DNA from: an uncultured bacterium | Lineage (GTDB): Bacteria > Patescibacteriota > Minisyncoccia > UBA6257 > 2-01-FULL-56-20 | Assembly (NCBI GenBank): GCA_963830935.1 | Contig: CAWHOC010000005.1 | Coordinates: forward strand, 38,023 to 102,022 | Direction of reading: 5' to 3' | DNA: 64,000 nt | Shown: piece by piece, positions 1 to 64,000 of the stretch | How positions within the stretch are numbered: position 1 is the stretch's first letter | Layout: every line of letters starts with the position of its first letter | Translations under genes and position numbers: made by a program | The notes under the pieces: generated by a model | The model's input: the letters and a program-made list of their open reading frames with translations, nothing else | Database searches by the model: none | What the model was told of the DNA's origin: nothing

Positions 1-313
1 CTTTAACACTGAACGTTGCAGGTAAAATTCCACCGTTCCGCCAGGCTTCTCCGAGAGATAAATATTGATGGCCAAAATCTTCACCAGCTTTGGTGGTATG
101 CATGAGTTGGGCTGTGTACTTTACTGAAAACGTATCCGATGGGATTATGTCCTGATGAATCCTGATCAGCAAATACAGATCGGCCATTTCTACTGAAGAA
201 TATAGCTCTTCATAATCCTGCAAGAACATGGCCATATCCATACCGTCGGTCATGTCGAAGCTCACAAAGACGACGAGCGTAGGGAGGCCTTGATGATTGG
301 CTAATTGAGACAT
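1..313 (-). CDS. hypothetical protein, 3' part only (runs off window start)
   Basis: On the minus strand an ORF begins at about 313 with ATG (MSQLANHQGLPTLVVFVSFDMTDGMD...) and has no stop before position 1. It is absent from the ORF track because it is truncated. No recognisable motif. Confidence 0.3.
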   Translation of the reverse strand, partial: MSQLANHQGLPTLVVFVSFDMTDGMDMAMFLQDYEELYSSVEMADLYLLIRIHQDIIPSDTFSVKYTAQLMHTTKAGEDFGHQYLSLGEAWRNGGILPATFSVK

Positions 314-425
314 CGCCTTACCGTGATGCCTCTCTAGTTTGCTTCTGTGATTTCGGTCCCTCTTTTTTGAAATTGCTGCAAGTTCCTCATATGAGATCTC
401 CGGATTATACGTCGGCACATTTGCG

Positions 426-680
426 TCAACGCAGTGATTTGACCTCACATATGGCGATGACCTCCCCGGCACTATTCAGGACCTCATAGTCGGGCGTCCT
501 TGTATCCTTAACTTCCAACACTTTCTTGAGTGTCAGAGCATACCAACGCTCGAGCACAATTTTGATTGCCTTTTCACCAAGCTCACTTTGATATTGTTCG
601 AGTTTCTCCATATGGAGAATATTCTTCCTCCGAACTTCCGCCCTTGCAAGGCGGGTTGCCCGATCGCCTGCGCGGGTCAT
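426..680 (-). CDS. hypothetical small protein
   Basis: 84-aa track ORF ending ...DYEVLNSAGEVIAICEVKSLR, which weakly resembles a (D/E)xK nuclease core motif. This is a weak call. Confidence 0.3.
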   Translation of the reverse strand: MTRAGDRATRLARAEVRRKNILHMEKLEQYQSELGEKAIKIVLERWYALTLKKVLEVKDTRTPDYEVLNSAGEVIAICEVKSLR

Positions 681-795
681 GGACCAACGTCCCTTGAACC
701 GCGCCCTGACTTGTGCCCCCGCGAAGAATCGAACTTCGATTACAAGATCCGCAATCTTGCGTCCTATCCGTTGAACGACGAGGGCAAACGCAACC

Positions 796-854
796 GGATG
801 TCCTTTTGAGACGGAAATGCCACGTTGAAACGTGACCGTCTCAAAAGGACATCT
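796..854. repeat. long-stem hairpin, copy C of the conserved-loop hairpin family
   Basis: 18-bp perfect inverted repeat gatgtccttttgagacgg / ccgtctcaaaaggacatc with a 21-nt loop aaatgccacgttgaaacgtga. The loop shares AATGCCAC...GTGA with the reverse-complemented loop of copies A and B. It lies about 60 nt past the 3' end of the minus-strand gene 914..1363. Confidence 0.5.
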
Positions 855-913
855 GGTTGTTTATTGTTGATAATAAAAGAACAAGAGAAGGATACTAGAA
901 TCTCAGGAATTTT

Positions 914-1363
914 TCAATGGAATCGACGAGGGTCGGCTGGTGCTCGATCTCTTTGAGCACCAGCTTCAGGTTCGCGCGGATCTCCGCCACTTTCGGCGCC
1001 GGCACAATAAGCGAGAGCGCCGGCCGGATGCGCGAGCGGAAATAGAACGACCACATCCGCCCATTCCCCGTCGTCCAGGTCCGCGCTCCAGCTCTCGAAC
1101 TCCTTCATGGAGTATGACTTGTATCCCCCGATATTGAGCTCGGTGTCCGTCAGCGTAAACGTGAGCGTTCTCGGCGCCTTGTTCCCCCACACGATGAAAA
1201 GCATTTCCGCGATCACAATGAAAAAGCCGAATAGAAAATCTTTCTGCCACACCGAGAACGCGATGATGAGCGCGGCAGCGATGATGGAGATCCAATACCA
1301 CGAGACCTCCTTCTCGCGATACTCGAATTCCGGCGCCTCCCATGTTGTTTCGAACTTTGCCAT
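914..1363 (-). CDS. hypothetical membrane protein
   Basis: Track ORF with N-terminal hydrophobic segments (WYWISIIAAALIIAFSVW, FLFGFFIVIAEMLFIVWG). The C-terminal 50 aa look like read-through and may not be real. Confidence 0.4.
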   Translation of the reverse strand: MAKFETTWEAPEFEYREKEVSWYWISIIAAALIIAFSVWQKDFLFGFFIVIAEMLFIVWGNKAPRTLTFTLTDTELNIGGYKSYSMKEFESWSADLDDGEWADVVVLFPLAHPAGALAYCAGAESGGDPREPEAGAQRDRAPADPRRFH

Positions 1364-1378
1364 GATCCTATTTTACCA

Positions 1379-1915
1379 CTATTCTTTTCTGAATCCCATC
1401 AGTGGCTTATCGTCTTCCTCCGGCGGTGGCCCCATCAGCTGTTTTAGAACCTCAAACACGATTTTAAATTTTTTATCGTAATTCTTTTCCATTTCCATCA
1501 CCTTTTCCGCCAGCTCCTTATTACTGGCCAATAATTGGCGCAAACGGACGAACGTCCGTATGATAGCGATGTTCACCGCCACCGCGCGATCGCTCCGCAG
1601 GACACTTGATAACATTGCCACGCCCTGCTCGGTAAAAGCATAGGGCATATATTTGATGTTTTCGCCTTGCTTCAAGGTCGCAATTTGCGACCTTGAATGG
1701 AAAATTTTAGCCTCTTCCACGCTTAACTGAAACATAAAATCATCAGGGAATCGCTCTTAATTCCTTTTTACCGCTTCATTGAGCCGTTTGGTTGGTACGC
1801 GATACAATTCCGCCAAATCATAATCTGTCATGACCTTGCGCCCTCTTATTATAAATATCCGCCGCTCGATGATATCAAGCGGAATCACCATATTCTCATC
1901 TTTTAAATTTTCCAT
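1379..1915 (-). pseudogene. ORF6N (KilA-N/antirepressor-like) DNA-binding domain protein interrupted by an in-frame TAA
   Basis: The N-terminal piece (MENLKDENMVIPLDIIERRIFIIRGRKVMTDYDLAELYRVPTKRLNEAVKRN*) and the track ORF 1379..1735 (ERFPDDFMFQLSVEEAKIF...RSQIATLKQGENIKYMPYAFTEQGVAMLSSVLRSDRAV) are in the same frame, separated only by TAA at about 1757-1759. Together they match the ORF6N domain pattern. Confidence 0.6.
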
Positions 1916-1951
1916 AACCGGATTATTACACGACCCACATTAAATCATTCT

Positions 1952-1990
1952 AAAACTTGAAGTCACAGATTGTGACTTCAAGTTTTTTGA
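1952..1990. terminator. bidirectional rho-independent terminator-like hairpin
   Basis: aaacttgaagtcaca-gat-tgtgacttcaagtttttt: a 15-bp stem with a 3-nt loop, flanked by A and T runs on both sides. Confidence 0.5.
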
Positions 1991-2043
1991 GATCGCACAT
2001 TGCGACCCCAAACACGCCTCACCCCCACATCTGCGTACGCCCC

Positions 2044-2082
2044 AACACAAAAACGACCGCCTCACGCGGTCGTCTCTGTTCT
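2044..2082 (-). terminator. rho-independent terminator downstream of hup
   Basis: On the minus strand: gacgaccgc-gtgag-gcggtcgt followed by tttttgtgtt, immediately 3' of hup. Confidence 0.4.
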
Positions 2083-2114
2083 TAAGATACTGAAGAAGGA
2101 TCCTTTTTCAGCAA

Positions 2115-2390
2115 TTACAGCACTGCTTCCTTGAGAAGCTTTCCGGCGCGGAACTTCGGTTTGATCGAAGCCTTGATCTGGATCTTTTCGCCGGTCTTGG
2201 GGTTGCGGCCTTCGCGCGCTGCGCGCTTGGCGACGCGGAACGTACCGAAGCCCGTGATCGCGACTTCCTCGCCGCGGCCCATGGTCTTTACGATCGTATC
2301 AAACACCGCATCTACTGCCCTCTCCGCGGCCGCCTTCGTCTCGATGCCGGTGGCCTTCTGAACCGCTTCCACTAATCCTTTTTTATTCAT
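2115..2390 (-). CDS. hup: DNA-binding protein HU
   Basis: 91 aa, MNKKGLVEAV...GFGTFRVAKRAAREGRNPKTGEKIQIKASIKPKFRAGKLLKEAV. This is the canonical HU/IHF fold sequence. Confidence 0.9.
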   Translation of the reverse strand: MNKKGLVEAVQKATGIETKAAAERAVDAVFDTIVKTMGRGEEVAITGFGTFRVAKRAAREGRNPKTGEKIQIKASIKPKFRAGKLLKEAVL

Positions 2391-2810
2391 GATGATGATA
2401 ATTAGTTTATTTCGCGACCTTTTGTGCTTTTAGCTCCCCTTTAGTATAGCAAAATCAGGGTTTTCTTGCACAAGGGGCGTCAAGCGGGTTATTAAATAAT
2501 GATTAAAAGGAATTTGACGCCTATATGAGATTTGCTATCCTTTTATTAAGATAGGTTTCCTGATTTTTCTCTTGATGGCAGAAAGGCGACACTGCGGGCG
2601 CCGGGGAGATCCCGGTGATCGATGAGGGAACTGCCGCCCCTCCAAGAGAAAAATGAGGAAGCCTATTTTATTTCTCGATATTGCCCCCTCAGCTTCTTTT
2701 CTGGACGATAATAGCAATTAAAAACGCTCTTGGCGCTCCCGTGAGGATCATAGACCACGATCAGCGCCTCATGCTCCTTCCGCGCCCACAATCGCTTATA
2801 TTTACTGATT

Positions 2811-3932
2811 TTACAAAAGCGCGTCAAGATAATTTTTGCGATTGATGACTTGAAAAGATGCATCGGGATATGATTCGCGCCATGAAGCCGGCGGGGATGA
2901 GCGGGCCTCCGACCACTTACATTCGATTGCCGCAAGTGCTCCGTTTGATTCCTTAATGATGTCCACTTCTTGCCCGGCATGCGTTCTCCAGAAATAATAC
3001 GAATCGGATGCGCCTTCGATGGAACTTTTTTTTACCAACTCCATAAAAACGAAATTCTCCCAAAGAGCGCCGATGTCGTTGCGCAAAGCGAGTGGGTTGA
3101 ACTGCGCGATCACCGCATTGCGCACGCCATTATCAAGAAAATAATATTTTGACTTTTTCGATATTTCATTCCGCAAGTTGCGGCTGAATCCCCTGATCCT
3201 TTTGATGATGAACATTTTTTCCAAAAGATCGATGTATTTCGCAGCGGTCTTTGCATCCGTTCTCGCCGTGCGGGCAACTTCATTAATGGACACTTCGTTT
3301 CCCATCTGAAACGCAAGGCACTTTACGATATCAAGGAGTGTATCGGGAGACCGCACCGCCTCGAGCGCGAGCGCGTCCTTAAAAAGATATGACGAAATGA
3401 GCTCGCTCAAAATCTTCCTTTTTCTATCCACATCAGGTTCGTTTAACACTTCCGGGTATGAGCCATAGATGAGGAACCGTTCAAGATCGCCCTCAAGCTC
3501 AAAGCGGCTGCCTTCCATTTCTCCTTGCGAAAACGGCAGAAGGGTCAGCGTAAAATGGCGACCGGTCAAAGGTTCTCCCACTTTGTTGGATAAATCGAAA
3601 GAAGACGATCCTGTCAGGATGATATTTTTTTCAGGGAAGGCGTCTATCATCATTTTTGCCCCAAGCCCGATTGAGGGAATGGATTGCGCCTCATCAATAG
3701 CGATAATGTCGTACGGGCTGGCGAAGTCAAGGATTCCGTTTCGATCTTCGGACTGAAAGATATTGCGCAAACGGATATCATCGCCAGTCGAAGAAAAAAC
3801 GTTTTTGCCCGACTGTGTTTTTAAATATTCGCCGAGTAATGTTGTCTTTCCCACTCTCCGTGGTCCATAAACAACCAAAACTCTCTTTGGTTCCAAAGCC
3901 TCGACAATATTCTGCTTTCTCTTAAATTTCAT
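2811..3932 (-). CDS. AAA+ ATPase (COG1373-like, AAA_14 + DUF4143)
   Basis: Walker A YGPRRVGKTT, Walker B IIAIDEAQ, and a C-terminal DUF4143-like region (FFLDNG...YFWR...EVDII). Confidence 0.75.
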   Translation of the reverse strand: MKFKRKQNIVEALEPKRVLVVYGPRRVGKTTLLGEYLKTQSGKNVFSSTGDDIRLRNIFQSEDRNGILDFASPYDIIAIDEAQSIPSIGLGAKMMIDAFPEKNIILTGSSSFDLSNKVGEPLTGRHFTLTLLPFSQGEMEGSRFELEGDLERFLIYGSYPEVLNEPDVDRKRKILSELISSYLFKDALALEAVRSPDTLLDIVKCLAFQMGNEVSINEVARTARTDAKTAAKYIDLLEKMFIIKRIRGFSRNLRNEISKKSKYYFLDNGVRNAVIAQFNPLALRNDIGALWENFVFMELVKKSSIEGASDSYYFWRTHAGQEVDIIKESNGALAAIECKWSEARSSPPASWRESYPDASFQVINRKNYLDALL

Positions 3933-4066
3933 TGAATTTATGGTATCATGATACTTCGAATTAAGTCAAATTTGTTCCTAAAACTCCCCAAAACAAAACA
4001 GCCCCGAAGGGCTGTTTTGTTCTCTGATCCGAAAGTCACAAGCTATCGGATCATGTGAGCGAACGA

Positions 4067-7000
4067 CTAGTTGGTAAACCAGTGATGTTCGTGGCTAGGA
4101 ACCGGGAGCGCGATGGACGGGCTGAGGCGAAGCTGATGCTCGTGCCAGTGCGTCGCCATCGCTGCCAAGTCACAGCCCGTCAAGGAGGATCTGGTAGCTG
4201 CCCGTGCTGCCACCTGGTGCTGCCGAATTGAGCGCCGGTCCGGGGCGAGTAGGTCTTCACGAGCAAGGTCTTCGAAGAGCTGGACGGGATGACCCACTGG
4301 TGTGTTGACTCGGCACCATAGTTGAATGTCGCCGTGATCCGTGCCAGTCAGCGTCGTCGAAGCCAAAGAGCACTCGACGGAGCCGAGGCATCATAGAGGC
4401 CAAGTTTCTCGTCGTGCTCGTCGGTGCGACCAACGATCCTGCCGTCTCCAAGGTGCACTGATATCACCTGTCGGGTTCATGTTGCCACTGCCTGCCGTGA
4501 AGGTGAATTCACCAATGGTGTTACCAACAGCCAGGAGAGCTGTTCGGCGTTGACCATCCGGTCGTACCGGCGACATTCAACGTCGTCTGGTAGATCGTGA
4601 AGAGGTTACCCATACCACTTGAGAGGGAAACGTACGTCGTCGTCGCGTTGGTCGCGTTGGTGTACTGGTAGCTCTGCAAGTCATACGCGTGCGTTCCGCC
4701 TGATGTCGCATACGGGTATGCATTCGTATCCGCCACCAAGTTCACGTACGTCGTGCTGTTCACAGGAACCGAGAGACCGGACAAGTTGAAGGTCAACACG
4801 CCGCTCTGCTCGCTCGCCGTGCTCAACACGTTTCCGCTCGTATCCGTCAACCGATAGTTGAAGAGATCCGAAGCATTGCCCTGTGGTCGAGGTGATTCGT
4901 CGTGGTCGCAGCGTCGATGATCGTTACCTGCGTCAATGTCTCGCTGCCGTTATTATCAGCAGCAAACTGGTATTGAGCCACGTTCACGCCCGGAACATTC
5001 ATGCCAAGCTATGAGGCCTGCGACGTGCCTGCCGAGAGCGATCCGGTCAAGGTGCCTCCCGTGTTGAAGGCGAGATCCTGACCCGGAACCGGAGTGGCAA
5101 GCGAGATCGCGTTGCCCGCCTGGGTTGACGCATTCACTGCATAGAGATCCGTCGCGCCGCCGCGGTCGTGGTCGTGCTCGCATTCGAGCTGATGTTTGCA
5201 TAAACATCAAGCGTTACGGAGCCGTTCGCGGCGATCGAGATCGGCGCGTTGCTGTTGAAGCTGTAGACGCCCGTGCTCGCGACCGTTGCATAGGTCTGGC
5301 CGAGCTGCGTGCTGCCATCCATCACTTCAAGGTTGGTCAACCAGCTCGGGTACGCAGCGAGAACCGTGCTCGTTACCTGGATGGTAACGCCGGTCAAATT
5401 GACCGGGTTAACCTGTCCGGCAGTGAGCGTGTACGATCCGATCTTCACCTGCTGTGCGCCAGCCGAAGCCGACACCGGGGTACCCAAGCCATAGTTCTCG
5501 TTCACAACAAGATTCGTGCTTTGAGGCAAGAATGTGAAGGGTGTTGCCCGGAACCAGAAGATACTCGGCCCGGACCGGTCAATACGTCGTGTAGCTCTGC
5601 GCGGCAGTGCACCGGTCGTACCGTCAAACGTCACCTGCACAGAACCCGTGGAGGTCGCATTGATATCACCGTAGACCGTCAAGACGCGGGTCGTGTTGGC
5701 CGGGATGATGTAGTTCAAGTTGCCAGTGCCTTCAGGGACAGCTGTAGTGCCAGGTCGCGTTGACCGTGGTGCCGATCTGGGCGCCCTGATCGTCAATGAC
5801 GCGGAAGTTGTTGATCGTCTGAGCGACGGTCGGCGTGATAGTGAAGTTCATTTGAGTGAACTTGATGCTGTCGCCGGAAGCCAAGACGTCAAACTTCGCG
5901 AGCACCTGGTTGGTGTTCCCTGCCACCACATTGGTGGTCGGGCTCGCCGGATCCCTGGATACTACGACGCCGCCGTTGTTGATCTGAACGTTGGAGAAGG
6001 TAACCGGGAAGCCTCCATTGTTAAGAACGTTCTGGATGCTTGCGCCGATGCCGACTCCATACGTGGTGTCAACCGCCTGAATGTCAGACGACTGCTGTAT
6101 GGAGAACTGGAACGTGCGGTTTACGCCGCCAGTGATGTCCGCATAGAGCGACAACACCGCCGATTGGCCGGAGGTCAACATGAGCGGCGCGCCGGAAAGG
6201 TCGAACGTCGCGATATTGTTGCTGCCAAGCGAGGAAAGCGTCGCGCCAAGCTGGGTCGAACCATCCATCAGTTTGATGTTCTGGAGATAGCTCGGCGTTA
6301 CGCTTCCGATATTCGTGAAGGTCAACGCGGTCACCTTGACCGGGTTGTTGCCGGCCTGAACCGTTACCTGACCGACGAGATCATTCAACTGGCCCGCATT
6401 ACACCGTTGTTAAGCGATGACGTCGCGCTCGTGATATTAAGCGTCGCCAAGTTATTGACCGATGCAATCGTGAACTGGGCGCTGTTCAACGGGAAGTTGC
6501 CCGAGAACGTGCCGCCGGTTACGTTAGCCGCGGAAGCCAAGCCGATCTGGAAGATGTGGCCTGAGTTCGACGCAGCCTGCGATCCGGTCTCTCCGCCATT
6601 GTTGACATCAACCGTGACGGTGACGACCATCGTGGAATTCGCCGGGACCGTAAAGAGTCCTGCGCCATTCGAGAAGGTGATCGCGCCATTGTTGAAGCCG
6701 AGGTTTGACGCCAACTTGGTCGCGCCACTGTAGAGGTAGACGTTGTTCAAGTCGGAATCCTGCGAAAGTCCTGAACGGGTCAAGACCAAGTTCGTGACGG
6801 TGACGGGTGTCGCGCCAGCCGTGAAGTCAAGCTTCAGGACCGGAGTGTTCGACCGCGCCTGCCGCTACGTTGACCGAACCCGGGGTCTGCGTGGATCGAC
6901 GGAGCGATCGCGACAACGGAGCGCTGAGCCCTGTCGCGAAGCACCGTTACGTCCGTGAACCGTGGTCACCGTGGTCGTGTACCCGTGCTCATCGAATTGA

Positions 7001-7412
7001 TGAAAGCGCGGGTCTTAGGACCAAAGTAACCAACCGAAGGGGTGATGCCGTTCGCTGCCTGGAATTTTCCGAGCGCTGCTTGCGTCAGCGCGCCGAAGTA
7101 TTCGGTCGGAGTGGCGAGACCGCCGTGAGATATCCTTGTTGAATCAAAAACTTCTGGAGGGCCGTGACTGCGCGCCTGTGGAACCAACGGTGAGGTCGCT
7201 GGTAAAGTCATAGGTCGTGCGCCGACCGAGGGCCGCCAGAAGCATTCAATTGGACTCTGGAGTGTCTGGATCTGGGCGAGCAAAGCCGCGATCTGAGCCT
7301 GAAGGCTCGACGTGGTCTGTGCGCTTGCCACAGGTACCAGCGCAGCTGCTCCTACCATCCACAATACTGTGGTGGCGGTGAGTGCCGCTGAAACCAATTT
7401 TTTAGAATTCAT
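4067..7412 (-). pseudogene. large secreted surface protein (signal peptide, PG-binding-like motif, Thr/Ser/Asn-rich repeat domains) fragmented into at least 6 frames
   Basis: The 7412 ORF begins MNSKKLVSAALTATTVLWMVGAAALVPVASAQ (signal peptide), has a coiled segment LQAQIAALLAQIQTLQ and GYFGPKTRAFIN (PG_binding_1-like). The downstream ORFs 6789-6385, 6388-5732, 5796-5134 and 4850-4521 carry repeated ...LMDGSTQLG... beta-rich T/S/N-rich modules, all in different frames. Confidence 0.5.
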
Positions 7413-7853
7413 TTTTATTTAATTTATCGATTTAATTATTGGTATCGACCTGTTCGCCCGTTATGGGCACTTTCAGCCGTCGACCTTTCCGTGCACCAAA
7501 TCACGTTTTTATTTTTTGTTGTTCAGGACCGTTTCCGGCACTTCACTCTATTCGCTCGAGCGGCCGCCTCGTGAGGGAAAGCGACGACCGATCAAATAGA
7601 AGAGAGTGGCGAAAACGGGGTTGGTATCGTATAAAAGAAAAAACTCGCTTTTGGCGAGGCTGAAAATGAACAAACAAGAAATTCGACCATAAAAAGTCTC
7701 CTCTCCTGCCTGCTGCGTGCGGTTCAGCCTCACACCGAACCTGTTACTATTATACCCTTATGCTACGTTTGCTGCCGCGGAAAAGGTGTGGAAAAGTATC
7801 CAACACTCCCCTCTCTGATGGCACATAGATAGAACGTCCCGCCGGGCGAAAGG

Positions 7854-8562
7854 TTACCCCGCCTCCGGCATCTCGGCCATCACGTTCGCGCGGTAGAAAA
7901 CCGACGGCCCGGCATTGCCGATCCGCTCGATAAGGCCCTGCTCAAGGAGCGTCTGGAGATCGTAGCGGATGGTCCGCTCGCTCGTATTCGGCAAAACATC
8001 CTGTATTTCCTTCAACCGGCAATTGCCGGATTGCCGGATTCGCTCCAGTATCATATTTTGCCGGATTGCCGAATCGTTTGCCGATTGCCGGATTGCCGGA
8101 TTCGCGCTCAAGCGTCGCTGCGGGCATCGTCATAGAAACCATGGCGGGCGCCACCTCTGCCGAATGCTCGGCAATCTCCGGCTTGGAGAATATTTCCGCA
8201 ACGCTGACCTCGTCCGTCTTGACCGCCGCCTTCCGCTCCACTATTGCTGCATCAAGCGCGTAGATCTCCCGCATCATCACTTCCACGTTGGGGCTGCCGA
8301 TCATGCCCACGTCTCCCCCGAACTTGACGAGACATTCCGTCACGCGGAGCGGGCGTTCTGTGGCGGCATAATCCTCCGCCGCCGCGGCGGCGAGGAGCGC
8401 CGTGCCGGACGCCCGGAGCGATTCGGCAAAGTCCTTTTCCTGCATCCGCTCCGCCAAACGGAATACTGCGTAGACGACCTCGTATGTTTTCGTGAGGATA
8501 AAGCGCTCTTTGCCGGTCTCTTTCATATGCCGGATTATAATCCGGCAATCCGGCAATTGCAA
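7854..8562 (-). CDS. two-domain protein (N-terminal helical domain + C-terminal winged-HTH), with frames joined across an octanucleotide repeat tract
   Basis: Track ORFs 7942..8562 (frame A; helical N-terminus, then the repeat-encoded SGNPAIGKRFGNPAKYDTGANPAIRQ) and 7854..8111 (frame B; ILERIRQSGNCRLKEIQDVLPNTSERTIRYDLQTLLEQGLIERIG, a wHTH). The frame switch falls inside the (AATCCGGC)n tracts. Confidence 0.35.
8016..8103. repeat. octanucleotide tandem repeat tracts (TTGCCGGA / AATCCGGC)n, two clusters inside the coding sequence
   Basis: ccggcaattgccggattgccggatt (8016-8042) and ccggattgccgaatcgtttgccgattgccggattgccggatt (8058-8103). Further copies lie at 8529-8558 (start/5' region of the same gene) and 8795-8812 (inside the upstream gene). 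Confidence 0.6.
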
Positions 8563-8565
8563 GGT

Positions 8566-9168
8566 TTAATGGTGCTGGGGAGGAAGCGGATGCTCTTTTG
8601 CGTAATCATCGCGAACCATCCAGGATGCGATCTGGAAAATAAGCGTAAGTGATTCATCTTCGTGATTCACCACATAGTCCTTCACTCGATCCATAATTGG
8701 ATCGTTCCGAAATGAACCGATTGCTAGCTCTGCTTCTTTCTCGTAATCGTAGAGTGTTCGCAGACGCAGTGATTCCATGTGTTTGAAAATTCTTTGCCGG
8801 ATTGCCGGATAGATCTCATCAAATCCAGAATCTTTAAGCAACTCCTTTCCTTTCTCGCTTGGGGTAGTCGGACTATTTCTTATCTGATACATCGTGTGCG
8901 ATGAAAGTGTTGTCGCGTGTGCCGCGAGAAGTTCCCCCTGTTCCTTCAAAACACCTCTCATCTCTTTAAACTCTGTCTTCGTCTCGACCTTGAACTCCGT
9001 CATCTCAACAATAAAACTACTCAATCGCTCATCAATGCGTATGATAAGTTCCCGCGTGTTGCCCAAAAGCAACGTGGCAATCCAGTTCCCAACCTTTGTG
9101 AACCTTGATAGATTTTGATCCATGATAAAGATTGTTTTTTTACGACAATCCCACCCTAGCACACTCAC
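8566..9168 (-). CDS. hypothetical protein
   Basis: 200-aa track ORF with no recognisable motif. It contains one copy of the CCGGATTGCCGGAT repeat (...DEIYPAIRQRIF...). Confidence 0.4.
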   Translation of the reverse strand: MSVLGWDCRKKTIFIMDQNLSRFTKVGNWIATLLLGNTRELIIRIDERLSSFIVEMTEFKVETKTEFKEMRGVLKEQGELLAAHATTLSSHTMYQIRNSPTTPSEKGKELLKDSGFDEIYPAIRQRIFKHMESLRLRTLYDYEKEAELAIGSFRNDPIMDRVKDYVVNHEDESLTLIFQIASWMVRDDYAKEHPLPPQHH

Positions 9169-9209
9169 ATTAAAAATATATTAAAAGAACTATGTCGAAA
9201 ATGCGGAGC

Positions 9210-9860
9210 TTAGAGCGTCCAGCGGGCGGATGCGGCAACAATGACGAGCAGCGAGAAGAGCACACTCCCCGTGGCGAGCACTTTCGCGCGCGTGAGTTCA
9301 CCGAACACGTATTGCGGCACGAGATCGATCAGAATGGCGGCAAGGAGGAATATAATCGCCGACTGATAGAGGAAATCGAGGGGGAGGAACAGCCCGACGA
9401 TGATCAACTGCCACATAAGGATGAACGTCATCCAGCCGAGCATACGGCGGAACGGCTGGGGGGCTTCGGAAAAATTCTTTATAAAACTCGCGACCATCGC
9501 GCTGATGGCCACTGCAGCGACCAGGCCGTACAGGAGCGCGCGCAAGCCGAACGATCCGCCGACGGTCAGGAAAAAACTTCTGAGCAGCAGATACGACAAG
9601 AAAAGCATAAGGATTTCATACGCGGAACGCCGGTCGATGATGAGAAGGTCTTTTACAAGGAGAATGAAATAGAAGATGGCGACGAAGATGATCGCGTCCA
9701 GAATCCCCTGGCTCCCCAGTAAGGATATTAAAAGCAGTGCGAAAAAGGGCGTCGCAACTTTGCCGGCGCCCGTGATCGGAATGAAATAGAGGAAAAGCGC
9801 GACGATGAGAAAAAGCCAGAACGGCAACGCCCACCATGCGACACCAAAAATGACGGCCTT
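9210..9860 (-). CDS. polytopic membrane protein, function unknown
   Basis: About 7 hydrophobic helices. The track ORF 9210..9956 overlaps the clpB 3' end, so the true start probably lies downstream of 9956. Confidence 0.45.
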   Translation of the reverse strand, partial: KAVIFGVAWWALPFWLFLIVALFLYFIPITGAGKVATPFFALLLISLLGSQGILDAIIFVAIFYFILLVKDLLIIDRRSAYEILMLFLSYLLLRSFFLTVGGSFGLRALLYGLVAAVAISAMVASFIKNFSEAPQPFRRMLGWMTFILMWQLIIVGLFLPLDFLYQSAIIFLLAAILIDLVPQYVFGELTRAKVLATGSVLFSLLVIVAASARWTL

Positions 9861-12510
9861 AAGAAGTGAAGACCAGTTCGTTCGCTTTAAAGTTGACCTT
9901 AACTTTTCCACCATCTTTGAATTCGCCGCGGATGATCTTGTCCGCCAGCTTATCAAGGATAACCTTCTGCATCAATCGCTTCAAGGGGCGCGCGCCGTAT
10001 TCCGCGCTGAATCCTTCCTTGGCGAGGTGCGCGCGCGCCGCCGCCTCGACTTCCAGCTTGATCGCACGGTCCGCGAGGCGCTTCTCGATCAGCTTGATCT
10101 GGATGTCCACGATCTTGCCGATGTCCGCTTTATGGAGCGGATTGAAGATGACGACGTCGTCGATGCGGTTCAAAAACTCCGGACGGAAGCTGCCGCGCAA
10201 TGCCTCCATCACCTTTTCGCGGTAATCCCCTTCCTCAAGCGACGCCTGCTGGCTTTCCGCGCTGAACCCGATGCGCGACATGGCTTTGAGGTATTCGCTG
10301 CCAACGTTCGATGTCATGATGATGATCGAGTTCTTGAAGTTGACCACTTTGCCCTTGCTGTCGGTGAGGCGGCCGTTGTCCAACACCTGCAAAAGCAGGT
10401 TGAACACTTCGGGATGCGCTTTTTCTATCTCGTCAAAAAGGATCAAGCTGTACGGCCGGTGGCGAAGGATCTCGGTAAGCTGGCCGCCCTCCTCGTGGCC
10501 AACGTAGCCCGGCGGTGAGCCGATCAGCCGACTGACCGCGTGGCGCTCCATATACTCGGACATGTCCACGCGCACGAGCGCCTTTTCATCATTGAACATA
10601 AACTCCGCGAGCGTCCGGGCGAGCTCCGTCTTTCCAACCCCGGTGGGACCGAGGAACATGAATGAGCCGATCGGGCGGTTCTCGTCCGAAAGCCCCGCGC
10701 GGGAGCGGCGCAACGCGGAGGAAACCGAGGCGATCGCCTCATCCTGGCCGATCACGCGTTCGCGCAACACGTCCTCAATACGGATCAGCTTATCAGTATC
10801 CGTCTCGAGCATGCGCCGGAGGGGAATACCCGTCCAGACGGCCACGATGGCCGCCACGTCTTCCTTGTCCACGGATTCCTTGAGAAAACGCTCGCCGATT
10901 GCGCCTTTTGCCCGCTTGCCCGTCGACGGCCCGCCAAAATTCTTCTTTTCGAACATTTGAAAATCCTTCTCGGCGGCCGGCTGTTCGCCATACATGATCT
11001 GCGCCACGCGCTCGAGGTTGCCTTCACGCTCCGCGATCTCCGCCTCGCGCTTTAAGTTATCCACCTTTTGGCGAAGCTGGTGCAATGTCTCGAATTTGAT
11101 CTTCTCCGAATGCCACTTGCTCGAAAGCTCGTCGTTCTGCGTCTTCAGCTTCGCGAGCTCCTTCTCGATCGCCTTTAAACGATCGGTGGTGACCGACTTC
11201 TGCCCTTCCTGCGAAAGCGCCTGCTTCTCTATCTCCAGGCGCGTGATCTCGCGGCGCGCCTTGTCTATTTCCTTCGGCAAGCTCTCCGACTCCAACCGGC
11301 GCGCCGCGGCGGCCTCGTCGATGAGGTCAACTGCCTTGTCCGGCAAGAAACGGTCGGTGATGTAGCGCGCGGAAAGATTCACGGCCTCAACGATCGCCTC
11401 ATCGCTGATGCGCATGCCGTGGTGGATCTCATATTTTTCCTTGAGCCCGCGCAAAATGGAAATCGAGTCCTCAATGGACGGCTCCTCTACTATGATCGGC
11501 TGGAAGCGCCGCTCGAGCGCCGGGTCCTTCTCTATATACTTCTGATATTCGCGGATCGTGGTCGCGCCGATCGCGTGGAGCTCGCCGCGCGCGAGCGCGG
11601 GCTTGAGCAAATTGGACGCGTCGATCGCGCCTTCCGCGGCGCCGGCGCCGACGATCGTGTGGATCTCATCTATAAATAGGATGATGTTGCCGGAAGCATT
11701 CTTCACTTCCTTCATAAATGCCTTCAAGCGGTCCTCAAACTCGCCGCGGAACTTGGTTCCGGCGATGAGCGAGCCGAGATCTAACATTAATACTTGCTTG
11801 CCCTTAAGAAGCTCCGGCACGTCGCCCGAGGCGATGCGCTGGGCCAATCCTTCAACAATGGCGGTCTTTCCCACGCCCGGTTCGCCGATAAGGCACGGAT
11901 TGTTCTTGGTGCGGCGCGAGAGCACCTGCATAAGCCGGCGCAATTCTTCCTCGCGGCCGATGACCGGATCAAGCTCCCCCGCTTTGGCCTTATCGCTTAG
12001 ATTGATCGCGTATTTTTCCAACACCTGGAATTTGCTCTCCGGCGTCTCGTCCGTCACGCGCACGGAGCCGCGCAATTGCGCGAGCACGCGGAACGCGCTC
12101 TCGCGCCGCACGCCGAACTTCTCAAGCAACGACTTTGCCGTACCGGCGACATCAAGCAGAGCAAGCAAAAGATGCTCGCACGAGACGAACTCATCCTTCT
12201 GTTGCGCGGCCACCTTCGCCGCCTGGTCGAGTACTTTCATGAGCTCCTGAGAAAGATAGAGCTGCCCGAGCGCGCTGTTGCTCACGATAGGCGGAATGCG
12301 ATCAAGCTCTACCTCGATCTGTTCGTCCAATTGCTCAAGATTGACGCCGCAACGCTCCAACACCGGAATGACGAGCGACTGCTCGTCCTCAAGCAGGGCC
12401 GCGAGCAGATGCACCGACTTCAATTCTCCGTGATTCTTTTTTGCCGCGATCTCCTGCGCGTTCTGCAATGCTTCCTGGGCTTTTATAGTAAAACGATGAA
12501 AGTTTGGCAT
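9859..12510 (-). CDS. clpB: chaperone ClpB (Hsp100, two AAA+ domains with a middle coiled-coil)
   Basis: 883 aa. Clp_N, D1 Walker A GEPGVGKT, a long M-domain ([36 protein letters not shown]...), D2 GPTGVGKT, and the C-terminal Clp D2-small domain. Confidence 0.95.
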
Positions 12511-12680
12511 TTCTGGATTTAATTTTATTTCTGATAATACGCCGCAGGAGGTTAAAAAGTTCTTAACTAAATTATACCTTTAATACCGTACCTTGCGCCG
12601 ATATCTATCAATTATAGCCGGAAAACGGTCATTGTCAATCTCAAGGGGAGATTGCTAATGATAGTGCCTCCGGCAAGATG

Positions 12681-13418
12681 TCACTCGCTGGCAAGCTTGT
12701 TCCACAGGGAATCGAAGATCAACTTCTGCGTCTCGGCAAGCCCCGCGTCCTCAATGACCACGCTGTGCGGCCGTCCCTGACTGAGCGAGATGATAGCCAT
12801 CTTCTTGGCGTAAATGATGATGTACGCGGGTGCGCCGCGTTTGGTGGTGATCCAGCGGCGTTCATCCAACCCGCGCACATCGCCGCCCGCGCCGATCGCG
12901 ATCACCTTCGCTTTGACCTTCGCCTTGATGCGCCGCTCCGAAAAACTGCTGAAGTTATAGTAGAGGTACTCGCGGATATTCGCTGCGGAGTATACGCGAT
13001 ACACTTTGTCCGCCTCGCTCGTCATTGTTTTTAAAACGTCTTCCAGTACGAGGCGCGTGCCGGTATGCCCGTCGTGAATCTTGATGACGGGGTCCTCGCG
13101 CTTCGTCGCGTAAAACGCCTCGAGCGCGGGAAGCGATTTCGTCAGCTCTTTCCGCATGCCGACCAACTTCTGCCGTTCTTCTTTAAAAAACGATTTCAAG
13201 ATGGACGGATCCTCCGGCACAAACTGCTGCCTTTGTTTTTTCTGCGAGTGGCTCACGAGGCCGCGATCCGATAGCTCTTTTAGTGCCTCATACACCGTGC
13301 CGCGATTGATCCCCGTGTCCCCCGCAATCTGGCGGATGGAGCCGGAGCCATTCTTCAACAGATGGAGGTAGACCTTTTCTTCGTTGTCCGAAAACCCGAG
13401 TTGTTCGAATATTTTCAT
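12681..13418 (-). CDS. TrmB-family transcriptional regulator
   Basis: MKIFEQLGFSDNEEKVYLHLLKNGSGSIRQIAGDTGINRGTVYEALKELSDRGLV is an N-terminal TrmB-type HTH. Start taken at the internal ATG, about 13418. Confidence 0.6.
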   Translation of the reverse strand: MKIFEQLGFSDNEEKVYLHLLKNGSGSIRQIAGDTGINRGTVYEALKELSDRGLVSHSQKKQRQQFVPEDPSILKSFFKEERQKLVGMRKELTKSLPALEAFYATKREDPVIKIHDGHTGTRLVLEDVLKTMTSEADKVYRVYSAANIREYLYYNFSSFSERRIKAKVKAKVIAIGAGGDVRGLDERRWITTKRGAPAYIIIYAKKMAIISLSQGRPHSVVIEDAGLAETQKLIFDSLWNKLASE

Positions 13419-13551
13419 GTGCTTGATATTTTTATTGTGCGACCGTACTTTCCAGATTACTCCAGCACCATGGACTGTCAAATGTTTTATTGACAATAAA
13501 ATTGACAACGCGGGCGGTTCAAAAAAAGAGGCCCGCGATATTCAGCGAGCC

Positions 13552-13866
13552 TTATCTATCCGGAAACGCGAGAACTGTTGATCGTGCTTTTTTGAGCTCG
13601 ATCTGAGTAAGAGGCCTTATCGCCCTCAACTCCACATACAACGACTCCCATGGATGCGCAGCCGACAGCGTGCCGTCCGCAAGGATCACATATCCTCCAT
13701 CAATGAGAGCCTGATTGATTTTGGCTTTGGCTTCGTCGTCATTCGCGGCCTGGAGTTCCAGGCAAACATTGAGGGTGGCGCCGTGATCATCTTGACCGAA
13801 CTTGCAACGAGCCGTTCCGACAATCTGGTACAGCATAGCGTATTCCTTTCCGAGTGCTCGTTCCAT
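13552..13866 (-). CDS. hypothetical protein
   Basis: 104-aa track ORF, acidic, no motif recognised. Confidence 0.3.
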   Translation of the reverse strand: MERALGKEYAMLYQIVGTARCKFGQDDHGATLNVCLELQAANDDEAKAKINQALIDGGYVILADGTLSAAHPWESLYVELRAIRPLTQIELKKARSTVLAFPDR

Positions 13867-13923
13867 TATCAGGCGGCTGGTCCGTGTACCAAGGGTCTCA
13901 TTGTCAAATAAAATGACAATATT

Positions 13924-15167
13924 CTATTTGGATCCCAGTACCCTTTCTACGATTTTCGCCGCGGCGGCGACGCCTCCCTTCGTCGTTCCCTTTCCCAAAC
14001 TGAAGCGAATGCTTGATCCGGCACGTTCTTTTGAATATCCCAGTGCCTCGATCACATACGACGACTCGACGGCGCGGGAGCGGCACGCGGAACCGGAAGA
14101 TGCGGCGAGGCCGGCGCGATCGAAGCGCGTGAGCAGATCCTGCGCGGCGAGGCCGGGAAAATAAATGTTCAAAATATGCGGCGCCTTCGCGTCCCCCGCC
14201 GGGCCATTGATCTCCGCCGCGGGTGCGGCGAGTTTTATGCGGCGCCACAGTTCGTCGCGCAACGCAGCGACACGCGTGGATGTTGTGCCGCGAGCGGCGG
14301 CGGCGAGCTCCGCCGCTTTTGCGAATCCCACGATGCCCGGCACGTTCTCCGTGCCCGAGCGCACGCCGAACTCCTGCCCGCCGCCGCTCACCTGCGCGAC
14401 TCAACGGAAATCCACCACTCTCGGAAAATATTTTTCTCATCGCGGCGAACATATAACGCACCGACTCCTTTCGGCCCGTACATTTTGTGCGCGGAGAGCG
14501 TCATCATATCCACGCCGAGCAATGCGACGTCACAATATAAATAAGGAAATGACTGCGCGGCATCGGTGTGAAGAAGTGGATACGGATCGGGATGTTCCGC
14601 GTTCGCGCCCGGCGCGTTCTTGCGGAATTCGTCGATCATAAATTTGATCTCGCGCAGCGGCTGGATCGTGCCCGTCTCGTTATTCACGTGCATGACGGAT
14701 ACGATGACGGTGTCCGCGTTCAGCGCATCCTTCAGCGCCACGATATCGATAACGCCTTCTTTATTGACCGGCAGCCGCACGACCTCTACGCCATCCTGTT
14801 CCAAAACTTGTGCGGTCTCGAAGATGGATTCGTGCTCAATGGCGGAGATGATGATACGCGATCGTGCGCCCGTAGCGACGCCTTCGCCCGCCGGGTGGTT
14901 TTTTTTGTAGAACTCCACCGCGCCGCGGAGCGCGAGGTTGTTCGCCTCCGTCGCCCCGCTCGTGAAAACGATCTCGCGGAAATGTTTCGCGCCGATCAGC
15001 TTGCCCACGCTTTCGCGCGCGGCGTCCACCGCCGCGATCGCCTTTTGTCCGAACGAATGGAGCGAACCGGGATTCCCGAACTCGCGCGAAAAATACGGAC
15101 GCATTGCGCGAAGGACGCGCGGGTCGACGGGAGTCGACGCCGCATGATCAAAATAAAGTCGGCGCAT
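13924..15167 (-). CDS. cysteine desulfurase (IscS/NifS family), frameshifted near 14390-14410
   Basis: The 14388..15167 ORF has the class-V aminotransferase N-terminus ([33 protein letters not shown]). The 13924..14391 ORF continues [26 protein letters not shown]...SSGSACRS in another frame. Confidence 0.8.
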
Positions 15168-15182
15168 AAGGATATTCTAACA

Positions 15183-15764
15183 CTAAAGCAGCGCCGGCGT
15201 TATCGCCAAGTTCGCGAATTCCACTTTCTCCACCTCGCCTGTCTTCTTGCTCGGCACCATCAAAAAATTCTGCTTGCGATAGAGGTCGTACAATTCCTTC
15301 GTTAACTTTACATCGTTCAGACAATATTCTTTAAGCTCTTCGATCTTTCCATCTCGATAGAGAGCTCCCGCCTCCGAACTAGGATGGGTCTTGTTCTGGC
15401 CGAGGTTCGCGCCCGCGAGGCGGTCCAAACTGATGCGCGAGCCCGTTGCCATCTCGATCTCCTCCAAAAGGTCCACACGCTCCATCTCCCACAGGCGCGG
15501 CGCGTTCTTCAAGCGCTGGAAATAATTGTTCAGCACGGGAATATCGTAACGGTTCATGCTAAATCCCACGATCCGGCGCGCGTCGGCGAATAAAGCCGCG
15601 AGCTTATCCATCTCATTCTCCTCATAGCAATAGTACCGGTCCTCTATATATGAATAAACGCCGACGACGGAGATCTTGAGCGCCGCATAGTTATCCCAGC
15701 CGACGTCCGGATCGGTGAAAAAGTTCTGTGTTTCGATGTCGAATACAAGGGTGTCGAGTTTCAT
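15183..15764 (-). CDS. RNase H-like 3'-5' exonuclease-fold protein
   Basis: MKLDTLVFDIETQNFF...GFSMNRYDIPVL...YCLNDVKLTKELY shows DEDD-exonuclease-like acidic motifs. Start taken at the internal ATG, about 15764. Confidence 0.5.
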   Translation of the reverse strand: MKLDTLVFDIETQNFFTDPDVGWDNYAALKISVVGVYSYIEDRYYCYEENEMDKLAALFADARRIVGFSMNRYDIPVLNNYFQRLKNAPRLWEMERVDLLEEIEMATGSRISLDRLAGANLGQNKTHPSSEAGALYRDGKIEELKEYCLNDVKLTKELYDLYRKQNFLMVPSKKTGEVEKVEFANLAITPALL

Positions 15765-15811
15765 GGTTTGTAGTTCACTATTGCTTATTATGCGGGAGCC
15801 CATACCTAACT

Positions 15812-15848
15812 TACATTTTAAAATCCCAAATTGGGATTTCAAAATGTA
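15812..15848. repeat. palindromic repeat element, copy 1 (GAAATCCCAA-N-TTGGGATTTC core)
   Basis: tacattttaaaatcccaaattgggatttcaaaatgta. A near-identical copy in inverted orientation lies at about 51489-51518. Both are intergenic. Confidence 0.5.
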
Positions 15849-15850
15849 AA

Positions 15851-16330
15851 TCAGACGTGCCGATCTGCGACATTCGTTGCAGCGTAACTGTCCGGCTTGA
15901 TCTTCACTTCAAAATTATTGGCGCGAATCATGCCGACGATCTCGTTGATGACCGCCTTTGTGGGACCGTTCATACCGATGTCCGCGTGGATCTCGAACTC
16001 GAAATCCGGAAGCGGGAACTTTTTGAGCTCGGCGAGGAGGCCCTGCGCGACCTCGAGCGAGATCACCGCCTCGCGGATCATCCGGTCGCGAAGCGTGTGA
16101 AACTTCCCAAGCTCGAAGCGACGGTAGAAATAGCGGCCGCCGTTGCCGATGCGGTGCACGACGACCGCGTTCACGAAGTCGGCGTTCTTATTTGAGAGGA
16201 GCTGGGAGTCGGTGCCGATCGTCACGCGATATTTGCGCAAAAGATCCGTTCCCATGAACGCGATGATCTCAGCCACCACTTCCGGCACCGTAAGGCGCAT
16301 TCCGAGCGAACTGATAAAGGTATCTGGCAT
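15851..16330 (-). CDS. DUF458/YkuK-like RNase H-fold protein
   Basis: ...RVTIGTDSQ...ADFVNAVVVHRIGNGGRYFYRR...TLRDRMIREAVISLEVA... matches the YkuK family pattern. Confidence 0.5.
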   Translation of the reverse strand: MPDTFISSLGMRLTVPEVVAEIIAFMGTDLLRKYRVTIGTDSQLLSNKNADFVNAVVVHRIGNGGRYFYRRFELGKFHTLRDRMIREAVISLEVAQGLLAELKKFPLPDFEFEIHADIGMNGPTKAVINEIVGMIRANNFEVKIKPDSYAATNVADRHV

Positions 16331-17143
16331 TACCCAGAGAATATACGCTTTTGATCAGCTCTGTCAATTATTTTTTTAATAATTCTGATCGTCTCCTTCG
16401 GGCCGCTCGTTGCAATCGTCTGCACGCCGCTCTTTTTTGCCGCCGCATCATTGCCGCCTTTATACAGCGCGTCGCCGATGAACACCATGTCTTTTATCGG
16501 GACGTGTAAATATTTTTCGATCTGGCGCACGCCATATCCTTTATCGATCCCTGGCTTTGTGATATCAATTGTCGTGAATCCTGCGGCATGCACCTCAAGG
16601 TCCGGGAGTCGCTTCTGCAAGAGACGTGTAATCTTCATTTTAAGCGGCTTGTTTTTTTTGATCCATTCTTCTTTCAAGTGAACTCCTTTCTTCCCAAGCT
16701 GTGCAACAACATCCTGCCCAAGAAATGAATACGACATTTGGGATTTCCGATCTTCCAGGGTCTTACCATAGATCTTTTTGGGAGGAACATAATGGATCTC
16801 ATGGAACACATCCGTAACGGCTTGCCTGATCGTTCTCTTTTGGGCTGTGGACAAAAAATGGGCATACACGTTCGTCCACTTTCCGCCCTTGTAGCGGTAG
16901 AATGCAGTGGAGGTGGTGGGGAAAAGAAAAAGATTCGCAAGTAACGGCCTTGGGCACGTAAGATTCTTTACGAGCTGATTGGTAAACACTTCGTATAGAG
17001 CCGCCACCAATCACTGCAACTTTTTTCTGCTTCAACAACGCCGTCAGTGCCCGGTCCATGCTGGGCGTGAGCGGTGATTTGCTCGGCGCGAGCGTGCCGT
17101 CGAGATCAAAGACGATGAGGGATTTCTGGGAGAGTTTTGACAT
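16330..17143 (-). CDS. HAD-IIB family hydrolase (Cof/phosphomannomutase-like), frameshifted
   Basis: The N-terminal piece (16799..17182 ORF) has IVFDLDGTLAPSKSPLTPSMDRALTALLKQKKVAVIGGGS. The C-terminal piece (16330..17010, a different frame) has ...GFTTIDITKPGIDKGYGV...VFIGDALYKGGNDAA. Confidence 0.6.
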
Positions 17144-17181
17144 TCCTCTATTATAACGTATCGGGCGGGGAATCATTACCA

Positions 17182-19435
17182 ATGCATAAATCCCAAAGTG
17201 ATGTTAAAATAAATCACGTAATGGCGAAGAAAAAGAAGAAAGGGAACAAAGGGAAGAGTGGCGGGTCGAACTCCGGGAACGAGAACGTGGGAGTTGGACG
17301 AAACGGCGGCGCCTCTTCCAAGAACGCGCGCGAGCCGCGCCTCCATCCCGAGACCAAGAACAGCATCTGGGCGATCGCCTTCATCTGCGTGGCGATCATC
17401 CTCGTCCTCGCGCGGTTCGCCGAGGCAGGCCCGGCCGGAGCGCTTATCTATCAAGGCCTCGACGCTCTCGTTGGTTGGGGCTATTTGATATTGCCCGCCA
17501 CGCTCCTCTTTGCCTCGGCAGTCTTCCTTCTTTCACGCCAGAAGCGCATCCTCGCGACCACGCTGATCGGCTCCACGCTCCTTATTCTTTCCGTGCTCGG
17601 CCTCATTGAACTGCTTTCCCCCACCCATGGCGGCTGGCTCGGCCTGGTCTTCGGATCGCTCCGCATGCCGTTCGGCAACATCGCGGCGACCACGATCGAT
17701 ATCTTTATCCTTATTATCTCGGTGCTCGTAACGGCGAACGTGCCGATCAAAGTTGAATGGCCCTGGAATGATGAGACCGACGCCGACGAAGATGAGGCGG
17801 CCAGAGAAAACACGACACCACTTCTCGTGACGGGCTCGGATGGCGAAAAAACCACCACGGAAAAGGTGGCGGGTGAAAAAGACGAAAAGAAAAAAGAATC
17901 CACGGGCGACGAACCTGCCGTCGTGCACGCAAAAAACGGCGAGGAGCTTGCTAAAACAAAAAAGCCAGCAAAGGCGCCTGTGTTCGCAAATTATGTTCCG
18001 CCGCCGCTCTCGCTCCTTAAGTCCGACACAGTCAAAGCCCACCACCGGCGACCTGCTCGCGCACGCGAACATCATCAAGCGCACGCTCGACAGTTTCGGC
18101 ATCCCCGTCGAGATGGGAGAGATCAACGTCGGCCCGGCGGTGACGCGCTACACGCTGAAGCCCGCGGAGGGCGTCAAGCTCTCGCGCATCGTGGCGCTGA
18201 ATGCCGACCTTGCCCTCTCGCTCGCGGCGCACCCGATCCGCATCGAGGCGCCGATCCCGGGCAAATCGCTCGTCGGCATCGAGGTCCCGAACAAGTCCGC
18301 CGCGCTTGTGCGCCTTGGTTCGCTCATGAACTATCCGGAATTCAATCAGTCGGGATTGCTCGGCTTCGTGCTCGGCCGTGACGTTTCCGGCGAACCGATC
18401 TTCGCGAACATCGAAAAGATGCCGCACCTGCTCGTCGCCGGCGCCACCGGTTCCGGAAAATCCATTTTGGTCCACTCGCTCATCACATCGCTCCTCTATA
18501 AGAACTCGCCCGCGACGCTGCGCCTCGTGCTCATCGATCCGAAGCGGGTGGAACTTTCCATGTACGATGGCATCCCCCATTTGATAGCACCCGTCATCAC
18601 GGAGAACAAGAAGGCGCTCGGCGTGCTCAAGTGGGCGATCCAGGAAATGGACCGCCGCTACGAGATCCTTCAGCATTCCGGCAGCCGCGATCTTAAGAGC
18701 TTCAACGCAAAAAATAAACCGGAGGACCAGCTCCCCTTCATTCTGATCGGCATTGACGAGATGGCAGACCTGATGAGCTCGTTCGGCCGCGAGGTGGAGG
18801 GCGCGGTCGTGCGGCTTGCGCAGATGTCACGCGCAACCGGCATCCATCTACTACTCGCCACCCAGCGCCCGTCGGTGGAAGTGATCACGGGCCTCATCAA
18901 AGCGAACATCCCCGCACGCATCGCGCTCCAGGTGGCGTCGCAGGTGGACTCGCGTACGATCCTTGATGGCGCCGGCGCGGAAAAACTGCTCGGCCACGGC
19001 GACATGCTCTTCCTCTCCGCGGAACTTTCCAAACCAAAGCGCATCCAGGGTTCGTACATCACGGAAGAAGAGCTGAGGAGCGTCGTTGATTTCATAAAAG
19101 AGCATAACAAAGTGGAGGCACCCGAGCCGTCCTCCGATGGCGAGGAAAACATCGATAAGGCCGGCCCGATCATGCCGGCGGGATTCGATCACTTCATCAA
19201 CGCGAGCGGCGAGAGCGACGATGGAGATGGCGATGACATGTTCGACGAAGCGGTCGCCGTCGTTGCCGAAGCCAAGAAAGCATCCGCGTCATTGCTTCAG
19301 CGCCGCCTCAAAGTGGGCTACGCCCGCGCCGCGCGCCTGCTCGACCTCATGGAAGCCGCCGATCTCATCGGCCCCGGCGACGGCGCCAAGCCCCGCGACG
19401 TGAACGTGGAGAAGATAGAGCAGCGGCTGTCTTAA
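17182..19435 (+). CDS. ftsK: DNA translocase FtsK/SpoIIIE, frameshifted near 18030
   Basis: The 17137..18381 ORF carries the N-terminal transmembrane helices and a linker. The 17840..19435 ORF has the motor domain (GATGSGKS, IDEMADLM, LLATQRPSV) and the C-terminal gamma wHTH (LLQRRLKVGYARAARLLDLME). Confidence 0.85.
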
Positions 19436-19777
19436 TTAGCTATTGACATATATAGCTTTTATATAGTATAATGCAGTCTGCGAGGTAAATTATGGCACTC
19501 GAATTCAGGTGTCTCCAGGAACTTGCAGTGGCCCATCCTGAACTTGAAAGCGAACTGCTTGGGCTTCAGGAAGATGCAAAAGCAACTATCGGCGGAGACG
19601 TTGAAGGATTCGTTGAGTCCGCCCTAGGGCTTTTAATTTCCCCTGAATATACGCCGTTTGCCGAACCAGAACTTACGTTTGCACGTCCCGCAAAAAAGGC
19701 GGAGCTAGGGTGGCCAAGAATTATGACTCGGAACGATTGACGGCCGCACCACCATGACCCATTCATTGGGCAACAGG

Positions 19778-19818
19778 AAAGAACCTGTCTGCTTTAGTGG
19801 ATGGGTTCTTTTATTTTT
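19778..19818 (+). terminator. rho-independent terminator-like hairpin
   Basis: aaagaacc-tgtctgctttagtggat-ggttcttt followed by tatttttg. Confidence 0.45.
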
Positions 19819-19965
19819 GCTATCTATAGATCGCCATATGTGTCATTCGAAGTCCGGCCCGCCATGCCTGCGAAAAATTTTACCTAAATTTAATCGCCTC
19901 TATGCTAGTGTCCTCGCGTGGTGGGAGAGGCACGGTTGCGGAACTCTTCTCGCCAGTCGAGTTCA

Positions 19966-19993
19966 AGGGGTTCGACTCCCCTCTCTTCCACCA
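19966..19993 (+). other. tRNA-like 3' terminus (T-arm + acceptor 3' strand + CCA) without a recognisable tRNA body
   Basis: agggg-TTCGACT-cccct, then ctcttcc-a-CCA. The upstream 45 nt do not fold into an anticodon arm or D-arm. Confidence 0.3.
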
Positions 19994-20162
19994 CGGCGAG
20001 GAGTTATTAAAAAATTATTAAATATAATTTGACGGGATATTATTTCCTAGTAAAATAGAATTACCGACTGGCGAGGAGGAATCCGCAACGTGTTGAACAA
20101 GCGCAATAGGCCCAGCAATGGGTCTTTTGTGTTTTTTTGCCCGACGCCGTATCATCAGGGTA

Positions 20163-20915
20163 ATGCCTCCCAACGACCTTCCCTTCGAACAATTCTTCGC
20201 GGAAAAGATAAAAGAGCGCGGCGTGTCGCTCAAGAAACTGTCCGAAATAACGGGCATCGCGCCGGCGCATATCGAGAATCTTTTGCGCGGCGATTATGAG
20301 AACATGCCGTCGGCGCCGTACTTCCACGGATACATGCTCCACCTCGGCGCGGTGCTCGACTTCGACGGCGAAGAGTGGTGGGCGCGCCTCAGAAAAGAAG
20401 GTGTCGTAAAGAACTCCGGCGAGCTCGACACGATGCCGCGCAACCGGTTCATCAAACAATCCCCGCCGAAATATTTGTGGTGGATCGGCGCGGGCGTGCT
20501 CGTGCTCATCTATCTCGCGTTCCAGGCGCCGCACATTTTCGGAAAGCCGACGCTCACCGTGATCTCGCCCGACGCGAATCCGTACGTGACGACATCGAGC
20601 ACGTTCACGCTCGCCGGCACCGTGGCGGGCGCTGACTCGCTCTACCTTGTGGGCGCGAACGGCGGCCAGGAACAGATCATCATCGCCGCCGACGGCTCAT
20701 GGCAAAAGGGGGTATTGCTCGGCATCGGCCCAAATCCCTTCGAAATATTGGCGAAGAAGTTCCTGGGCGGCCAAACGACCGTCACAGAACAAATATTCTA
20801 CCAGCCCGCGGGCGGCACGGTGCCGACGTCGACGGCCAGCTCAACAACAACCGGCTCCGCCCCGAACGGCGGCACGCCAAGTACCTCCACCGCCTCCGGA
20901 ACCCCCGCTTTTTAA
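20163..20915 (+). CDS. RodZ-like protein (XRE-type HTH + single TM + C-terminal domain with a T/S-rich tail)
   Basis: LKKLSEITGIAPAHIENLLRGD (HTH), a TM segment YLWWIGAGVLVLIYLAF, and a C-terminal domain with a T/S-rich tail. Confidence 0.5.
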   Translation: MPPNDLPFEQFFAEKIKERGVSLKKLSEITGIAPAHIENLLRGDYENMPSAPYFHGYMLHLGAVLDFDGEEWWARLRKEGVVKNSGELDTMPRNRFIKQSPPKYLWWIGAGVLVLIYLAFQAPHIFGKPTLTVISPDANPYVTTSSTFTLAGTVAGADSLYLVGANGGQEQIIIAADGSWQKGVLLGIGPNPFEILAKKFLGGQTTVTEQIFYQPAGGTVPTSTASSTTTGSAPNGGTPSTSTASGTPAF

Positions 20916-20964
20916 CCAATTTTTAACCTTTTCTTAATATAAATTTAACCGTGGCTCTGATATA

Positions 20965-22053
20965 ATGAAGCACATGAAAACAACTAAAAAAGGCGCAGCG
21001 GAGCAGAAGCCGGCGGTGACGGAGAATAAAAACGCGAGCAATAAACAGGTGGACGAGCTTCTCTCTTCGCTCCAGGATAAATTCGGCGAGGGCGCGATCA
21101 TGAAGCTCGGCGAGATGACGCACGTGAACGTGTCCGTCATCCCGACGGGATCCTTCTCGCTTGACCTCGCGCTCGGCGTCGGCGGCTTGCCGCGCGGCCG
21201 CATCACGGAGATCTTCGGCCCCGAATCGTCGGGAAAGACGACGCTCGCGCTGAACGTCGTCGCGCAGGCGCAGAAGCAAGGCGGCAAGGCAGCGTTCATC
21301 GACGCGGAGCACGCGATGGATCCGGAGTATGCCGCCAAACTCGGCGTGAACGTGAACGAACTCCTTATCTCCCAGCCGGACAGTGGCGAGGAGGCGCTGA
21401 ACATTTTGGAAAGCATCGTGCGCTCGGGGATCATCTCCGTCGTCGTCGTGGATTCCGTCGCGGCGCTCACGCCGCGCGCGGAGCTCGAGGGCGAGATGGG
21501 CGAACAGCATGTCGGACGCCAGGCGCGCATGATGGGCCAGGCGCTCCGGAAGTTGACCGCGATCGCGGCGAACAGCGGAACGCTCATCATCTTCATCAAC
21601 CAGCTCCGCATGAAGATCGGCATCATGTTCGGCAATCCGGAAACGACGCCGGGCGGCCGCGCGCTCCCCTTCGCCGCATCGGTGCGCATCGACATCCGCC
21701 GCATCGCGCAGGTCAAGAAGGGCGATGCCGTCGTTGGCAACCGCGTCAAAGCAAAAGTGGCAAAGAACAAAGTGGCGCCGCCGTTCCGATCCGCGGAGTT
21801 CGACATCCTCTTCGGCGAAGGCATCTCGTACACCGGCGACGTCCTGAACGCAGCGGTCAATCACGGCGTGGTCAAGAAATCCGGCGCGAGCTTCAGCTAC
21901 AACGGCGAGCGCCTGGGCGTGGGATTCGAGAACTCAAAAACAAAGTTGAAGGAAGACAAAAAACTTTTTGAGGAAATAAAAAAGAAAACTGCCGAAGCGT
22001 ACAAGAGCGGCGATGGCGTGGCGGAGAAGGCGGCGACGGAGGAGAAAGAATAA
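20965..22053 (+). CDS. recA: recombinase RecA
   Basis: [16 protein letters not shown], and the conserved L1/L2 regions. 362 aa with an N-terminal extension. Confidence 0.95.
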
Positions 22054-22720
22054 AGAAAGGAGATTAGAAAATAATAAGGCCACGACTATAAATTTTTCAG
22101 ATACGCTATCTCGATAAACATCCCATTCCGCCATAGAATAGTCTTAATCGCCATAGAGCGATGGGGACGTCGCCAGTCAAAAAGTAATATAGTGGCTGCA
22201 ATAATTAGAGTCCCCCTATAAATATTCAGGGAATGTGGGATGGTTTCCGTCCGCCAATCTTGATACGACTTACGAATTCGAAAAGATAGCGGATAAATTA
22301 TCATGTTGCGAGTAACAAGAATATCGTTGGTATTCTCGGATCTTTGGTAATACCCAAAGAACAATAGCTGAAGGAGTACGCTGCGCAACTTGTCTTGTCT
22401 GACCAGCTGCCCAAAAAACTGGCAAGAACATAAAAACCGCAGAAATAAGAATATTCCTGATAGTCAATATCCATGTGGAGGGATGCGCAAACGTCGAACA
22501 AAAAACTATGGGCCGCCGCCCGAGATCCATTGCCCGATAAAAACGATCGGCATATGCGAAGGATACGAAAAAGATGTGGCTACGGCTCGTCTTTAAGCAT
22601 CAATGATATCAGAAATTCAGCCCGACAATTTGCCAACCCGGCGGCAACCGCCCCAATGGTATCTTTAATATTCATCATTGGTAGGTAAACTAATTCCCTG
22701 CTGGAGACGTCGTGCTGTTT

Positions 22721-23110
22721 CTATTTTACGAATATAGTGTAGGCAAAGTACCCCACCACCCCAAGCGCGACAAGCCCCACAAGCCCGACGATGAGTTTCG
22801 GCAGAAGATCGCTCCCCGGACCTGCGTCCGAGACCTCCTGACCGAGCACCGGCCGGTCAACCGGCTGGTAGGGCTGCGGCGTATTATCCTCCGGCATGAC
22901 GATGCGGCCCGCTTCCGGGATGGGCGTCTGGACGAAGGTCGTCGGTGCCTTGAACTTTTCCTCGAGCGATAGCCCGGTAACGGCGACGTTCTGATACGAC
23001 GGCGCGCCTCCCCCGCTCTTCATCATGGAATTGATGTCGGAGCGCATGGTGCGCACCTTCACCTCCGATGGCGGTGGCGGCGCGGTGGTGATGACGGTTT
23101 TGTCTTCCAT
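22721..23110 (-). CDS. hypothetical tail-anchored membrane protein
   Basis: 129 aa, Pro-rich, with a C-terminal TM segment LIVGLVGLVALGVVGYFAYTIFV. Confidence 0.4.
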   Translation of the reverse strand: MEDKTVITTAPPPPSEVKVRTMRSDINSMMKSGGGAPSYQNVAVTGLSLEEKFKAPTTFVQTPIPEAGRIVMPEDNTPQPYQPVDRPVLGQEVSDAGPGSDLLPKLIVGLVGLVALGVVGYFAYTIFVK

Positions 23111-23274
23111 GTATTTATTTTAACATACAAAAACGAAAGGGCTCTCCATAAAACAATGGCCAAATAACAAAAAACATCCTATTCGAGGGGCATCGCGGAG
23201 GCACGAAGGTGCCGAGCGCTGAGGCGGCCGGTCAGCAGGCCGGAACGCCGTTCCTGAGAATAGGATGTTTTTTG

Positions 23275-25415
23275 TTATTTGGTTTCCAATTGTTTTATGG
23301 AGAGCCCGATCTTGCCGTTCTCCGCTTTGATGATCTTCGCGCGGACGTGGTCGCCGAGATGGACGACGTCCTCCACCTGCTTCACAAAACCCTGCTTGAG
23401 CTCGGAGACGTGGATCATGCCGTCGGCACCGCCGCCGAGGTCGACGATCGCGCCGAATTCCAGGATCTTCACGATCGGGCCTTCCACGATCTCGCCAACT
23501 TTCCATTCTTTCGTCATGCCCAGGATCTCCGCGACGGCCGCCTCCACCTTTGCGAGGTCGACGCCGGAAACGTACACGCCGCCGTCCTCTTCGATGTCGA
23601 TGCCCGCGAGCTCGTACTTGGCGATGAGGCCGTTGATCATCTTTCCGCCGGGCCGATGACGGTGCCAATCTTCAGCGGATCGATCTTGAACTGGCGGATC
23701 TTCGGCACGAATGGCGAGATCGCCGTGCGCGGCGCGGGAAGCGTCGCCACGATCGTCTTCAAGATGTGCAACCGCGCGTCGCGCGCCTGCGCGAACGCCT
23801 TCTCGAGCAACTCGATCGTAAGCCCATCCACTTTGACGTCCATCTGCATGCCGGTCACGCCATCGTTCGTTCCCGCAACCTTGAGGTCCATGTCGCCATG
23901 ATGATCTTCCGGTCCCTGGATGTCGGTCAGCACTTTGTAGTTATTCACGTCCGAGTGCCGTCCGGCGTGGTGCCCATCATGAGTCCCATCGCGATGCCCG
24001 CGGCCGGTTTCTTAAGCGGCACGCCGGCGTCCATGAGCGAGAGCGCGGACGCGCAGACCGTCGCCTGCGAGGACGAACCGTTGGAAGACATGATCTCCGA
24101 AACGACGCGGATCGTGTACGGGAATTCCTCCTTGCTCGGGATCAAACGCTCGAGCGATTTGCGCGCGAGGTTGCCGTGGCCGATCTCGCGGCGCCCGGGG
24201 CCGCGGAACGAGCCGACTTCACCGACCGAGAACGGCGGGAAGTTGTAGTGCAGCATGAAGCGGCGCTTGCCGGTGGTCTCCATCGTCTCGATCATCTGCT
24301 CGGCGCCGGGCGCCGCGAGCGTCGTGATGGCGAGCGCCTGGGTGTTGCCACGGACGAACAAGGCCGAGCCGTGCGTGCGCGAGAACAATCCCACTTCGGC
24401 ATCGAGCGCGCGGACCTCGTCAAGCTTGCGTCCATCCGGGCGCTGCTCTTTTTCCAAAATATTTTTATGGACGAGGTCGTTCACCATCTCGTCGTACAAG
24501 AATTCAACTGCTTTCCAGTTTATCTTTTCCTTTGTGGCGCCAAATTTTTCTTTGATGTGCAGATTGAGCTCATGATTCAGCGCGCCAACGGCGGTCGTGT
24601 GCTCCACTTTCGTCGGCTTATAGATCGCCGCCTCCAGCTTGTCCGCTAGGAACGCGCGGATCTCTGTTTTGATATCCTCGTCCGGCTCCGCGAGCGCAAC
24701 CTCCGCCTTCGGTTTGCCGATCTCGGCGCGGATCTGTTCCTGGAACGCGATCAATTTGTTGATCTCCTGCTGCGCGAGTTTGAAGCCCGCGACGACATCC
24801 TTCTCCTGCGCATCCAAACCGCCAAGCTCGATCATATTGATGCGATCCTTGGAGCCGGAAACGAACGCGTCGAAGATCGGCAGGTTCGGTTCGGCAAGAG
24901 CGCTGTTATCGGGATTCACGATGAACTGCTTGTCTGCCCGTCTATATCTGCGCGACGCGCACGCCGGCGACCGGGCCGTTCCACGGAATGTCGGAGATAA
25001 AGAGCGCGGTCGAAACGCCAAGCAATCCAACGAACTCCGGATCGTTCTGCTCGTCGATCTGCAGCACGGTGACGACCACCTGGATCTCGCGGCGCATCTT
25101 GTCGTTGAAGAGCGGGCGGATGGTGCGGTCCACCAAGCGACCGGCGAGGATCGCCTCTTCGGACGAACGGCCTTCGCGGCGCACGTAGCGGCTGCCCAAA
25201 ATTTTTCCCGCAGCGTAGAACTTCTCTTCGTAATCCACCTTGAGCGGCAAGTAGTCGATATCGCTATCTTTGCGCGCCATCACTGCCGTCGCGAGCACGA
25301 CGGTCTCGCCGTACTTCGCGATCACCGCCGCGTTCGCCTGCTCGGCCAACGCGGAAACCTCTATCGTCAACGTCTTTCCTGCGATCTCAACGGAAAACTG
25401 CTTTTTCTGTAACAT
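23275..25415 (-). CDS. pnp: polynucleotide phosphorylase (PNPase), split into 4 ORFs by about 3 frameshifts
   Basis: Track ORFs 24942..25415 (RNase PH domain 1), 23945..25030 (alpha-helical region and PH domain 2), 23637..23948 (KH domain) and 23275..23640 (S1 domain) are collinear with PNPase. Confidence 0.9.
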
Positions 25416-25560
25416 ATTTTTTTGATAGAACCGCGAACCCGGAGAGTTCTATCATCCTGAGCTTTAGGAAAGATCGCTGCGGCGGCGCATTTCGCCGCGG
25501 GATCTCGCGCAAAGCTCGGAATGATATCCCCTTTATCGCGCTTCGTTAATTAATTATTTT

Positions 25561-26253
25561 TTAATGATTATCCGACTGCGGCCGCTTCGCCCGTGCCATG
25601 TACCGCGGCTTCATGATCGCGCGCGGAAGCGCCTCTATATTCACGAACTCATCGGCGGCCTCCACAAGCTTTGTTGATGCACTCCTTCGGAACGAGGCGA
25701 TCTCGACCACTCGCCCACCTGCCCATTTTACGTAATTGACCAAGGGAATATAATCGCCGTCGCCGGTCACCAAAATGATCACATCCAGGAATGGCATCAT
25801 ACGGATGACGTCCACCGTGAGGCCCACATCCCAGTCGCCCTTCTTCAATCCGCCGGCGTAGATCTGTAAATCCTTCATGCGCAGCTCAAGGCCGGCTTTC
25901 TCCAGCGCTTCAAAGAAGCTTGCCTCGGAAGACATGCCGCCGTTCGCGCCGTCGCCGTTGCCGTTGCCGTTCGCGCCGTTGCCGGATACTGCCGACGCCG
26001 GCACGATGGACATCGCCGCCGCCTGATCCTTTTCCGCCATGCGCACGTGCCCGCGCGCCTGCTGCGGTTCCACGCCTTCGCTGCGCACCACGTACGCCAT
26101 CGCGCGGATCAGCTGCCGCCCCGCCACAAGATGCTTGATGAGCTCCGCGTAGTTCACCCGGCCCTGGTACAGGTTTTTCGCCGAGTGGTACAGGTTCGAC
26201 ACATCAACAAAAATCCCAACACGCTGGTTGGAATGGTTCGTTCCCGCTGCCAT
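25561..26253 (-). CDS. NYN/LabA-like (DUF88) PIN-fold nuclease domain protein
   Basis: VGIFVDVSNLYHS...IILVTGDGDYIPLV...RVVEIASF, with a low-complexity GNGANGNGNGDGANGG insert. Confidence 0.65.
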   Translation of the reverse strand: MAAGTNHSNQRVGIFVDVSNLYHSAKNLYQGRVNYAELIKHLVAGRQLIRAMAYVVRSEGVEPQQARGHVRMAEKDQAAAMSIVPASAVSGNGANGNGNGDGANGGMSSEASFFEALEKAGLELRMKDLQIYAGGLKKGDWDVGLTVDVIRMMPFLDVIILVTGDGDYIPLVNYVKWAGGRVVEIASFRRSASTKLVEAADEFVNIEALPRAIMKPRYMARAKRPQSDNH

Positions 26254-26519
26254 TATTTTTTAAGATCGAGCTTCTTCAAAAGTTTTTCGTACGAAGAAGG
26301 CTCGTGCTTCTTCATATACGCGAGCAATTTTCTGCGTTTGGATACCATCTTCAAAAGACCGCGGCGGGAATGATTGTCCTTCGGGTTTTTCTTGAGATGG
26401 GTGGCCAGCTCGTCGATCTGGCGCGAGGTCATCGCGATCTGCACCTGGGCGGAGCCGGTGTCTTTCTCGTGCGTCTTATGTTCCCCCACGATGCGGGATT
26501 TTACTCTCTTAGTAAGCAT
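26253..26519 (-). CDS. rpsO: 30S ribosomal protein S15
   Basis: MLTKRVKSRIVGEHKTHEKDTGSAQVQIAMTSRQIDELATHLKKNPKDNHSRRGLLKMVSKRRKLLAYMKKHEPSSYEKLLKKLDL. It is in frame with the upstream ORF, with no stop between them. Confidence 0.85.
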   Translation of the reverse strand: MLTKRVKSRIVGEHKTHEKDTGSAQVQIAMTSRQIDELATHLKKNPKDNHSRRGLLKMVSKRRKLLAYMKKHEPSSYEKLLKKLDLKK

Positions 26520-26522
26520 TAT

Positions 26523-28574
26523 AAGTGATGATACATCATTATCTAATAACTTAGCAAGGGGCACGGCCACTTTTCTATAGAGATAAAGGAAGAGAAATAT
26601 GCCGCCGCCGATGATGGAGGCGGTGATCGGCTGGATGATATCGGGCATGAGCATGAGGATGGCACAGGCGATCACGAATATCCCCGGCGAAAAAACGAGG
26701 AGGAGGAGTGGCAATACCCAAAGGACATACCACGGCATGAACCATGATGTCCCAAAAAAGAACAAAAACAGGAATGGGATGGAAAAACTTTCCGGAAGTT
26801 TTTTCTTCCGCGCGAAGATGACGAGGGAAATATAAAAAATGAGAACGCCGATCACACGCAAGATCAGTTCATTCCCCGAAAGCTTGTGAAGGAGGTCCGT
26901 GCCCAGGAGGGCGAATATGGGATCAAAGATATCGAGGGTCTGGTGAAAAAATCCGCCAAGGCCGACGACGGGACCGCCGAACGGAAGGTAGAATATCGCA
27001 AAGCCCGCGAGGAGCAGTGCCCCCGCGACGAGCGCGCGCCGGACCACCGCGCGAACCGGAAGGAGACCTCCGGAAAAAGTCATGAACACCGGGATCGGGA
27101 TAAGGAGCCATGGCACATACTTGAAAAATCCTCCGATCACGAGCGCGAGGATGCTCGCCCAGCCCTCATCGTTCAAAAAGAAATAGAATGCCAAAACGAT
27201 GGACGCGAGAATGAACACGTCCGCGTGGAGATCGATAAAAATTTCCTGGAACAGGAACGGATTCCATAGGATGAGCATAAAATAGTGCGGCCGGTTTTCG
27301 GCAGGGATGTTCATCCGGGCAAGTATCTTCCAAAATATCACGAGGGCGAAGCACGCCACGGCAAAGAAAAGTATCTTGAGCGCGACGATCGCCGCGAGCG
27401 GCGTTCCGAGGAGTGATGGCAGGAAAAGAGAAAAGACCCACAACGGGCCCTGGGCCATGACGAGGGTCGTCCACTGAGAGACCGGAGCGCTCCAGATGTC
27501 CATCGGGAGCATCGCGGGAGTGGTCGTATAGGGATTGAGATGGAAAAGCGAAAAGCCGCGCGTGAGGAGCAGATTCCAATACACGTCCTGTGACCGGTCG
27601 GGAAGCATGAGGAGGGTGATCAGGAAATACAGCGCGAAGAAAACGATAATGATGGTCATCGCGGTGCGCCATCGGGGACCGTTCGCATATCGCGAGGCTT
27701 TGAAAAGCACAAAAAAATAAAGAGTCAGCGCGAGCACCACCGCAAGGACGCCCCATGGAAGCTGTCCCGTCAGCATATCGTACCCCTGCCCGTAGGCCGC
27801 GATCACGTTGGCCGCGAACAAGATCGCGAGAATGCTCCCCGCGGCGATCAACGCATTCATATGATGGGAAGCCATCCTCCCAAAAAATCGCAAGCCGTGC
27901 ACGATCTCGAGCGGAGGGTTGGCAACTTTGCTTTTCCTTCCGGGAAATCTGGTTTCAATCCAGGAGACAGGGACTTCCGTTATGCGCAGGCCGTTTTCCG
28001 TTCCGCGGATGATCACCTCCGAGTTCAAAAACCATCCGTTCTCGGTGCATGATGCCATGATCTCCGCCGCGCGGGCATTTGCGGCGAAGACCCCGCATTG
28101 AGCATCGGACAGGGTCACGCCGAAGAGCGCTTTCATAAAGAACGCCCAGCCCCGGGTCATGATCTTTCGGTACCACGTGCGAAAGCCGGTGCGTTTTCCA
28201 AAAACAAGATCCGCGGTCTTGTTTTCAAGCGGAGCGGAAAGTCTCTGATGATCCTCCAGCTCCACCGGCAGGTCGGCATCGACAAATAGATAGTAAGAAG
28301 CGGGGTAGGATGCTACCGGCTTGGCGAAAAGCCGCGCCGCGGCCCGCTGCGGGAAGATGAAGATAATGGACATGCCGATTCCGGGCGGCGATCTCCTTCC
28401 TATATCGCCCGTGCCATCGTGCGAACCGTTATCCGCGATGAGAATTGCCCAGGAGGCGTCCTTATCCTGCCACCGAGAGGTCAGGAACGATGAAAGCTCA
28501 TGGATCGATCTTTCGAGTACGGGCGCCTCGTTATGAACAGGCACGATGATCAGGTGTGAGATCTTTTGATCCAT
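26523..28574 (-). CDS. GT2-family glycosyltransferase fused to a large polytopic membrane domain; 3' boundary undefined (no stop codon before rpsO)
   Basis: The N-terminus LIIVPVHNEAPVLERSIHEL...ILIADNGSHDGTGDI is GT-A/GT2 (DPM1-like). It is followed by about 12 TM helices. The track ORF 26253..28574 reads straight into S15. Confidence 0.65.
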
Positions 28575-28626
28575 GTAATAAAAGAATTATACACCCGTTT
28601 TGCGACAGATGCGGTATAATGAAAAA

Positions 28627-29564
28627 ATGCCCGAGGAAAAGAAAGACCGAAAACGGAGATCGACCGCCTGCTCCAGGATTATTTGAATTATTTGGAGATC
28701 GAGAAGAACCGCTCGCCGCGGACAAGCGAGAACTATAAGCATTATCTCGTCGAGTTTTTGAACTTCGCGAAGATATCATCCCCTGCGGAGATCACGGACA
28801 GTGTGGTGCGCGAGTTCCGCGTGTCGCTCGCGCGGCGCGAAGGCCTCAAGCGCGTGACGCAGGGATATTACGCGATCGCCCTCCGCAATTTTTTGAAATA
28901 TATGGCGAAGCGCGACATCAAAACGTTGTCCGCGGAAAAGATCGAACTTCCAAAAGTGCCGGGGCGGCAGATCGACACGCTGGAATACGGCGACCTTGAA
29001 CGGCTCCTCGCCGCGCCGAAGGGCGACTCGCTCCGCGACCTGCGGGACAAAGCGATCTTGGAAATGTTCTTCTCCACCGGCCTGCGCCTCGCCGAGCTCT
29101 GCGCGCTCCCCCGCGGGATCGACCTCAAGCGCGGCGAGCTCTCCGTGCGCGGCAAGGGCGACAAGCTGCGCGTGGTGTTCATCTCCGACTCGGCCCGCGA
29201 GGCGGTCCAGCGCTATCTCGCCGCGCGCGCGCGCGCCGGCGGCGCGGGCGACGCCGAAGATAAATTGTTCATCAGCTTGGATCGCGTGGGCAACGTGATC
29301 GGCCCCATCACGCCGCGCGCCGTCCAGCGGCTCGTCGCCGCGCGCGCCACGCAGGCCGGCATCCCGAACCACATCCACGCGCATCTGCTCCGCCACAGCT
29401 TTGCCACCGATCTATTAATAAATGGCGCCGACCTCCGTTCCGTGCAGGAGCTCCTCGGCCACGCGAACATTTCCACCACGCAGGTCTACACGCACCTCAC
29501 CAACAAACAGCTGCGCGAAGTGCATAAAGCGTTTCATGGAGCGCGGAGGGAGAATGAGAAATAA
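28627..29564 (+). CDS. tyrosine site-specific recombinase XerC/XerD family
   Basis: N-terminal SAM-like domain (LQDYLNYLEIEKNRSPRTSENYKHYL) and catalytic residues (...RHSFATDLL..., HLLRHSFA, LLGHANISTTQVYTHL). The track ORF starts at TTG 28683; an ATG at about 28627 is in another frame, suggesting a 5' indel. Confidence 0.85.
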
Positions 29565-31072
29565 CATGGACGCCCCTCTGCGCTATCGCGTCGTTGCCGG
29601 CATCCTGATCTTCTTCGCATTCCTCGCGGTGATCGCGAAGACCGTCGATCCCGATTTTTATTGGCACCTCCAGGACGGCGAGACGATCCTCGCCACGCAC
29701 ATGGTGCCGCGCGTGGACACCTACAGCTTCACCATGGCGAACATGCCGTGGGTGGATCACGAATGGCTCGTGGAAGCGGGGTTTGCGTGGATGTGGAACC
29801 ATGACCTCATGTGGGCGCTCGCCATTATCTTCGCCATCATGGCGTTCATCCCTTTTGTTGTCTGGCTCAAGCGATACCGTTCGTGGCCGGCCCTCTGGGC
29901 CATCGCCGCGGGGGCGACGCTTTTTATGTCATTCCTTGCCATCAGACCACAGATACTCCCCTATCTTCTTTTTTTCATCGTTTTCGAGCTGCTCTCCCGC
30001 TACTACGGGAACGGGCATGATCGCAGGTCGCGGAAAAAAATATATCTTTTGGTGATGCCGCTCGTCATCTTTCTATGGGCGAACATCCACGCGCAGTTTG
30101 TCTCGGGACTCGCGCTCTTCGCCGTATTCATGCTGACGGATGCGGCCGTCGCGTGGTGGCGGGAGAAAAAGATCCCGTGGCGCGCCGTGCCGTTCGCGCC
30201 CGCCATGCTCATTGCGAGCACGCTCACGCCACTCCTGAATCCCTACGGCGCCGGGCTGTACGGAGAAGTATTCCGCGTGATGTTCTCGGCAAACACCATG
30301 AAGTATATCCAGGAATGGCAATCCCCCTTCACTATGCGAGCGGCTTTTTCTCCGCAGACCGTCGCGATCGCAATCGTATGTTCGTTGTTCATCCTGCTCG
30401 CCGTGAAATATTATAAGCGCATCGCTCCGACGCAACTCGCCGCGGGAATCGTATTTTTCCTCCTCTTCGCAAAGTCGATACGCATGGGGCCGCTTTTCGT
30501 GATCATTGCCATTCCCGTCATATATGGTGGCCTCACGTACGCTTCCGTTGAATTTTCTTCCCGGTGGCATCTCGTCACGCGTAAAATAAAAATGCTTATC
30601 AAAGGGATAGGCACCGCTGTCTCCGTGGGCATGCTCTGCCTCGTCCTCGCCGTCCCGGCCGCGCTTGGCGAAACACAGATCACCGCGGCGCAATATCCGG
30701 CGGCAGCCGTGAACTTTCTGAACCACAGCGCGGCGCAGGGAAATAAGATCGTTATCCTAAATACATATATCTGGGGCGGCTATCTCATCTGGGCGGCGCC
30801 GGAAATAAAAGTGTTCATCGACGGCAGGATGCCGCACTGGATCGCGCCGGACGGCGTTTCGGCGATGGAGGACTATATTAAACTCTTTTTGTCGCCAACG
30901 CCGCCCAACACACAGCTCGCGATCTTAAAAAAATGGGGCGTGAACACCGTGCTTATTTCGTTTCAGGACGCGACCGGCGGCGACGCGGGCGTTCGTCGCG
31001 ACGCTCAAGTCGGCGGGATGGATTATTACCTACCACGACGCCACCGCTGTCATCCTCCAATATCGGCCATAG
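29554..31072 (+). CDS. polytopic membrane protein (about 12 TM), frameshifted near 30960
   Basis: The track ORF 29422..31140 runs into the tRNA-Leu gene. An alternative frame from about 30960 gives a clean C-terminus ...RAFVATLKSAGWIITYHDATAVILQYRP* ending at about 31072. Confidence 0.5.
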
Positions 31073-31091
31073 AACCTTGGCGGCTCTCTTG

Positions 31092-31172
31092 TGCCCGGGA
31101 GAGGACTCGAACCTCCACGCCTTGCGGCATCAGCTCCTAAAGCTGACGTGTATGCCATTTCACCACCCGGGC
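31092..31172 (-). tRNA. tRNA-Leu (anticodon TAG), type II with long variable arm
   Basis: Reverse complement reads GCCCGGG-TG-GTGAAATGGCATACAC-G-TCAGC-TTTAGGA-GCTGA-TGCCGCAAGGCGTGG-AGG-TTCGAGT-CCTCT-CCCGGGC-A. CCA is not encoded. Confidence 0.8.
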
Positions 31173-31333
31173 ATTGAACGGCCCTGCGGGCCATTTCCTG
31201 CTTATAATACGCCCTTTCCCGGCCTTTGACAAGGTTCTATATTATATGGTAGTATTGGGCCAGCCGAGATAGGTTCGGCAATCTGTCTTTTTGACATCAA
31301 CATCAACCAGCACAACAGAAAACGGAGGTCCTT

Positions 31334-32638
31334 ATGGACACAGCATTATGGATCATTCTCTTGATGTTCCTGGTCGCGGGTGCCATAAGCATTCCCGTGA
31401 TCGCGGCATTCGCGTTGACTTACAAGATGTGGACGCCCGCACTGGCGAAACGCAAATTGTTCGTCGCCACACCACAGGAAGGTACCGGGATGTGGATCTT
31501 GAAAAATGGCAGAGCGTGGAGATTTATCACCACCGATGCGAAAAAAGATCCGGATCCGCTTCACTGCGATGTCACTGAAAAAGGCATGGCAAAGTGGCCT
31601 AACCCTCAGGGAAAACTTAGAAACTCTGACGGGGGCTGTGAACCATGGTGGGTTCAGTGGCTCGATAGTATCCTGCCCGGCGGCATGCGTTGGATAGGAG
31701 TACCGTGGATATACACCATCTACGAATACAACTTTCGATGGAGCGTGCTCCGACAGAGCAAGCCATCCATCGAAGATGGGCTCATTGATTCGTACCAGTT
31801 AGAGAGCGGGAAATGGGTAGCATGCTTTGCAAAAAAGCTTGACTACGTGTTCCTCCGCAACTCTGTCTACTACCTGCGTGCCAGCAATTCGGAAACACAG
31901 GGAGCGGACAATGACGCGGCGGACAAGTCCGTCGGCATGGCAATTGGGATGGATCTTGTGCCCACGGTAAGAGTCATAAATCCCTACACTTCCCACTTCG
32001 TCATACACGACTGGCTGGAAAGCTCTCTTGATTTGGTTGGTCCCGCGCTTCGAAGCTGGATCGCAAACAATCCTTATCAGGTGATCAACCGGAAGCCCGA
32101 ATCAGCGCAGCGGCAGTTTGATGAATTTTTACAAACCGCCCTGGCAAAAGAAAATGATCGATGTATCCTCGACGTCTTGGAAGACGATTATGGCGTCAGG
32201 TTTGAGAGCGTCGGGATCGACAACATCATTCCACCCACTGAATATGCCGAGGCCACCACACGGCGTGCCGCGGCAGTACAGGATGCAGTTCGGATCGAGA
32301 CGCTTGCGCTTGCGAATTCCAATCAGTTGGCCATTCTTGCAAGAGGCCAGGGAGAGGCAGTGAGAACGCTTGCGGATGCTGATGGTTACCGCATCACCAC
32401 GGTCAATGCAGCCATCGACGAGGCGCCAGGAGGGAACGCATTTGCCCTCGAAGCGCTCGCGACGCTTAAGGATATTGGCGAGAACGGCAACACCGTTGTA
32501 TTAGGTGGAACTAATCCTGTCAATATGTTGATCAACGCTTCCAAAAATCCACAAACTCCCCCGCCTCCACCGACGGCTCAACCGCCGCGGAATCGAGGGG
32601 GTAACCAATCGCCCAGACAAGCAGGAGGTGGGCAATGA
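31334..32638 (+). CDS. SPFH/band-7 (stomatin/prohibitin-like) domain membrane protein
   Basis: N-terminal TM, and a C-terminal region GVRFESVGIDNIIPPTEYAEATTRRAAAVQDAVRIETLALANSNQLAILARGQGEAVRTL typical of the SPFH C-terminus. Confidence 0.5.
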   Translation: MDTALWIILLMFLVAGAISIPVIAAFALTYKMWTPALAKRKLFVATPQEGTGMWILKNGRAWRFITTDAKKDPDPLHCDVTEKGMAKWPNPQGKLRNSDGGCEPWWVQWLDSILPGGMRWIGVPWIYTIYEYNFRWSVLRQSKPSIEDGLIDSYQLESGKWVACFAKKLDYVFLRNSVYYLRASNSETQGADNDAADKSVGMAIGMDLVPTVRVINPYTSHFVIHDWLESSLDLVGPALRSWIANNPYQVINRKPESAQRQFDEFLQTALAKENDRCILDVLEDDYGVRFESVGIDNIIPPTEYAEATTRRAAAVQDAVRIETLALANSNQLAILARGQGEAVRTLADADGYRITTVNAAIDEAPGGNAFALEALATLKDIGENGNTVVLGGTNPVNMLINASKNPQTPPPPPTAQPPRNRGGNQSPRQAGGGQ

Positions 32639-33450
32639 AGGCTTGGAAATTCTACTTGTGGGTGATCGGTGGTGGGAGCGCAGTATTCGCCCTCATCATC
32701 CTCGCCGCAATCAGCATCGTCCATCACCTCAATGGCAATGGCAGCTGGGCTGGGCTCGGAACATTCATATTGCTCGGCATTGTGATGTTCTTCGTGGGAC
32801 TTGTGGTGCTCGTTTTTCTGAGCACACGCAATTTCCTGCGAAAGGAAAAGTCAAAGCCGCAAGCCATCGCCGTAACAGCAACAACAACCCCATCCACGCC
32901 CCCTCCACCGGCACCAACCCCAAAAAAGAAGCATGGGGTCGGGTATTGGATCAAGGCGACGCTCGTATGGGCCATCCTCATCGGAGCGATCAGTGTGGTG
33001 GGGTTCGCGCTGAAGCAGTGCATTTTTACATCCGGCCCTATCTCCAATGGGCCGATCAACTGGTCGTGGCCGGGTCAGACCCTCGCGCCGCCGGACATCG
33101 GCCTCAACTGTCCTGGCGTGGAGGATTTAGACAAAAACCACGCCGAGGATCACAGCCGAGACGATATGGACCAACCAGTCTATATCAAAACGGTTCCGGC
33201 TCCGGGATCGGAGAAGGCGCTCTGTTGGTCAGCTCGGGTGACCCTACCGCCCTACCAGGCGGAATGGCACCCAAAATTCCTCGACCCCAACCAGGTCAAG
33301 GGCGGATGCCTTGCGTACGTGCAGTACCAAGGTATCTCCCGGATCTACGGCCCCTACAGAGGCACCGTAGATATCGGCGAAAGTAACATGCCACACAACG
33401 ACTGGTTCCGTGTGGCAACCAATTGTTCGATTTACGTGTACGGGAATTAG
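32635..33450 (+). CDS. membrane protein with extracytoplasmic Cys-containing domain, operonic with the SPFH gene (4-nt overlap)
   Basis: Two N-terminal TM helices, a Pro/Thr linker, and a C-terminal domain. ATGA start/stop overlap with the upstream gene. Confidence 0.4.
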   Translation: MKAWKFYLWVIGGGSAVFALIILAAISIVHHLNGNGSWAGLGTFILLGIVMFFVGLVVLVFLSTRNFLRKEKSKPQAIAVTATTTPSTPPPPAPTPKKKHGVGYWIKATLVWAILIGAISVVGFALKQCIFTSGPISNGPINWSWPGQTLAPPDIGLNCPGVEDLDKNHAEDHSRDDMDQPVYIKTVPAPGSEKALCWSARVTLPPYQAEWHPKFLDPNQVKGGCLAYVQYQGISRIYGPYRGTVDIGESNMPHNDWFRVATNCSIYVYGN

Positions 33451-33537
33451 AGCACATGCTCTCTCCCATCAGCCCGGCAGCTTAAAAACTGTCGGGCATT
33501 TTTTATCTTTTAAAAAAAAGTGCGTGGGGCGCGGAAT

Positions 33538-33567
33538 TCAAAAAAGGCCCCGTGGGGCCTTTTTTGA
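33538..33567. terminator. bidirectional rho-independent terminator
   Basis: aaaaaaggccccgtggggccttttttg, located between convergent genes. Confidence 0.6.
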
Positions 33568-33585
33568 TATCGCACAAAAGATCTG

Positions 33586-33978
33586 TTAGCAGGAGCTGAC
33601 GCCTTGTGCGCCGAGGAAGCTTCCCACGACGAGCGGAACCGCGCGGGCCAAGAGGGCCACGCCGATGGCGATCGCCGCGTAGAGCAACGTTGCTCCGGCG
33701 CTCTTTACCTTCTCCGGATCACCGGCTGCAGTGAGATACTTGAATGCCGCGACGATGACGAAGATGACGGCGATCACAATGAGGAAGTAGAACGCCCACG
33801 CGAAAACCGTGCAGAGCGTCTGAAGAACTCCCTGTAAGCTCGTGATCTGACCCTGCGGAACGCCTACGTTCGTCGGCGCGTTCGGGAGGGGGAGATTCTG
33901 CGCGAACGCCATCGCCGGCAAAACCAAGGCCGCGATCGCGGGGGTGAACTCCTTCGCTAAACTAATTACTTTCTTCAT
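33586..33978 (-). CDS. small secreted pilin-like protein (VirB2/TrbC-like), paralog 1
   Basis: Signal peptide MKKVISLAKEFTPAIAALVLPAMAFAQ, followed by a C-terminal two-helix hairpin ...IVAAFKYLTAAGDPEKVKSAGATLLYAAIAIGVALLA. Confidence 0.4.
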   Translation of the reverse strand: MKKVISLAKEFTPAIAALVLPAMAFAQNLPLPNAPTNVGVPQGQITSLQGVLQTLCTVFAWAFYFLIVIAVIFVIVAAFKYLTAAGDPEKVKSAGATLLYAAIAIGVALLARAVPLVVGSFLGAQGVSSC

Positions 33979-34069
33979 AATCAATGAATTTTGAGGATTT
34001 TCGACCTTTCTGATGTACCTAAAAATGCTACCATACCGCTCTTTTGCCCGCAATATTGCTAGATGAGGC

Positions 34070-34465
34070 CTACCCGAGGCATCCGATGGTGAATCCGCCC
34101 GTGCCGTTGCCAAATAACGATGCGACGATAGAGGGAACTCCGGCAGCGAGCAATGCCACCAGTATTCCGATCGCGGCGTACGTTATCGTCTTCCGGCCCG
34201 TGGCAACTTTCTCAGCATCATCGCCCGCGGTGGCGTACTCGAACGCCGCGTATACGATCATGATGACCGAAACGATGATCACCACCCAAATGAACCAGTC
34301 GATGATATTGCACAAGAGCTGTTGGATATCCGCGGCGGAGTTCACCGGAGACGTGATATTCCCAACTGAATTTACGGTAGCCAGGGCGACCGAAACAGAC
34401 AGACCAAGCGAGGCCGACACCAGTGCCATTGATGGCACGACAAGAAACTTCTTAATCGAGTTCAT
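34070..34465 (-). CDS. small secreted pilin-like protein, paralog 2
   Basis: Signal peptide, followed by ...IVYAAFEYATAGDDAEKVATGRKTITYAAIGILVALLAAG. Confidence 0.4.
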   Translation of the reverse strand: MNSIKKFLVVPSMALVSASLGLSVSVALATVNSVGNITSPVNSAADIQQLLCNIIDWFIWVVIIVSVIMIVYAAFEYATAGDDAEKVATGRKTITYAAIGILVALLAAGVPSIVASLFGNGTGGFTIGCLG

Positions 34466-34551
34466 GGTGAAGTTTTATTTTAGTTCGACCATTTATTCTC
34501 TTTAATATCCCATATTGTATCCTAAAACGCCAGCAGGATGGAATGCTGGCG

Positions 34552-34916
34552 TCAGCTGTTGCCAAATAAGCTCTTTATGATCGAGGTGACCCCGGTGGCG
34601 ATGATGGCGATCACAAAACCGATCGCGGCGTACAAGATGGTCTTCCTCCCCTGCGAAAATTTCTCCGGATCGCCGGCGGACGTCGTTATCTGAAAGGCGC
34701 CGACGAGTACCATGATCGCGGTAAGCGGGATCGCGATGGTGGTGGAGATGAAAAAGATAACGTTATTCGCCACGGAGGCGAAGGTCTCGCCGCCGCCGAG
34801 CGGGTCGTTGAGCGCGATCGTCGCGTTGCTCAACGCCAGCGCGGACGCCGCGCCCGTCGGACGAAGATCACCACACTCGCCCATCCCGCGTTCAGCTTTT
34901 TTGCGATCTTCATCAT
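34552..34916 (-). CDS. small secreted pilin-like protein, paralog 3 (frameshift within the signal peptide)
   Basis: MMKIAKKLNAGWASVVIF is in one frame. ...AASALALSNATIA...VGAFQITTSAGDPEKFSQGRKTILYAAIGFVIAII is in the track ORF frame. Confidence 0.35.
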
Positions 34917-34937
34917 TATTTTCATTATAGCAGGTTA

Positions 34938-35479
34938 TCACTGCGCCACGGGCAACGTGGATGAGCAGAAGCTCAGCCCGAACGAATCTCCGTAGTACGA
35001 GCTGTTCTTGTCGGTAACTCCTTCGTCGACATTCAGTTTGCACGCGTCGCTTTCCGAAACGCCCAGCTGGCTCATGAATGCCGCTTCAGCGGCGGCGCGG
35101 ACGTCCTGGAGCGAACTCGTCACTACGGTAAGATCGATGATGAAGCTGCTGCCGGCGCGGACATAGTCGTCGCTATAGTCGCTAGTCTCCGCAAGCACGA
35201 CGTTCTCGTTGTCCGCCGTGATGTAATCCATCGTCTTGTAGAAGTTGTTTACCGTGACGGTCCCCTGATTCGTCCCTATCTGGAACGTGCTTCCCGTAGG
35301 GAAAGAGCTCGTGCCGTTCTGAACGGTACTCGATGTCGACGTTGCCGCCGGTGGAAGATTTCCTGGGGTATTCGTGGGAATCGTGCTCGGAGCCGCGCCG
35401 CGCAAGATAAAATATACGATACGCCGATCACAATGGCAATGACTACCAGCACGATGAGAATGATGATCCCTTTTTTCAT
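34938..35479 (-). CDS. secreted Thr/Ser-rich protein with N-terminal anchor, frameshifted
   Basis: MKKGIIILIVLVVIAIVIGVSYIL (35276..35479 ORF) continues in another frame as ...TIPTNTPGNLPPAATSTSSTVQNGTSS... (34938..35405). Confidence 0.35.
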
Positions 35480-35519
35480 AATGTTTCTTCTATGTATATA
35501 TTTATTATATCTCTATACT

Positions 35520-36470
35520 TCAAAATCCGCATTTTTTCCCATCCGCTTTCCACGGACCGAGGTTCGATCCACCATTGGATAACGTACACGCGACAAGGAT
35601 ATTATTCGCGCCTTGCTGGGCGGCAGCTACGCAATCATTATAGAGTTCAAGCATGATCTCGCTTCCACATTGGCCGTTGGATATCTGACATGCGACACCG
35701 TTGCCTTTGGATGCTGTCGTACATGGCCGACTTGCATCGGGACAGGAAATCGCTTGGCCGGTGAACGCGGCGCCACAATTCTGGCCATCCACGGTCTGCT
35801 TCCATGAATTCGTAAGGTTGATCTGGAAAAGCCCCACCGAGACCGGATAGAGGCCCGTGCCGTTCGGCCCAAGACAATTGTCGCTGCCGCTTTTTAAGCC
35901 CGCGTTGCCCTGGCTCTCATTCTTGCATATCCCCGACCATAACGCCGTATTGTTGGAAAAACAGGTGTTCGCCAGATTCGCGGTGGTGCATAGCGATCCG
36001 GGGCTGGTAACTGGGGGGCAGGAGTTGGGCTGCGGCGAGGGGCCGTTGTTGGGCGCATTACTGGGCGGTGGATTGGTGGCTGCCGAGATCGCGTTCAGCG
36101 TGGGTAGGTTGAGATTGAGCAATTGGGGATTGATCACTTCTAATATCAAGTATGCCCCAGCAAGAAGGAGTAGTCCGATAAGCGCTCCCCAGATCCATTC
36201 CTTCCCATCGCTTTGCGCGGAAGGATTCCCTGCGGAAGCGACATATTTGACTCCTCCGAACACAATGGCGCCGAACGCAAGGATCCCTCCTATCAATAAT
36301 GCAAACTGATAGAAGTTGGCGATATACGCGCCGGGGGCCGTGGAAGTGTTGTTGGCATAGCTCCCCGGAATTCCGACGGAGATCTGCGTCTGGGCAAAAG
36401 CGAGCGCCGGGAGGGCGAGTATCGCGAGAAGCCCGAGCGCCGCTGAAAATTTTACGAGGTTGTTACGCAT
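35520..36470 (-). CDS. pilin-like N-terminal module fused to a Cys-rich C-terminal domain with a lytic-transglycosylase (SLT)-like motif
   Basis: Signal peptide, then YQFALLIGGILAFGAIVFGGVKYVASAGNPSAQSDGKEWIWGALIGLLLLAG (same two-helix motif as the paralogs), a P/N/S linker, then ...CKNESQGNAGL...GLYPVSVGLFQINLTNSW (ES...GLxQ is SLT-like), with many Cys. Confidence 0.45.
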   Translation of the reverse strand: MRNNLVKFSAALGLLAILALPALAFAQTQISVGIPGSYANNTSTAPGAYIANFYQFALLIGGILAFGAIVFGGVKYVASAGNPSAQSDGKEWIWGALIGLLLLAGAYLILEVINPQLLNLNLPTLNAISAATNPPPSNAPNNGPSPQPNSCPPVTSPGSLCTTANLANTCFSNNTALWSGICKNESQGNAGLKSGSDNCLGPNGTGLYPVSVGLFQINLTNSWKQTVDGQNCGAAFTGQAISCPDASRPCTTASKGNGVACQISNGQCGSEIMLELYNDCVAAAQQGANNILVACTLSNGGSNLGPWKADGKKCGF

Positions 36471-36940
36471 GCGTTATTGCCAAACCCACCGATGCCGGTT
36501 ATGCCGAGGACGGTGATCGTCGTATTTACAATGAGATACGCGCAGAGCACGATGGCAAGGCCGATGACGGTGGCGGTAAGCGTCTTCTTCCCGGACTCGA
36601 GCATGCCGGGATTCGCCCCCGCGAGCATGACCATCACCGCTCCCACCACGATCATCACCGGTGCGAGAATAAATATGGCGAGCGACATGCCGAAGTAGAT
36701 GATGTTGATCGCCGTATCAATAAGGTCGCACAGGCTGGTGCAAGGAGGGGCCGCCGGCGAGTTATCGGGATTGGTGGACGGCGCGCCGACGTAAATGCCC
36801 GTGCATGAAACGAGCGGGCCCCAAAAACCGGGCGGCGTTCCCCAAAGATTCGGTGTCGTCCACGCCGACGCGACGAGCGGAAGCGTGAGCGAAGATCCGA
36901 CGATCATGATGAGCAATATTTTTGCGGCGGTGGTGTTCAT
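36452..36940 (-). CDS. small secreted pilin-like protein, paralog 5
   Basis: Signal peptide, followed by ...IIYFGMSLAIFILAPVMIVVGAVMVMLAGANPGMLESGKKTLTATVIGLAIVLCAYLIV. Confidence 0.4.
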   Translation of the reverse strand: MNTTAAKILLIMIVGSSLTLPLVASAWTTPNLWGTPPGFWGPLVSCTGIYVGAPSTNPDNSPAAPPCTSLCDLIDTAINIIYFGMSLAIFILAPVMIVVGAVMVMLAGANPGMLESGKKTLTATVIGLAIVLCAYLIVNTTITVLGITGIGGFGNNACVTTS

Positions 36941-36949
36941 GGATGTTGT

Positions 36950-38268
36950 TTAGTTTCCCGCCGAGTTCATCGCGGCCTGCGCCTGGGTGAGCGCCGTCGT
37001 GGAATCGGCCGCGCCGTTCAGGACGTTCTCTATCGCGGTGTTCATAATACTGTCGTATTGCTCGCTCACGTTCTCGTGCCACGACTTCGCGGTGAGCGCC
37101 TGCGAGGCGAAGACCGCCGTCGTGGGACTCCCGAGGTCCGCCGCGATCACCGACCGCAGCGCCGGCGGCGCGCCCGTGTCCTTCTGGTATATGTTCTCAT
37201 CCGCGGGGGACGTCGTCAAACTGATGATGAAGTTCCAGGCGCCGGCAAGGTTCGTAGTGTCCCGCGAGACCGCAAGGCCGTTATACTTCGCGTAGTTAAC
37301 GGCCACCCCCGCGTTCGCCGGCTGCGGCATCGCCGCGACGCCATAATTGAGGAACGGCGCCGTCGCCTTTATCTCCGCGATCGCCGAAGAGTAATCAAAG
37401 ATGACCGCGGTCTTTCCCTGCGTGAAGCTCGCGAGCGCCGTTCCCATCCCGTCATTCCAGGTATAGTTCGAATTGGCGGCGTTCGAAAATTGCAGATAAT
37501 AATTGAATGCGTTGAGACCGGAGGTGTCGTTGCCGTTCCCGGCGGCGAAGGTCGCGGTGGACCCGCCGGGATACGTCATCTGCGTGCCGTTCTGCATCAT
37601 AAGGAGAAAGATGATGTCGGGCGCGTTCGGGATGCTGGTCTCCGAACCGCCGAGCGCGAGCGCTGCCTGCGTGATCTGGCCCTGCGCGTTCGTCACGCGG
37701 AGCGCCGGGAATGTCGGCCTGGAGCGCTTCCCACGTGCTGGGTATCGTCGCGATGTTCGCGCTATTGAACATGTCCTTGTTATAGATCATCGCGAGCGTG
37801 TCGATGGAAAGCGGCAACGCATAAATAGTAGCCGTTGGACACAAAGTCCTGCGAGACAATATCCGGGAAATCATTCTGCAATGTGACCTGATTGAACGTC
37901 GTCGCGAGCGCGGCGGGGATCGGTATGGCGACGCTCGTCCATTGCGAGAGATCCCGGTTCGGGATCTCGAAAATGTCCGGGCCGGTGCCGGCGGCAAGCG
38001 CCGCGAGCAACTTGGTCCGATATTGGCTTGGATCGATCTCCGTGTATCTGATCTGCGCCTGCGTTCCCGAGCCGGGGCCGGAATACGCCTGGATCATATC
38101 GTTGAATGCTTTGGAGCTGTCCGTGCCCCAAATAGTAAGCGAAACAGCAGAACCGCTTCCGCCGCCTCCCGTGCGGATGCTCAAAAAGAACACCACCGCG
38201 CCAACGATCACCAAAAGTACGGCGGCCCCGATGATGATGATCTGCTTTTGAGTAAAATGTGTTGGCAT
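36950..38268 (-). CDS. ABC transporter extracellular solute-binding protein (family 1), with 2 frameshifts
   Basis: The 37780..38268 ORF has an N-terminal TM, then LTIWGTDSSKAFNDMIQAYSG...IRYTEIDPSQYRTKLLAALAAGTGPDIFEI. It continues in ORFs 37452..37997 and 36950..37696 (MIYNKDMF...IPSTWEAL...). Confidence 0.7.
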
Positions 38269-38295
38269 CTGTTTATATCTTCACCGCTCGTCATC

Positions 38296-38378
38296 TGACC
38301 GTATGCGCATATCCTTTTTTATGCGCTCACCGTCCTCGTGTGGCATTCGCGCATAAAAAGGATATGCGCATACGGTCA
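38296..38378. repeat. long-stem hairpin, copy A of the conserved-loop family; overlaps the gyrA stop codon
   Basis: tgaccgtatgcgcatatccttttttatgcgc - TCACCGTCCTCGTGTGGCATT - cgcgcataaaaaggatatgcgcatacggtca: a stem of about 31 bp with one bulge, and a 21-nt loop identical to that of copy B. Confidence 0.55.
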
Positions 38379-40814
38379 GATCACCACTGTTCCTGCTACG
38401 CGATCGCCGCTCTTAAGATCCATGATGTGCACGCCTTGCGCGGAACGCCCCGTCTTCCGCACCGTCGAGATCTCCGTGCGGATCATCTGGCCTTTCGCCG
38501 AAAGCGCGAATATCTCCTTCTCTTCCGACACAACGTGCGCGGAAACGACCGGGCCCGTCTTCGGCGTCACCTCGGCGGTCTTGATCCCCGACCCGCCGCG
38601 GCTCTGTACTTTGTATTCCTTGAGCGACGTCTGCTTCGCGAAGCCGTGCTCCATGACGACGAGCAGCATTGCCGCATCTCCTCTTATTATATCAAAGCCG
38701 GCAACCTCGTCGTTCTGTTTTTTCAATTTGATCGCGCGAACACCCGCTGCGGTGCGGCCCATCGGGCGCACCTGCTTCTCATCAAAGCGGATGGACTGGC
38801 CCTGCCGCGTGGCGAGCACCACCTGCTCCGCGCCCGTGGTGAGCTTGGCCCACTTGAGGTGATCGCCCTTTTTGAGCGAGAGCGCGATGATGCCGGTGCG
38901 GCGGATGTTCTCAAAATCCTCTAGTGGCGTTTTTTTGATGACGCCCTGCTTGGTGACCATCATGAGATATTTCCGCCCGGTTTTTCCTTCGGCCTTCGCC
39001 CCCTTCGCGGAATAGCTGACGATCGCGCTCACGTTCTCGTCGGCGGGGAGCTCCAAAAAGTTCTGGATGGCTCTGCCTTTGGAGGTACGCGTCGCCTGCG
39101 GGATCTCGTAGACCTTCGTCTGGAACACGCGCCCGCGGTCGGTAAAGAAGAGCACGTTGTCGTGCGTGTTCGCACTGAAGAAGTGCGAGAGGAAATCCTC
39201 ATCGGCCACTTCGGAACCGATCAGCCCCTTGCCGCCACGCCGCTGCACCTTGAACGTGCCCGGCGGCAGGCGCTTGATGTATCCCCCGCCGGAAACGGTG
39301 ACGATCGCCTCCTCTTCCGGAATCAAATCCTCGTCGCTCATCGCCTCCACCGCGCGGCCGACCACCTTCGTGCGCCGCTCGTCGCCATACTTGTCCTTGA
39401 GCTCCGTCACTTCGTCCTTGACGATCTTCAGCACCCGCGCGGTGCTCTTTAATATCGCCTTGAGCTCGTCAATGAGCGCGTGCTTTTCCTTGAGTTCCGT
39501 CTCAATCTTCAACCGCTCGAGCGCGGCGAGCGTCTGCAGGCGCATTTCCAAAATTGCCGTCGCCTGGAGATCGCTCAACTTGAAGTTCTTCATCAGGTTC
39601 GCGTGCGCGACCTCTTTGTCTTCGGACTTGCGGATCGTCGCGATCACCCTATCGATCGCGTCGAGCGCGATCATGAGCCCTTCCAAAATATGCGCGCGTT
39701 CCTCTGCTTTGCGAAGGTCGAACTTCGTGCGGCGCGTGATGATCGTCTTCCGGTGCTCAAGATATTCCGCCAGAATATCCTTCAGCGTGAGCAGGCGCGG
39801 CTCGATGCCGTTCACAAGCGCGATCATGTTGAAGTTGAAGTTCTTTTCGAGGTCGGTGTGCTTGTAGAGCCAGTTTAACACTTTCTGCGGAGCGACGTCG
39901 TTCTTGAGCTCGATCACAATGCGCATGCCGTCGCGGTCGGACTCGTCGCGCAGGTCGCGGATGCCCTCGATCTTTTTGTCCTGCGCGAGCTCCGCGATCG
40001 TGCTGATGAGCTCGGACTTGTTCACCTGGTACGGGATCTCGGTGACGATGATGTCGAACTGGCGGCTATTCTTCTTCTCCACGATCTCCGCCTTCGCGCG
40101 CGTGATGATGCCGCCGCGTCCGGAGACGTACGCTTCTTTGATCGCCTTATTGTCGTAAATGATCCCGCCGGTCGGGAAATCCGGCCCTTTGACGAACTGC
40201 AAAAGGTCCTCGCTCGTGGCGTCGCCGTTATCGGCAAGATAAAGGATGGCGTCGGCGATCTCGCCCAGATTGTGCGGGGGAATGCTCGTCGCCATACCGA
40301 CGGCAATGCCGAGCGCACCGTTCAGTAAAAGGTTCGGCAGCTTCGCGGGAAGCACGGTCGGCTCGTTGCGCGTGCCGTCGTAGTTCGGGATCCAATCCAC
40401 CGTTTCCTTCTCAATGTCCGAGAGCATCTCGTTCGCGATCGCGGCGAGCTTGGCTTCGGTATAACGCATGGCGGCCGGCGGGTCACCGTCCACCGAACCA
40501 AAGTTCCCCTGCCCGCGCACGAGCGGATAGCGCAAGGAAAAGTTCTGCGCCATGCGGACCATCGTGTCATATATAGAGGAGTCGCCGTGCGGATGATACT
40601 TCGCCATCGTTTCGCCGACCACATACGCGGATTTGCGAAACTTGGCGGTGGAAAGCACGCCCATGTCCCACATCGCCCACAACACGCGGCGGTGCACCGG
40701 CTTCATGCCGTCACGAACGTCGGGCAGGGCGCGCGCGACGATCACCGACATCGCGTAGCTAAGATACGAATCGCCCAGCTCTTTGGTAATTTCCTGTGGT
40801 TCCATGTCTGCCAT
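38376..40814 (-). CDS. gyrA: DNA gyrase subunit A
   Basis: 812 aa, with the active-site region ...AAMRYTE... and C-terminal beta-pinwheel repeats. Confidence 0.95.
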
Positions 40815-40826
40815 GAAGATAGATGA

Positions 40827-41150
40827 TTATTTTGGTTGGATGGTATATTGCGACGGTTTTCGGAAGATGTTCATAAAGGCCGCGAAGCCGTTCTCTATAT
40901 CTTGCCATATGCCGGGGCCGCTCGCCTGCGCCGCAGGAGCGGGGGCGGGCGCTGGCGTGATCGCGATAGGTACTGCCCCCGTGCCCGTGGTGGTGGTCGC
41001 CGGCGCCGCGTTCTCTGCCGCCCTCCCGAGAAGGATGCTGTTAAAATACGTGATCCATACTCCGATGACGATGATCATAATGATGATGGTGGCGACGACG
41101 AGTAATCTTTTTTTGTTCGCCTCGCTGAGCGATTGCAGTTCCTGGAACAT
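40827..41150 (-). CDS. small membrane-anchored hypothetical protein
   Basis: An N-terminal TM segment LLVVATIIIMIIVIGVWITYF and an Ala/Pro/Thr-rich region. Confidence 0.4.
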   Translation of the reverse strand: MFQELQSLSEANKKRLLVVATIIIMIIVIGVWITYFNSILLGRAAENAAPATTTTGTGAVPIAITPAPAPAPAAQASGPGIWQDIENGFAAFMNIFRKPSQYTIQPK

Positions 41151-41734
41151 CAGCTTGCTTTGAGGATCACCGCCCGGCCGCGGTCGGCGGCGATATCCTT
41201 TTGTTTGAAGACGAACTTGTCCATCTCCTCGCCCTTTTTACCGAACGCTTTCAGGAATTCCGCCGGATCTTTATAGAAGCTCGGGATCACGACGCGCGCC
41301 TCGAGCTGCTTCGCGATCTTCGCCGCCACCTCCGGTTCCAAAAAATGTCCGCCGCCCACCGGCAAAAACAGAATATCCGGTTCGGAAAATTCCTCCATCA
41401 GCGTCGCGTCCATCGGCTTTGAAAGATGGCCAAGGAACACGAACTTCATCCCCTCCCACATCACCGCGTACGCGGTCTTCAAGAATTTTTCCGTGGATTC
41501 TTCCGTCACCGGGAATCCGACGATCTCTATTTCTTTTTCCTCATATTCACCGGCGAATGAGATCACGATCTCGCCTTCGCGTTCATCTCCGCCCGACGCC
41601 GCGTCCTCTCCAGCCGCCACGAGCGTCTTCAGCGTCACATCCGCTTTTAGCCTGTTATTATCGGGGTTCACGAGCACGGACGTTTCCCCGCTTTGCAATC
41701 GAAAACAGCCGTTTCCAAAATAGTTGATGACCAT
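41150..41734 (-). CDS. MBL-fold (UPF0173-like) metal-dependent hydrolase-like protein
   Basis: The N-terminus INYFGNGCFRLQSGETSVLVNP resembles the beta-lactamase-fold UPF0173 family. The metal-binding motif is not clearly seen. Confidence 0.45.
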   Translation of the reverse strand: MVINYFGNGCFRLQSGETSVLVNPDNNRLKADVTLKTLVAAGEDAASGGDEREGEIVISFAGEYEEKEIEIVGFPVTEESTEKFLKTAYAVMWEGMKFVFLGHLSKPMDATLMEEFSEPDILFLPVGGGHFLEPEVAAKIAKQLEARVVIPSFYKDPAEFLKAFGKKGEEMDKFVFKQKDIAADRGRAVILKAS

Positions 41735-41819
41735 ATATGGATAGATTTTACCAAACTTTGAGGCAAATTTCCAGCGCCGGATACCGCAAAAACCGGCTTT
41801 CGTTTACTATTATAACCAT

Positions 41820-43097
41820 ATGGCAAAGTTCGGCAGGAAGACGAAGCAATTACTCAAGATCGTAGGGCCGGGGCTCATCACGGGCGCGGCGGACGACGAC
41901 CCGTCGGGCATCGCCACGTACAGCCAGACCGGCGCGCAGTTCGGCTACGGCCAGTTGTGGACGGCGCTCTTTCTGCTCCCCTTCATGGTGGCGATCCAGG
42001 AGGCGTGCGCGCGCATCGGCGCGGTGACGGGCAAAGGCATCGCGGCGGTCGTCAAAGAAAATTACAACCGCAAAATTTTGTATGGCCTCTTGGCACTTAT
42101 CCTCGTCGCCAACACGATCAACATCGGCGCGGATCTTGGCGCGATGGGCGCGGCGGCGCAGCTCATCATTCCGGTCAACTTCACCCTGCTCACGCTTTTC
42201 TTCACGGCACTCATTTTATTGCTGGAGATATTCGTTTCCTATAAGAACTACGCGCGCATCCTGAAGTGGCTCGCACTCGTTTTACTCTCCTATCCGCTCA
42301 CCGTGTTTTTGATCAGCGAACCGTGGATGACGATCCTGCGCGCGACCGTCCTGCCGCATGTGCAGTTTTCGTTCGCATTCCTCTTTATCATCACTGGCGT
42401 CATGGGTACGACGATCTCGCCGTACATGTTCTTCTGGGAGGCGTCGGAGGAGGTGGAGGAGGAAAAAGAAAAGCATTTGATAAAAGATGGCGCGGCAAAA
42501 CCGACAAAGTCGTTCATGCGCCGCCTTCGCTGGGATAATTTCCTTGGGATGCTCGCATCCGAAGCGGCCACGTGGTGCATCATCGTGGTCGCGGCGACGG
42601 TGCTCGCGACGAACGGCGTGACGAACATCGGCACCGCGGCCGATGCCGCGCGCGCGCTCGAACCGCTTGTGCGCAGCTTCCCGGACGCCGGCTACATCGC
42701 CAAACTGCTTTTTGCGATCGGCATCATCGGCCTCGGCCTGCTCGCCGTGCCCGTGCTCTCCGCCAGCGCATCGTACGCGCTCTCGGAAACGCTCAATTGG
42801 AAGGAGGGCCTCAACTTGAAACTGAAGCGCGCGCACGGGTTCTACGGCGTGATCACGATCGCCACGATCGTCGGGCTTATGATCAACTTCATTGGCATCA
42901 ATCCGATCAAGGCGCTCGTCTTCACCGCCGTCTTCAACGGCGTGGCCGCGGTGCCCCTCATCTTCATCATCGCGCGCATGGCCGCGAGCAAAAAGATCAT
43001 GGGCGAATATAAGAGCGGCTGGCTTTCCAATATTTTCGTCTGGGCGACGTTCGTACTGATGGCCGCCGCGGCCATTGCGATGTTCGCGACGCTGTGA
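41820..43097 (+). CDS. mntH: NRAMP-family divalent metal (Mn2+/Fe2+) transporter
   Basis: GPGLITGAADDDPSGIATYSQTGAQFGY is an NRAMP signature. About 11 TM helices. Confidence 0.85.
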   Translation: MAKFGRKTKQLLKIVGPGLITGAADDDPSGIATYSQTGAQFGYGQLWTALFLLPFMVAIQEACARIGAVTGKGIAAVVKENYNRKILYGLLALILVANTINIGADLGAMGAAAQLIIPVNFTLLTLFFTALILLLEIFVSYKNYARILKWLALVLLSYPLTVFLISEPWMTILRATVLPHVQFSFAFLFIITGVMGTTISPYMFFWEASEEVEEEKEKHLIKDGAAKPTKSFMRRLRWDNFLGMLASEAATWCIIVVAATVLATNGVTNIGTAADAARALEPLVRSFPDAGYIAKLLFAIGIIGLGLLAVPVLSASASYALSETLNWKEGLNLKLKRAHGFYGVITIATIVGLMINFIGINPIKALVFTAVFNGVAAVPLIFIIARMAASKKIMGEYKSGWLSNIFVWATFVLMAAAAIAMFATL

Positions 43098-43178
43098 CAC
43101 TCGCGCATTGACGGGTTCGCCTCCTAGGACTATATTTATTCCTTGGGCGGTAACTTCACATCACGAGGCAGAACGGAC

Positions 43179-43580
43179 ATGGCGAGCCAGTTAGCGATCA
43201 AAGACGTAGAGAAGCTGGAGCAGCTTCACAGAGAGTATCAAAACGAAACCGACAGAGCGGAGCGCGAGAAACGGAGAAATCGCCTCGGGTGCTTTGTCAA
43301 AAGACTCATCCGCAAAACGGACACTTCGGCAGGACTGGAGTGCATCCAATTCCTTATGGATGCCTTCGACCCGAGCCAAAAGTTCGGCCCTCCGATAGTT
43401 TTCCCCGCCGGTCTCTGGAAACACCTGGGGAGCAAGATCGCCAGTTGCAGGGTGATCGAGCGGAAACCGACCACTGACGCGGAACGGCGGGCGCGCAAGG
43501 CGCTCCGGAGGAAAGATCGGCATCCTCAACAACAGGCGCCAGCACCACAACTCACGCCGGCGGCGGCGCAGGCACAATAA
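43179..43580 (+). CDS. hypothetical basic protein
   Basis: Track ORF 43143..43580, with the start taken at MASQLAIKD. No motif recognised. Confidence 0.35.
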   Translation: MASQLAIKDVEKLEQLHREYQNETDRAEREKRRNRLGCFVKRLIRKTDTSAGLECIQFLMDAFDPSQKFGPPIVFPAGLWKHLGSKIASCRVIERKPTTDAERRARKALRRKDRHPQQQAPAPQLTPAAAQAQ

Positions 43581-43629
43581 GCGCCACCACACCCCGGACC
43601 AGAGAGCTCCCGCTCTCCGGTCCATTTTT

Positions 43630-45219
43630 TTATTTTCGGATGACCCGATATTCGGGATGCACCTCGAGCGGCAGGTCCTTGAACCGCGCAACGAGCGCCG
43701 GGACTTCGGGCGCGATGAATCCCCACTGCTTTACGAACGCGACTGCCTTCGCGTAATCCCCCTCCAGCTGCACCTTCACAAACTCTTCGCCGAGCGCGAT
43801 CATCGCCGCGAGCGTCTTCGTGGGATCGATGTCAAAGAATCCCGTAGCCTCGTCGTACCGCACCGCACCGTAATGCGTGAGCCAGTTGTATTCAATGAGC
43901 GACCCCGCGGAATGCGCCTCGGTGTAACTCGTGCGCCATCCCGCCACCAAGCTCGCAACCTCGTACACGGCGCACATTTCGAGCTCGTCGCGAGTCAGCA
44001 ATCCTTTTTTGTAAAAATAGTCGAGCAACGCGACGCCCACCATATCCGCCTTCGCTTCTTCAAGCATGGAATGGAGGTCTTTCAATAGAATTTCAAAACT
44101 TACTTCCCTGCCATCCACCTCCCGCACGCCCGGACCGATACCATGCGCAAGCTCGTGGCCAAGAACAAAAAGCATTCTGTGCCGTTGTTCGCATTTTTTC
44201 AAAATATCGGGGGCAAGAAGTCGCTCAACAATGGGGCGCGTGAGCATGGAAAACTTCGCATCCATCATTGTTTTTGAAAAAACCTTCTTTGAACCCTTCA
44301 CTTCGTGGATCCTACGATCGTTCGGAAGATTATACGCGACGAATTGTCTGCCAAACGCCGCTTCGCCGCCGCGGTAGATGTCGCGGGCGACGACCATCGG
44401 CGTCGCGTTATTTTTCGCCTTATATCCCAAGCGCGCCGCAAGTATCGCGTCAAACTCCGGCAGCGCCGCCACAAATTTTTCCATCTCCGCAGTCGCCGCT
44501 TTGTCCGGCAGGGCGACGAACGCCTCAAACGTCGCCTTAATGCCGAACAATCCGTCCGCGTACACCTCGTACGGACCGATCGTCACCTCGAACGGCTGGC
44601 CCGTGGTATCCACCCACGCGACATCACTCTCCCAATAATCGTTCGAAAGGAACGCGGCGGCGCGCAGCATGAGAAATTTTTTGAGAGGTCCTGCGGGCAA
44701 AAGCGCCGCCGCGCTTTTGAGCTCGGCCGACGCCGCTTCCAAAAACTGTTTATATTCCACGCTATACGGAACGGCAACGAGGCCGGCGGCGGCGTCCGCG
44801 CCTCTCTTTATAATAGTGGTGCGGCTTTCAAAACTTTCCCGATCGGCGGAATGCGCCACCAGCCACTCGTTCCATTCTTTCTCAGTAAGGTCGGCGGGGT
44901 AGAATGAGGCCGCCTTTGGCTTCGGCCCGACGCCGGAGATGAATGGCTTGTCTCCGTCAAAGCCGTCCCACGGCCCACCGTTCACATTGAAATATTTAAA
45001 AAGGTCCTTGCCTTCCTCGTCGGTGCGCGCGGCGAGCGCGGCGAGCGAGGCGCGCAGTTCCAGATTCTTGGGATCCATCTGGAGCAGATAGATGTCGGTC
45101 ATGATCTCCGCGGCGCGCACGCAATGGCGCAACGCTTCGCGCTCATTGTCCGAGAGGCCGGACAGGTCTTGCGCGGCGTCAAAAAACACTATTTTCCTGA
45201 GCGATTGTTTTATATTCAT
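43630..45219 (-). CDS. zinc metallopeptidase (HExxH; DPP III / M49-like)
   Basis: FVLGHELAHGIGPG (HExxH) and a downstream EEAKAD second motif. 529 aa. Confidence 0.5.
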   Translation of the reverse strand: MNIKQSLRKIVFFDAAQDLSGLSDNEREALRHCVRAAEIMTDIYLLQMDPKNLELRASLAALAARTDEEGKDLFKYFNVNGGPWDGFDGDKPFISGVGPKPKAASFYPADLTEKEWNEWLVAHSADRESFESRTTIIKRGADAAAGLVAVPYSVEYKQFLEAASAELKSAAALLPAGPLKKFLMLRAAAFLSNDYWESDVAWVDTTGQPFEVTIGPYEVYADGLFGIKATFEAFVALPDKAATAEMEKFVAALPEFDAILAARLGYKAKNNATPMVVARDIYRGGEAAFGRQFVAYNLPNDRRIHEVKGSKKVFSKTMMDAKFSMLTRPIVERLLAPDILKKCEQRHRMLFVLGHELAHGIGPGVREVDGREVSFEILLKDLHSMLEEAKADMVGVALLDYFYKKGLLTRDELEMCAVYEVASLVAGWRTSYTEAHSAGSLIEYNWLTHYGAVRYDEATGFFDIDPTKTLAAMIALGEEFVKVQLEGDYAKAVAFVKQWGFIAPEVPALVARFKDLPLEVHPEYRVIRK

Positions 45220-45821
45220 CTCCCCGGCAGGATGAAGTGTTCGCGACAGCGCGGCTCGTACGATTCTCCCGGCATCTTGATCGGGCTGTCGAACGGAGCG
45301 GGTTGACCATCAATGAGCCGCTGAGAGAACAATGCCTGCGCGCCGCACGAGCAGTACGAGACGCACCAGCTGATCGCGCCGCCGTAATAGTTAACGAGCC
45401 ACGTGAGCCCCAGCATATCGCCGAACGGGATCGCGCGAAAATCGAGGTCGAGCCCCGCCACGAGCACGTCGTACCCCGACTCCATCAGGTCTTTCGTAAA
45501 AAGGAAAAGGCCGTCCACGAACTGGCCTTCGTCGATCGCGATCGATTCCACTTTCTTGCCGATGTTCTTCTCCTCCGCCGCGACGCACTTCATGATGCTC
45601 CACGGATCGCTCGATTTGAACTCGAGCGCTTGCATCTTGCCGTGTCCGTGCGGATTGCGGCTCGTGACGAGCCCAGGCGCGCTCTTTGTATCGTCGCTCG
45701 GCTTGAAGAGCATCACGCTCTGGTGCGCGAACTCGCGGCGCATCGCCACGCGGCGCAAGAGCTCCTCCGTCTTGTTACTCCGCATCGGCCCCATCAGCAG
45801 TTCCAATTTCCCCTTCTGCAT
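45216..45821 (-). CDS. tdk: thymidine kinase
   Basis: GPMRSNKTEELLRR (P-loop) and a C-terminal Zn ribbon (CVSYCSCGAQALFSQRL...CREHF). Confidence 0.85.
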   Translation of the reverse strand: MQKGKLELLMGPMRSNKTEELLRRVAMRREFAHQSVMLFKPSDDTKSAPGLVTSRNPHGHGKMQALEFKSSDPWSIMKCVAAEEKNIGKKVESIAIDEGQFVDGLFLFTKDLMESGYDVLVAGLDLDFRAIPFGDMLGLTWLVNYYGGAISWCVSYCSCGAQALFSQRLIDGQPAPFDSPIKMPGESYEPRCREHFILPGR

Positions 45822-45883
45822 ACCTCACAGTCTATCGCGAAGGGAGGGAATGTCAAAAGATAGAAAAACCCTGTAGACAACTA

Positions 45884-45925
45884 GTTTACAACTTTGAATT
45901 TCTAATATACACTAAAGTTGTAAAC
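45884..45925. promoter_or_regulatory. 12-bp perfect inverted repeat 3 nt upstream of the start codon
   Basis: gtttacaacttt - N18 - aaagttgtaaac, ending 3 nt before the ATG at 45928. A candidate operator or translational control hairpin. Confidence 0.35.
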
Positions 45926-45927
45926 AA

Positions 45928-46986
45928 ATGAACCCCATAAAACAAAAGGTTTTCGATATCATCAAGTCCGAAAGGGAAGTTAAAGCGAGCCGCCTTGAAG
46001 GCCGACTTAACGTCAGCCGACAATATCTCCACAGGTTTCTGAAAGAGTTACGCGAAGAGGGCAAGATCGCCCTTTTGGGAAAAGCAAATCGGGCCGTGTA
46101 TGTCTTTGCGAATAAAGAGGCCTTACTTACTGCACGAAAAAAAATAAAGAAATTCCATCGTTTCCTGCATAATAAAGATATTTCCGAAGATATCGTTCTC
46201 GATTCTATAAAACGTGATTCGGGAATCTTCATCGACGTGCCCGAGGACATCGGCCGCATACTCAACTACGCATTCACCGAAATGATGAACAACGCCATAG
46301 AACATTCTCGATCGAGAGAGATCGAGGTCCTCATGATGCGTGACAGGTCTTATATTCGTTTCGAGATCACCGACTCGGGAATTGGAATATTCCATCATAT
46401 TATGGCAACACGCCATCTGCGGAATGAGCTGGAAGCGATACAAGACCTCCTGAAAGGAAAACAAACAACCGATCCCCAACACCATACCGGGGAAGGGATT
46501 TTTTTTACATCAAAAGTCGCCGACGCATTTACTATAAAAAGTTCTACCAAGGAATTAACTTTTAATAACCTTATCGACGACGTATTTGTCCGGGATATCA
46601 AGAATCGTAGAGGTACCAAAGTGACATTTACGATTGCTATTGATTCATCCAGAGATCTGCAGGAGGTTTTTGGTGAATATAGCACGAGTTCATACGAATT
46701 CGATAAAACCAAGGTTGCAGTACGGTTATATAAAACGGGAACTCTTTATATTTCCCGTTCCCAAGCCCGCAGAATCATGACTGGTCTTGAGAAATTTAAA
46801 ACCGTCATCTTGGATTTCTCGCATATTAAATCGGCTGGCCAAGGATTTGCCGATGAGATATTCCGCGTATGGAGAATTCATAATCCGGAAGTGAAAGTGG
46901 AGGCCATCAACACCAATGAAAATATTGACTTCATGATAAAACGAGCCCTTAAGGAAGGAGCGAAAACTCAACAGGGACTTTTTTAG
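45928..46986 (+). CDS. wHTH + GHKL (HATPase_c, RsbW-like) + C-terminal STAS-like (DUF4325-like) domain protein
   Basis: The N-terminus QKVFDIIKSEREVKASRLEGRLNVSRQYLHRFLKELREEGKI is a winged HTH. The middle region IFIDVPEDIGRILNYAFTEMMNNAIEHS...ITDSGIGI is a GHKL N-box/G-box. The C-terminus ...TVILDFSHIKSAGQGFADEIF is STAS-like. Confidence 0.55.
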   Translation: MNPIKQKVFDIIKSEREVKASRLEGRLNVSRQYLHRFLKELREEGKIALLGKANRAVYVFANKEALLTARKKIKKFHRFLHNKDISEDIVLDSIKRDSGIFIDVPEDIGRILNYAFTEMMNNAIEHSRSREIEVLMMRDRSYIRFEITDSGIGIFHHIMATRHLRNELEAIQDLLKGKQTTDPQHHTGEGIFFTSKVADAFTIKSSTKELTFNNLIDDVFVRDIKNRRGTKVTFTIAIDSSRDLQEVFGEYSTSSYEFDKTKVAVRLYKTGTLYISRSQARRIMTGLEKFKTVILDFSHIKSAGQGFADEIFRVWRIHNPEVKVEAINTNENIDFMIKRALKEGAKTQQGLF

Positions 46987-47284
46987 AATTTAGGAGAAAA
47001 ACTTGCGCGTGCCATAGTTCTCTTGTTATCTCCTTCCGTTCAATACTTCTCTCTCCACGAACCCAATCCCCTTCAAATGCTAATGCCCCCTCAGGGCCAT
47101 CCACGCTCTCTCTTGGCTCATCGCGAAGATCAATTCCTTCATTAAAATTTCCCTGATTCATAACAAAACTTTATCTCTGTTTTACTTTAAATACAATCCA
47201 AAGTTTGCCATTCCGCTCAACTCCCCTGTTTTCTCAAAATCCGGCAAACTCAAAAAACTCAATATCCATAGGGATATCAAGCTA

Positions 47285-48148
47285 TTATGGCTTGGCTAAA
47301 ACAAAAAGCGACTGGCCGTTATTCACGTCTCGATCCTTAGGAAATCCAATAAATCGCTCTTTTAGAATAATGAAGCCTGCCTTTTTAAAAACCTCCGCCC
47401 ATTCCTCAAGGGTCCGAAATCCAAATGGCATCGGAATATTTCTGCGTCCCGCGAGAACCCTATTGGCAATCCAATCAAATGCACTCATGACTTTCATTTT
47501 ACCCTGTTTATCCAGCGCCATAAATCGGCTATAAATGGCCTTTCCTTGTTCCGGTCGCAACTTTTCACTATAAGAATCCTCGAGTACAACGAGCCGTGAT
47601 CCGGATTTCAAAGTGTTAAATATGACTCTCAGATATTCTTCTTGCTCGACATAATTCATATGGTGTAACACCCACGTCATCACTACTGAGTCCGGCACTT
47701 CCTTTTTCATAAAAGTTTCAAACTCGCTCTCTGCGACAACTGCGGTTTTTATACCAAGGCCGTTCAGTTCATTCCAAGCAGGATATAAATTAACATCAAT
47801 CCCAATAAGCGTGCCGCCTCCCCTCTTAATCAACTCTTTTAGAAGTGTTCCCGTGCCACATCCAAGATCTAAAATCTTCCCATCCTGAGGAACTTCCGGG
47901 ACTACATACTTCTCAAATAATTTACCCGCCAATTCGCCAAGAAAATGTACTGTCTGGCACTGATAAAGCTCCTCGGCATGTTGCGTCGAATATTGTTCGC
48001 ACCCTCCATTTTTTATGGCTATGAATAGATCACTGATGAGCCCAGCTGGATAGCCAATATCCGAAAGAGATTGTGTAAGACTGTTCTCAATAAAAGAATT
48101 GAGAGCCGGACCAAGGACGATATCTTGGATGATATTTTCACCTTCCAT
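47285..48148 (-). CDS. class I SAM-dependent methyltransferase
   Basis: ILDLGCGTGTL (motif I) and a downstream acidic motif II. Confidence 0.7.
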   Translation of the reverse strand: MEGENIIQDIVLGPALNSFIENSLTQSLSDIGYPAGLISDLFIAIKNGGCEQYSTQHAEELYQCQTVHFLGELAGKLFEKYVVPEVPQDGKILDLGCGTGTLLKELIKRGGGTLIGIDVNLYPAWNELNGLGIKTAVVAESEFETFMKKEVPDSVVMTWVLHHMNYVEQEEYLRVIFNTLKSGSRLVVLEDSYSEKLRPEQGKAIYSRFMALDKQGKMKVMSAFDWIANRVLAGRRNIPMPFGFRTLEEWAEVFKKAGFIILKERFIGFPKDRDVNNGQSLFVLAKP

Positions 48149-48197
48149 AAAGGCATTATAACAAAGACTTGAGATGATAGGCGGCCAAAATGACCAT

Positions 48198-48215
48198 CTG
48201 TGGAAGCGGGCGGAA
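48198..48215. repeat. 18-bp direct repeat of the tmRNA 3' end (att-like)
   Basis: ctgtggaagcgggcggaa is identical to 48413-48430, i.e. the tmRNA T-stem 3' strand + acceptor 3' strand + 3 nt beyond. Confidence 0.6.
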
Positions 48216-48337
48216 GCTCACGCGCTCACTGCGTTCGCTTTTGAGAACCCTCGGTTCTCAATACTCTCCTACACGGGAGGGGCAGCCTGCCCCTCCCGAC
48301 CCCACCCCTCTCGTTCGATTCCCGTCTGCATCGAGCA

Positions 48338-48413
48338 GCAAGAAAACAAAAACAGGCATATTCGCCGAACGGTCCATCTTCGGGAGGCGAATATGCTGTT
48401 TTTGTTTTCTTGC
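48338..48413. repeat. 27-bp-stem hairpin immediately 3' of the tmRNA gene
   Basis: gcaagaaaacaaaaacaggcatattcgcc - 20-nt loop - ggcgaatatgctgtttttgttttcttgc. Located between the tmRNA 3' end and the att-like repeat, near a 25-bp perfect palindrome cgggaggggcag-c-ctgcccctcccg at about 48274-48298. Confidence 0.5.
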
Positions 48414-48415
48414 TG

Positions 48416-48732
48416 TGGAAGCGGGCGGAATCGAACCGCCGTGTAAAGATAATGCCGATGGGCCGTCTACGAGTGTAGTTTAGCTAGGCTAAGCGAAGTG
48501 ATCATATTTTCGCGCCGGGCGTATGATCGTCAACCTGGCGCTAGTCCCCTTATATAAGACCGGTATCAGTCCAAGGAACCCGGACCGGCCGATCCCGAAG
48601 GGCTAGGCGTAAGCCAGAGCGAACTTCGGAGCTGCAACTTTGGAGTTGGCAGTTATAGGTTGTGCAACAATAACGACGTTGCCAACGACTCGCAAACCCA
48701 TGGATTATCTTTATCGAAGCCAATGCGCTCCC
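48416..48732 (-). ncRNA. ssrA: tmRNA (ssrA)
   Basis: Minus-strand 5' end GGGAGCG-CATTG-GCTTCGAT (tmRNA consensus GGGGnnGnnnnGGnUUCGAC...). The 3' end GGCGG-TTCGATT-CCGCC-CGCTTCC-A is a T-arm with an acceptor that pairs with the 5' end. About 317 nt. Candidate tag ORF ...GCC AAC TCC AAA GTT GCA GCT CCG AAG TTC GCT CTG GCT TAC GCC TAG (ANSKVAAPKFALAYA*). Confidence 0.75.
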
Positions 48733-48856
48733 AGCGCAAGCGGCGTGCCATAAGGCAGCCCCTATTATACCACGGCGCATGGTAGAATAAAAGGGTACAA
48801 AAACGCAGCGCGAAAGGTCGAAGAAATTTGATTTAATCAATTTTTAATCTCTATTT

Positions 48857-49069
48857 ATGGAAGAAACACATGTAATGCCCGGCAAGGGCATGACCTGCAA
48901 GTGCCCGCATCACAAAGCGATACCAGTACTCATCATCCTCATCGGTTTGGACTTCCTTTTGGGAGCGACGGGAACCCTCTCATGGAACTTCGTTGACGTC
49001 ACCTGGCCGATCCTCTTGATGATCGGCGGCATCGTGAAGCTGGTCCGCTGCGGCTGCTGCAGCAAGTAA
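48857..49069 (+). CDS. small membrane protein with C-terminal CGCC motif
   Basis: 70 aa with two hydrophobic helices (AIPVLIILIGLDFLLGA; WPILLMIGGIVKLV), ending ...VRCGCCSK. Confidence 0.4.
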   Translation: MEETHVMPGKGMTCKCPHHKAIPVLIILIGLDFLLGATGTLSWNFVDVTWPILLMIGGIVKLVRCGCCSK

Positions 49070-49071
49070 AT

Positions 49072-49172
49072 AAAAACAGTCCGTCATTGTCTCGTTCCGA
49101 CGTAGCGACCGCAGGAAGTCCCGCGGGAGGACGTCCACTCGCTCGACAACAACGGACTGTTTTTATTTTTGT
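49072..49172 (+). terminator. large structured terminator-like element (10-bp outer stem enclosing about 60 nt, then a T-run)
   Basis: aacagtccgt ... acggactgtt followed by tttatttttg. The interior contains the palindrome tcccgcggga. Confidence 0.45.
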
Positions 49173-49223
49173 GGCGTGGGAGATTCGGGGGCTTCTTCTG
49201 TGACTTTCTGGATGTTGGCGCGC

Positions 49224-49768
49224 TTAAGCAATTCCGCCTGCATCCATTCCGGCGAGGTCTTTGTCGAGTGCGGGAAGGATTCCTTCCGTATCGTCGTCGC
49301 CCGGCTTCTCGTTGTCTTCATGGCCGGCGGTCAGGATGACGATGCGGGAGAGGCCAAGCATCTGAAACGAAATGTCGCGCCGGATGTCGACATCCTGGAT
49401 CTGCCGGTATGGGATCGCCACTTCCTCTTTGTTCAAGATCCCGCGCTTTATTTTCAATGAATCATCTCCGAGGCAGTATTTGTAATTCGCGTAGATGAGC
49501 CACGCGACGAGGAATGTGATGAGGAGTGCCGACGATAAAAAGCGCGAGTGCGAGCCATGCGCCGAGCATCGTGTATGCGCGTCAAGTCGCCGATCGGCGT
49601 CGTGACGAGGAACGATTGCCCGCCGAGGGCGAAGAGCACGATCGTGAGCAAAAGCAAAACGAACGCGGCATGGACACGCTCCAGGAAAAATATCCAGAAC
49701 GTCTTCTTCCCCATGGTGTGGTAGACATCTTCGGGGACGCCGGGATGGGTTATTGGATTCTCGTCCAT
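49224..49768 (-). CDS. bacterial PH-domain (bPH_2/DUF304, YdbS/YdbT-like) membrane protein, frameshifted
   Basis: The 49454..49768 ORF has the N-terminal TM pair (FWIFFLERVHAAFVLLLLTIVLFALGG). The 49224..49457 ORF (TTG start) has GILNKEEVAIPYRQIQDVDIRRDISFQMLGLSRIVILTAG, a bPH_2 core. Confidence 0.5.
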
Positions 49769-49806
49769 TTTGATTATTCTACCACAGCTGATATAATGGA
49801 GGCATT

Positions 49807-50309
49807 ATTAAGCCCCGCATCAACAATCAAATAACCGCACCGGAGCTCCGCGTCATCGGCGAAAAGGGAGAGAATCTTGGCGTCATGCCGCGCGCCGACG
49901 CGCTCGCGCTCGCCCGCCCGGACGACGGCATCGACCTGATAGAGATCTCCGCTCCGCGACGCCGCCCGTCGTGCGCCTGATGAGCTACGACAAGTTCCGC
50001 TACGAGGAAGAAAAACGGATCAAGAAGGAGCGCGCCGCGCAGAAGACCGCGTCCATGAAGGCCGTGCAGATCACGGCAAAGGCCGCGCATAACGACCTGA
50101 TGGTCAAAGTGCGCCAAGTGGAAAAATTCTTTGCCGAAGGACATCCCGTGGAGGTCGTCATGCGCCTGCGCGGCCGCGAAAAGCGCAACAAGGATTGGGC
50201 GATGGAAAAACTGAAAGAATTTTTGACGCTGATTCCCGTGGAATACAAGAAGCTCAACGAGCCGCGTTTTTTGGGCAACGGCCCGGCCGTGCAGATCGCG
50301 AAGAAATAA
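49807..50309 (+). CDS. infC: translation initiation factor IF-3, probable AUU start, frameshift in a C-run near 49960
   Basis: The frame opening after TAA at about 49795 reads (ATT)(ATT)[51 protein letters not shown], which is the IF3 N-domain, with no ATG. Track ORF 49971..50309 = [16 protein letters not shown]...[14 protein letters not shown]... is the IF3 C-domain. The junction cgacgccgcccgtc would be in frame with one extra C. Confidence 0.8.
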
Positions 50310-50354
50310 AAAATGGGCGTACAGTTTTCTCCCGTATGCCCGTTCGAGATTTTG

Positions 50355-50726
50355 CTAAATAAGATGTGCCGGAATCTGTCCGTAAAGACGCGTCGCGTAT
50401 TCCAATTCGTAGGTCTCCCATGATTTCTCGAGTGTGGATGATGTCATTTTTATCAGCTTCCAATAATTTGCGATGAACACAGTGCCGTTGGCAGCATTGG
50501 TGCCGATGCATTCTTCAGCATTGCCCCTCTTATATTTCACAAGAATCTGGTCGCCATCAATGACGAGGATGGTAAGTGTTGCGCCCTTCATGATCCACAC
50601 GTGTTCATTGAAAGCAAAGAAAACCTTTCCGTCGTTACGAATTCCGTTCGGATTTTTGACACGAACTTTTCGCGGCTCAAGATTGATGAATGAATCGCCA
50701 ACCTCAATCTTAGGTAGGTCCTGCAT
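50355..50726 (-). CDS. hypothetical protein (antisense insertion between infC and rpmI)
   Basis: 123-aa track ORF in a locally AT-richer stretch. No motif recognised. Confidence 0.4.
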   Translation of the reverse strand: MQDLPKIEVGDSFINLEPRKVRVKNPNGIRNDGKVFFAFNEHVWIMKGATLTILVIDGDQILVKYKRGNAEECIGTNAANGTVFIANYWKLIKMTSSTLEKSWETYELEYATRLYGQIPAHLI

Positions 50727-50881
50727 TAGATACTCCTTGATTGCTGTCGGTAATTATATCATTTATAATGCGCTCGTCAATTTTATCGAGTAAAAGGGGC
50801 GTGAGGAACACAAGGTATTGCCAATCTCAAAAACATATAGTAAGCTTACTGTCATTGAGCCACCCGGCTCTTTTTACTGAA

Positions 50882-51052
50882 ATGCCTTCCAAGAGCGTCA
50901 CCAAGAGGATCAAGATCACAAAGAACGGGAAGATCGTCCGCCGCCGCGGAGGGGTGGGTCATTTTAAGACCCGCAAGAGCAGCAAAATGAACCGCGATTC
51001 GCGTAAGAGCCGTTCGCTCAACATGCAGCTCAAGACACTTTTGAACAATTAA
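50882..51052 (+). CDS. rpmI: 50S ribosomal protein L35
   Basis: MPSKSVTKRIKITKNGKIVRRRGGVGHFKTRKSSKMNRDSRKSRSLN... Start taken at the internal ATG of track ORF 50741..51052. Confidence 0.8.
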   Translation: MPSKSVTKRIKITKNGKIVRRRGGVGHFKTRKSSKMNRDSRKSRSLNMQLKTLLNN

Positions 51053-51079
51053 TTTTCTCGATCACTATCCACTACCACC

Positions 51080-51433
51080 ATGCCACGCGCAAAAAGAGGA
51101 GTAAACGCACACCAGCACCGCGAGAAAACCCTTAAGTACACAAAGGGATTCAAGTGGGGCCGCAAGTCCAAGGAGCGCGCCGCCAAGGAAGCATTGCTTC
51201 ACGCGTGGAGCCACGCCTTCCGCGGCCGCAAGGAAAAGAAGCGCACCTTCCGCCAGCTCTGGACCGTCAAGATCAACGCCGCCATCCGCCCCGAAGGGAT
51301 GAACTACAGCAACTTCATCGCGGCGCTCAAAAAGGCGGGCATCAAGATCGACCGCAAGATCCTGGCCGACCTCGCCGAACACGAACCGGAAGTTTTCAAG
51401 AAAGTGGTGGCCGCCACGAAATCGGCAAAATAG
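51080..51433 (+). CDS. rplT: 50S ribosomal protein L20
   Basis: MPRAKRGVNAHQHREKTLKYTKGFKWGRKSKERAAKEALLHAWSHAFRGRKEKKRTFRQLWTVKINAAIR... Confidence 0.95.
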   Translation: MPRAKRGVNAHQHREKTLKYTKGFKWGRKSKERAAKEALLHAWSHAFRGRKEKKRTFRQLWTVKINAAIRPEGMNYSNFIAALKKAGIKIDRKILADLAEHEPEVFKKVVAATKSAK

Positions 51434-51488
51434 AACGCTACCCCGCGGGCGTTCTTCGTGAATTTAATATAGCCAGCATAAATTCGGG

Positions 51489-51518
51489 TTTTTGAAATCC
51501 CAATTTGGGATTTCAAAA
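51489..51518. repeat. palindromic repeat element, copy 2 (inverted relative to copy 1)
   Basis: tttttgaaatcccaatttgggatttcaaaa lies between the convergent rplT and NUDIX genes. It matches the reverse complement of 15812-15848 over about 26 nt. Confidence 0.5.
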
Positions 51519-51552
51519 GACAATAATATCCGGCACCACGAGCCTTTTGCTT

Positions 51553-52107
51553 TTAATGATTCTTTGGCTCTCTCGTGGGCGCGCTTGGTATCGGGTGCGC
51601 CGCCGCGCTTGCAGCTCTTGGCGCCGGGCGCTTATGCGCCGGCTTCAGATAATCGCTCGCCTGCTTCAATACCTTCCGCGTGTCGCCATACTTTTTGCCA
51701 ATCACGTTCAGCGCGTCGTGATAAAGGAACCAGCCGTAGCCGCTGTGCTCGCGCGGCTCGATACGGATGTCCGCCTTGTGCGTCTCCGCCAAAAATAAAA
51801 TGACTGTATCGTAGATCCCCTGGTTGCCGATCTTAAAATAAAATCGTTCGTACGCGCGGAAGTTCGGGAGCATGCGAAGTTCCGTTTTTTTGATCCCCGT
51901 CTCTTCCTCGAGTTCGCGCAGGGCGGTGTCGATGCTCCGTTCGCCGGGCTTGAAGTGCCCTTTCGGGAAATTCCAGTAATTGCCGCGCCGATAGAGCAGC
52001 AGGAATTTTATTCCGTCCGTCGTTTTGCGGTATACCACGAAGCCGGCCACCACCTGCTTCTTGGTCGGGATGCGCTTCGATTCGTCTATCTCACGGCTTG
52101 ACGGCAT
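51553..52107 (-). CDS. NUDIX hydrolase
   Basis: Nudix box GHFKPGERSIDTALRELEEETGI (GX5EX7REUXEEXGU). Confidence 0.8.
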   Translation of the reverse strand: MPSSREIDESKRIPTKKQVVAGFVVYRKTTDGIKFLLLYRRGNYWNFPKGHFKPGERSIDTALRELEEETGIKKTELRMLPNFRAYERFYFKIGNQGIYDTVILFLAETHKADIRIEPREHSGYGWFLYHDALNVIGKKYGDTRKVLKQASDYLKPAHKRPAPRAASAAAHPIPSAPTREPKNH

Positions 52108-52164
52108 GGGGATAGTTTACCATAAAACTATATTATGTTATAATCCCGGGCAGGAGGTAACCCC

Positions 52165-52590
52165 ATGCATTTGTGGATGGTACCGGTCTCGGCAGTGGTT
52201 ACGATCCTGGTGGGCATAGCTATTGCGGGCCTGAGACTCACCACCCCAATGACCCTTGACGAGTTGTTTGAGCGGATTCCGGCCGGCGAAATCGATGTCT
52301 TGTCCAGAATATGCGAGGCGCGCATGTACCATATCCTTGCTGATGGCATCGATGAACGTTCGCACTGTTCTCTGGTGGGGCCAACCCAAAAGCTCGTTCT
52401 TAAAGGAGAACTTCACCGGGGAAGGCTCGAAGCGTTCTTTGATAACGGTGCGCTGGTCAGCTGGGAAATAAACGGCAAGGACATACCACTGGGCAAAACG
52501 GCCTATCGCGAAAAATCGATGATGGAAACGATTCTCACGCGGGTCATGATCGCCATCGATAAACAAGAGCCGCTCCCAAAAGGCGCCTGA
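52165..52590 (+). CDS. hypothetical membrane-anchored protein
   Basis: 141 aa with an N-terminal TM segment VPVSAVVTILVGIAIAGL. Confidence 0.35.
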   Translation: MHLWMVPVSAVVTILVGIAIAGLRLTTPMTLDELFERIPAGEIDVLSRICEARMYHILADGIDERSHCSLVGPTQKLVLKGELHRGRLEAFFDNGALVSWEINGKDIPLGKTAYREKSMMETILTRVMIAIDKQEPLPKGA

Positions 52591-52612
52591 TGATCTTCAT
52601 CGGACGCCTCTT

Positions 52613-54403
52613 TTATTTCTTTTTTAAAAACGCCAACATTTTTTCGAGAGGCCACGCGTTGACGATATCTTTGCGCTCCGCCCAGCCGCGGCGCGCCTGC
52701 GCGATGCCGCATTCGAGGAATGCGAAGTGCGCCACGGCGTGCGCGTCCGAATCGATGCTCATCTTCACTTCGGCCTCCACACACTTGCGGATGTGCTCAT
52801 CTTTGAGATCGCTGCGCTCGGGAAGCGCGTCGATCTCCATGATCGTGCCGGTCTTCTTTGCCGTCGCTGATGATCTCGTCAATATCGATATCGATCGGCG
52901 GCCGCTTGTTGATGAGTCGTCCGGTGGGATGGAAGAGTATGTCCACGTGCGGGTTCGATATCGCGCGAACGACGCGTGCGGTCTGTTCCGCGCGCGGTAA
53001 AGTAAAGAACGAGTGCACCGACACACCGACGACATCCAGTTTTGAAAGCGTCTCGTCATCCAAGTCGAGCGTGCCGTCTTTCAAAATATCGCACTCGGTG
53101 CCTTTCAATATTTTTATTTTGCCCGCCAGTTTTTTGTTGACCGCGTCGATCTCTTTCCATTGCGCGCGGATGCGTTTTTCGTCGAGGCCGTGCGTCATCG
53201 CAAGGCGCTTCGTATGATCCGTGATCACGATATACTTCAGCCCGCGCGCGGCGGCGGCTTTGGCCATCGCTTCAATAGAATCGGCGCCATCGGTCCAGTT
53301 GGTCTGCGTTTGGAGATCACCTTGGAGATCACCGTAGCCGATCAGCTTCGGCAGGCCAGGTTTCTTCGTTCGAACTCGCGATCGCGGCCTGCACTTCGCC
53401 GGTGTTCTCGCGCAATTCCGGCTCTGGGTATGCCATGCTTTAATGCTTTATAAACGTCTTCTTCCGTGCGGCCTGCCACGCGCGTGCCCTCCTGCTCCGC
53501 GCCTTTTTTGGTAGCCCTTTTTTGATCTTGAAGAGGCCGTACTCGTTGAGCGTGAGGCCGAGGTCGTTCGCGCGCTTGCGGATCACGACGTTGTGATCTT
53601 TGGAGCCGGTAAAATAGTTGAGCGCGGCGCCGTAACGACTCCGCCGGCACGACGCGCAAGTCGATGTTCAGTCCCGGCGTACTTTGATCGATGACTTCGT
53701 CGGACCTTTCGCGATGACCGTCATGATGCCGGCGATCTTCGTCGATAAAATAATCCATGATCGCTTCGGGTTTGGATGGACACGGCAAGGATGTCGAGAT
53801 CGCCCATCGTTTCCTTCCGCCGCCGCGCGGAACCGGCGACGGTCACCTTTGAAACGCCCGGCACGCTCGCCGATGCCGCTTCTCAAGGTTGCGCACTCGA
53901 TTAAACATGTAACCGATGATGAACCGCACGCCCGAGCCCTTCGCAAACTCGATCCCTTTCAAAATCTTCTCCTCGCTCTTTTTGCCGAATCCTTCAAGCA
54001 CACCGATCTTCCCCTTCTTCGCGGCGGCCTCGAGGTCTTTCAGATTCTTCACGCCGAGTTCTTGATATAACTTCTGGATGGATTTTGGCCCGAGCCCTTC
54101 CACGCGGGCGAGCTCGTCCAGGCGCACCGGCGTTGCCTTCTTCAACTTTTCATATTCCGTACTGCGCCCTTTCGTCACAAGCTCCTCTATTATCTCCGCG
54201 ATGGACTGTCCCACGCCGGGAATTTCTTTCAGCGCCTTGATACCGCCGCGCGCGTAGATTGCCGACACTTCTTCCTCTAGCGCGCCCACCGTCTCCGCCG
54301 CCTTCTCAAACGCGCGCGGCTTGAATTGCACGTGTTGCATCTCTAAATATTCGCCGATCTGGCGCAGGACTTCGGAGACGGATTGATTTGAGGCGGACAT
54401 CAT
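52613..54403 (-). CDS. DNA polymerase X family with C-terminal PHP domain, fragmented by at least 4 frameshifts
   Basis: 53843..54403 has the N-terminal HhH/8-kDa and fingers region ([13 protein letters not shown]..., [22 protein letters not shown]). 53342..53788 has the palm ([10 protein letters not shown]...). 52797..53267 and 52613..53059 carry the PHP motifs ([24 protein letters not shown]). Confidence 0.75.
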
Positions 54404-54406
54404 TTA

Positions 54407-55399
54407 TTAATTTGCACTACAAGTAACATTACTGCACAATATCCCCGTTTTGGCGTTATATGATTTATTCAATGAGGAACCCTGTATATTCACATTCCAT
54501 ACTGGTGCGCCGTTATATACATTCAAACTAACATATAATGAAATACTAGAATTACCATTAAGTGCCGTCTTGAGATACTCTAGTCCCCCGGTAGACATAA
54601 ATTCATTAACTACTTCTGACGAACCAATCGTCCATGGAGGTATTTCTGTTTCAAATCCCTGAGCAATAGGGGGAGTGGCAGTATATTGGTCGGGAACTGT
54701 TCCTCCATTATCATTCCACGCATATCCAATTCCATCGGTAGCGGTTGTCGGAAAATAAAATCCGTAAGTCCTCTGAATGCCCTGAAATGAACCTATAGTG
54801 CAACGATAATCCAGTTGGGTGAGAGCGCCATTCGTGGCATCCAAATGATAATTTTCCATTATATTTTTTAATGCGCCGGCAATGTTTGCCATATCTTGCG
54901 AATAAGTTTGCCCTAATGAGTCACATACTGAGATAGACGCACTCGTGTCCGGGGTTGCTACGATCTCCGTTTTAACCGTTGGAGCGGGGAAAACCCATCC
55001 TGTCCAGGCGAACGAAGCCCCATAAACAATGACTGAAGAAATAATAATTACCCCGATGGCACCGACCACTCTTACCCAAGACCGAATACTTTCCGATGTC
55101 AAAACCGCGAGAGGGATTGCAGGCGAGATGAGTAAAACACAAATTGGGAAAAGAATAATAAAAAGGAGCCCTCCTACCCCCTGAGCGCCATTGGGACCCA
55201 AAGAGTTTACGAGTTCCACAAAGACCATGAGGATGGCCGTTATAATAATACCGACCTCCGAAGCCCTCAATAGAGGGAGGGTTTCTTTATGCCTTTTTGC
55301 GAAAATATAGAAAGCAAGAATAGTAATGCCGTAGCCTAAAATAAAACTTATGGCGAGACCATCCCAAGAAAAAGCTCCCATTAGCTTGAATAATAACAC
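54407..55399 (-). CDS. membrane protein with large extracytoplasmic C-terminal domain, function unknown
   Basis: About 5 N-terminal TM helices, then a T/S/N/G-rich domain. AT-rich 3' half. Confidence 0.4.
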   Translation of the reverse strand: MLLFKLMGAFSWDGLAISFILGYGITILAFYIFAKRHKETLPLLRASEVGIIITAILMVFVELVNSLGPNGAQGVGGLLFIILFPICVLLISPAIPLAVLTSESIRSWVRVVGAIGVIIISSVIVYGASFAWTGWVFPAPTVKTEIVATPDTSASISVCDSLGQTYSQDMANIAGALKNIMENYHLDATNGALTQLDYRCTIGSFQGIQRTYGFYFPTTATDGIGYAWNDNGGTVPDQYTATPPIAQGFETEIPPWTIGSSEVVNEFMSTGGLEYLKTALNGNSSISLYVSLNVYNGAPVWNVNIQGSSLNKSYNAKTGILCSNVTCSAN

Positions 55400-55407
55400 A
55401 CTGAGAT

Positions 55408-56085
55408 TTACGCCACCGTGTCCCCCGGCTTCCGCTCCTCTGCGGTCTCGGCGGCGTTCACCGCGGCGCGCGTTGAGGTCGTCGGCTTCGGCAGGATCAG
55501 ATCCGGCACGGCAAGGAGCACGAACGCGGCGATGAATGCCATGATGCCGGCGCCCACAAAGACCACATTGTAACCAAGCGTGCCGGCGATGACACCGCCG
55601 AGGAATCCGGCGACGCCCGCGCCCACACCACTCACCGACGAATCAAGCGACCAATCGAGCGAGATCGCATTCTTGTCCAGGTGCCGCGAATAGATAGTGG
55701 GCCACGATGCGTAATAGAACGCGAAAGCGATGGCCTGGACCGCGTGGATAAGATAGAGTTCCCACACCCGCGTGACCCAGCACATCGCGATCGCGGAAAT
55801 GCCGACGAGCAGCAATCCGCCGACGAGCGCCATAAAATCGTCATGTTCGCCGGGCGTACTGTCGAGATAGTTCGCGATGGGAATTTGTGCGACGGAGCGG
55901 ACGATCCAGTAGATCGCCGCCGCGATGCCGATGACCATGAGCGATCCTCCCACCACACGCTGGATGATGAACACGGAGAACACCGGATCGATCAGCCCCC
56001 ATCCGGCAAGTAAAAAGAAATCCGAGATCACGAAAAACTTCACCACCCGGCCCACCTTTACATTGATATTTACTTTAATGCGCAT
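55408..56085 (-). CDS. 6-TM membrane protein (MFS-half-like)
   Basis: 225 aa with six predicted helices. No signature motif recognised. Confidence 0.4.
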   Translation of the reverse strand: MRIKVNINVKVGRVVKFFVISDFFLLAGWGLIDPVFSVFIIQRVVGGSLMVIGIAAAIYWIVRSVAQIPIANYLDSTPGEHDDFMALVGGLLLVGISAIAMCWVTRVWELYLIHAVQAIAFAFYYASWPTIYSRHLDKNAISLDWSLDSSVSGVGAGVAGFLGGVIAGTLGYNVVFVGAGIMAFIAAFVLLAVPDLILPKPTTSTRAAVNAAETAEERKPGDTVA

Positions 56086-56115
56086 AGTTTCTTTCTCTTA
56101 TTATACTGATTAGCG

Positions 56116-56193
56116 AAACAGAAGCGATGTCTTTTTATACGCTCACCGTCCTCGTGTGGCATTTGCGTATAAAAAGGACATCGCTTCTGTTTC
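56116..56193. repeat. long-stem hairpin, copy B of the conserved-loop family; overlaps the stop codon of the Clp ATPase gene
   Basis: gaaacagaagcgatgtctttttatacgc - TCACCGTCCTCGTGTGGCATT(t) - gcgtataaaaaggacatcgcttctgtttc. It has the same loop as copy A and an unrelated stem. Confidence 0.55.
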
Positions 56194-58708
56194 ACGCTTG
56201 GTTTACAAAATCGAATTTGTCATCTTTCACCACGCACTGCACCTTCGCGCCCTTTGCGATCTTCTTGGAGAGCAACGCCTCGGAGAGCGGCGCGCGGATG
56301 TATTCATCGATGGCGCGCCGGAGCGGCCGCGCGCCGTACGCGGGGTCGTAGCCAAGCTTGGCGATTTTCCCGACGGCATCGGGACTGAACGAAAGTATGA
56401 TTCCCTGCTCGTGCAGGGCGGCGGTGAGTTCGCTCAAATTGATGTTCACGATCTGCGGAAGCTGGGCAAGCTCCAGGTTCCGGAACACGATGATCTTCGA
56501 AAATCGGTTGAGAAGTTCCGGCTTCAGTACATCCACAAGCCGCGCCCTCAAATAATCCGCGATCTCCGCCATGGACTGCCCTTTCGCGAGCGCATCGTTG
56601 ATGATGTCCGAGTGCGCGTTCGAAGTGGCGATCACGATCGTGTTCGTAAAATCGATGACGCGGCTCATGTTGTCCGTGAGACGGCCGTCATCCAATACTT
56701 GCAGGAACAAATTTAAAATATCCGGGTACGCCTTCTCAAACTCGTCGAGGAGCACCAGGCTGTATGGCTTTTCGCGCACGGCGTCGGTGAGCGCGCCGCG
56801 CACGGTGCCGTCCGGCGATCCGATAAAGCGGAAGAAGCTCGTCTTATCCTGATACTCCGTCATGTCAAAACGGACCATCAGTTTCTCCGAGCCGAATTGG
56901 ATCTCCGCGAGCTGTTTCGCGAGCTCCGTTTTTCCGACGCCGGTCGGCCCCACAAAAAGGAAGCTCGCAATCGGACCGCCCTTGCGCGCGAGGCCGCTCC
57001 GGTATTCACGCAATGCCTGCGCGACGGCCTTGACCGCCTCGTCCTGCCCGATGATGCGCTCGTGGATGATGTCCTCCATGTGCAACAGCGTCTCCGCTTC
57101 ATTTCCCTCCGCCTCGTGCATAGGGATGTTCACCTTCTCTTCGGCGACGGCCGTCACGCGGTCGGGCGTCACCACTTTCTCCCCGCGCCGCTCGGCGTCC
57201 ACGACGGCGCTCTTCAGCAGCTCCTCGGCGCTCGAGGGAAGGTGCTTATCGTGCAGATATTTCTTCGCGAGCACCACCGCGCGCTTGATCGCGCCAAAGC
57301 TCACCGCGATCTTGGATCGCCGCTCAAGCAAAAAACTTTCGTAGATCAGGATCTTTTCGGCGTCCGCCTCATTGATCTCGTTCACCATGATCGTCTCGAA
57401 GTTCCCGACGAAGTCGCTGCGCGGCTCGATGAACTCCTTGAACTCGTGCGGGTAGGACGTGCCCACGATCGGGAACCGGTTCGAGGTGATGACGGACATC
57501 AAGGCATCCGCCGCGGAAAGGTACGCGGCGCCCGAGGTGCGTACAAGATTATGGATGTCGGGAATAAAGAGGATGATGTTCCCCGCGGTAAGGATCTCAT
57601 CCACCACGTTCTTTAGGCGGGCGTTCAATTCCTCCGGCGCGGCGCCAGCGATAAGGTTCTGCATCTGCAGACCGACGAGGCGCCGGTCGAACAGTCCTTC
57701 GGGAACATCGTCCTTCGTCAGGCAATAGGCAAGATGCCGGATGATGGCCTCCTTCCCGCTTCCCGGCTCGCCGATGAGGATCGCGTTCGGATCGATGGGC
57801 TTGCCGATCGCCTCGATGAGATGCTCGTACTCCTGTTCGTGGCCGATGAGAAATCCCGCCTGGGCGTCCCGCGCGAGATCGGTATAGTCAATGCCATACT
57901 TGTCGAGCACCGGCGTCGGGCGCGATGTCCACGCGCGGTTCATGATGCGATGCGGGATCACGCGGTGGGTCTCCATCGCGAATCCGCCCACCACGTCCGG
58001 GAGCCGCGAGAACGGCCCGATCCTCGTGGCGAGCGCGCTGAAAATGAGCGCGCGCTCAAGATCGCCTTCTTCTATATTGAACAGCGAGAAGAGCCGGTCG
58101 AGCGACTCGTCCGCCATCGCGGGGAGCGCCGAAAAGAGGTCCGACGGCGTGATGAACTCGTGCCCCGCGCCCGCCGCGGAGGCGAACGCGCGCGCGGCGA
58201 GCGGCGTCATAACGTCGGCATACGCCTTCCCCGGCGGCGCGGCGGGGTCTTGCATCAGCGTGTCGAGTTTTGCCTTGAATGCTTTCGGGTCCACGTCCAG
58301 GCGCTGAAGGCCGTTCTGCACCTGGGGAAGTTCGAACAGGCGGCCGGTGAGCTCAAGGATGAAGTTCTTTTTTGTGATGATGCAACGGTCTACCGCGCGC
58401 TCGAGCATGGCGAACGCCGCCGCGTTCATCGTTTCGGCAAGATTCACCCTTCCCGCTTTCGGCAGTTCGGAGATCGGCGTATCACCTTCGCCGCGGTGGA
58501 TCAGGAGGTCGATGAGCACGAGCACGAGAAATATCCCGACATAGAACAGGGTGGGAATATCGCGGGCAAGGAGGAACACGAATGTCGCGACGACGATCAC
58601 AAGGTAGGAAACATAACTGACCACGCGGACGAGCATCCTTCCCGCGATCGTCATGCGCAGGCGCGCGTCGTCAAAATAAAGATCGTACTTAGAGATGTTT
58701 TGCGGCAT
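56192..58708 (-). CDS. membrane-anchored Clp/Hsp100-family AAA+ ATPase with degenerate D1 and intact D2
   Basis: N-terminal hydrophobic helices (RMLVRVVSYVSYLVIVVATFVFLLA, LFYVGIFLVLVLIDLLI). D1 has Walker A GEPGSGKE and Walker B ILFIPDIH, both non-canonical. D2 has GPTGVGKT and LVLLDEFEKA. C-terminal Clp small domain (ARPLRRAI). Start taken at an internal ATG to limit overlap with the upstream gene. Confidence 0.75.
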   Translation of the reverse strand: MPQNISKYDLYFDDARLRMTIAGRMLVRVVSYVSYLVIVVATFVFLLARDIPTLFYVGIFLVLVLIDLLIHRGEGDTPISELPKAGRVNLAETMNAAAFAMLERAVDRCIITKKNFILELTGRLFELPQVQNGLQRLDVDPKAFKAKLDTLMQDPAAPPGKAYADVMTPLAARAFASAAGAGHEFITPSDLFSALPAMADESLDRLFSLFNIEEGDLERALIFSALATRIGPFSRLPDVVGGFAMETHRVIPHRIMNRAWTSRPTPVLDKYGIDYTDLARDAQAGFLIGHEQEYEHLIEAIGKPIDPNAILIGEPGSGKEAIIRHLAYCLTKDDVPEGLFDRRLVGLQMQNLIAGAAPEELNARLKNVVDEILTAGNIILFIPDIHNLVRTSGAAYLSAADALMSVITSNRFPIVGTSYPHEFKEFIEPRSDFVGNFETIMVNEINEADAEKILIYESFLLERRSKIAVSFGAIKRAVVLAKKYLHDKHLPSSAEELLKSAVVDAERRGEKVVTPDRVTAVAEEKVNIPMHEAEGNEAETLLHMEDIIHERIIGQDEAVKAVAQALREYRSGLARKGGPIASFLFVGPTGVGKTELAKQLAEIQFGSEKLMVRFDMTEYQDKTSFFRFIGSPDGTVRGALTDAVREKPYSLVLLDEFEKAYPDILNLFLQVLDDGRLTDNMSRVIDFTNTIVIATSNAHSDIINDALAKGQSMAEIADYLRARLVDVLKPELLNRFSKIIVFRNLELAQLPQIVNINLSELTAALHEQGIILSFSPDAVGKIAKLGYDPAYGARPLRRAIDEYIRAPLSEALLSKKIAKGAKVQCVVKDDKFDFVNQA

Positions 58709-59036
58709 AGAAAAGGATGACGGCGGGAATGGCAATCCATATGATGTAGATGAAGGCGAACACGATCGCAATCAAGAGATAAAATATGCCGCCGATCGCC
58801 ACACGCCCCGCCCGGAACACGATTCCGAGGATCCTGCCGATCACGCTGTAATCCTTATAGAGCGGCTCGAAGAAATGCCGCAGGGTGATGGCGACCGCGA
58901 ACGATTGGTCCGCGGCGGTGATCGCTCCCATAAAACGCCGCGCGATCATGCGCGACCCGTCAACATACCAATGATGAAAAAAGTCCACAAAGCGGTAGAA
59001 AAACCGCCGGGCAAGATAGACGACCGAAAAATCCAT
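58689..59036 (-). CDS. small membrane protein
   Basis: 115-aa track ORF with two C-terminal TM helices. Confidence 0.4.
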   Translation of the reverse strand: MDFSVVYLARRFFYRFVDFFHHWYVDGSRMIARRFMGAITAADQSFAVAITLRHFFEPLYKDYSVIGRILGIVFRAGRVAIGGIFYLLIAIVFAFIYIIWIAIPAVILFYAAKHL

Positions 59037-59039
59037 GCC

Positions 59040-59618
59040 TTAATGATACCACTCTATCGCCCCAAATTCGCCCGAAAGCACGCTCGGGATCTTCTTGAAA
59101 TCGCCGCGAAGCGTCTCCATCATTTGCGTGGAACGGAGCGCCGCAGCGGGGTGGTATACGGGGAATATCGTCCTGCCGTCCACAAGGAGCAGCCGGCCGT
59201 GGTCACGCGTGATCTTCGCTTCCGGCAAAAAATAATTCATCGAGAACCGCCCGAGCGTGACGATCAGTTTCGGGTCGATCACCTCGATCTGGCGCGTGAG
59301 ATAGGGTTTATACGCTTCGATCTCATCGGGGAACGGATCACGATTTTCCGGCGGCCGGCGCTTTACGATGTTCGTGATATAGACTTCTTCGCGCTTCCAG
59401 CCGAGTCCGCGGATCATGTCGTCGAGCAATTGTCCGCCGCGCCCGACGAACGGCCGGCGCAGGCGGTCTTCGTTCACGCCCGGCGCTTCGCCGATGAACA
59501 TCACCGCGCAATCAATATTCCCTTCCCCGAACACAAGGTTCGCCGTATCGCGGAGCGGGAGCGCGGCGTTGGCCGCCATCTCGCTCTCGATCTTTTTCAA
59601 TTCCGCCGCTTTATCCAT
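59040..59618 (-). CDS. uracil-DNA glycosylase, family 4
   Basis: GEGNIDCAVMFIGEAPG (GEAPG motif A) and ...HPAAALR (motif B-like). Start taken at MDKAAEL. Confidence 0.8.
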   Translation of the reverse strand: MDKAAELKKIESEMAANAALPLRDTANLVFGEGNIDCAVMFIGEAPGVNEDRLRRPFVGRGGQLLDDMIRGLGWKREEVYITNIVKRRPPENRDPFPDEIEAYKPYLTRQIEVIDPKLIVTLGRFSMNYFLPEAKITRDHGRLLLVDGRTIFPVYHPAAALRSTQMMETLRGDFKKIPSVLSGEFGAIEWYH

Positions 59619-59693
59619 ACGAGCATTATAGCGTACTCGCGCCGCGATCATAAAAACACCCGCTCCAAAGGAGCGGGCGTTTTATTTTTATTG

Positions 59694-59942
59694 CTATTGC
59701 TGATAGGCCTGAAGCTTTTGCGAAAATGCGCTGAGGTCGCCGGAGAGCTGTGCCTCGCCCTGCGGGCTCGGGTTCGCGCTGTACTGCGCGTCCCACTGCT
59801 GCAACTCCGCGCTGAACTGCGAAAGGTCGTTATTGAGCGCCACCGTATCCACCTGCTTCGGTCGGGTAAAGATGTAGACCAGCAATCCGATCACCACCAC
59901 CGCAAGCACGATCGAAGTGTACATATAGATATTTTTTGTCAT
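59694..59942 (-). CDS. small N-terminally anchored protein
   Basis: 82 aa with a TM segment IVLAVVVIGLLVYIF, followed by a Q-rich coiled segment. Confidence 0.35.
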   Translation of the reverse strand: MTKNIYMYTSIVLAVVVIGLLVYIFTRPKQVDTVALNNDLSQFSAELQQWDAQYSANPSPQGEAQLSGDLSAFSQKLQAYQQ

Positions 59943-59972
59943 GCTATGTAATACGACGCACCGGCAAAAACG

Positions 59973-60851
59973 TTAAAGGTCCAAGGTTGAGGTAACCGCC
60001 ACGTCGCTGTCGTCGGCGTGTATGGGCGAGGAAGTGGCGCTGCCACCCAATAAATGATGATCGTGCCGGGTTCCGCCATATCGCGATTGCGAAGTGGGCG
60101 GGATGAACGAGGCCGGGCGCCCGGACGACGACGCGCTGTCACACTGCTCATTGAACTCGGCGAATCCGTTCGCGCGATGGGCGAGCGTTGCTTCCAAGTG
60201 TCCGATGAGAACGCCCGACGTGCTCACGTCGAACGCATTGCAATAGACACCGAGCGACCCTTCATCAGCCGATGTTGATGCCACCACTGGCGATGATGTC
60301 GCGAGTGTGGCCGCCATAATAATGGAGGATGTTGACGACGTCGCTTCCCCGCCGCCGGTGGAAGTGTTTTCCGCGAGTGCGCCGAGTGATGTATTAATAT
60401 CTTGATCGAGGTCGGACGTCAGTTGCGGAATGAGCGTGCTCGACGGCGCCGCCACCTGGAGCGCCGCGATCTCATCCGCGCGGCGCACGGCAAAGGTCGC
60501 CTGCAGCTGGGGCTTTTCGGATGCGGGCGCAAGAGCAACTTGCACGTTCTCGCTAAGCCGCTTCAGCGGATAGAGTGGGTTCGTGGCGGAAACATTCGCG
60601 GTATCGGCATATGCGGAAAGCCCCACACCAACGCAGAACATAGCAAGGGCGCCGATGCCAACCTTAAAGAAAGCGCTTATATATGTCGGTCGATCGGCCA
60701 CAGAACGGCGCGCGTTGCGTGCGCCCTCGCTCGCATCAAAAGCCGCCAGGAATCGTTCCTTGCCCTGTGCGACGAATTCCTGCCGCGGCGCGAGGCTCTT
60801 TTTCGCGTCGCGCGGAAGGTTTTTAGTTTTTGATGAAGTGAAAAATCTCAT
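59973..60851 (-). CDS. putative anti-sigma factor (single-pass membrane protein with T/S-rich extracytoplasmic domain)
   Basis: Immediately downstream of, and overlapping, the ECF sigma factor gene. Central TM segment IGALAMFCVGVGL. Confidence 0.45.
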   Translation of the reverse strand: MRFFTSSKTKNLPRDAKKSLAPRQEFVAQGKERFLAAFDASEGARNARRSVADRPTYISAFFKVGIGALAMFCVGVGLSAYADTANVSATNPLYPLKRLSENVQVALAPASEKPQLQATFAVRRADEIAALQVAAPSSTLIPQLTSDLDQDINTSLGALAENTSTGGGEATSSTSSIIMAATLATSSPVVASTSADEGSLGVYCNAFDVSTSGVLIGHLEATLAHRANGFAEFNEQCDSASSSGRPASFIPPTSQSRYGGTRHDHHLLGGSATSSPIHADDSDVAVTSTLDL

Positions 60852-61404
60852 TTTGTGAATTCTTTATGTATCTTTTCCCGGAGACGTAGCGCCGCCACCC
60901 GCAGCGTTCCTTCCGGTTTCTCAAGGATGTGTGCGATGTCTTTATAGGACATCTCTGCGGCAAAGCGCAACTCGAACAATTCCTGTTCTTCGGGCGTGAA
61001 TGTGCCGACGACCAACCGTAAGCGGCGATAGGCCAGCACATTGTCCGTGTCGGGGATCTCCCCCACCGCCATTCCGGCGACCTCGTCATCTTCGAATTGT
61101 GAAAATGGCACGGCTTTCTTTTGGCGATAGTGATCGATGAGCGTGTTGCGCGCCATCCGCCAGAACCATACCGTGAATCTGCCTTTCTTGGGGTCGAAAC
61201 TGCCGACGCGCTCGATGAGCTTTATGAAAATTTCCTGCGAAAGATCTTCCGCGGCTTCCCGGGATCCGGTGCGCGAAAAGATGAACCCATAGAGCTTGGC
61301 GGCAAGCTCATCGTACAGCGCTGCCCGCGGCCGTCCGGTCGCCTTTCTGCATCTTGATCACAAGGCGGTCGAGGCGGTCTCGCTGTATGTCTTTGAGTTC
61401 CATA
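60848..61404 (-). CDS. ECF (sigma-70 family) RNA polymerase sigma factor, frameshifted near 61320
   Basis: Track ORF 60848..61156 is region 4 (...YKDIAHILEKPEGTLRVAALRLREKI). Upstream, in another frame, is region 2 (AALYDELAAKLYGFIFSRTGSREAAEDLSQEIFIKLIERVGSFDPKKGRFTVWFWRMARN), preceded by MELKDIQRDRLDRLVIKMQKGD. Confidence 0.7.
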
Positions 61405-61554
61405 AAGTGGTACGTAGTAGGCGCTTTTTTGTTACTCAAATCTTACCACGCTAATCGGCCAAGTGAAGCGTGATACTCTTTTTTAAATATACCATTTAGG
61501 GGATAAAAGGGTTCATTCCCCTACTAATAACGGCACAGCAAGAAAGGTGAAGTA

Positions 61555-62316
61555 CTAAGAATTTATAATTTTAAGCAATGTAGGATGCAAATAATTATTC
61601 GCGGCCAAAGCTTCTCTGTCTTTCAAGGACCATGGTTCGCCTTTAAAGTTCGTAACTTTGCATCCTGCCTCCGACAAGATTAGGGATGTGGGGGCATAAT
61701 CCCACAAACCGCCACCCCTTGAAACCCTCCAATCCCTCCTGCCGTCGGCTTGGTACATAGCGCTCACTCCACCAGATCCTAAAGCACTCACCCAAAAAAT
61801 TTCTTCCTTCGAATATTTCAAAAGTTTATCTATGACTACCGCATTCCTTTCCGACAGATTTGAGCTGATAAGACCCCAGCTATCTTTCCATGTTTTTTGT
61901 TTAGAACAGTGCACTTTTTTGTTGTTTAAAAAGGTACCCTTACCCTTTTGGGCAAAAAATAATTCATTTGTACATGGGTTGTAGACGGTTGCCATTTTCA
62001 TTTTATCGTTCCGAGCCAATCCGATCATCACGGCGAACATCGGCGTATGCGTAGAAAAATTTCTCGTCCCGTCCAAAGGATCAATAATCCAGCAATATTC
62101 TGCACCAACTTGATATTCGCCTGTCTCTTCGGAAATTATCGCATGATCTGGATACTTCTCCTTTATTGCATTTATTATTATTTTATTCGCGGTCAAATCA
62201 GCCTCGGTAACAACGTCAGTAGCATCTTTTTTTGTATATTTAACCCCAATCTTCCCAAATTTTTTTAGTATTGCGCCACCCGCCTTTTTAGTTATCTCTT
62301 TTATAAATTTTTCCAT
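61555..62316 (-). CDS. suhB: inositol monophosphatase family protein
   Basis: EETGE...WIIDPLDGTRNF is an IMPase motif, with a C-terminal WDYAP. The gene is AT-rich. Confidence 0.8.
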   Translation of the reverse strand: MEKFIKEITKKAGGAILKKFGKIGVKYTKKDATDVVTEADLTANKIIINAIKEKYPDHAIISEETGEYQVGAEYCWIIDPLDGTRNFSTHTPMFAVMIGLARNDKMKMATVYNPCTNELFFAQKGKGTFLNNKKVHCSKQKTWKDSWGLISSNLSERNAVVIDKLLKYSKEEIFWVSALGSGGVSAMYQADGRRDWRVSRGGGLWDYAPTSLILSEAGCKVTNFKGEPWSLKDREALAANNYLHPTLLKIINS

Positions 62317-62450
62317 ATAAAATCATTATAACCGAATAATATGATTATTCCCTTCTGTCGGCTCACTCCTGCGATTGTGTACGAACAGGGTCGTCCCGTC
62401 CGATCTTAAGAAAGATAGCCTTTAAGCACCCTGGTCGGCCTCACTGCGTG

Positions 62451-62522
62451 TGCTCTCGACAGGAATCGAACCTGTACCACCTCCTTCGGAGGGAGATATT
62501 CTATCCATTAAACTACGAGAGC
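62451..62522 (-). tRNA. tRNA-Arg (anticodon CCG)
   Basis: Reverse complement reads GCTCTCG-TA-GTTTAATGGATAGAAT-A-TCTCC-CTCCGAA-GGAGG-TGGT-ACAGG-TTCGATT-CCTGT-CGAGAGC-A. The acceptor and T-arm are perfect. CCA is not encoded. Confidence 0.75.
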
Positions 62523-62575
62523 AATACTGCGCTAGGGCGCGACGCGGCGCATAAGGCGCACCTGCCGCGTCCTCT

Positions 62576-63712
62576 TTATACTACGAAATGCCAGATTTCG
62601 TAAACCGCGGCGAGGATGAACGCGATCGCGACAACGTCGAGCAGTACCTTCTCGCGCCGCGCGAGTGCGAGCGTCCGGCGTCCGACGGAGAGGATCAAAA
62701 GATATTGCGTGCTGATGAACACGCCTCCGGCGAGGCCGACGATCGCGAGGAAATTATTGAATCCCAACAACACGGCGCCGAGCGGGAGCAGGATGATGAT
62801 CGCGCGGGAGAGATAGCTGTTCCACCCGAGATCTTTTTCCATCGCGCCGCGGATCTCCCGCGCGATCGGCACCGACACGACCGCCACCGAAAAGAGCCCG
62901 ACCGCGGCGAGAATATCTTTCCTCCATACGGGCCAGCTCGCGATGCCGGAGATCGTATCGGACGTCACGTGCGACACCGTTCCGATCACGCCGGCGGCAA
63001 AGAGCCAGTAGAGCAGCCCCGCGAAAGCGGTGCCAAGAGCAAAGAGCCAGAAGGCCCCGGGGATAGCCGGTTGCTTTTCGCCATCGTGGACGATCTCTTT
63101 TTTATACGCAAGTTCGTACACCGGCTCGACGGCCGTCCATCCGGCGAGCGCGAATATGGCAACGCCGAACGGGAGAAAAAAATTGACGACTCCGGGAACC
63201 GCGAGGGGCACGCTCGCGAACACCGCGCCGGGATGGCCGGAGAAGAAGATAAAAAGAATGGCGAATGAGACAAGCGCGATGCCCACGCCCTCGAACCACG
63301 CGATCCGCCCCTCGCTTCCCCACACGAGGACCGCGAGCAGGAACCAGAATATGCCGAGTGCGGCGCCATGCGAGATCCCCGGGAAGAGTATCTGCAGGAA
63401 CTGCGTTCCGAGCACGAGATAGGCGACGAAGCTGAGCAACAGGCCGATCACGATCGCGACGAAGCCGATCCAAAATCCCGTCATGCCGAAATAGTTCCGG
63501 GCGAGGCCGAGCAATCGCTCTTTTTCATCCACCGCGGCGAGCGTCCGCAGATAAAGAATATGGGCAACGGAGATGATCGCGATGATCGCGATGAAGTAGC
63601 CGAGCGCGATCAGCCATCCCGACGACTGAATGACGTACGGCACCGCAAAGACGCCTTCTCCGATCGTCGCCGCAGCGACGATCGCCGCGATGGTCACATA
63701 CTTCATAGACAT
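62576..63712 (-). CDS. amino-acid permease-like polytopic membrane transporter
   Basis: 378 aa with about 11 TM helices, Gly-rich helix 1 and an APC-like fold. No definitive signature. Confidence 0.5.
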   Translation of the reverse strand: MSMKYVTIAAIVAAATIGEGVFAVPYVIQSSGWLIALGYFIAIIAIISVAHILYLRTLAAVDEKERLLGLARNYFGMTGFWIGFVAIVIGLLLSFVAYLVLGTQFLQILFPGISHGAALGIFWFLLAVLVWGSEGRIAWFEGVGIALVSFAILFIFFSGHPGAVFASVPLAVPGVVNFFLPFGVAIFALAGWTAVEPVYELAYKKEIVHDGEKQPAIPGAFWLFALGTAFAGLLYWLFAAGVIGTVSHVTSDTISGIASWPVWRKDILAAVGLFSVAVVSVPIAREIRGAMEKDLGWNSYLSRAIIILLPLGAVLLGFNNFLAIVGLAGGVFISTQYLLILSVGRRTLALARREKVLLDVVAIAFILAAVYEIWHFVV

Positions 63713-63728
63713 GCCGCAGTAGAGGCCA

Positions 63729-64000
63729 TTACGCTTTATAGACCATATCCCCTTCCCGCACGCGCTTTTTGAGCTTGATGCCGATCTGTTTCTTCGGCAT
63801 CGCCGCGGCCACGGGCTGGTGGTCGAACTGCATGGACTTGGACGCTTCCTTAAAATCGGTGGTCGCGCCTTTGAAATATAATTCCGTGCCGGTCTTCACT
63901 TTGGTATTGAACTTTACGATCGCCACTTTGATGTGGGCGTAATAATGCGTCACCTTGCCGATGGGCTTTACCTTCTTCGCCGCCGGCTTCTTATTCGATT
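63729..64000 (-). CDS. hypothetical protein, C-terminal part (gene continues beyond window end)
   Basis: ...KKPAAKKVKPIGKVTHYYAHIKVAIVKFNTKVKTGTELYFKGATTDFKEASKSMQFDHQPV...GDMVYKA is a beta-barrel-like C-terminal domain. The N-terminus lies outside the window. Confidence 0.3.
   Translation of the reverse strand, partial: SNKKPAAKKVKPIGKVTHYYAHIKVAIVKFNTKVKTGTELYFKGATTDFKEASKSMQFDHQPVAAAMPKKQIGIKLKKRVREGDMVYKA

Follow-up and report, generated by a model that had tools for sequence, protein, structure and literature searches.

The window, by which we mean the whole stretch of 64,000 nucleotides analysed here, comes from an uncultured bacterium of soil or groundwater and carries many conserved genes, among them pnp, ftsK, infC and polX, and about one-third of those that can be assessed do not read through in a single frame (15 of 50, one of them, a pilin paralog, only probably). 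The relatives' proteins become colinear with the window only after switches of reading frame, in both tblastn and frameshift-aware alignment, which bears out the observation in the earlier note that conserved genes here are split into ORFs lying in different frames.

Breaks were called by combining tblastn with frameshift-aware protein-to-DNA alignment against the intact proteins of relatives. The intact orthologues come from five related contigs (L001, L081, L083, L086, and L087), which stem from four independent assemblies and share ~85% nucleotide identity with the window (85–88% DNA identity at best, and 96–98% amino acid identity in GyrA and ClpB). The assessable set comprises 50 genes and 43.4 kb, and comparators are lacking for ~20 kb of the window; a set of 80 RecA loci, employed as a source of comparators, covered almost nothing outside 10–34 kb. 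Pfam scans of the comparator-free stretches at 26.3–28.6, 31.3–33.4, 45.9–48.2, and 54.4–55.6 kb returned partial domain matches or none, and are uninformative on breaks. Two divergent gene ends, where alignment is unreliable, were excluded from the count, namely the C-terminus of the UDG gene (an 11-nt gap at 59051) and that of the DUF5667 gene (gaps of 2 and 7 nt).

Across the 50 assessable genes there are 39 firm frameshifting indels, or 45 if weaker calls are included, which corresponds to ~1 per kb of coding sequence. Most are 1–2 nt in size, with a few of 4, 5, or 14 nt, and insertions outnumber deletions by ~2:1. End-to-end alignment of the 15 genes is regained with 1–17 frame switches per gene. 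All relatives are intact at the broken genes, and no break is conserved in any of them. All other indels that separate the window from its relatives in reliably aligned coding sequence have lengths divisible by 3; chance can therefore be excluded as the source of the breaks.

Three of the affected genes are those that the earlier note had singled out as essential and single-copy: pnp, ftsK, and infC all require frame switches against intact relatives. The polynucleotide phosphorylase gene pnp (23284..25448, minus strand) lies in four pieces, with −2 at ~24940 and −1 at both 23954 and 23652; four relatives have it intact (708–762 aa), and the window pieces are 85–97% identical to the protein of L001. 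In ftsK (17182..19432, plus strand) a +1 at ~18031 splits the membrane part from the motor domain, the resulting two pieces being read in frames 1 and 2, while the relatives have intact proteins of 731–752 aa; identity is 92% once corrected. One base is missing at ~49954 in infC, encoding IF3 (49885..50306, plus strand), and the corrected product is 99% identical to the IF3 of L081. The earlier note had placed this break in a C-run that lacks one C; a repair at 49953/4, ~10 nt upstream of that run, is more parsimonious. It falls at codon 23–24, between ISA and TPPVV, and the added base yields ISAAATPPVV, compared with ISAAAMPPVV in the relative.

The most heavily interrupted genes both lie on the minus strand. 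The polX gene (52619..54403) has nine breaks and ten pieces, with eight breaks inside 500 bp (53375–53876) and one at 52868; when corrected, it matches residues 1–598 of the 599-aa PolX of L083 at 91% identity with no stop. A surface protein of ~1,100 aa (4173..7412; PG_binding_1 in the relative) carries 11 firm breaks between 5522 and 7254, to which the segment 4224–5162 adds six weaker ones and an in-frame stop (5009), for a total of 11–17 breaks. It reaches 88% identity to a partial orthologue in L086 (693 aa) after 11 frame switches and 67% to that of L087 (1113 aa) after frame switching, and its DNA alignment, at 88.5% nucleotide identity, contains 12 gaps whose lengths are not divisible by 3.

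Several further minus-strand genes need between one and three corrections. The cysteine desulfurase gene (Aminotran_5; 13927..15167) has +1 at 14436 and at 14402, with a corrected identity of 90–91%, and is intact in L001 (a 425-aa stop-to-stop ORF), L086 (392 aa), and L087 (407 aa). The HAD gene (Hydrolase_3; 16363..17161) has +1 at 16996, in the context ctct[A]tacg, and three references give the same break. The ABC substrate-binding protein gene (SBP_bac_1; 36953..38268) lies in three pieces, with +1 at 37828 and 37711, and is intact in L081 (440 aa). The bPH_2 protein gene (49187..49768) has +1 at 49576, 49530, and 49250, and is 85% identical, once corrected, to a 197-aa orthologue in L081. 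The gene of the Sigma-70 family (ECF-type) factor (60857..61403) has +1 at 61323 and, once corrected, reaches 97% identity to a 184-aa orthologue in L083. In the pilin-array paralog (34959..35467) a −1 at 35418, near the N-terminus, is probable and of low confidence, as the 178-aa protein of L081 is only 43% identical.

On the plus strand, xerC (28623..29558) has a conserved ATG at 28627 whose frame differs from that of the rest of the gene. DNA alignment to L081 puts the break in an A-rich stretch, with one base (4 nt net) missing at ~28636, and the protein alignment starts only at residue 6. The neighbouring polytopic membrane protein gene (29566..31069) has +1 at ~30985, and alignment to both P0420 (89% identity) and P0361 (62% identity) needs one switch; its uncorrected ORF reads into tRNA-Leu, whereas the corrected C-terminus is FVATLKSAGWIITYHDATAVILQYRP*.

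All 12 genes named in the earlier note are thus affected, with the pilin paralog only probable. Its figure of at least 20 split genes is more than the 15 of 50 assessable genes that we could verify, with ~20 kb lacking a comparator. Three broken genes lie beyond its list: the surface protein already described, a DeoR-type HTH regulator (7857..8526, minus strand; +1 at 8100, context cgaa[T]ccgg; 94% identity to a 216-aa orthologue in L086 after one switch), and a 155-aa protein (898..1363, minus strand; +1 at ~1050, context gtgg[T]cgtt; 80% identity to residues 1–155 in L087 after one switch).

The breaks had been described as pervasive, and many genes are indeed hit, but placement is strongly clustered rather than uniform (index of dispersion 3.4, p = 2e-18). 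The genes for ClpB, GyrA, ClpC, M49, Nramp, and RecA, 11.6 kb in all, contain no breaks where uniform placement predicts 12 (P = 6e-6). The clusters coincide with locally more divergent stretches, in which synonymous changes still predominate. No sequence motif is common to the break sites, the maximum being 0.21 bit per column.

Frame aside, the broken genes look much like intact ones. Corrected amino acid identities of 0.91 for PolX, 0.90 for PNPase, 0.99 for IF3, and 0.97 for the sigma factor compare with 0.91 for ClpC and 0.96 for GyrA. Third codon positions account for 67% of the nucleotide differences in broken genes, and likewise for 67% past the first break; the corresponding share is 76% in intact genes, and neutral decay would predict ~33%. 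In the polX break cluster, nucleotide identity is 0.786 versus 0.861, yet the third-position share is 0.70 versus 0.71. The original frame in the broken genes is under purifying selection, including downstream of the breaks. Apart from the stop at 5009, which lies in a weakly aligned segment of the surface protein, ~4,700 corrected codons contain no in-frame stop. An alternative genetic code was also considered and is ruled out, since the breaks are changes of frame and not stops.

We consider it most probable, at roughly 0.87 judging from the sequence, that the breaks are 1–2 nt indel errors of the consensus, concentrated in patches, and that the genes are otherwise normal and most likely intact in the organism. 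High corrected identity, the third-position bias, and the scarcity of nonsense codons support consensus error rather than pseudogenisation, as the earlier note had argued, and 'pseudogenes' in this window should accordingly not be accepted as such. This would be a metagenome-assembled consensus of a member of the Paceibacteria (candidate phyla radiation) bearing small indels at ~1 per kb of coding sequence, each of which would shift the frame of a functional gene; pnp, ftsK, infC, polX, and the others would most likely be whole in the cell. We infer that the indels arose at the consensus step. That a long-read-type consensus was locally thin, locally unpolished, or drawn from collapsed co-existing strains is suggested by errors that are insertion-biased, unlike their neighbours, and clustered in variable stretches; the patchiness in particular points to low depth, uneven polishing, or collapsed strain variation. 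Indels are known to fragment genes in long-read assemblies (PMC9262707; PMC12007338), and PMC8445201 describes how the collapse of nearby allelic variants leads to INDEL errors and makes reading frames seem shifted. The sequence does not reveal which platform was used. The signature fits no platform's textbook pattern, given that homopolymers are not enriched and insertions exceed deletions, and this counts against an artefact; so does the sparing of those long genes that are best conserved (ClpB, GyrA, ClpC, and RecA), which selection on real mutations would likewise predict.

Genuine and very recent pseudogenisation, in which, for example, a mutator prone to indels or a population in collapse has accumulated dozens of fresh frameshifts while key genes are still protected, is a highly improbable alternative. 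It would accommodate the break-free 11.6 kb, many bacteria can do without several of the multiply broken genes (polX and the surface protein among them), and reduced genomes are typical of candidate phyla radiation bacteria. One would nevertheless expect pseudogenes to show relaxed constraint, that is, an even spread of changes over codon positions and a drop in amino acid identity past the break, and neither was found: the codon-position pattern indicates purifying selection throughout, even past the nine breaks of polX, and 8–9 indels per 500 bp without a surplus of non-synonymous change is unlike neutral decay. Nonsense mutations do not accompany the indels, and the relatives are all intact. 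Essential single-copy genes should also be spared, whereas infC, essential and normally single-copy, is broken at codon 23–24 and ftsK is broken as well, though second genomic copies of these are possible. A variant of this explanation, which we regard as highly unlikely, is a real and recent burst of insertion-biased indels away from homopolymers (a mutator or mutational meltdown), which would have hit infC while selection kept ClpB, GyrA, ClpC, and RecA clean.

No more credible is the homopolymer or pyrosequencing-type mechanism that the earlier note had favoured, namely the miscalling of the length of single-base runs, as in 454, Ion Torrent, or unpolished Nanopore R9 consensus. Indels in homopolymers are a well-known Nanopore problem (PMC9262707), the xerC 5′ break falls in an A-rich stretch (A8 in the relative), and short runs are involved in a few events, such as those at 5522 (AA to AAA) and 23652 (CCC). 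When breaks were tabulated against homopolymers of at least 3, however, as the earlier note had proposed, they coincided with them no more than random positions would: of 38 sites, 13 have a run of ≥3 within 3 nt (14.3 expected by chance), and two have a run of ≥4 nearby (5.7 expected). Over the whole window, only one of 338 runs of ≥5, and none of 107 runs of ≥6, carries a break. An inserted single base is identical to one beside it in ~4 of 21–22 cases, and ~17 of 21 differ from both neighbours, while the best repair of infC lies outside the C-run. We also asked whether the inserted base represents the other allele of a nearby SNP (its transition partner); a hand count gave ~10 of 21 against ~9 expected, that is, no signal.

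Recoding exists in bacteria (prfB, dnaX, and poly-A slippage in endosymbionts), but programmed ribosomal frameshifting or transcriptional slippage at these sites can be all but dismissed, as nothing specific favours it and the breaks lack a common motif, slippery run, or long homopolymers, shift in both directions by 1, 2, 4, 5, or 14 nt, number up to nine in one gene, and are conserved in no relative.

The value of the consensus-error reading is mainly practical, as a warning for annotation, and its biological interest is low. About one-third of the genes on the contig are liable to enter annotations as pseudogenes, gene fragments, or fused ORFs, and conclusions about metabolism or essential genes drawn from this candidate phyla radiation genome would then be wrong. 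An example of a fused ORF is a glycosyltransferase–membrane ORF that reads into rpsO. Because the errors do not lie in homopolymers, homopolymer-only correction is insufficient for this assembly, which needs read-level re-polishing or homology-guided frame repair. As the errors are patchy, contig-wide quality scores understate the damage at affected loci.

Mycobacterium leprae and recent host-restricted pathogens resemble the window in having many frameshift-interrupted genes. In such pseudogene-rich genomes the frameshifts come with nonsense mutations, deletions, and relaxed codon constraint, and essential genes are intact; here, both the accompanying signs of decay and the intactness of essential genes are absent. 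The closer likeness is to errors in long-read (Nanopore and PacBio) assemblies as measured by IDEEL-type tests (PMC9262707 and PMC12007338), where indels of 1–2 nt split conserved genes. As with such errors, the orthologues in our case are intact elsewhere, there is no further decay, and the rate is ~1 per kb of coding sequence. The published Nanopore signature, in contrast, is dominated by homopolymers, whereas in the window homopolymers are not enriched, insertions prevail by ~2:1, and the events are patchy. A further parallel is allele collapse in Trypanosoma brucei Tb427, for which PMC8445201 reports indels outside homopolymers where nearby variants shift the alignment of reads, and ORFs truncated only in the collapsed consensus. 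Tb427 is a diploid eukaryote with phased proof, whereas in our metagenome strain mixing is what we infer from the sequence, and the parallel lies in the clustering of breaks in the more divergent stretches and in the repeat-rich surface protein.

The frame breaks in this window are most probably an artefact of assembly or consensus, that is, small indels in otherwise constrained genes, a reading to which the sequence comparisons lead us to give a probability of close to nine in ten. The window (GC 47–59% across 64 kb) encodes ClpB, RecA, PNPase, S15, XerC, a T4SS-type pilin array, GyrA, IF3, L20, PolX, and a ClpC-like ATPase. Among GTDB species representatives searched with RecA, the nearest genomes are uncultured Patescibacteria/Paceibacteria MAGs; the top match is a Microflora Danica MAG (L001; 87% amino-acid identity), and none reaches 100%. 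A GyrA search gives one identical protein (P0001), presumably from the source contig itself, and 96% for the closest non-identical homologue. Five syntenic stretches from relatives served as comparators: L001, which spans window 10–34 kb, three parts of JGI contig Ga0455669_00000553 (L081, L083, and L087), and an ENA k141 contig (L086). Their DNA is 76–90% identical to the window, and each gene at issue is called in them as one full-length ORF. The tmRNA (48415–48732, minus strand; tag ANSKVAAPKFALAYA) and three tRNAs (713–785, 31091–31172, and 62450–62522) were detected intact; for the tRNA-Leu and one tRNA-Arg, identity to the relatives is 100%, compared with about 85% elsewhere.

A first screen for breaks, by tblastn with the relatives' proteins as queries and the window as subject, places successive parts of single proteins on one strand in differing frames: –3, –1, –3, and –2 for PNPase; 1 and 2 for FtsK; –3 and –2 for the cysteine desulfurase; –1 and –2 for HAD; –2, –3, and –1 for the substrate-binding protein; –1, –3, and –1 for bPH_2; 1 and 3 for IF3; –3 and –1 for the sigma factor; and at least three frames for PolX. 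All comparator genes were then run through a purpose-written frameshift-aware protein-to-DNA dynamic-programming aligner. The membrane protein at 29.5–31 kb, aligned to homologues from a representative-library search, requires one frame switch too. With it included, there are 39 firm frameshifting events, or 45 in total, in 15 of 50 assessable genes (43.4 kb covered). The earlier note had seen conserved genes split across frames, and in this it was largely correct: all twelve genes that it listed are affected (the pilin paralog only probably), and three more can be added. Its figure of at least 20 broken genes is above the 15 found here, with about 20 kb of the window lacking a comparator.

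Exact indels were read from pairwise DNA alignments of the window with its relatives. The majority are single-base insertions, with some single-base deletions and a few events of 2, 4, 5, or 14 nt, and insertions stand to deletions at about 25 to 13; the remaining reliably aligned coding indels are multiples of three. One break in the surface protein gene (7226–7233) is, unlike the single-base events, a 4-nt tandem duplication (TCGGTCGG; TCGG is absent from the relative).

Homopolymer error, which the earlier note had proposed as the mechanism, was not borne out. Runs of at least 3 bases lie within 3 nt of 13 of the 38 mapped break sites (14.3 expected), runs of at least 4 within that distance of 2 (5.7 expected), and runs of at least 5 of 1 (2.3 expected), where the expectations were computed from all window positions. 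The window holds 338 runs of at least 5, just one of them near a break, and 107 runs of at least 6, all of them clear of breaks. The inserted single base is the same as a base next to it in only about 4 of 21–22 cases in the alignments read, and the 5' end of xerC is the sole break in a truly run-rich context. The infC break had been assigned to a C-run; judged against the relative's ISAAAMPPVVRL, a base added at 49953/4 is the more parsimonious repair, and a C added to the CCC run gives another peptide. The IF3 of this lineage is 141 aa as called from ATG (L081 514–939; window 49885–50306), which on that ATG-based call is shorter than typical bacterial IF3, and has both IF3_N and IF3_C Pfam matches.

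After frame correction, the broken genes resemble their relatives as closely as intact genes do (amino-acid identity 0.91 for PolX, 0.90 for PNPase, 0.92 for FtsK, 0.99 for IF3, and 0.97 for the sigma factor, compared with 0.91 for ClpC, 0.96 for GyrA, and 0.89 for RecA). Third codon positions hold 67% of the nucleotide differences in broken genes, with the same share past the first break, and 76% in intact genes, compared with about 33% expected under neutral decay; where 8 breaks crowd into 500 bp of polX, the share is 0.70. No in-frame stops were found in about 4,700 corrected codons, and a single one lies in a segment of the surface protein that aligns weakly. infC, an essential and normally single-copy gene, is broken after codon 23. 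These observations, together with the lack of any motif shared by the break sites or of any window break common to a relative, favour an artefact and support the indel-rich consensus suggested in the earlier note.

The breaks are also patchy (index of dispersion 3.4 in 1-kb bins, p = 2e-18; length-weighted G-test across genes, p <= 1e-5), and about 25 genes would be broken if the 45 events were placed uniformly. Clusters lie at 4.2–7.4 kb (the surface protein; 4173–7412, minus strand), 49.2–50.0 kb (bPH_2 and infC), and 53.4–53.9 kb (polX). DNA identity to relatives is lower inside them than in the remainder of the same gene (0.809 vs 0.888 for the surface protein, 0.809 vs 0.847 for bPH_2, and 0.786 vs 0.861 for polX), and the cluster changes in polX and bPH_2 are still mostly synonymous. 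ClpB, GyrA, ClpC, M49, Nramp, and RecA (11.6 kb) have no breaks, where 12 are expected (P = 6e-6). Selection would likewise spare the most constrained long genes if the frameshifts were real mutations, genuinely present in the organism; however, the breaks reach infC and also the sigma factor, which is highly conserved, and gene-level conservation does not tell broken genes from intact ones, so we regard real mutations as very improbable. Programmed frameshifting is ruled out, since the sites share no motif, the shifts run in both directions and in several sizes, and the relatives lack the breaks.

Several further loci were noted along the window. Two low-GC islands (1–4000 and 44000–48000; 47.5% and 49% vs about 56% elsewhere) are possibly acquired DNA, because their genes for an ATPase-like 384-codon ORF (2814–3965), an HTH-HATPase-DUF4325 protein (45916–46983), and a methyltransferase (47288–48217) have no counterparts found in the syntenic relatives. 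The ORF6N-domain gene (1544–1909, minus strand) has an in-frame stop at about 1757 when aligned to its L087 homologue, which at 43% identity is too distant a comparator for a firm call; apart from those in the surface protein, this is the sole candidate for a break of the substitution type. The GT2 and polytopic membrane ORF (26256–28586, minus strand) runs without a stop codon into rpsO, S15 being residues 696–775 of the 777-codon open frame. The GT2 match covers only profile positions 2–118 of 168, and the absent stop may be a further frame error. Since xerC adjoins rpsO in the relatives, the approximately 2.1 kb between them is a genome-specific insertion. The membrane protein gene (29566–31069, plus strand) sits between xerC and tRNA-Leu; in L001 the tRNA directly follows xerC without it. 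Its family is large, with 13,505 representatives at E <= 0.001 and no Pfam match. Downstream of the gene for the substrate-binding protein, six small T4SS_pilin/TrbC-like paralogs stand in tandem (33589–36949, minus strand); L081 has kept this array, but it diverges fast (43–82% identity). A 411-codon open frame (54410–55642, minus strand) with atypical codon-position GC (0.53/0.49/0.41) and no Pfam match may be non-coding; the corresponding interval of the relative is occupied by an unrelated 197-aa gene on the opposite strand.

If the breaks are an artefact, the consensus step would have failed locally. Candidate causes are low depth, a long-read assembly that was incompletely polished, or co-existing strains that were collapsed, in which case nearby variants would displace read alignments and create spurious indels, for which there is a published precedent (PMC8445201). 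Perhaps the specific cause lies among patchy depth, polishing, and strain collapse, an attribution that we make only tentatively. The breaks are of low biological interest and a useful warning to those annotating this genome. Indels from long reads that fragment genes are well documented in general (PMC9262707 and PMC12007338), and the breaks described here are most probably a data-quality artefact of this broadly familiar type, though their signature is atypical: small, in constrained genes, not homopolymer-linked, insertion-biased, and patchy.

What the first reader, a model, noticed from the sequence alone, without database searches (positions are those of the whole stretch)
796..854. Hairpin family copy C with a related loop in inverted orientation
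An 18-bp perfect stem with a 21-nt loop aaatgccacgttgaaacgtga. Reverse-complemented, this is tcacgtttcaacgtggcattt, which shares TCAC...GTGGCATT with the loop of copies A and B. Its orientation relative to the neighbouring minus-strand genes is opposite to that of A and B. This argues against a strictly strand-specific RNA function and leaves a DNA-level role open.
Basis: seen in the sequence. Interest (0 to 1): 0.5.

Follow-up and report, generated by a model that had tools for sequence, protein, structure and literature searches.

The report
Mobile hairpin repeat, reversed copy
The hairpin at 791-859 is a real, reversed copy of a small palindromic repeat that has recently spread into the tiny gaps between genes of an uncultured Paceibacteria (CPR) bacterium; here it landed in the leader of a tRNA gene, and the family appears undescribed.

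Summary
Window 791-859 is a 24-bp hairpin with one G·T pair and a 21-nt loop. A covariance model of the family scores it 80 bits on the minus strand and 40 on the plus strand. Copies A (38290-38384) and B (56115-56193) score best on the plus strand.

The "loop" is structured: a 5-bp mini-hairpin with a tetraloop, supported by compensatory changes. About 15 copies occur in Paceibacteria (CPR) genomes and peat metagenomes, none in viral contigs or Rfam. They share a ~47-nt core, while the outer stems are long, near-perfect and mostly unrelated.

All three window copies are recent insertions. One close relative (gyrA 96% identical) has overlapping or 2-nt-spaced genes at sites A and B. At site C it has a 21-nt gap between a gene and tRNA-Arg. 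Copy C is a 93-nt block (hairpin plus T-rich tail) in the pre-tRNA leader. It is reversed as a whole, so no U-tract follows the hairpin on the transcribed strand.

My best reading is a REP/MITE-like mobile palindrome of unknown mobilisation, tolerated where it does not block expression. Orientation is biased (8-10 to 2) but cannot separate RNA-level from DNA-level causes. Several sister families with other loops coexist. I file it as a new variant of a known kind, of moderate interest.

The parts
791..859 (-). Copy C of the hairpin family. Canonical orientation, with the loop reading TCACGTTTCAACGTGGCATTT, is on the minus strand.
   Evidence: Inverted repeat of 24 nt, 96% complementary. Covariance model gives 80.1 bits on minus and 39.7 on plus. 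Fold z is about -10.
815..835 (-). Conserved apical module. Plus-strand coordinates: mini-stem 821-825 with 830-834, tetraloop 826-829, six unpaired bases 815-820 and one at 835.
   Evidence: Folds. Mini-stem pairs are 100% paired across 14 copies, and two pairs changed on both sides in the A/B/L012 variant.
786..878 (-). The 93-nt inserted block: aaacg (786-790), hairpin (791-859) and T-rich tail tttattgttgataataaaa (860-878). It replaces 5 nt (tcact) of the empty site.
   Evidence: Present in near-identical strain L031. Absent from L034 (stop codon, 21 nt, tRNA) and from L032/L033 (16 nt).
713..785 (-). tRNA-Arg (anticodon GCG), 5 nt downstream of the hairpin on the transcribed strand.
   Evidence: ARAGORN. 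Rfam tRNA at 56.8 bits.
889..917 (-). Promoter-like site TTGAAA-17-TATCCT at the end of the upstream gene, pointing at the hairpin and tRNA.
   Evidence: Consensus scan found 3 sites against 0.1 expected. The sequence is conserved in empty sites L034 and L035. Function is inferred.
895..1363 (-). Upstream gene, a conserved 155-aa Paceibacterota hypothetical protein. It is frameshifted in the window by an extra G near 1052.
   Evidence: There is a single indel against L031.
38290..38384 (+). Copy A, between gyrA and a solute-binding protein gene.
   Evidence: The insertion is absent from L052, where the two genes overlap as TAATG.
56115..56193 (+). Copy B, between ClpC-like and MFS genes, followed by a 27-nt tail carrying TATAAT.
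   Evidence: The insertion is absent from L024, L027 and L030. The tail is shared with L019.

Best explanation
Copy C is a young, non-autonomous copy of a REP/MITE-like mobile palindromic element specific to a Paceibacteria (CPR) lineage.

**The unit.** It is a long hairpin plus a 17-29-nt tail on one fixed side. The conserved ~47-nt core is CCTTTT-N3-ACGG / U-CACGU-NNNN-ACGUG-GCAUUU / CCGT-N3-AAAAGG.

**How it behaves.** The unit spreads at the DNA level into very short intergenic spacers, without target-site duplication and with loss of 1-5 target bases. It persists where its transcript does no harm. It may serve as a terminator, a processing site or a 3'-end stabiliser.

**Copy C.** It entered the leader between the promoter and tRNA-Arg in the minority orientation. 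The transcribed strand therefore carries the hairpin without a following U-tract. Read-through and RNase P processing should still give the tRNA.

**Shown:** family membership, structure, insertion polymorphism, whole-unit reversal, orientation counts.

**Inferred:** mobility mechanism, terminator logic, RNase P removal. The conserved centre is most simply the recognition determinant of the unknown propagating machinery. The perfect outer stems probably owe something to templated palindrome extension or correction.
For: **Family and structure.**
- About 15 copies share an invariant or near-invariant centre, while most outer stems (21-36 bp) are unrelated.
- 99.4% of cells are paired and 13 of 23 pairs changed on both sides. 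The covariation score is 0.53 against 0.13 in shuffles, with 0 of 500 reaching it.

**Gains.**
- Site B: ClpC and MFS are 2 nt apart (TAGccATG) in L024 and L027 and 14 nt apart in L030, against 106 nt in the window.
- Site A: gyrA and the SBP gene overlap (TAATG) in L052, against 109 inserted nt in the window.
- Site C is empty in L032, L033, L034 and L036 and filled only in the window and the 99.35%-identical L031.
- The relative that lacks all three has no family copy in 65 kb sampled.

**Unit with polarity.**
- B and L019 (between ftsE and ftsX) share the tail AATCAG(A)GTATAATAAGAGAAA.
- L003 and L005 lie at different genes but share a tail and a similar outer stem.
- In C the tail lies on the side predicted by its loop orientation.

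**Birth and death.** A decayed half-copy lies at L001 4840-4880.

**Other points.**
- At least six sister families with other loops share the architecture. Three of them occupy one orthologous site in three relatives.
- The 3' arm of A is complementary to the pre-existing gyrA end. The 3' arm of L001 is complementary to the conserved Hsp20 end GACTAG.
- Nothing matched in Rfam, in viral contigs or in the papers searched.
Against: - No transposase, RAYT or other candidate mobilising gene appears next to any copy, or in the Pfam listings of roughly 130 kb of non-redundant relatives' loci.
- The window itself was only partly annotated.
- No target duplication, conserved terminal repeat or common target sequence was found.
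- I cannot explain how each copy gets its own perfect outer stem. No donor copy with the same outer stem was found.
- The 21-nt centre is identical in genomes whose proteins differ by 10-25%. That fits purifying selection for a host function as well as recent spread.
- Hsp20 sites in three genomes all carry a copy, which could mean long retention.
- The terminator argument for C rests on sequence only. About half of the copies have no U-rich tract at all.
Confidence: 0.55

Rival explanations
1. It is a host-functional structured RNA motif: a 3'-UTR or terminator hairpin whose apical module binds a protein or RNA and controls termination, processing or stability. Under this reading the copies are kept by purifying selection and not spread by mobility.
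For: - The loop and parts of the inner stem are invariant, while three stem positions covary through six variants.
- Orientation relative to the upstream gene is biased at 8-10 to 2.
- The stem starts within -9 to +7 nt of the stop codon in most copies.
- About half of the copies look like bidirectional terminators, with an A-tract, a GC stem and a T-tract.
- In mRNA sense the common type shows AGGA in a tetraloop.
Against: - Copies are absent at orthologous sites in close relatives and lie between formerly overlapping genes.
- A decayed copy exists.
- Unrelated loop families replace one another at the same site.
- C is reversed and has tetraloop UGAA/UUCA, so it has no GGA on either strand.
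- A has no U-tract.
- Stems are almost free of G·U pairs, which is unusual for selection acting on RNA alone.
Confidence: 0.25
2. It is a single-strand DNA element handled by a hairpin-recognising HUH-type enzyme, as in REP/RAYT or IS200/IS605-derived elements. Orientation would then be set by the replication strand.
For: - There is no target duplication and the unit is asymmetric, a hairpin plus a tail.
- The TCAC strand has negative GC skew at 10 of 14 copies. These include L017, which is reversed relative to its genes.
Against: - No Y1 or RAYT gene was seen in any annotated locus.
- Stems are not conserved and no GTAG-like guide was seen.
- C and the Hsp20-site copies break the skew rule.
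- Skew over 1-12 kb is noisy and tied to gene direction.
Confidence: 0.12
3. C was inserted in the usual orientation, and only its centre later flipped by recombination or template switching between the perfect arms. This would resemble the flip/flop of parvovirus hairpins.
For: - Perfect 24-bp arms make such an inversion possible without changing the stem.
- Other loop families also occur in both orientations.
Against: The T-rich tail lies on the side expected for a fully reversed unit. That matches the hairpin-then-tail polarity of A, B, L019, L003 and L005. This rests on few cases.
Confidence: 0.06

Closest known systems
REP / BIME elements (repetitive extragenic palindromes) of proteobacteria
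   Same: Both are short extragenic palindromes in many copies. They often sit just after genes, occur in either orientation, form hairpins in mRNA, can act as stabilisers or terminators, and are gained and lost between strains.
   Different: REP stems are the conserved part and carry a GTAG-type motif, and REPs come with a RAYT gene. Here the centre and inner stem are conserved, outer stems differ between copies, stems reach 36 bp, and no RAYT was seen.
MITEs that fold as hairpins (Correia/CREE, ERIC, RUP)
   Same: Both are non-autonomous, about 100 nt, and intergenic. Both are sometimes co-transcribed and can carry promoter-like or terminator-like signals.
   Different: MITEs have conserved terminal inverted repeats and target-site duplications. 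None was found at sites A, B or C, where 1-5 target bases were lost instead.
Bidirectional intrinsic terminators
   Same: Many copies have an A-tract, a GC-rich stem and a T-tract, and sit at gene ends. Plain terminators of that design occur in the same genomes, for example window 33534-33571. One orthologous site has a plain terminator in L032 and a family copy in L030.
   Different: A terminator needs no conserved 21-nt centre. About half of the copies have no U-rich tract. C has one only on the non-transcribed strand.
Integron attC sites
   Same: Both are folded single-strand hairpins in which structure is conserved more than stem sequence.
   Different: attC conserves the base of the stem (R''/R' boxes) and extrahelical bases, and its centre varies. 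That is the opposite pattern, and no integron integrase or cassette array is present.
Parvovirus terminal hairpins (flip/flop)
   Same: Both have a perfect stem with an asymmetric centre found in both orientations.
   Different: Those are replicon ends resolved by Rep nicking. The elements here are internal chromosomal sites. The resemblance is an analogy only.

Membership tests
Hairpin family of copies A and B (this window) | Centre U-CACGU-N4-ACGUG-GCAUU(U) with a paired mini-stem | tested here: met
   C reads TCACGTTTCAACGTGGCATTT on the minus strand. The model gives 80.1 bits. Mini-stem cells are 100% paired.
Hairpin family of copies A and B (this window) | Inner stem CCTTTT-N3-ACGG paired with CCGT-N3-AAAAGG, extended by a long near-perfect outer stem | tested here: met
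   C has CCTTTTGAGACGG / CCGTCTCAAAAGG, the same inner stem as L001, and 24 bp in all.
Hairpin family of copies A and B (this window) | Intergenic position, present or absent between close relatives | tested here: met
REP / RAYT system | Stem sequence conserved among copies, with a GTAG-type motif at the foot | tested here: not met
   Most outer stems are unrelated between copies, and no GTAG was seen on reading the stems.
REP / RAYT system | A RAYT (Y1 transposase) gene in the genome, usually flanked by REPs | tested here: inconclusive
   None appears among the Pfam-listed genes of the relatives' loci or next to A, B or C. Only small parts of each genome were seen.
MITE | Target-site duplication flanking the element | tested here: not met
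   Filled and empty sites compared at A, B and C show no direct repeat and 1-5 target bases replaced.
MITE | Conserved terminal inverted repeats matching an autonomous transposon | tested here: not met
   The ends of the palindrome differ between copies, and no partner element was found.
Intrinsic terminator | Stable GC-containing hairpin followed at once by a U-rich tract on the transcribed strand | tested here: not met
   For C on the gene strand the hairpin is followed by CGUUUGCCC. The T-rich tract TTTATTGTTGAT is on the plus strand. The simple scan cannot score loops over 8 nt.
Integron attC | R'' (RYYYAAC) and R' (GTTRRRY) boxes at the stem base, and an integron integrase nearby | tested here: not met
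   C has ACGCAAC and GTTGTTT, neither of which fits. A and B have nothing similar. No integrase lies next to the copies.
Any Rfam RNA family | Score at or above the family's gathering threshold | tested here: not met
   The whole window gave only tRNAs and tmRNA. At E up to 10 there were only generic miRNA-precursor hairpin matches, far below threshold.
CsrA-type binding hairpin | GGA in the loop of a short hairpin | tested here: not met
   The common type shows AGGA in mRNA sense. C has UGAA on plus and UUCA on minus.
IS200/IS605-derived element (PATE) | Two distinct subterminal hairpins and a TnpA/TnpB partner | tested here: not met
   There is a single hairpin plus a tail. No such genes appear in the annotated loci.

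The most novel reading that the evidence does not exclude
These hairpins, with at least six sister families carrying other loops, would be a new class of mobile element in CPR bacteria. The unit would be a hairpin plus a tail, and its conserved apical module would be read by an unknown hairpin-loop-specific enzyme. Its long perfect stems would be made or renewed by templated palindrome extension. The elements could then wedge themselves between overlapping genes and swap with ordinary terminators.
Probability: 0.3. Interest if true: 0.75.

Novelty: new variant of a known kind. Interest (0 to 1): 0.5.

Why it matters
CPR bacteria have very small, tightly packed genomes and are thought to carry few repeats. 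Here a family of about 100-nt palindromes has recently split overlapping gene pairs (gyrA/SBP, ClpC/MFS, ftsE/ftsX) and entered a tRNA leader. Several sister families turn over at the same sites.

If this is mobile DNA, it is a way of remodelling operon punctuation in reduced genomes, and a handle for finding a new hairpin-specific enzyme. If it is a host RNA signal, it is a new class of terminator or processing module.

Either way, the conservation pattern is the reverse of REP elements: a fixed centre with free but perfect stems. That makes it a good test case for how palindromes are created and kept perfect.

Tried and rejected
- **Known RNA family.** Rfam gave nothing at gathering thresholds, and only generic hairpin matches at E up to 10.
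- **Phage origin.** The loop pattern is absent from 2.9 million viral contigs.
- **Outer stems as spacer-like matches to phages.** Three outer-stem words gave 0, 1 and 5 exact hits, about what chance gives for 17-18-mers. The one I inspected does not extend beyond the word.
- **Donor copies with the same outer stem or tail.** None was found in the held sequence, apart from the B/L019 tail.
- **L019 as an orthologue of site B.** This was wrong: L019 lies between ftsE and ftsX.
- **L003 and L005 as orthologous sites.** This was wrong: one follows HisRS and the other follows tuf.
- **The element as a simple insertion into the loop of an older terminator.**
  - It fits the A/T tracts at the CSD site (L032 against L030), but the GC stem differs too.
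  - Sites A, B and C had no earlier hairpin.
- **A sigma-54 or sigma-70 promoter in the core.** No consistent fit on reading. Only C gives promoter-like hits.
- **A small ORF in the loop.** There is no conserved frame.
- **G·U versus A·C mismatches to pick the functional strand.** There were too few mismatches (about 5 against 2) to decide.
- **The window's own record.** The exact gyrA product was not on record.
- **Literature.** Four searches found nothing on such elements in CPR bacteria.

Full report
**1. The observation**

Window 791-859 is an inverted repeat with 24-nt arms (791-814 and 836-859), 96% complementary, around a 21-nt centre, aaatgccacgttgaaacgtga. Position 796/854 is a G·T pair, and five more pairs follow outward.

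Either strand folds at about -45 to -50 kcal/mol, with z about -10 against shuffles. The near-identical strain L031 (99.35% over 3.25 kb) has A instead of G at 796 on the window's plus strand. That makes the stem perfect there, so the G·T pair is a recent substitution in the window.

The similarity to copies A (38290-38384) and B (56115-56193) is not chance:
- TCAC-N4-14-GTGGCATT occurs three times against 0.02 expected.
- A covariance model scores C at 80.1 bits on the minus strand and 39.7 on the plus strand.
- A and B score 60 bits on the plus strand.

**2. Anatomy of the family**

I used one scan of genome contigs and one of metagenome contigs with a loop-plus-inner-stem pattern. These found true members only in Paceibacteria, Minisyncoccia or Parcubacteria MAGs and in peat or soil metagenomes (L001-L003, L005, L008, L009, L012, L014-L017, L019, L023). 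The other hits have no stem and are chance. One more copy turned up in L030.

All members share this core:
- CCTTTT-N3-ACGG, then
- U-CACGU-UCCU-ACGUG-GCAUUU, then
- CCGT-N3-AAAAGG.

Outside the core the stem continues to 21-36 bp with 0-2 mismatches, and its sequence is unrelated between most copies.

The "loop" is itself a 5-bp mini-hairpin with a tetraloop, with one unpaired base on one side and six on the other. The A/B/L012 variant changes two of the five pairs on both sides (CACGU/ACGUG to CACCG/CGGUG). C keeps the stem and changes the tetraloop to UUCA.

On 14 copies aligned to the model:
- 99.4% of cells are paired.
- 13 of 23 pairs have changes on both sides.
- The covariation score is 0.53 against 0.13 in shuffles (0 of 500 reach it).
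- Slid controls give 39-59% pairing.

A perfect DNA palindrome pairs on both strands. This therefore proves a conserved hairpin but not whether RNA or DNA is what matters. Rfam has no such family, viral contigs have no match, and four literature searches found nothing.

**3. All three window copies are insertions**

I used homologs of neighbouring proteins to fetch orthologous loci.

*Site B.*
- In L024 (ClpC 91% identical) and L027 (88%), the ClpC stop and the MFS start are TAGccATG.
- In L030 (86%) they are 14 nt apart.
- In the window they are 106 nt apart. The gap holds a new stop codon inside the stem, hairpin B and a 27-nt tail.

*Site A.*
- In L052 (gyrA 96% identical) gyrA and the solute-binding gene overlap as gtgatcTAATGcca.
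- The window has 109 inserted bases.
- The last nine bases of the 3' arm (TCAGATgAC) are complementary to the pre-existing gyrA end.

*Site C.*
- The upstream gene is a conserved 155-aa protein.
- In L034 its stop codon is followed by 21 nt and then tRNA-Arg(GCG). In L032 and L033 it is followed by 16 nt, and L036 also has no hairpin.
- Only the window and L031 carry the hairpin.
- Aligning filled and empty sites gives a 93-nt block (window 786-878): aaacg, the hairpin, then tttattgttgataataaaa. It replaces tcact.

L024, L034 and L052 are parts of one 136-kb contig of one relative. That relative lacks all three insertions and has no family copy in the 65 kb sampled. No site shows a target duplication.

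**4. The unit has a polarity, and C is reversed as a whole**

B and L019 lie at different genes (ClpC/MFS and ftsE/ftsX). They share the tail AATCAG(A)GTATAATAAGAGAAA just after the hairpin, including 15 identical bases. L003 (after HisRS, facing a convergent gene) and L005 (after tuf) share a tail (GAGGnnGATGAAGATG) and a similar outer stem.

In A, B, L019, L003 and L005 the tail lies on the side towards which the strand reading AAAUGCC...ACGUGA runs. In C the 19-nt T-rich tail lies on that same side of its loop, which is the plus strand. So the whole unit is reversed and not only the centre. This rests on few cases.

**5. Orientation statistics**

*Relative to the upstream gene.* The TCAC strand is antisense at:
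- A and B;
- L019 and L012;
- L030, L005 and L002;
- the Hsp20 site, in three genomes: L001, L014 and L023.

It is sense at C and L017, and L003 lies between convergent genes. That is 8-10 against 2, which is suggestive but not conclusive.

*Relative to replication.* GC skew is negative along the whole window, so A, B and C share one replichore and C is the odd one out on that count too. Local skew of the TCAC strand is negative at 10 of 14 copies, including L017. It is positive at C and the Hsp20 sites. Short-range skew is noisy and tied to gene direction. Neither rule is clean, and C breaks both.

**6. Why C may be reversed**

A promoter-like site (TTGAAA-17-TATCCT, 917->889 on the minus strand) lies at the end of the upstream gene, and its sequence is kept in the empty sites. 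If it is the tRNA promoter, hairpin C lies in the pre-tRNA leader.

On the transcribed strand the hairpin is followed by CGUUUGCCC. In the usual orientation it would be followed by UUUAUUGUUGAU, which would make a strong terminator in front of the tRNA. I infer that only the reversed insertion was tolerated and that RNase P removes the leader. No expression data were available to test this.

**7. The wider setting**

The same genomes hold at least six other hairpin families with the same design and different centres:

| Family | Centre |
|---|---|
| 2 | GCAT-TTAATCTTC-ATGC |
| 3 | GTGATAAGAATAATTC |
| 4 | GTTGTTTCTTAACACTA |
| 5 | GAGTrGACGTyCTTACGTCGG |
| 6 | AATCCCGAAGGGTGAGCCC |
| 7 | TTCGCC-GAACGGTC...GGA-GGCGAA |

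- Family 7 occurs in the window at 48336-48415, abutting the tmRNA 3' end.
- Some families occur in both orientations.
- Between the convergent bPH_2 and LiaF-TM genes, three close relatives carry three different centres in similar A/T-tract frames.
- After the CSD gene, whose protein is identical in the two loci apart from one extra N-terminal Met in L030, L032 has a plain terminator. L030 has a family copy with the same A/T tracts but another GC stem.
- Three genomes carry a copy after Hsp20 with the same core and very different outer stems. Two of these have hsp20 genes 92% identical at DNA level.
- A decayed half-copy lies at L001 4840-4880.
- About half of the copies have A- and T-tracts like bidirectional terminators, and the rest do not.

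**8. Interpretation**

Four things point to a proliferating, non-autonomous element of the REP/MITE kind:
- recent gains at three sites;
- shared tails at unrelated sites;
- decay of at least one copy;
- patchy distribution among close relatives.

What is new is the conservation pattern, a fixed centre and inner stem with free but perfect outer stems. Also new are the lack of target duplication and the ability to sit between formerly overlapping genes.

The main rival is a host RNA signal bound through the apical module. The invariant centre and the orientation bias fit it. The insertion polymorphism, the decay, the replacement by other families and copy C itself fit it less well.

I could not identify any mobilising or binding protein. 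I also cannot explain how each copy acquires its own perfect outer stem. The pairing of the 3' arms of A and L001 with pre-existing gene ends hints at templated palindrome extension.

**9. Verdict**

I file this as a new variant of a known kind, with moderate interest.

Noticed in passing
window 48336-48415: A long hairpin abuts the 3' end of the tmRNA gene (48413-48732, minus strand). It has 20 outer and about 11 inner pairs, with centre GAACGGTCCATCTTCGGGA. The same centre family occurs in L024 20035-20097 and L036 19888-19960, so it is a sister family of the one studied.
   Followed up: partly
L001 620-711, 3765-3842, 4906-4986, 7055-7137; L003 327-409; L008 6422-6523; L030 13198-13272, 16261-16340, 17386-17464, 18602-18676, 19327-19412; L024 18822-18899: At least five further hairpin families have conserved centres and unrelated perfect stems of 27-46 bp. 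Some occur in both orientations. One (GACGU-UCYU-ACGUC) has the same mini-hairpin design as the family studied.
   Followed up: partly
L027 14182-14256, L024 20028-20097, L030 18586-18676: At one orthologous site between convergent bPH_2 and LiaF-TM genes, three close relatives carry hairpins with three different centres in similar A/T-tract frames.
   Followed up: partly
window 15809-15851, 51487-51521 and 1952-1986; also L034 9786-9818 and L024 16318-16354: A separate set of short-loop palindromes of the type TTTTnAAATCCCA-AWT-TGGGATTTnAAAA (or ...GTCACA-GAT-TGTGAC...). They look like operator or terminator sites.
   Followed up: no
window ~1052 and 1757-1759: Two neighbouring genes are disrupted relative to the 99.35%-identical L031. 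An extra G frameshifts the 155-aa gene, and an in-frame stop splits the ORF6N-domain gene (1379-1915). This is either decay or assembly error.
   Followed up: partly
window 1-712: The sequence 3' of tRNA-Arg matches L033, where it is followed by a serine recombinase gene. L032 has the same upstream protein but lacks it. It is probably an element integrated next to the tRNA, and it is independent of hairpin C.
   Followed up: partly
L001 4840-4880: A decayed half-copy of the family. The left arm and a mutated centre (…ACGTAACATTT) remain, the right arm is lost, and a hairpin of another family follows directly.
   Followed up: partly
window 38303-38320: The outer stem of copy A contains TATGCGCATA. 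This equals its own inner-stem arms (TATGCGC / GCGCATA) joined without the centre, which hints at nested or duplicated palindrome growth.
   Followed up: no
window 33534-33571; 45880-45929; 62794-62871: One plain bidirectional terminator (AAAAAAGGCCC-CGTG-GGGCCTTTTTT) and two other hairpins with 16-18-bp stems and 18- and 42-nt centres that were not classified.
   Followed up: no

Follow-up and report, generated by a model that had tools for sequence, protein, structure and literature searches.

The window analysed here, a stretch of 64,000 nucleotides of DNA from an uncultured patescibacterium, contains two palindromes about 35 kb apart, named O1 (site 1) and O2 (site 2). The names attached to close homologues place the organism among the Patescibacteria (Paceibacterota / Minisyncoccia-like). 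Both palindromes are intergenic and located at gene ends, as the preliminary description had placed them: O1 lies upstream of an exonuclease gene and O2 between rplT and a NUDIX gene. The features of the two loci are as follows.

15183–15764, minus strand: RNase_H_2 / DEDD-type exonuclease gene, 193 aa, downstream of O1, with its ATG at 15764
15811–15849, minus strand: O1 (site 1) palindrome with 19-bp arms and a 1-nt centre, TTACATTTTAAAATCCCAA a TTGGGATTTCAAAATGTAA
15851–16330, minus strand: PF04308 RNaseH_like gene (Pfam E=1.9e-44), with its stop codon at 15851–15853
51080–51433, plus strand: rplT, ribosomal protein L20 (TIGR01032 E=2.6e-36)
51434–51456, no strand assigned: GC-rich hairpin GAACGC...GCGTTC adjoining the rplT stop codon
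51490–51518, no strand assigned: O2 (site 2) palindrome with perfect 14-bp arms and a 1-nt centre, TTTTGAAATCCCAA t TTGGGATTTCAAAA
51553–52107, minus strand: NUDIX hydrolase gene (Pfam E=6.2e-18), with its stop at 51553

The existence of two matching palindromes stands as previously described, with slightly shifted limits (15811–15849 in place of 15812–15848, and 51490–51518 in place of 51489–51518). When one of them is reverse-complemented, O1 and O2 have 29 of 30 bases in common and the core TCCCAA-n-TTGGGA is found in both. Their two orientations differ solely at the central base and at one asymmetric position and, since the element is palindromic, calling one an "inverted copy" of the other says little. 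The arms of O1 contain a single A·C mismatch on the plus strand, which becomes a G·U wobble on the minus strand. A search of the window with the 19-mer core AAATCCCAAnTTGGGATTT, allowing up to 3 mismatches, returns O1 and O2 as the sole matches; shuffles of the window give 0.03 expected core matches, and none of 100 shuffles reaches two. Single half-sites, for their part, occur in the window at a frequency equal to chance. A chance likeness of O1 and O2 is unlikely, and these figures bear out the earlier claim that the two copies are related to each other rather than being two independent terminators.

O1 begins 2 nt past the stop codon of the PF04308 RNaseH_like gene, and its centre is located 66 nt upstream of the exonuclease ATG, a start codon fixed by the lengths of the exonuclease homologues, which among those listed range from 163 to 220 aa and are mostly 192–194 aa. 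On the minus strand O1 reads TTGAAA-N16-TAAAAT, so that it overlaps a promoter-like element ahead of the exonuclease / cysteine-desulfurase genes, with 10 of 12 positions agreeing (a consensus match only). O2 lies between the convergent rplT and NUDIX genes, 34 nt past the NUDIX stop codon and on the near side of the GC hairpin that adjoins rplT. No promoter-like site was detected near O2 by the consensus scan.

Conservation and concerted change among related species

Related contigs were compared at both loci, the species of the window being referred to as species A. Species B and E are sisters sharing the O1 locus, and B alone of the sisters was seen at both sites. O2 is identical in the same-strain contigs L084, L085, and L088. 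In species B (NUDIX 90% identical), the site 2 locus carries ATTCTAAAATCACAA t TTGTGATTTTAGAAT, and site 1, on the same contig, carries TACATTTTAAAATCACAA t TTGTGATTTTAAAATGTA. Species E has at site 1 a perfect 59-bp palindrome, CATGTCTGATATACATTTTGAAATCACAG t CTGTGATTTCAAAATGTATATCAGACATG, which extends into the upstream gene and covers its stop codon together with the two codons before it. Empty sites were also found: the site 1 spacers of L098 and L100, of 15 and 33 nt respectively, hold no palindrome, and L092 and L202 (88% and 89% identical) have no O2 at site 2, where a spacer of 18–57 nt contains a canonical terminator. From the samples they share, we infer that L202 and species D, whose ORF6N locus is described below, are one population.

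The palindromes are better conserved than their surroundings. In the alignment of species A, B, and E at site 1, no variation is seen in 31 of the 38 columns of the palindrome (82%), compared with 12 of 31 columns (39%) of the adjacent spacer; at site 2, species A and B are 76% identical over the palindrome and ~30–47% identical over the flanks. Judged by these alignments, O1 and O2 appear to be under selection. Positions being counted outward from the centre, all arm changes among the relatives are mirrored on the opposite arm, with the exception of position −10 of the window's site 1, a G·T intermediate. The two loci, moreover, changed together: both read ATCCC-N5-GGGAT in species A and ATCAC-N5-GTGAT in species B, position −4 being C in 4/4 half-sites of A and A in 4/4 half-sites of B, while G at position −10 is found in three of the four half-sites of A and in none of the four of B.

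The sequence ATCAC-N5-GTGAT is also that of the TrmB / Thermococcales-glycolytic-motif. A reading of the sites as TrmB targets was dropped, since the TrmB-family gene located ~3 kb away from site 1 is accompanied by a conserved palindrome of another sequence, before clpB, and nothing ties it to site 2. A LexA/SOS box was set aside as well, site 2 being without a promoter.

The pattern of filled and empty sites bears on the proposal that O1 and O2 belong to a REP- or MITE-like dispersed repeat. A small mobile palindromic repeat spreading through the genome would fit their extragenic location at 3′ ends, the size of the palindrome (30–40 nt) with its species-specific version, and the absence of site 1 from L098 and L100 and of site 2 from L092 and L202. 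Against such spreading, there are two copies in 64 kb, ~200 kb of related loci yielded no further copies apart from the orthologous ones, and the core has at most three copies per genome across the genome collection. That species A, B, and E have the palindromes at matching loci points to inheritance rather than to new insertion. Flanking target-site duplications, the check suggested earlier, are not seen either: the comparison of filled sites (A, B, and E) with empty ones (L098, L100, L092, and L202) reveals no flanking direct repeat, and there is no GTAG-type head in O1, O2, or their orthologues. We consequently regard a mobile repeat as very unlikely.

The palindrome core occurs in terminators and in ORF6N genes

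A scan of 185,579 species genomes located the 19-mer core at 83 places, which fall into two classes. In the first class the core stands between an A-run and a T-run and forms part of ordinary terminators, in Flagellimonas, Gracilibacteria, and others. The second class, with the flanks TTG...CAA, comprises 18 places, every one of which carries the 25-mer of the window, TTGAAATCCCAAnTTGGGATTTCAA. In these genomes, 17 of the 18 occurrences of the 25-mer TTGAAATCCCAAnTTGGGATTTCAA are located inside ORF6N genes (hmmsearch E ≤ 1e-27), and its translation on either strand, L-K-S-Q-(I/F)-G-I-S, is what PF10543 shows as its 'LRSQ..' motif. A metagenome scan with TTTRAAATCCCAANTTGGGATTTYAAA yielded two matches, both in ORF6N coding sequence, and the same holds for 4 of 5 viral matches to the core. 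In the records of cultured phages, there are five matches to the ORF6N protein, all of them unannotated.

The first class raises the question whether O1 and O2 are ordinary intrinsic (bidirectional) terminators that are alike at two loci by accident. Their position at gene ends is compatible with this, and the same 19-mer core clearly terminates in Flagellimonas and Gracilibacteria, where it is accompanied by the A-run and T-run. With respect to the location expected of a terminator, at a 3′ end, O2 lies between convergent genes and O1 between co-directional ones; O1 is, however, within an operon, and the corresponding spacer of relatives, 15–33 nt long, has no hairpin. The anatomy of the two palindromes is also at odds with termination. 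On either strand the T-run is 5′ and the A-run 3′, leaving no U-tract; the bases that follow the arms are AAAAG / AAAAAC at site 2 and GTTAGG / ATCAGA at site 1. Three of the 14 pairs of the shared arm are G-C, the stem being AT-rich, the centre is a single nucleotide, and neither site is called by the consensus scan. The long hairpins of the lineage are built differently, with an A-run, a GC-rich stem, a loop of 3–4 nt, and a T-run, both in the window (33538–67, 3990–4023, and 59653–83) and in related contigs.

Distinct terminator-like hairpins, in addition, adjoin O2: the consensus scan makes a terminator-like call on the plus strand at 51444–51460, and the place matching the 51434–51456 hairpin is occupied in species B by a canonical A-run/stem/T-run terminator. 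This GC hairpin is a more plausible terminator of the convergent rplT/NUDIX pair than O2. On the strength of this anatomy and of the contrast with the real terminators of the lineage, we rejected the terminator reading of O1 and O2 as extremely improbable, and the common bidirectional terminator module put forward earlier finds no support.

The ORF6N gene of the window and its upstream palindromes

The window contains an ORF6N gene of its own, located downstream of an HU gene, 14 kb away from O1 and 50 kb away from O2, and several palindromes are associated with it.

1379–1915, minus strand: ORF6N-domain gene (Pfam PF10543 E=7.7e-10; PHROG 'anti-repressor'; PADLOC PDC-S05)
1671–1697, minus strand: internal ORF6N palindrome, TTCAAGGTCGCAA t TTGCGACCTTGAA, encoding S-R-S-Q-I-A-T-L-K
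1952–1986, minus strand: upstream family palindrome, AAAACTTGAAGTCACA gat TGTGACTTCAAGTTTT, with its centre 54 nt upstream of the ORF6N ATG
1991–2007, minus strand: degenerate second upstream palindrome, GATCGCA cat TGCGACC

The gene has an in-frame TAA at 1757–1759, in the place of a Lys codon of the 99%-identical intact P0121, and both halves of the interrupted gene are recognized by the ORF6N profile (hmmsearch, 1.9e-63 and 3.6e-20). A profile search found no cognate ORF6N paralogue elsewhere in the window. In PHROGs, ORF6N is placed in the category transcription regulation / anti-repressor. Pfam finds no HUH/Y1 catalytic domain in the ORF6N protein, the PDB contains no relative detectable by sequence, and a Foldseek search with the ORF6N model returned winged-helix-like matches, none of them significant.

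The palindrome at 1952–1986 is directly followed by a −10-like hexamer, TAGAAT, and the one at 1991–2007 has a positional counterpart in species D, TGAGGTCGCAA t TTGCGACCTCA. The ORF6N gene of species D carries two tandem upstream palindromes together with an internal one, TTTTTTGAGATGCCAA t TTGGCATCTCAAAAAA. Upstream copies with the family core, 40–90 nt before the ORF6N start, are present in the window, species D, the L109 group, L141, and L028. In the phage contigs L188 and L194, the upstream copy (CGTGAAATCACAAaTTGTGATTTCACG) comes right after a TATACT hexamer with its centre 41 nt before the ATG, and the internal copy (CGTGAAGTCACAAtTTGTGATTTCACG), 287 bp away, is nearly identical to it, with one base different in the 27 nt shown.

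A palindrome embedded in ORF6N genes is constrained at the nucleotide level

We gathered a sample of ORF6N genes independently of the palindrome, by using two peptide patterns, TE[QH]GVAM and N[IV].I[MI]R[TA]F, to collect 80 viral loci and adding a few genome and patescibacterial loci, which gave 51 distinct genes in all. In 38 of these 51 genes, there is an odd-centred palindrome of 9 or more paired positions at a fixed position, its centre being 48–57 nt before the TEQG of the FTEQGVAM motif. Counted outward from the centre, A at −2, C at −3, and T at −6 are invariant (38/38) and position −5 is C in 34 of the 38 palindromes; position −4 is free, yet always complementary between the arms. The family core is TCNCAA-n-TTGNGA, flanked by complementary arms that reach 11–29 bp, and family membership is defined by this core with an odd centre and by arms of 10 bp or more. 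In the literature on ORF6N, we found no description of a palindrome embedded in ORF6N genes.

The symmetry of the internal copy exceeds what the encoded peptide would impose. In the 19 genes tested, the perfect arms measure 11–17 bp, against a mean of ~4.3 in synonymous-codon shuffles; the observed arm was reached by 0/1000 shuffles in 7 of the 19 genes and by at most 5/1000 in 10. In 1000 synonymous-codon shuffles of the window's own copy at 1671–1697, the perfect arm averaged 4.6 bp and never exceeded 8, against 13 bp observed. The sequence GGTCACAAaTTGTGACC is moreover read in two frames, giving LRSQIVTS in phase 1 (31 genes) and LVTNCDQ in phase 2 (7 genes). The constraint on the internal palindrome acts on the DNA level, and the use of the same bases in two frames makes it a clear case of nucleotide-level selection within a coding region; the internal palindromes account for the 'conservation' of the LRSQ.. 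motif in the ORF6N family. In P0121, the encoded residues 74–82 form a low-confidence loop of an AlphaFold model that is itself of moderate quality (pLDDT 70). Several members of the ORF6N family have the motif twice, with a spacer of ~9–25 aa, and the subfamily with ANLKSQ[IF]VTSSWGG retains merely the 6-bp core.

O1 and O2 have the sequence characteristics of this family: the core TCNCAA-n-TTGNGA with an odd centre, arms of 19 and 14 bp, and the invariant bases at −2, −3, and −6. The arm of O2, TTTTGAAATCCCAA, is identical at 12 of 14 positions to the arm TTTTGAGATGCCAA of the internal palindrome of species D, and four of the window's five longest near-perfect palindromes (arms of at least 13 bp) are of one family. 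In location they differ, being neither inside an ORF6N gene nor 40–90 nt upstream of one. Neither Pfam nor the ORF6N profile finds ORF6N coding sequence at the two loci, for which reason we refer to O1 and O2 as stray. Taken as a whole, O1 and O2 are very probably stray copies of the palindrome family associated with ORF6N genes. The preliminary description contained no link between O1 or O2 and the ORF6N palindromes, including the copies of the window itself at 1671–1697 and 1952–1986.

Are the stray copies remnants of ORF6N genes?

Stray copies could have come about as functionless leftovers of decayed ORF6N fragments, in which the symmetry would be kept by templated quasi-palindrome correction. 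At O2, the plus-strand translation KFGFLKSQFGISKD-NNIRHHEPFAFND resembles the patescibacterial ORF6N sequence EFDFLRCQFGISKNGSGGRRYSPYVFTE slightly past the palindrome, with pairwise BLASTP E values of 1e-4 and 3e-4, and O2 is the best non-gene match of the ORF6N profile in the window. That templated mutation is active is suggested by species E, where the arm grew by copying the end of the upstream gene. The BLAST score, however, comes mostly from the palindrome itself, the profile match at O2 does not reach significance (E = 8, with 5053 pieces searched), Pfam finds nothing there, and O1 offers nothing comparable. Templated correction, furthermore, keeps symmetry and not sequence, yet between species the arms are far better conserved than the spacer. 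Decayed fragments are in our view an improbable origin. In the reading favoured below, templated mutation (by fold-back or strand-switch) probably keeps the arms strictly symmetric and made them grow in species E, and selection keeps the core.

Operator-like DNA site or transcribed RNA hairpin

The reading that we favour, with a confidence just short of even, is that O1 and O2 are stray operator-like sites for a predicted dimeric DNA-binding protein of the ORF6N type. The palindrome would be a two-fold symmetric double-stranded DNA site bound by a dimer whose subunits combine a predicted N-terminal DNA-binding domain with a C-terminal helical, coiled-coil-like region. At the ORF6N genes, the upstream and internal copies could serve autoregulation, possibly by looping, and the stray copies would be extra sites for the same kind of protein. 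O1 could then act as an operator ahead of the exonuclease / cysteine-desulfurase genes; at O2, in the 3′ region of the NUDIX gene, the only roles left to a bound protein would be those of roadblock or decoy, as there is no promoter nearby. Of the options listed in the preliminary description, a shared regulator-binding site is the one favoured by the conservation, the concerted change, and the ORF6N link; that a protein binds, and that this protein is ORF6N, we infer.

Several observations argue for a double-stranded DNA site. The core bases are invariant; the copies are placed where the ORF6N promoters must be; the upstream and internal palindromes of the L188 pair have nearly the same sequence; concerted change took place at two loci separated by 35 kb; and ORF6N is filed under transcription regulation, with a predicted DNA-binding N-terminus followed by long helices. 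Like the palindromic operators of dimeric transcription factors, O1 and O2 are two-fold symmetric, share their sequence between separate loci of one genome, and are better conserved than the non-coding DNA around them.

Other observations weigh against an operator. DNA binding by ORF6N is itself a prediction, and the ORF6N gene of the window is interrupted by its stop codon in this strain. Positions −4, −5, −7, and −8 often vary among the palindromes that surround a single ORF6N gene, as seen in the window and in species D, which is awkward for a single sequence-specific reader. The core TCCCAA of the stray copies is unlike those of the window's ORF6N palindromes (TCACA and TCGCAA). Arms of 19–29 bp are far longer than an operator half-site, and the lack of a promoter near O2 counts here too. 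Finally, the mismatches of the arms are mostly G·T on the sense strand, a pattern more in keeping with RNA pairing than with a site in double-stranded DNA.

The main rival is a hairpin at the RNA level, which we consider rather unlikely. O1, between cistrons, and O2, in the NUDIX 3′ UTR, would both be transcribed as RNA stems of 13–26 bp, which would either shield the upstream mRNA from 3′-exonucleases, like REP hairpins, or constitute an RNase III-type processing site; the internal copy would throttle or process the ORF6N mRNA. Both stray copies are indeed on the sense strand of adjacent genes and before likely terminators. The folding energy of O1 is −29.3 kcal/mol (z = −8.8) on the minus strand versus −17.6 kcal/mol on the plus strand, a difference due to its imperfections being G·U pairs on the sense strand. 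In the family, the bases at position −1 are frequently left unpaired (centres gat, aaa, atc, and ttt), as expected of a 3-nt loop, and the arm sequence varies while complementarity is retained. Among the transition-type mismatches of the sense strand, G·T outnumbers A·C by 9 to 2, counted by eye in few, partly related sequences; the excess is slight and comes from instances that depend on one another. A search of Rfam gave no match at the gathering threshold, the sub-threshold matches being eukaryotic miRNA-precursor-like ones and weak ones to the bacterial DapZ and STnc70.

What speaks against independent structural hairpins is the invariant core and the concerted change of distant copies, which such hairpins would not be expected to show. 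The compensated change at position −1 in species E (A·T to G·C) is likewise not explicable by hairpin pairing, and the upstream copies are located where promoters should be.

Comparison with known palindromic systems

In E. coli, the operator pairs gal OE/OI and lac O1/O2 have one operator inside the first structural gene and are read by a dimeric or tetrameric repressor. Like the ORF6N palindromes, they are two-fold symmetric, one member being located at the promoter and the other within the coding sequence, a few hundred bp further on, and the L188/L194 pair with its 287-bp spacing has exactly this layout. In contrast to gal and lac, the ORF6N palindrome is within the presumed regulator's own gene and at a fixed position across a protein family, its arms (11–29 bp) are much longer than the gal/lac half-sites, and its reader is predicted.

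REP/BIME elements are similar in being palindromes of 30–40 nt at gene 3′ ends, with species-specific versions and a linked gene family flanked by copies; the gene flanked by palindrome copies here is ORF6N. They differ from O1 and O2, whose copy number is very low and which lack the GTAG head, and ORF6N, unlike RAYT, has no HUH/Y1 domain and holds the key copy inside its coding sequence. Rickettsia palindromic elements (RPEs) also represent palindromic DNA tolerated within coding sequence as a permissive surface loop. RPEs, however, are in-frame insertions of 100–150 bp in many unrelated genes of one genus, whereas the ORF6N palindrome, of ~25–40 bp, occupies one homologous position in one gene family across phyla and phages. 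Bidirectional terminators share with O2 the placement of a hairpin at the end of convergent genes and, in other phyla, have the same 19-mer core as their stem; they are set apart from O1 and O2 by the U-tract, the stem composition, and the centre discussed above, and the lineage's own terminators look different.

Replication origins can be located inside the gene of their initiator, as is the case for lambda ori in gene O and the pT181 dso in repC. These are likewise inverted-repeat cis-sites inside the gene of the presumed reader, with which they are co-inherited. Nothing indicates that ORF6N is a replication protein like lambda O or RepC, and the chromosomal patescibacterial ORF6N copy, unlike lambda and pT181, resides in a conserved housekeeping neighbourhood beside the HU gene.

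Implications for ORF6N proteins and for Patescibacteria

A broader proposal, which we put forward as a speculative one and with more doubt than the operator-like role of O1 and O2, is that ORF6N genes across phyla and phages carry an unrecognised cis-element, a palindrome under nucleotide-level conservation that lies in a permissive loop of the coding sequence and can be read in two frames. With the copies at the promoter of the same gene, it would make up the set of sites bound by the encoded protein; in Patescibacteria the element would have escaped from the gene and seeded co-evolving stray sites, a small regulon for a chromosomal ORF6N protein. ORF6N is a very common uncharacterised domain, found in phage anti-repressors, candidate defence genes, and resident patescibacterial genes. 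With TCNCAA-n-TTGNGA and its extended arms, it gains a precise candidate partner, either DNA or RNA. For annotation, stray hairpins of this kind should not be labelled terminators. Almost no regulation has been described in Patescibacteria and, if the reading is true, O1 and O2 would be among the first candidate regulatory sites of this group with comparative support.

The ORF6N gene and its palindromes

The ORF6N gene of the window (1379-1915) carries an in-frame TAA on the minus strand (1757-1759), at a position occupied by Lys in P0121, the 99% identical intact JGI protein from the same species (KRN*ERFPDDF in the window versus KRNKERFPDDF). This codon would result from a recent nonsense mutation or else from a mistake in the assembly; the 118-aa truncated product has a database entry of its own, P0131. 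P0121 has matches in PDC-S05 (E = 1e-56), a candidate defence family of PADLOC, as well as in PHROG "anti-repressor" families. In these Patescibacteria, however, its gene has as neighbours those of a PG_binding protein, NYN and HU, a conserved housekeeping setting and not a prophage.

In some ORF6N genes, the palindrome (RSQxxTL motif) is present two or three times in tandem within the open reading frame, the copies being separated by spacers of about 9-25 codons:
Proteins P0149, P0183, P0187, P0217, P0229, P0238: ORF6N with repeated palindrome
Loci L107 and L080 (742, 1019, 1055): ORF6N with repeated palindrome

The terminator hairpin located 3' of one Bacteroidota-type ORF6N gene (L137, L107, about 2040-2065), AAGGGGTGTCAC ca GTGATACCCCTTTTT, is very similar to AGGGGTATCACA aaa TGTGATACCCCT (L109, 1698-1724), which a related gene carries as its internal palindrome, and the internal palindrome of L137 is identical to the upstream palindrome of L109. 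The hairpin modules seem to be exchanged between positions.

Surroundings of the stray palindromes

The site-1 palindrome, which lies at 15811-15849 between the PF04308 RNaseH_like and exonuclease genes, is enlarged in the related species E (L206-L209) into a perfect palindrome of 59 bp (2913-2971 in L206, for example). The end of the PF04308 coding sequence (CAT GTC TGA) makes up its left arm and must have served as the template from which the right arm was synthesised. A degraded version of this palindrome, with abundant G.U pairs, is kept at site 1 of the window.

Next to site 2, the stray palindrome between rplT and the NUDIX gene, the NUDIX protein ends in a low-complexity tail of about 30 residues (KPAHKRPAPRAASAAAHPIPSAPTREPKNH), the length of which differs among homologues. 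The plus strand at 51468-51800 overlaps the 3' end of this oppositely oriented gene. A faint ORF6N-like fragment (LKSQFGISKD..PFAFND) is read on the strand opposite the end of the tail and the spacer past the stop codon.

Other conserved palindromes

Two further palindromes of the window are conserved in related species:
Window 2090-2111; L182 9931-9952: 22-bp GGATCC palindrome, common to species A (that of the window) and the related species D
Window about 12627-12663; L096 about 13393-13429; L100 about 11882-11918: TrmB-family/clpB palindrome

The first, CTGAAGAAGGA|TCCTTTTTCAG, has no spacer, includes GGATCC and is positioned immediately 3' of the HU stop codon, ahead of the HU terminator. 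The second, CATTGTCAATCTC aaggg GAGATTGCTAATG, lies between a TrmB-family regulator gene and clpB and is conserved in three species. One of its arms starts with TTAGCA, a likeness to CIRCE, and the palindrome is a candidate heat-shock operator.

What the first reader, a model, noticed from the sequence alone, without database searches (positions are those of the whole stretch)
19436..20117. 680-bp gap between ftsK and the RodZ-like gene contains a tRNA-like 3' end without a tRNA body
At 19966-19993 there is a canonical T-arm (agggg-TTCGACT-cccct) followed by a 7-nt acceptor 3' strand, a discriminator A and an encoded CCA. The 45 nt upstream cannot be folded into D or anticodon arms. A gGGAGAG stretch at about 19923 could pair as the acceptor 5' strand. 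The only ORF in the gap (19492-19740) is low-complexity and looks non-coding. A strong terminator hairpin sits at 19778-19818. Candidate explanations are a degenerate or intron-containing tRNA, a relic att site left by an integrative element (these target tRNA 3' ends), or an unrecognised structured RNA with a tRNA-like 3' domain.
Basis: seen in the sequence. Interest (0 to 1): 0.5.

Follow-up and report, generated by a model that had tools for sequence, protein, structure and literature searches.

The report
Mini-tmRNA gene with antisense partner RNA
The gap holds a 71-base RNA gene that copies only the alanine-accepting, tRNA-like end of the ribosome-rescue RNA (tmRNA), followed by a second small RNA gene built to base-pair with it; I found no prior description of this conserved two-RNA unit, which may switch a ribosome-rescue decoy on and off.

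Summary
The T-arm, 3' acceptor strand, discriminator A and CCA are real. They are not a 3' end without a body. Bases 19923-19993 (+) are a complete 71-nt RNA gene. It has a 7-bp acceptor stem with an invariant G3:U70 wobble, an invariant D-like segment (GGCACGGUUGC), an 8-bp hairpin with a 10-12-nt loop in place of an anticodon arm, and a T-arm.

ARAGORN calls no tRNA. The best Rfam match is tmRNA, where both ends of the model match and 21 nt replace 318. The one published "TLD-only" tmRNA, from mycobacteriophage DS6A, scores the same way.

The new result is a second gene at about 20063-20138 (+), with its own promoter and terminator. Its 5' 25 nt, plus a further 5-6 nt, are complementary to the D-segment, hairpin and loop of the first RNA. 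Across 21 distinct Paceibacterota (CPR) loci, 93-96% of these intermolecular pairs hold, with many compensatory changes. In other lineages the partner lies on the opposite strand, so pairing must be in trans.

Best reading: a tmRNA tRNA-like-domain mimic (alanine acceptor, probable SmpB decoy) that a dedicated antisense RNA unfolds. The function is inferred, not shown. The module is real, conserved and apparently undescribed.

The parts
19879..19906 (+). Probable promoter of the tRNA-like RNA: -35 TTTACC (19879-19884), 16-nt spacer, -10 TATGCT (19901-19906).
   Evidence: Read from the sequence. The block TTTACCTAAATTTAAT is nearly invariant in 5 loci. It is too weak for the consensus scan. Inferred, not shown.
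19912..20003 (+). Precursor helix. Leader 19912-19922 pairs with trailer 19994-20003 and extends the acceptor stem through the CCA.
   Evidence: MFE -53.1, z = -5.1. Inverted repeat of 13 nt, 92% complementary. The extension covaries: U-A 16, C-G 3, U-G 1 at the pair that includes the last base of CCA.
19923..19993 (+). Stand-alone tmRNA-type tRNA-like-domain (TLD-only) RNA, 71 nt. Acceptor 19923-29/19983-89 with G3:U70; D-like segment 19930-39; hairpin 19940-65; T-arm 19966-82; A73 at 19990; CCA 19991-93.
   Evidence: Rfam tmRNA 34.3 bits, E 5e-12, model ends only. Own model R1 scores 83.2 bits and finds no other copy in the window. Covariation. No ARAGORN tRNA.
19935..19959 (+). Arm 1: 3' part of the D-like segment, hairpin 5' strand and whole loop. 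This is the target of the partner RNA.
   Evidence: 25-nt inverted repeat with 20065-20089, 84% Watson-Crick. 93.2% paired in 21 sequences, with 13 pairs changed on both sides.
20004..20028 (+). Conserved AT-rich spacer (ATTAAA-N5-ATTAAA) between the trailer and the partner's -35. Possibly an UP element or processing site.
   Evidence: Nearly invariant columns in A2. Function not tested.
20029..20056 (+). Promoter of the partner RNA: TTGACG, 16 nt, TAAAAT.
   Evidence: Promoter scan, 10/12. TTGAC is invariant in 21 loci, and the A and T of the -10 are conserved.
20063..20138 (+). Partner small RNA (anti-TLD RNA), about 76 nt: 5' antisense arm, GUGUUG, second short antisense segment, terminator.
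   Evidence: Conserved promoter and terminator. Cofold with the TLD gives ddG -21.2 kcal/mol, against -1.9 +/- 2.1 for shuffled heads. No special pairing with the resident tmRNA. The 5' end is inferred from the -10 position.
20065..20089 (+). Arm 2: pairs in trans with arm 1 (helix H1).
   Evidence: G-U cells 45 against A-C cells 9, so pairing works for + strand RNA.
20094..20098 (+). Second antisense segment (UGAAC here). It pairs with the hairpin 3' strand 19961-19965 (helix H2). In most relatives a further base pairs with the base aligned to 19960.
   Evidence: 95.9% paired, 4 of 6 pairs changed on both sides. The alternative hairpin inside the sRNA is not above shuffles.
20099..20134 (+). 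Intrinsic terminator of the partner RNA (core stem 20108-20125, then a U run).
   Evidence: Terminator scan, RNAfold, conserved in 21 loci.
19443..19812 (+). Separate orphan cassette inside the reported gap; not part of the module. Consensus promoter 19443-19472, 82-aa ORF 19492-19740, terminator 19777-19812.
   Evidence: No DNA match to this stretch in 18 syntenic loci. In L029 the gap between ftsK and the TLD is only about 175 nt.
48413..48732 (-). Resident full-length tmRNA (tag ANSKVAAPKFALAYA). This is context: the mini RNA is an extra gene, not the cell's only tmRNA.
   Evidence: ARAGORN. Rfam 107.5 bits. Sequence.

Best explanation
The locus is a two-gene RNA module.

Gene 1 (19923-19993) makes a 71-nt RNA that has only the tRNA-like domain (TLD) of tmRNA:
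- an alanine-identity acceptor stem (G3:U70, A73, CCA);
- a T-arm;
- a reduced D segment;
- a short hairpin where tmRNA has helix H2 and the whole mRNA/pseudoknot part.
It is transcribed from its own promoter with a leader and trailer that pair.

Gene 2 (about 20063-20138) makes a small RNA. Its 5' tail pairs in trans with the loop of that hairpin. It then invades the 5' strand and the D segment (helix H1, 25 bp). A second short segment captures the displaced 3' strand (helix H2).

The two genes, the fold and the trans pairing are shown by comparative evidence. The rest is inferred:
- The free RNA is charged by AlaRS and/or bound by SmpB.
- It therefore competes with the resident tmRNA. A laboratory TLD-only RNA does this in E. 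coli, as reported in the literature.
- The partner RNA destroys the elbow and H2-like region that SmpB needs, and so switches the mimic off.

The pair would then behave like an RNA-toxin / RNA-antitoxin unit, or a regulated decoy, acting on trans-translation.

Confidence that it is a TLD-only RNA with a dedicated antisense partner is about 0.9. Confidence in the decoy/antitoxin function is about 0.35-0.4.
For: Identity:
- The Rfam tmRNA model matches both ends, with 21 nt in place of 318 (34.3 bits, E 5e-12).
- DS6A's published TLD-only gene gives the same split match (43.2 bits).
- G3:U70 is G-U in 21/21 sequences while neighbouring pairs covary. It is also present in distant lineages.
- The acceptor stem GGGAGNG resembles the resident tmRNA (GGGAGCG) more than a tRNA-Ala (GGGCCCA).

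Fold:
- 92.9% of cells paired, 11 pairs changed on both sides, 0/500 shuffles reach this.
- RNAalifold predicts the same fold independently.

Partner RNA:
- H1: 93.2% paired, 13 pairs and 76 cells changed on both sides, slid controls 29-48%.
- H2: 95.9% paired.
- The loop, which has no partner inside its own RNA, covaries with the sRNA 5' end.
- G-U 45 against A-C 9.
- The partner is on the opposite strand in L034/L059 (convergent) and L056/L065 (divergent), with its own promoter and terminator.
- ddG of dimerisation is -21.2 kcal/mol.
- The sRNA shows no affinity for the real tmRNA above shuffles and has no other target in the window.

Function, from the literature:
- A TLD-only RNA strongly inhibits tmRNA, perhaps by titrating SmpB (PMC4131195; PMC11915505).
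- SmpB binds the TLD elbow and D-loop, and the D/T-loop contacts are required (PMC3968760).

Distribution:
- The module is patchy and decaying in close relatives: absent in L002 and L008, remnants in L004 and L005, and a mutated T-loop with an intact sRNA in L006.
- Copies sit in mobile or variable contexts.
- The two clearly phage-borne copies checked (DS6A and L025, which is the same sequence as metagenome locus L047) have no detectable partner.
Against: - No expression, charging or SmpB-binding data exist.
- The score is below Rfam's gathering cut-off.
- The tmRNA motif UUCGAC...GGAC around H2 is missing, and the D segment may form a 3-bp stem. SmpB binding is therefore not assured.
- The leader/trailer helix covaries through the CCA: CCG with a compensating leader in 3 of 21 sequences. 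The RNA might act unprocessed and uncharged.
- Most members sit at one locus (ftsK to RodZ-like gene) across species with 80-96% FtsK identity. That looks like vertical inheritance of something useful rather than a selfish toxin.
- L045/L069 keep an intact TLD with no partner in the roughly 10 kb held.
- smpB is not in the window.
- Full H1 and H2 cannot both form without strain. That is my geometric reasoning, not a computation.
Confidence: 0.5

Rival explanations
1. Tagless ribosome-rescue RNA. The TLD-only RNA is a working minimal tmRNA that delivers alanine to stalled ribosomes without adding a degradation tag, as proposed for CDS-less organellar tmRNAs. The partner RNA tunes how much of it is available.
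For: The features are the same as above. Mitochondrial and about 65-bp plastid tmRNAs lack a tag frame yet are conserved together with SmpB (PMC11915505). Stable position at one chromosomal locus in many species.
Against: The genome already has a complete tmRNA. Without a resume codon and stop codon, release needs another factor. The module is lost or decayed in close relatives. The published experiment with a TLD-only RNA showed inhibition, not rescue.
Confidence: 0.2
2. Dedicated alanine carrier for a non-ribosomal reaction, such as peptidoglycan cross-bridge or lipid aminoacylation, or a sensor or sponge for AlaRS. AlaRS needs only the acceptor stem, so an RNA without an anticodon would stay out of translation.
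For: Invariant G3:U70 and A73, with CCA encoded although the window's tRNAs and tmRNA do not encode it. Neighbours ftsK and the RodZ-like gene act in the cell envelope and division.
Against: No transferase gene is linked. The context differs in L048 (efp/rpsP), L056 and L034. The invariant D-like segment and T-loop point to elbow-dependent partners such as SmpB, EF-Tu or the ribosome. This reading does not explain why an antisense RNA must unfold the body.
Confidence: 0.08
3. The small RNA is the real effector, with mRNA targets elsewhere, and the tRNA-like RNA is its sponge. Alternatively the pair serves an unrelated RNA-processing role.
For: tRNA-derived sponges for sRNAs are known in E. coli (from my own knowledge). 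The sRNA promoter is near consensus.
Against: Every conserved or covarying part of the sRNA outside its terminator is complementary to the TLD. The antisense arm drifts freely (about 65% identity) as long as it matches the TLD, which is not expected if it also had to match an mRNA. No other target in the window.
Confidence: 0.07
4. Split tmRNA. The partner RNA docks on the TLD and supplies the template (mRNA-like) part in trans, like a two-piece tmRNA.
For: Weak hit to the permuted-tmRNA model (10.7 bits, E 9.5). H1 could imitate helix H2.
Against: There is no conserved reading frame or stop between arm 2 and the terminator. Frames differ between loci, and one is only 3 codons long. In L034/L059 arm 2 runs straight into the terminator. 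The gene order is not permuted. Pairing removes the D segment rather than leaving the TLD intact.
Confidence: 0.03
5. Non-functional relic: a degenerate tRNA or tmRNA fragment, or an att-site remnant left by an integrative element. Alternatively a Y-RNA-like tRNA mimic bound by Ro/Rsr.
For: A mobile element abuts the CCA in L045/L069. The extended terminal stem recalls bacterial Y RNAs (from my own knowledge).
Against: The gene is complete and covaries in more than 20 genomes. The D segment is 95% and the T-arm 94% identical while flanks drift. The 3' 25 nt are not duplicated in the window. No Y-RNA family appears in the permissive Rfam scan. An invariant G3:U70 is not a Y-RNA feature.
Confidence: 0.04

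Closest known systems
TLD-only tmRNA of mycobacteriophage DS6A (tmRNA Website entry; Mao et al. 2009 as cited in PMC4131195 and PMC11915505)
   Same: [quoted passage not shown] It gives the same split sub-threshold match to Rfam RF00023 (43.2 against 34.3 bits). G3:U70 acceptor and T-arm. My family model finds it weakly (26.6 bits, E 0.005).
   Different: It is phage-borne, 83 nt, keeps the CGAC...GCAC motif, and has no detectable antisense partner nearby. The window's RNA is chromosomal in CPR bacteria, has a different D segment (GGCACGGUUGC), and always travels with a partner RNA gene.
Standard one-piece tmRNA (ssrA, Rfam RF00023)
   Same: Acceptor stem with G3:U70, A73, T-arm GUUCGANUC, a reduced D region, and no anticodon. 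The acceptor sequence is close to the resident tmRNA.
   Different: No resume codon, tag frame, stop codon or pseudoknots. 71 nt against 320 nt. Below the gathering score. CCA is encoded, unlike the resident tmRNA.
CDS-less organellar tmRNAs (jakobid mitochondria; about 65-bp plastid forms; PMC11915505)
   Same: Natural tmRNA derivatives reduced to the tRNA-like domain and presumed to act with SmpB.
   Different: The mitochondrial forms are two-piece and permuted (from my own knowledge). These are the only tmRNA of their compartment, and no antisense partner is reported. Here a full tmRNA coexists.
RNA-toxin / RNA-antitoxin pairs (type VIII TA: CreT/CreA, PMC10097628, PMC9458426; SdsR/RyeA from my own knowledge)
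   Same: Two adjacent small RNA genes, one proposed to harm translation and the other to neutralise it. Patchy distribution and association with mobile or defence contexts.
   Different: CreA acts through Cascade on the creT promoter, not by pairing with the toxin RNA. SdsR/RyeA are cis-antisense. Here the partner is trans-encoded and remodels a tRNA-like fold. Toxicity is not shown.
Antisense control pairs that start with a loop contact (CopA/CopT, RNAI/RNAII, hok/sok; from my own knowledge)
   Same: A single-stranded tail or loop nucleates on a hairpin loop and then invades the stem. The interface evolves fast while complementarity is kept.
   Different: Those pairs are cis-encoded and target an mRNA or a replication primer. 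Here the target is a tRNA-shaped non-coding RNA, and the genes can be tandem, convergent or divergent.

Membership tests
tmRNA (ssrA, Rfam RF00023) | Acceptor stem with G3:U70 wobble and discriminator A (alanine identity) | tested here: met
   G-U in 21/21 sequences while flanking pairs covary. Also present in distant lineages.
tmRNA (ssrA, Rfam RF00023) | tRNA-type T-arm (5 bp, 7-nt loop UUCGANU) | tested here: met
   AGGGG-UUCGACU-CCCCU aligned to the model's T-arm. 94% identity across the family.
tmRNA (ssrA, Rfam RF00023) | Reduced D-loop without a stem, carrying GG and the UUCGAC/GGAC junction with helix H2 | tested here: inconclusive
   GGCACGGUUGC is invariant and contains GG. The CGAC...GGAC positions are deleted in the alignment, and a 3-bp stem is possible.
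tmRNA (ssrA, Rfam RF00023) | mRNA-like domain with resume codon, tag frame and stop codon | tested here: not met
   21 nt stand where the model has 318. No conserved frame in the partner RNA either.
tmRNA (ssrA, Rfam RF00023) | Pseudoknots PK1-PK4 | tested here: not met
   A 71-nt RNA with a single interior hairpin.
tmRNA (ssrA, Rfam RF00023) | Score at or above Rfam's gathering cut-off (47 bits) | tested here: not met
   34.3 bits. Not listed at gathering threshold.
tmRNA (ssrA, Rfam RF00023) | Alanylation by AlaRS and binding of SmpB | not testable with these tools
   Needs biochemistry. smpB is not within the 64-kb window.
TLD-only tmRNA derivatives (DS6A type) | Both TLD halves joined by a short hairpin and nothing else | tested here: met
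   DS6A shows the same architecture.
TLD-only tmRNA derivatives (DS6A type) | Detectable sequence and structure homology to DS6A's RNA | tested here: inconclusive
   Model R1, built from this family, hits DS6A at 26.6 bits, E 0.005 with rough calibration. blastn finds nothing.
TLD-only tmRNA derivatives (DS6A type) | Inhibits trans-translation when expressed | not testable with these tools
   Reported for a similar laboratory molecule (PMC4131195).
Canonical tRNA (tRNA-Ala) | Cloverleaf with 7-nt anticodon loop and standard D-arm | tested here: not met
   No ARAGORN tRNA and no Rfam tRNA at gathering. The loop is 10-12 nt and hypervariable.
Permuted / two-piece tmRNA (RF04321) | 3' acceptor piece encoded upstream of the 5' piece; match to the permuted model | tested here: not met
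   10.7 bits, E 9.5. The 5' strand precedes the 3' strand in the gene.
RNA-RNA toxin-antitoxin (type VIII-like) | Two adjacent RNA genes, the second able to neutralise the first through a specific interaction | tested here: met
   Separate promoters and terminators, and trans complementarity with covariation.
RNA-RNA toxin-antitoxin (type VIII-like) | The first RNA is toxic alone and is rescued by the second | not testable with these tools
   Needs expression experiments.
Bacterial Y RNA (YrlA type) | Match to Y-RNA models | tested here: not met
   No Y-RNA family in the permissive Rfam scan of 19400-20200.
Bacterial Y RNA (YrlA type) | Linkage to an rsr (Ro) gene | not tested
   No search for rsr was run in the window or the related loci.

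The most novel reading that the evidence does not exclude
A new class of RNA-only toxin-antitoxin or defence module. A chromosomal or mobile-element-borne mimic of the tmRNA tRNA-like domain poisons trans-translation by capturing SmpB, AlaRS or stalled ribosomes. A short-lived antisense RNA holds it inactive by unfolding its elbow. When transcription of the antisense RNA stops, for example on phage infection or loss of the element, the stable tRNA-like RNA is released. Phages such as DS6A would carry the 'toxin' alone as a weapon.
Probability: 0.3. Interest if true: 0.9.

Novelty: new variant of a known kind. Interest (0 to 1): 0.78.

Why it matters
tmRNA-SmpB is the main ribosome-rescue system of bacteria and a drug target. 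A natural RNA that has only its tRNA-like domain was known from one phage and from organelles, and a laboratory version blocks trans-translation.

This work shows a whole family of such RNAs:
- in CPR (Paceibacterota) chromosomes;
- on a putative integrative element, next to primase-helicase and integrase genes (L034);
- on a viral contig.

In the cellular copies a dedicated small RNA is always paired with it and co-evolves with it base by base. That gives several things:
- a ready-made, sequence-defined switch for a tmRNA mimic, which can be tested with simple compensatory mutations;
- a possible first case of a tRNA-shaped RNA 'toxin' controlled by an RNA 'antitoxin';
- a new non-coding gene pair to annotate in genomes where almost no small RNAs are known;
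- an explanation for a class of 'tRNA-like fragments' that tRNA and tmRNA finders skip or mislabel (ARAGORN called some copies tRNA-Glu or tRNA-Pro).

Tried and rejected
- **tRNA and Rfam detectors.** ARAGORN on the window finds no tRNA at the site. Rfam at gathering threshold finds nothing there.
- **Recent copy of the resident tmRNA.** Rejected. The acceptor and T-arm differ, with compensatory changes.
- **5' leader or attenuator of the RodZ-like gene.** Rejected. The module is absent from relatives with the same gene order (L002, L008). Another element separates it from the gene in L003 and L006. It sits elsewhere in L048, and the partner is on the other strand in L034 and L056.
- **DNA-level inverted repeat (recombination site).** Rejected, for two reasons. 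There is a G-U/A-C asymmetry of 45 to 9. The opposite-strand partners are direct repeats at DNA level, and by my reading of the sequences all 7 differences are wobble-compatible.
- **Hairpin inside the sRNA instead of H2.** Not supported.
- **sRNA targeting the resident tmRNA.** No: -30.8 kcal/mol against shuffles at -30.6 +/- 3.3.
- **Tag-encoding frame in the sRNA.** None is conserved.
- **blastn against phage records.** No match for the module or for L025.
- **Small ORF.** No Pfam match and no homologue. Exact-protein look-up of its contig failed.
- **Mao et al. 2009.** Could not be read, so it is cited through PMC4131195.
- **Supplement search for the '9FT-COMBO-53-11' tag-less tmRNA.** Nothing found.
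- **Viral pattern scan.** It mostly returned ordinary phage tRNAs.
- **Long hairpin in L003 and L006.** No Rfam match.
Full report
**1. What is in the sequence**

- T-arm AGGGG-UUCGACU-CCCCU at 19966-19982.
- 3' acceptor strand CUCUUCC at 19983-19989.
- A at 19990 and CCA at 19991-19993.
- GGGAGAG at 19923-19929, which pairs with the 3' strand and gives a G-U wobble at position 3:70.

ARAGORN finds three tRNAs and a full tmRNA elsewhere in the window (48415-48732, minus strand) and nothing here. Rfam at gathering thresholds agrees.

A permissive Rfam scan of 19400-20200 gives one strong match: tmRNA (RF00023), 34.3 bits, E 5e-12, against a cut-off of 47 bits. Model positions 1-22 and 341-374 are aligned, and 21 nt stand in place of 318. 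So the RNA has the tRNA-like domain (TLD) of tmRNA and nothing else.

With its flanks (19905-20010) the region folds to -53.1 kcal/mol, z = -5.1. The acceptor stem continues outward, with leader GUGGU pairing with ACCAC, which includes the CCA.

**2.

Bases 20065-20089 are the reverse complement of 19935-19959 (25 nt, 84% Watson-Crick; the remaining positions include two U-G pairs).
- Upstream is a promoter-like site, TTGACG-16-TAAAAT (20029-20056).
- Downstream is a terminator (20108-20125 plus a U run).

**3. Relatives**

The RodZ-like protein recovered 18 syntenic loci, all from CPR / Paceibacterota MAGs.
- The tRNA-like gene and the downstream element are present in L001, L003, L006, L007 and L010 (cut by the contig end).
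- L004 and L005 hold remnants.
- L002 and L008 lack the module, with ftsK and the RodZ-like gene about 60 nt apart.

A pattern scan of metagenomes gave 44 loci:

| Group | Loci | Count |
|---|---|---|
| Same tandem module | L029-L031, L033, L035, L037, L040, L041, L043, L044, L046, L048, L049, L051-L055, L058, L060, L061, L071 | 22 |
| Partner on the opposite strand, upstream | L056, L065, L072 | 3 |
| Partner on the opposite strand, downstream | L034, L042, L059 | 3 |
| TLD-like gene, no partner in reach | L045, L069, L047, L062, L063, L066 | 6 |
| Gut family of a different tRNA-like RNA | L032, L036, L038, L050, L057, L064, L067, L068, L070 | 9 |
| Ordinary tRNA | L039 | 1 |

Most tandem members lie between ftsK and the RodZ-like gene. 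L048 lies between a KH-domain gene/rpsP and efp.

**4. The fold of RNA 1**

These counts come from 21 distinct modules (alignment A2).
- The acceptor stem plus five extension pairs, the interior hairpin and the T-arm are 92.9% paired.
- 11 pairs changed on both sides; 0 of 500 shuffles reach this; slid controls give 49-59%.
- G3:U70 is G-U in all 21, while pair 4:69 and pair 6:67 change freely.
- RNAalifold, run on a wider 28-sequence alignment, predicts the same fold. It adds a 3-bp stem in the invariant GGCACGGUUGC segment, which cannot be tested because it never varies.
- The D segment (95% pairwise identity) and T-arm (94%) are the conserved parts. The hairpin and loop drift at about 65%, like non-functional spacer.
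- The acceptor GGGAG(N)G resembles the resident tmRNA (GGGAGCG/CGCUUCC) rather than a tRNA-Ala from a related genome (GGGCCCA).

**5. The two RNAs pair in trans**

Helix H1 (arm 1 with arm 2, 25 pairs):
- 93.2% paired, 13 pairs and 76 cells changed on both sides, slid controls 29-48%.
- The loop positions have no partner inside RNA 1, yet they covary with the 5' end of RNA 2. One example is C-G 10, U-A 7, G-C 3, U-G 1 at a single pair.

Helix H2 (six alignment columns; UGAAC, 20094-20098, in the window, with 19961-19965):
- 95.9% paired, four of six pairs changed on both sides.
- The competing idea, that this segment pairs inside RNA 2, does no better than shuffles.

Strand and arrangement:
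- Non-Watson-Crick cells are G-U 45 times and A-C 9 times. The pairing therefore works for plus-strand RNA and not for its complement or for DNA.
- In L034/L059 the complementary arm (25 and 23 nt) is on the opposite strand downstream and is followed by its own terminator.
- In L056/L065 it is on the opposite strand upstream, with a TTGACT-16/17-TA(G/C)AAT promoter. It has the same GUGUU motif and terminator as the window's RNA 2.
- Two RNAs made from opposite strands cannot be one transcript. The interaction is therefore intermolecular, and RNA 2 is a gene.

Energetics and specificity:
- Predicted dimerisation gains 21.2 kcal/mol, against 1.9 +/- 2.1 for shuffled heads.
- RNA 2 has no more affinity for the resident tmRNA than shuffles have.
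- It has no other good site in the window.

**6. What is known**

[quoted passage not shown] - I located the DS6A gene at JN698994 28478-28560. It gives the same kind of split, sub-threshold tmRNA match (43.2 bits). My family model detects it weakly (26.6 bits).
- It has no evident antisense partner.
- Organellar tmRNAs without a tag frame are also known.
- SmpB binds the TLD elbow and the single-stranded D-loop, and D-loop/T-loop contacts are needed for SmpB binding (PMC3968760).
- Full-text searches found no description of a TLD-only RNA with an antisense partner, nor of such RNAs in CPR bacteria.

**7. Mechanism**

Shown by comparative evidence:
- two genes;
- the fold of RNA 1;
- conservation of the alanine identity pair;
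- the trans pairing, which covers the 3' part of the D segment, both strands of the hairpin and its loop.

Inferred:
- RNA 1 is processed at G19923 and at the CCA, is charged by AlaRS and/or bound by SmpB, and so competes with the full tmRNA.
- RNA 2 nucleates with its 5' tail on the 10-12-nt loop, invades the stem, and clamps the displaced strand with its second segment. This removes the elbow and H2-like structure that SmpB needs.

By my own geometric reasoning, full H1 and H2 are hard to form together. A 20-bp H1 with H2 folded back, or successive states, is more likely.

Four observations give the module the look of an RNA-toxin / RNA-antitoxin or regulated-decoy unit:
- The interface drifts freely but is always matched.
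- The module is lost or decays in close relatives.
- Other copies lie next to a primase-helicase plus integrase (L034), restriction-modification genes (L056) or a transposase (L063).
- The phage copies lack a partner.

**8. Cautions**

- There are no expression data.
- The D segment departs from the tmRNA consensus.
- The leader/trailer helix covaries even at the last base of CCA (CCG with a compensating leader in 3 of 21). An uncharged, unprocessed form cannot be excluded.
- The stable chromosomal position suggests a useful function, which favours the 'tagless rescue' rival.
- L045/L069 carry an intact RNA 1 whose downstream DNA is replaced, exactly after the CCA, by an element with a large serine recombinase. 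No partner is found in the roughly 10 kb held.

**9. The rest of the reported gap**

Bases 19443-19812 are an unrelated cassette:
- a perfect consensus promoter, an 82-codon ORF and a terminator;
- no Pfam match and no homologue among 5.8 billion proteins;
- GC3 of 0.41, against 0.78-0.82 in neighbouring genes.
In the closest relative, L029, there is no room for it: only about 175 nt separate ftsK from the TLD. It is an orphan insertion of unknown coding status.

**10. Verdict**

It is a new variant of a known kind, a TLD-only tmRNA derivative. What I found no description of is a dedicated, co-evolving antisense RNA partner, present in three gene arrangements across lineages.

Noticed in passing
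window 17137-19435: ftsK is split into two overlapping ORFs in different frames (17137-18381 and 17840-19435). This is a frameshift, due either to an assembly error or to a pseudogene.
   Followed up: no
window 19443-19812: Orphan cassette with a 12/12 consensus sigma-70 promoter, an 82-aa ORF and a terminator. No Pfam match, no homologue in 5.8 billion proteins, and GC3 0.41 against about 0.8 in neighbours. No DNA match in the 18 syntenic loci, and L029 has no room for it.
   Followed up: partly
L045 646-1842 (same sequence as L069 8922-10175): A large serine recombinase gene and an HTH gene replace the DNA exactly after the CCA of an intact TLD gene. The partner sRNA is not within the DNA held. 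The TLD gene's 3' end may serve as an insertion site.
   Followed up: partly
L003 3800-3990; L006 3790-3990: A near-perfect long hairpin of about 190 nt, with flanking inverted repeats, lies between the sRNA terminator and the RodZ-like gene. No Rfam family matches (best 21 bits).
   Followed up: partly
L032 1725-1807 and L036, L038, L050, L057, L064, L067, L068, L070 (several are human-gut contigs): An 84-nt tRNA-like RNA shares GGCACGGTTGC and the same T-arm but has A3-U70 and a 40-nt interior. ARAGORN finds none and model R1 gives 44.8 bits. It lies next to a small gene whose product begins MEKYIHVTKEV (not annotated here).
   Followed up: no
window 713-785, 31091-31172, 62450-62522, 48413-48732: None of the three tRNA genes, nor the full tmRNA gene, encodes CCA. 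The TLD-only gene is the only one in the window that does.
   Followed up: partly
L034 245-4593; L056 7016-10297; L063 7781-8752: Other TLD-only genes lie beside a Prim-Pol/AAA helicase plus tyrosine integrase (L034), beside NUDIX, GNAT and HsdM genes (L056), or beside an IS1595 transposase (L063).
   Followed up: partly
L034 246-316; L048 4151-4229: ARAGORN labels two TLD-only genes as tRNA-Glu(ttc) and tRNA-Pro(ggg), with the anticodon at an odd position. These are likely mis-annotations that could hide the family in databases.
   Followed up: no
L047 2107-2127 and 2190-2210 (L047 is the same sequence as viral contig L025): In the high-GC viral TLD-only gene, a 21-nt stretch just upstream is 81% complementary to its own T-arm. 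This is either an alternative precursor structure or chance in GC-rich DNA.
   Followed up: no
window 20007-20025: A conserved AT-rich motif, ATTAAA-N5-ATTAAA, lies between the TLD trailer and the sRNA -35 box and is nearly invariant in 21 loci. It could be an UP element, a protein site or a processing signal.
   Followed up: no
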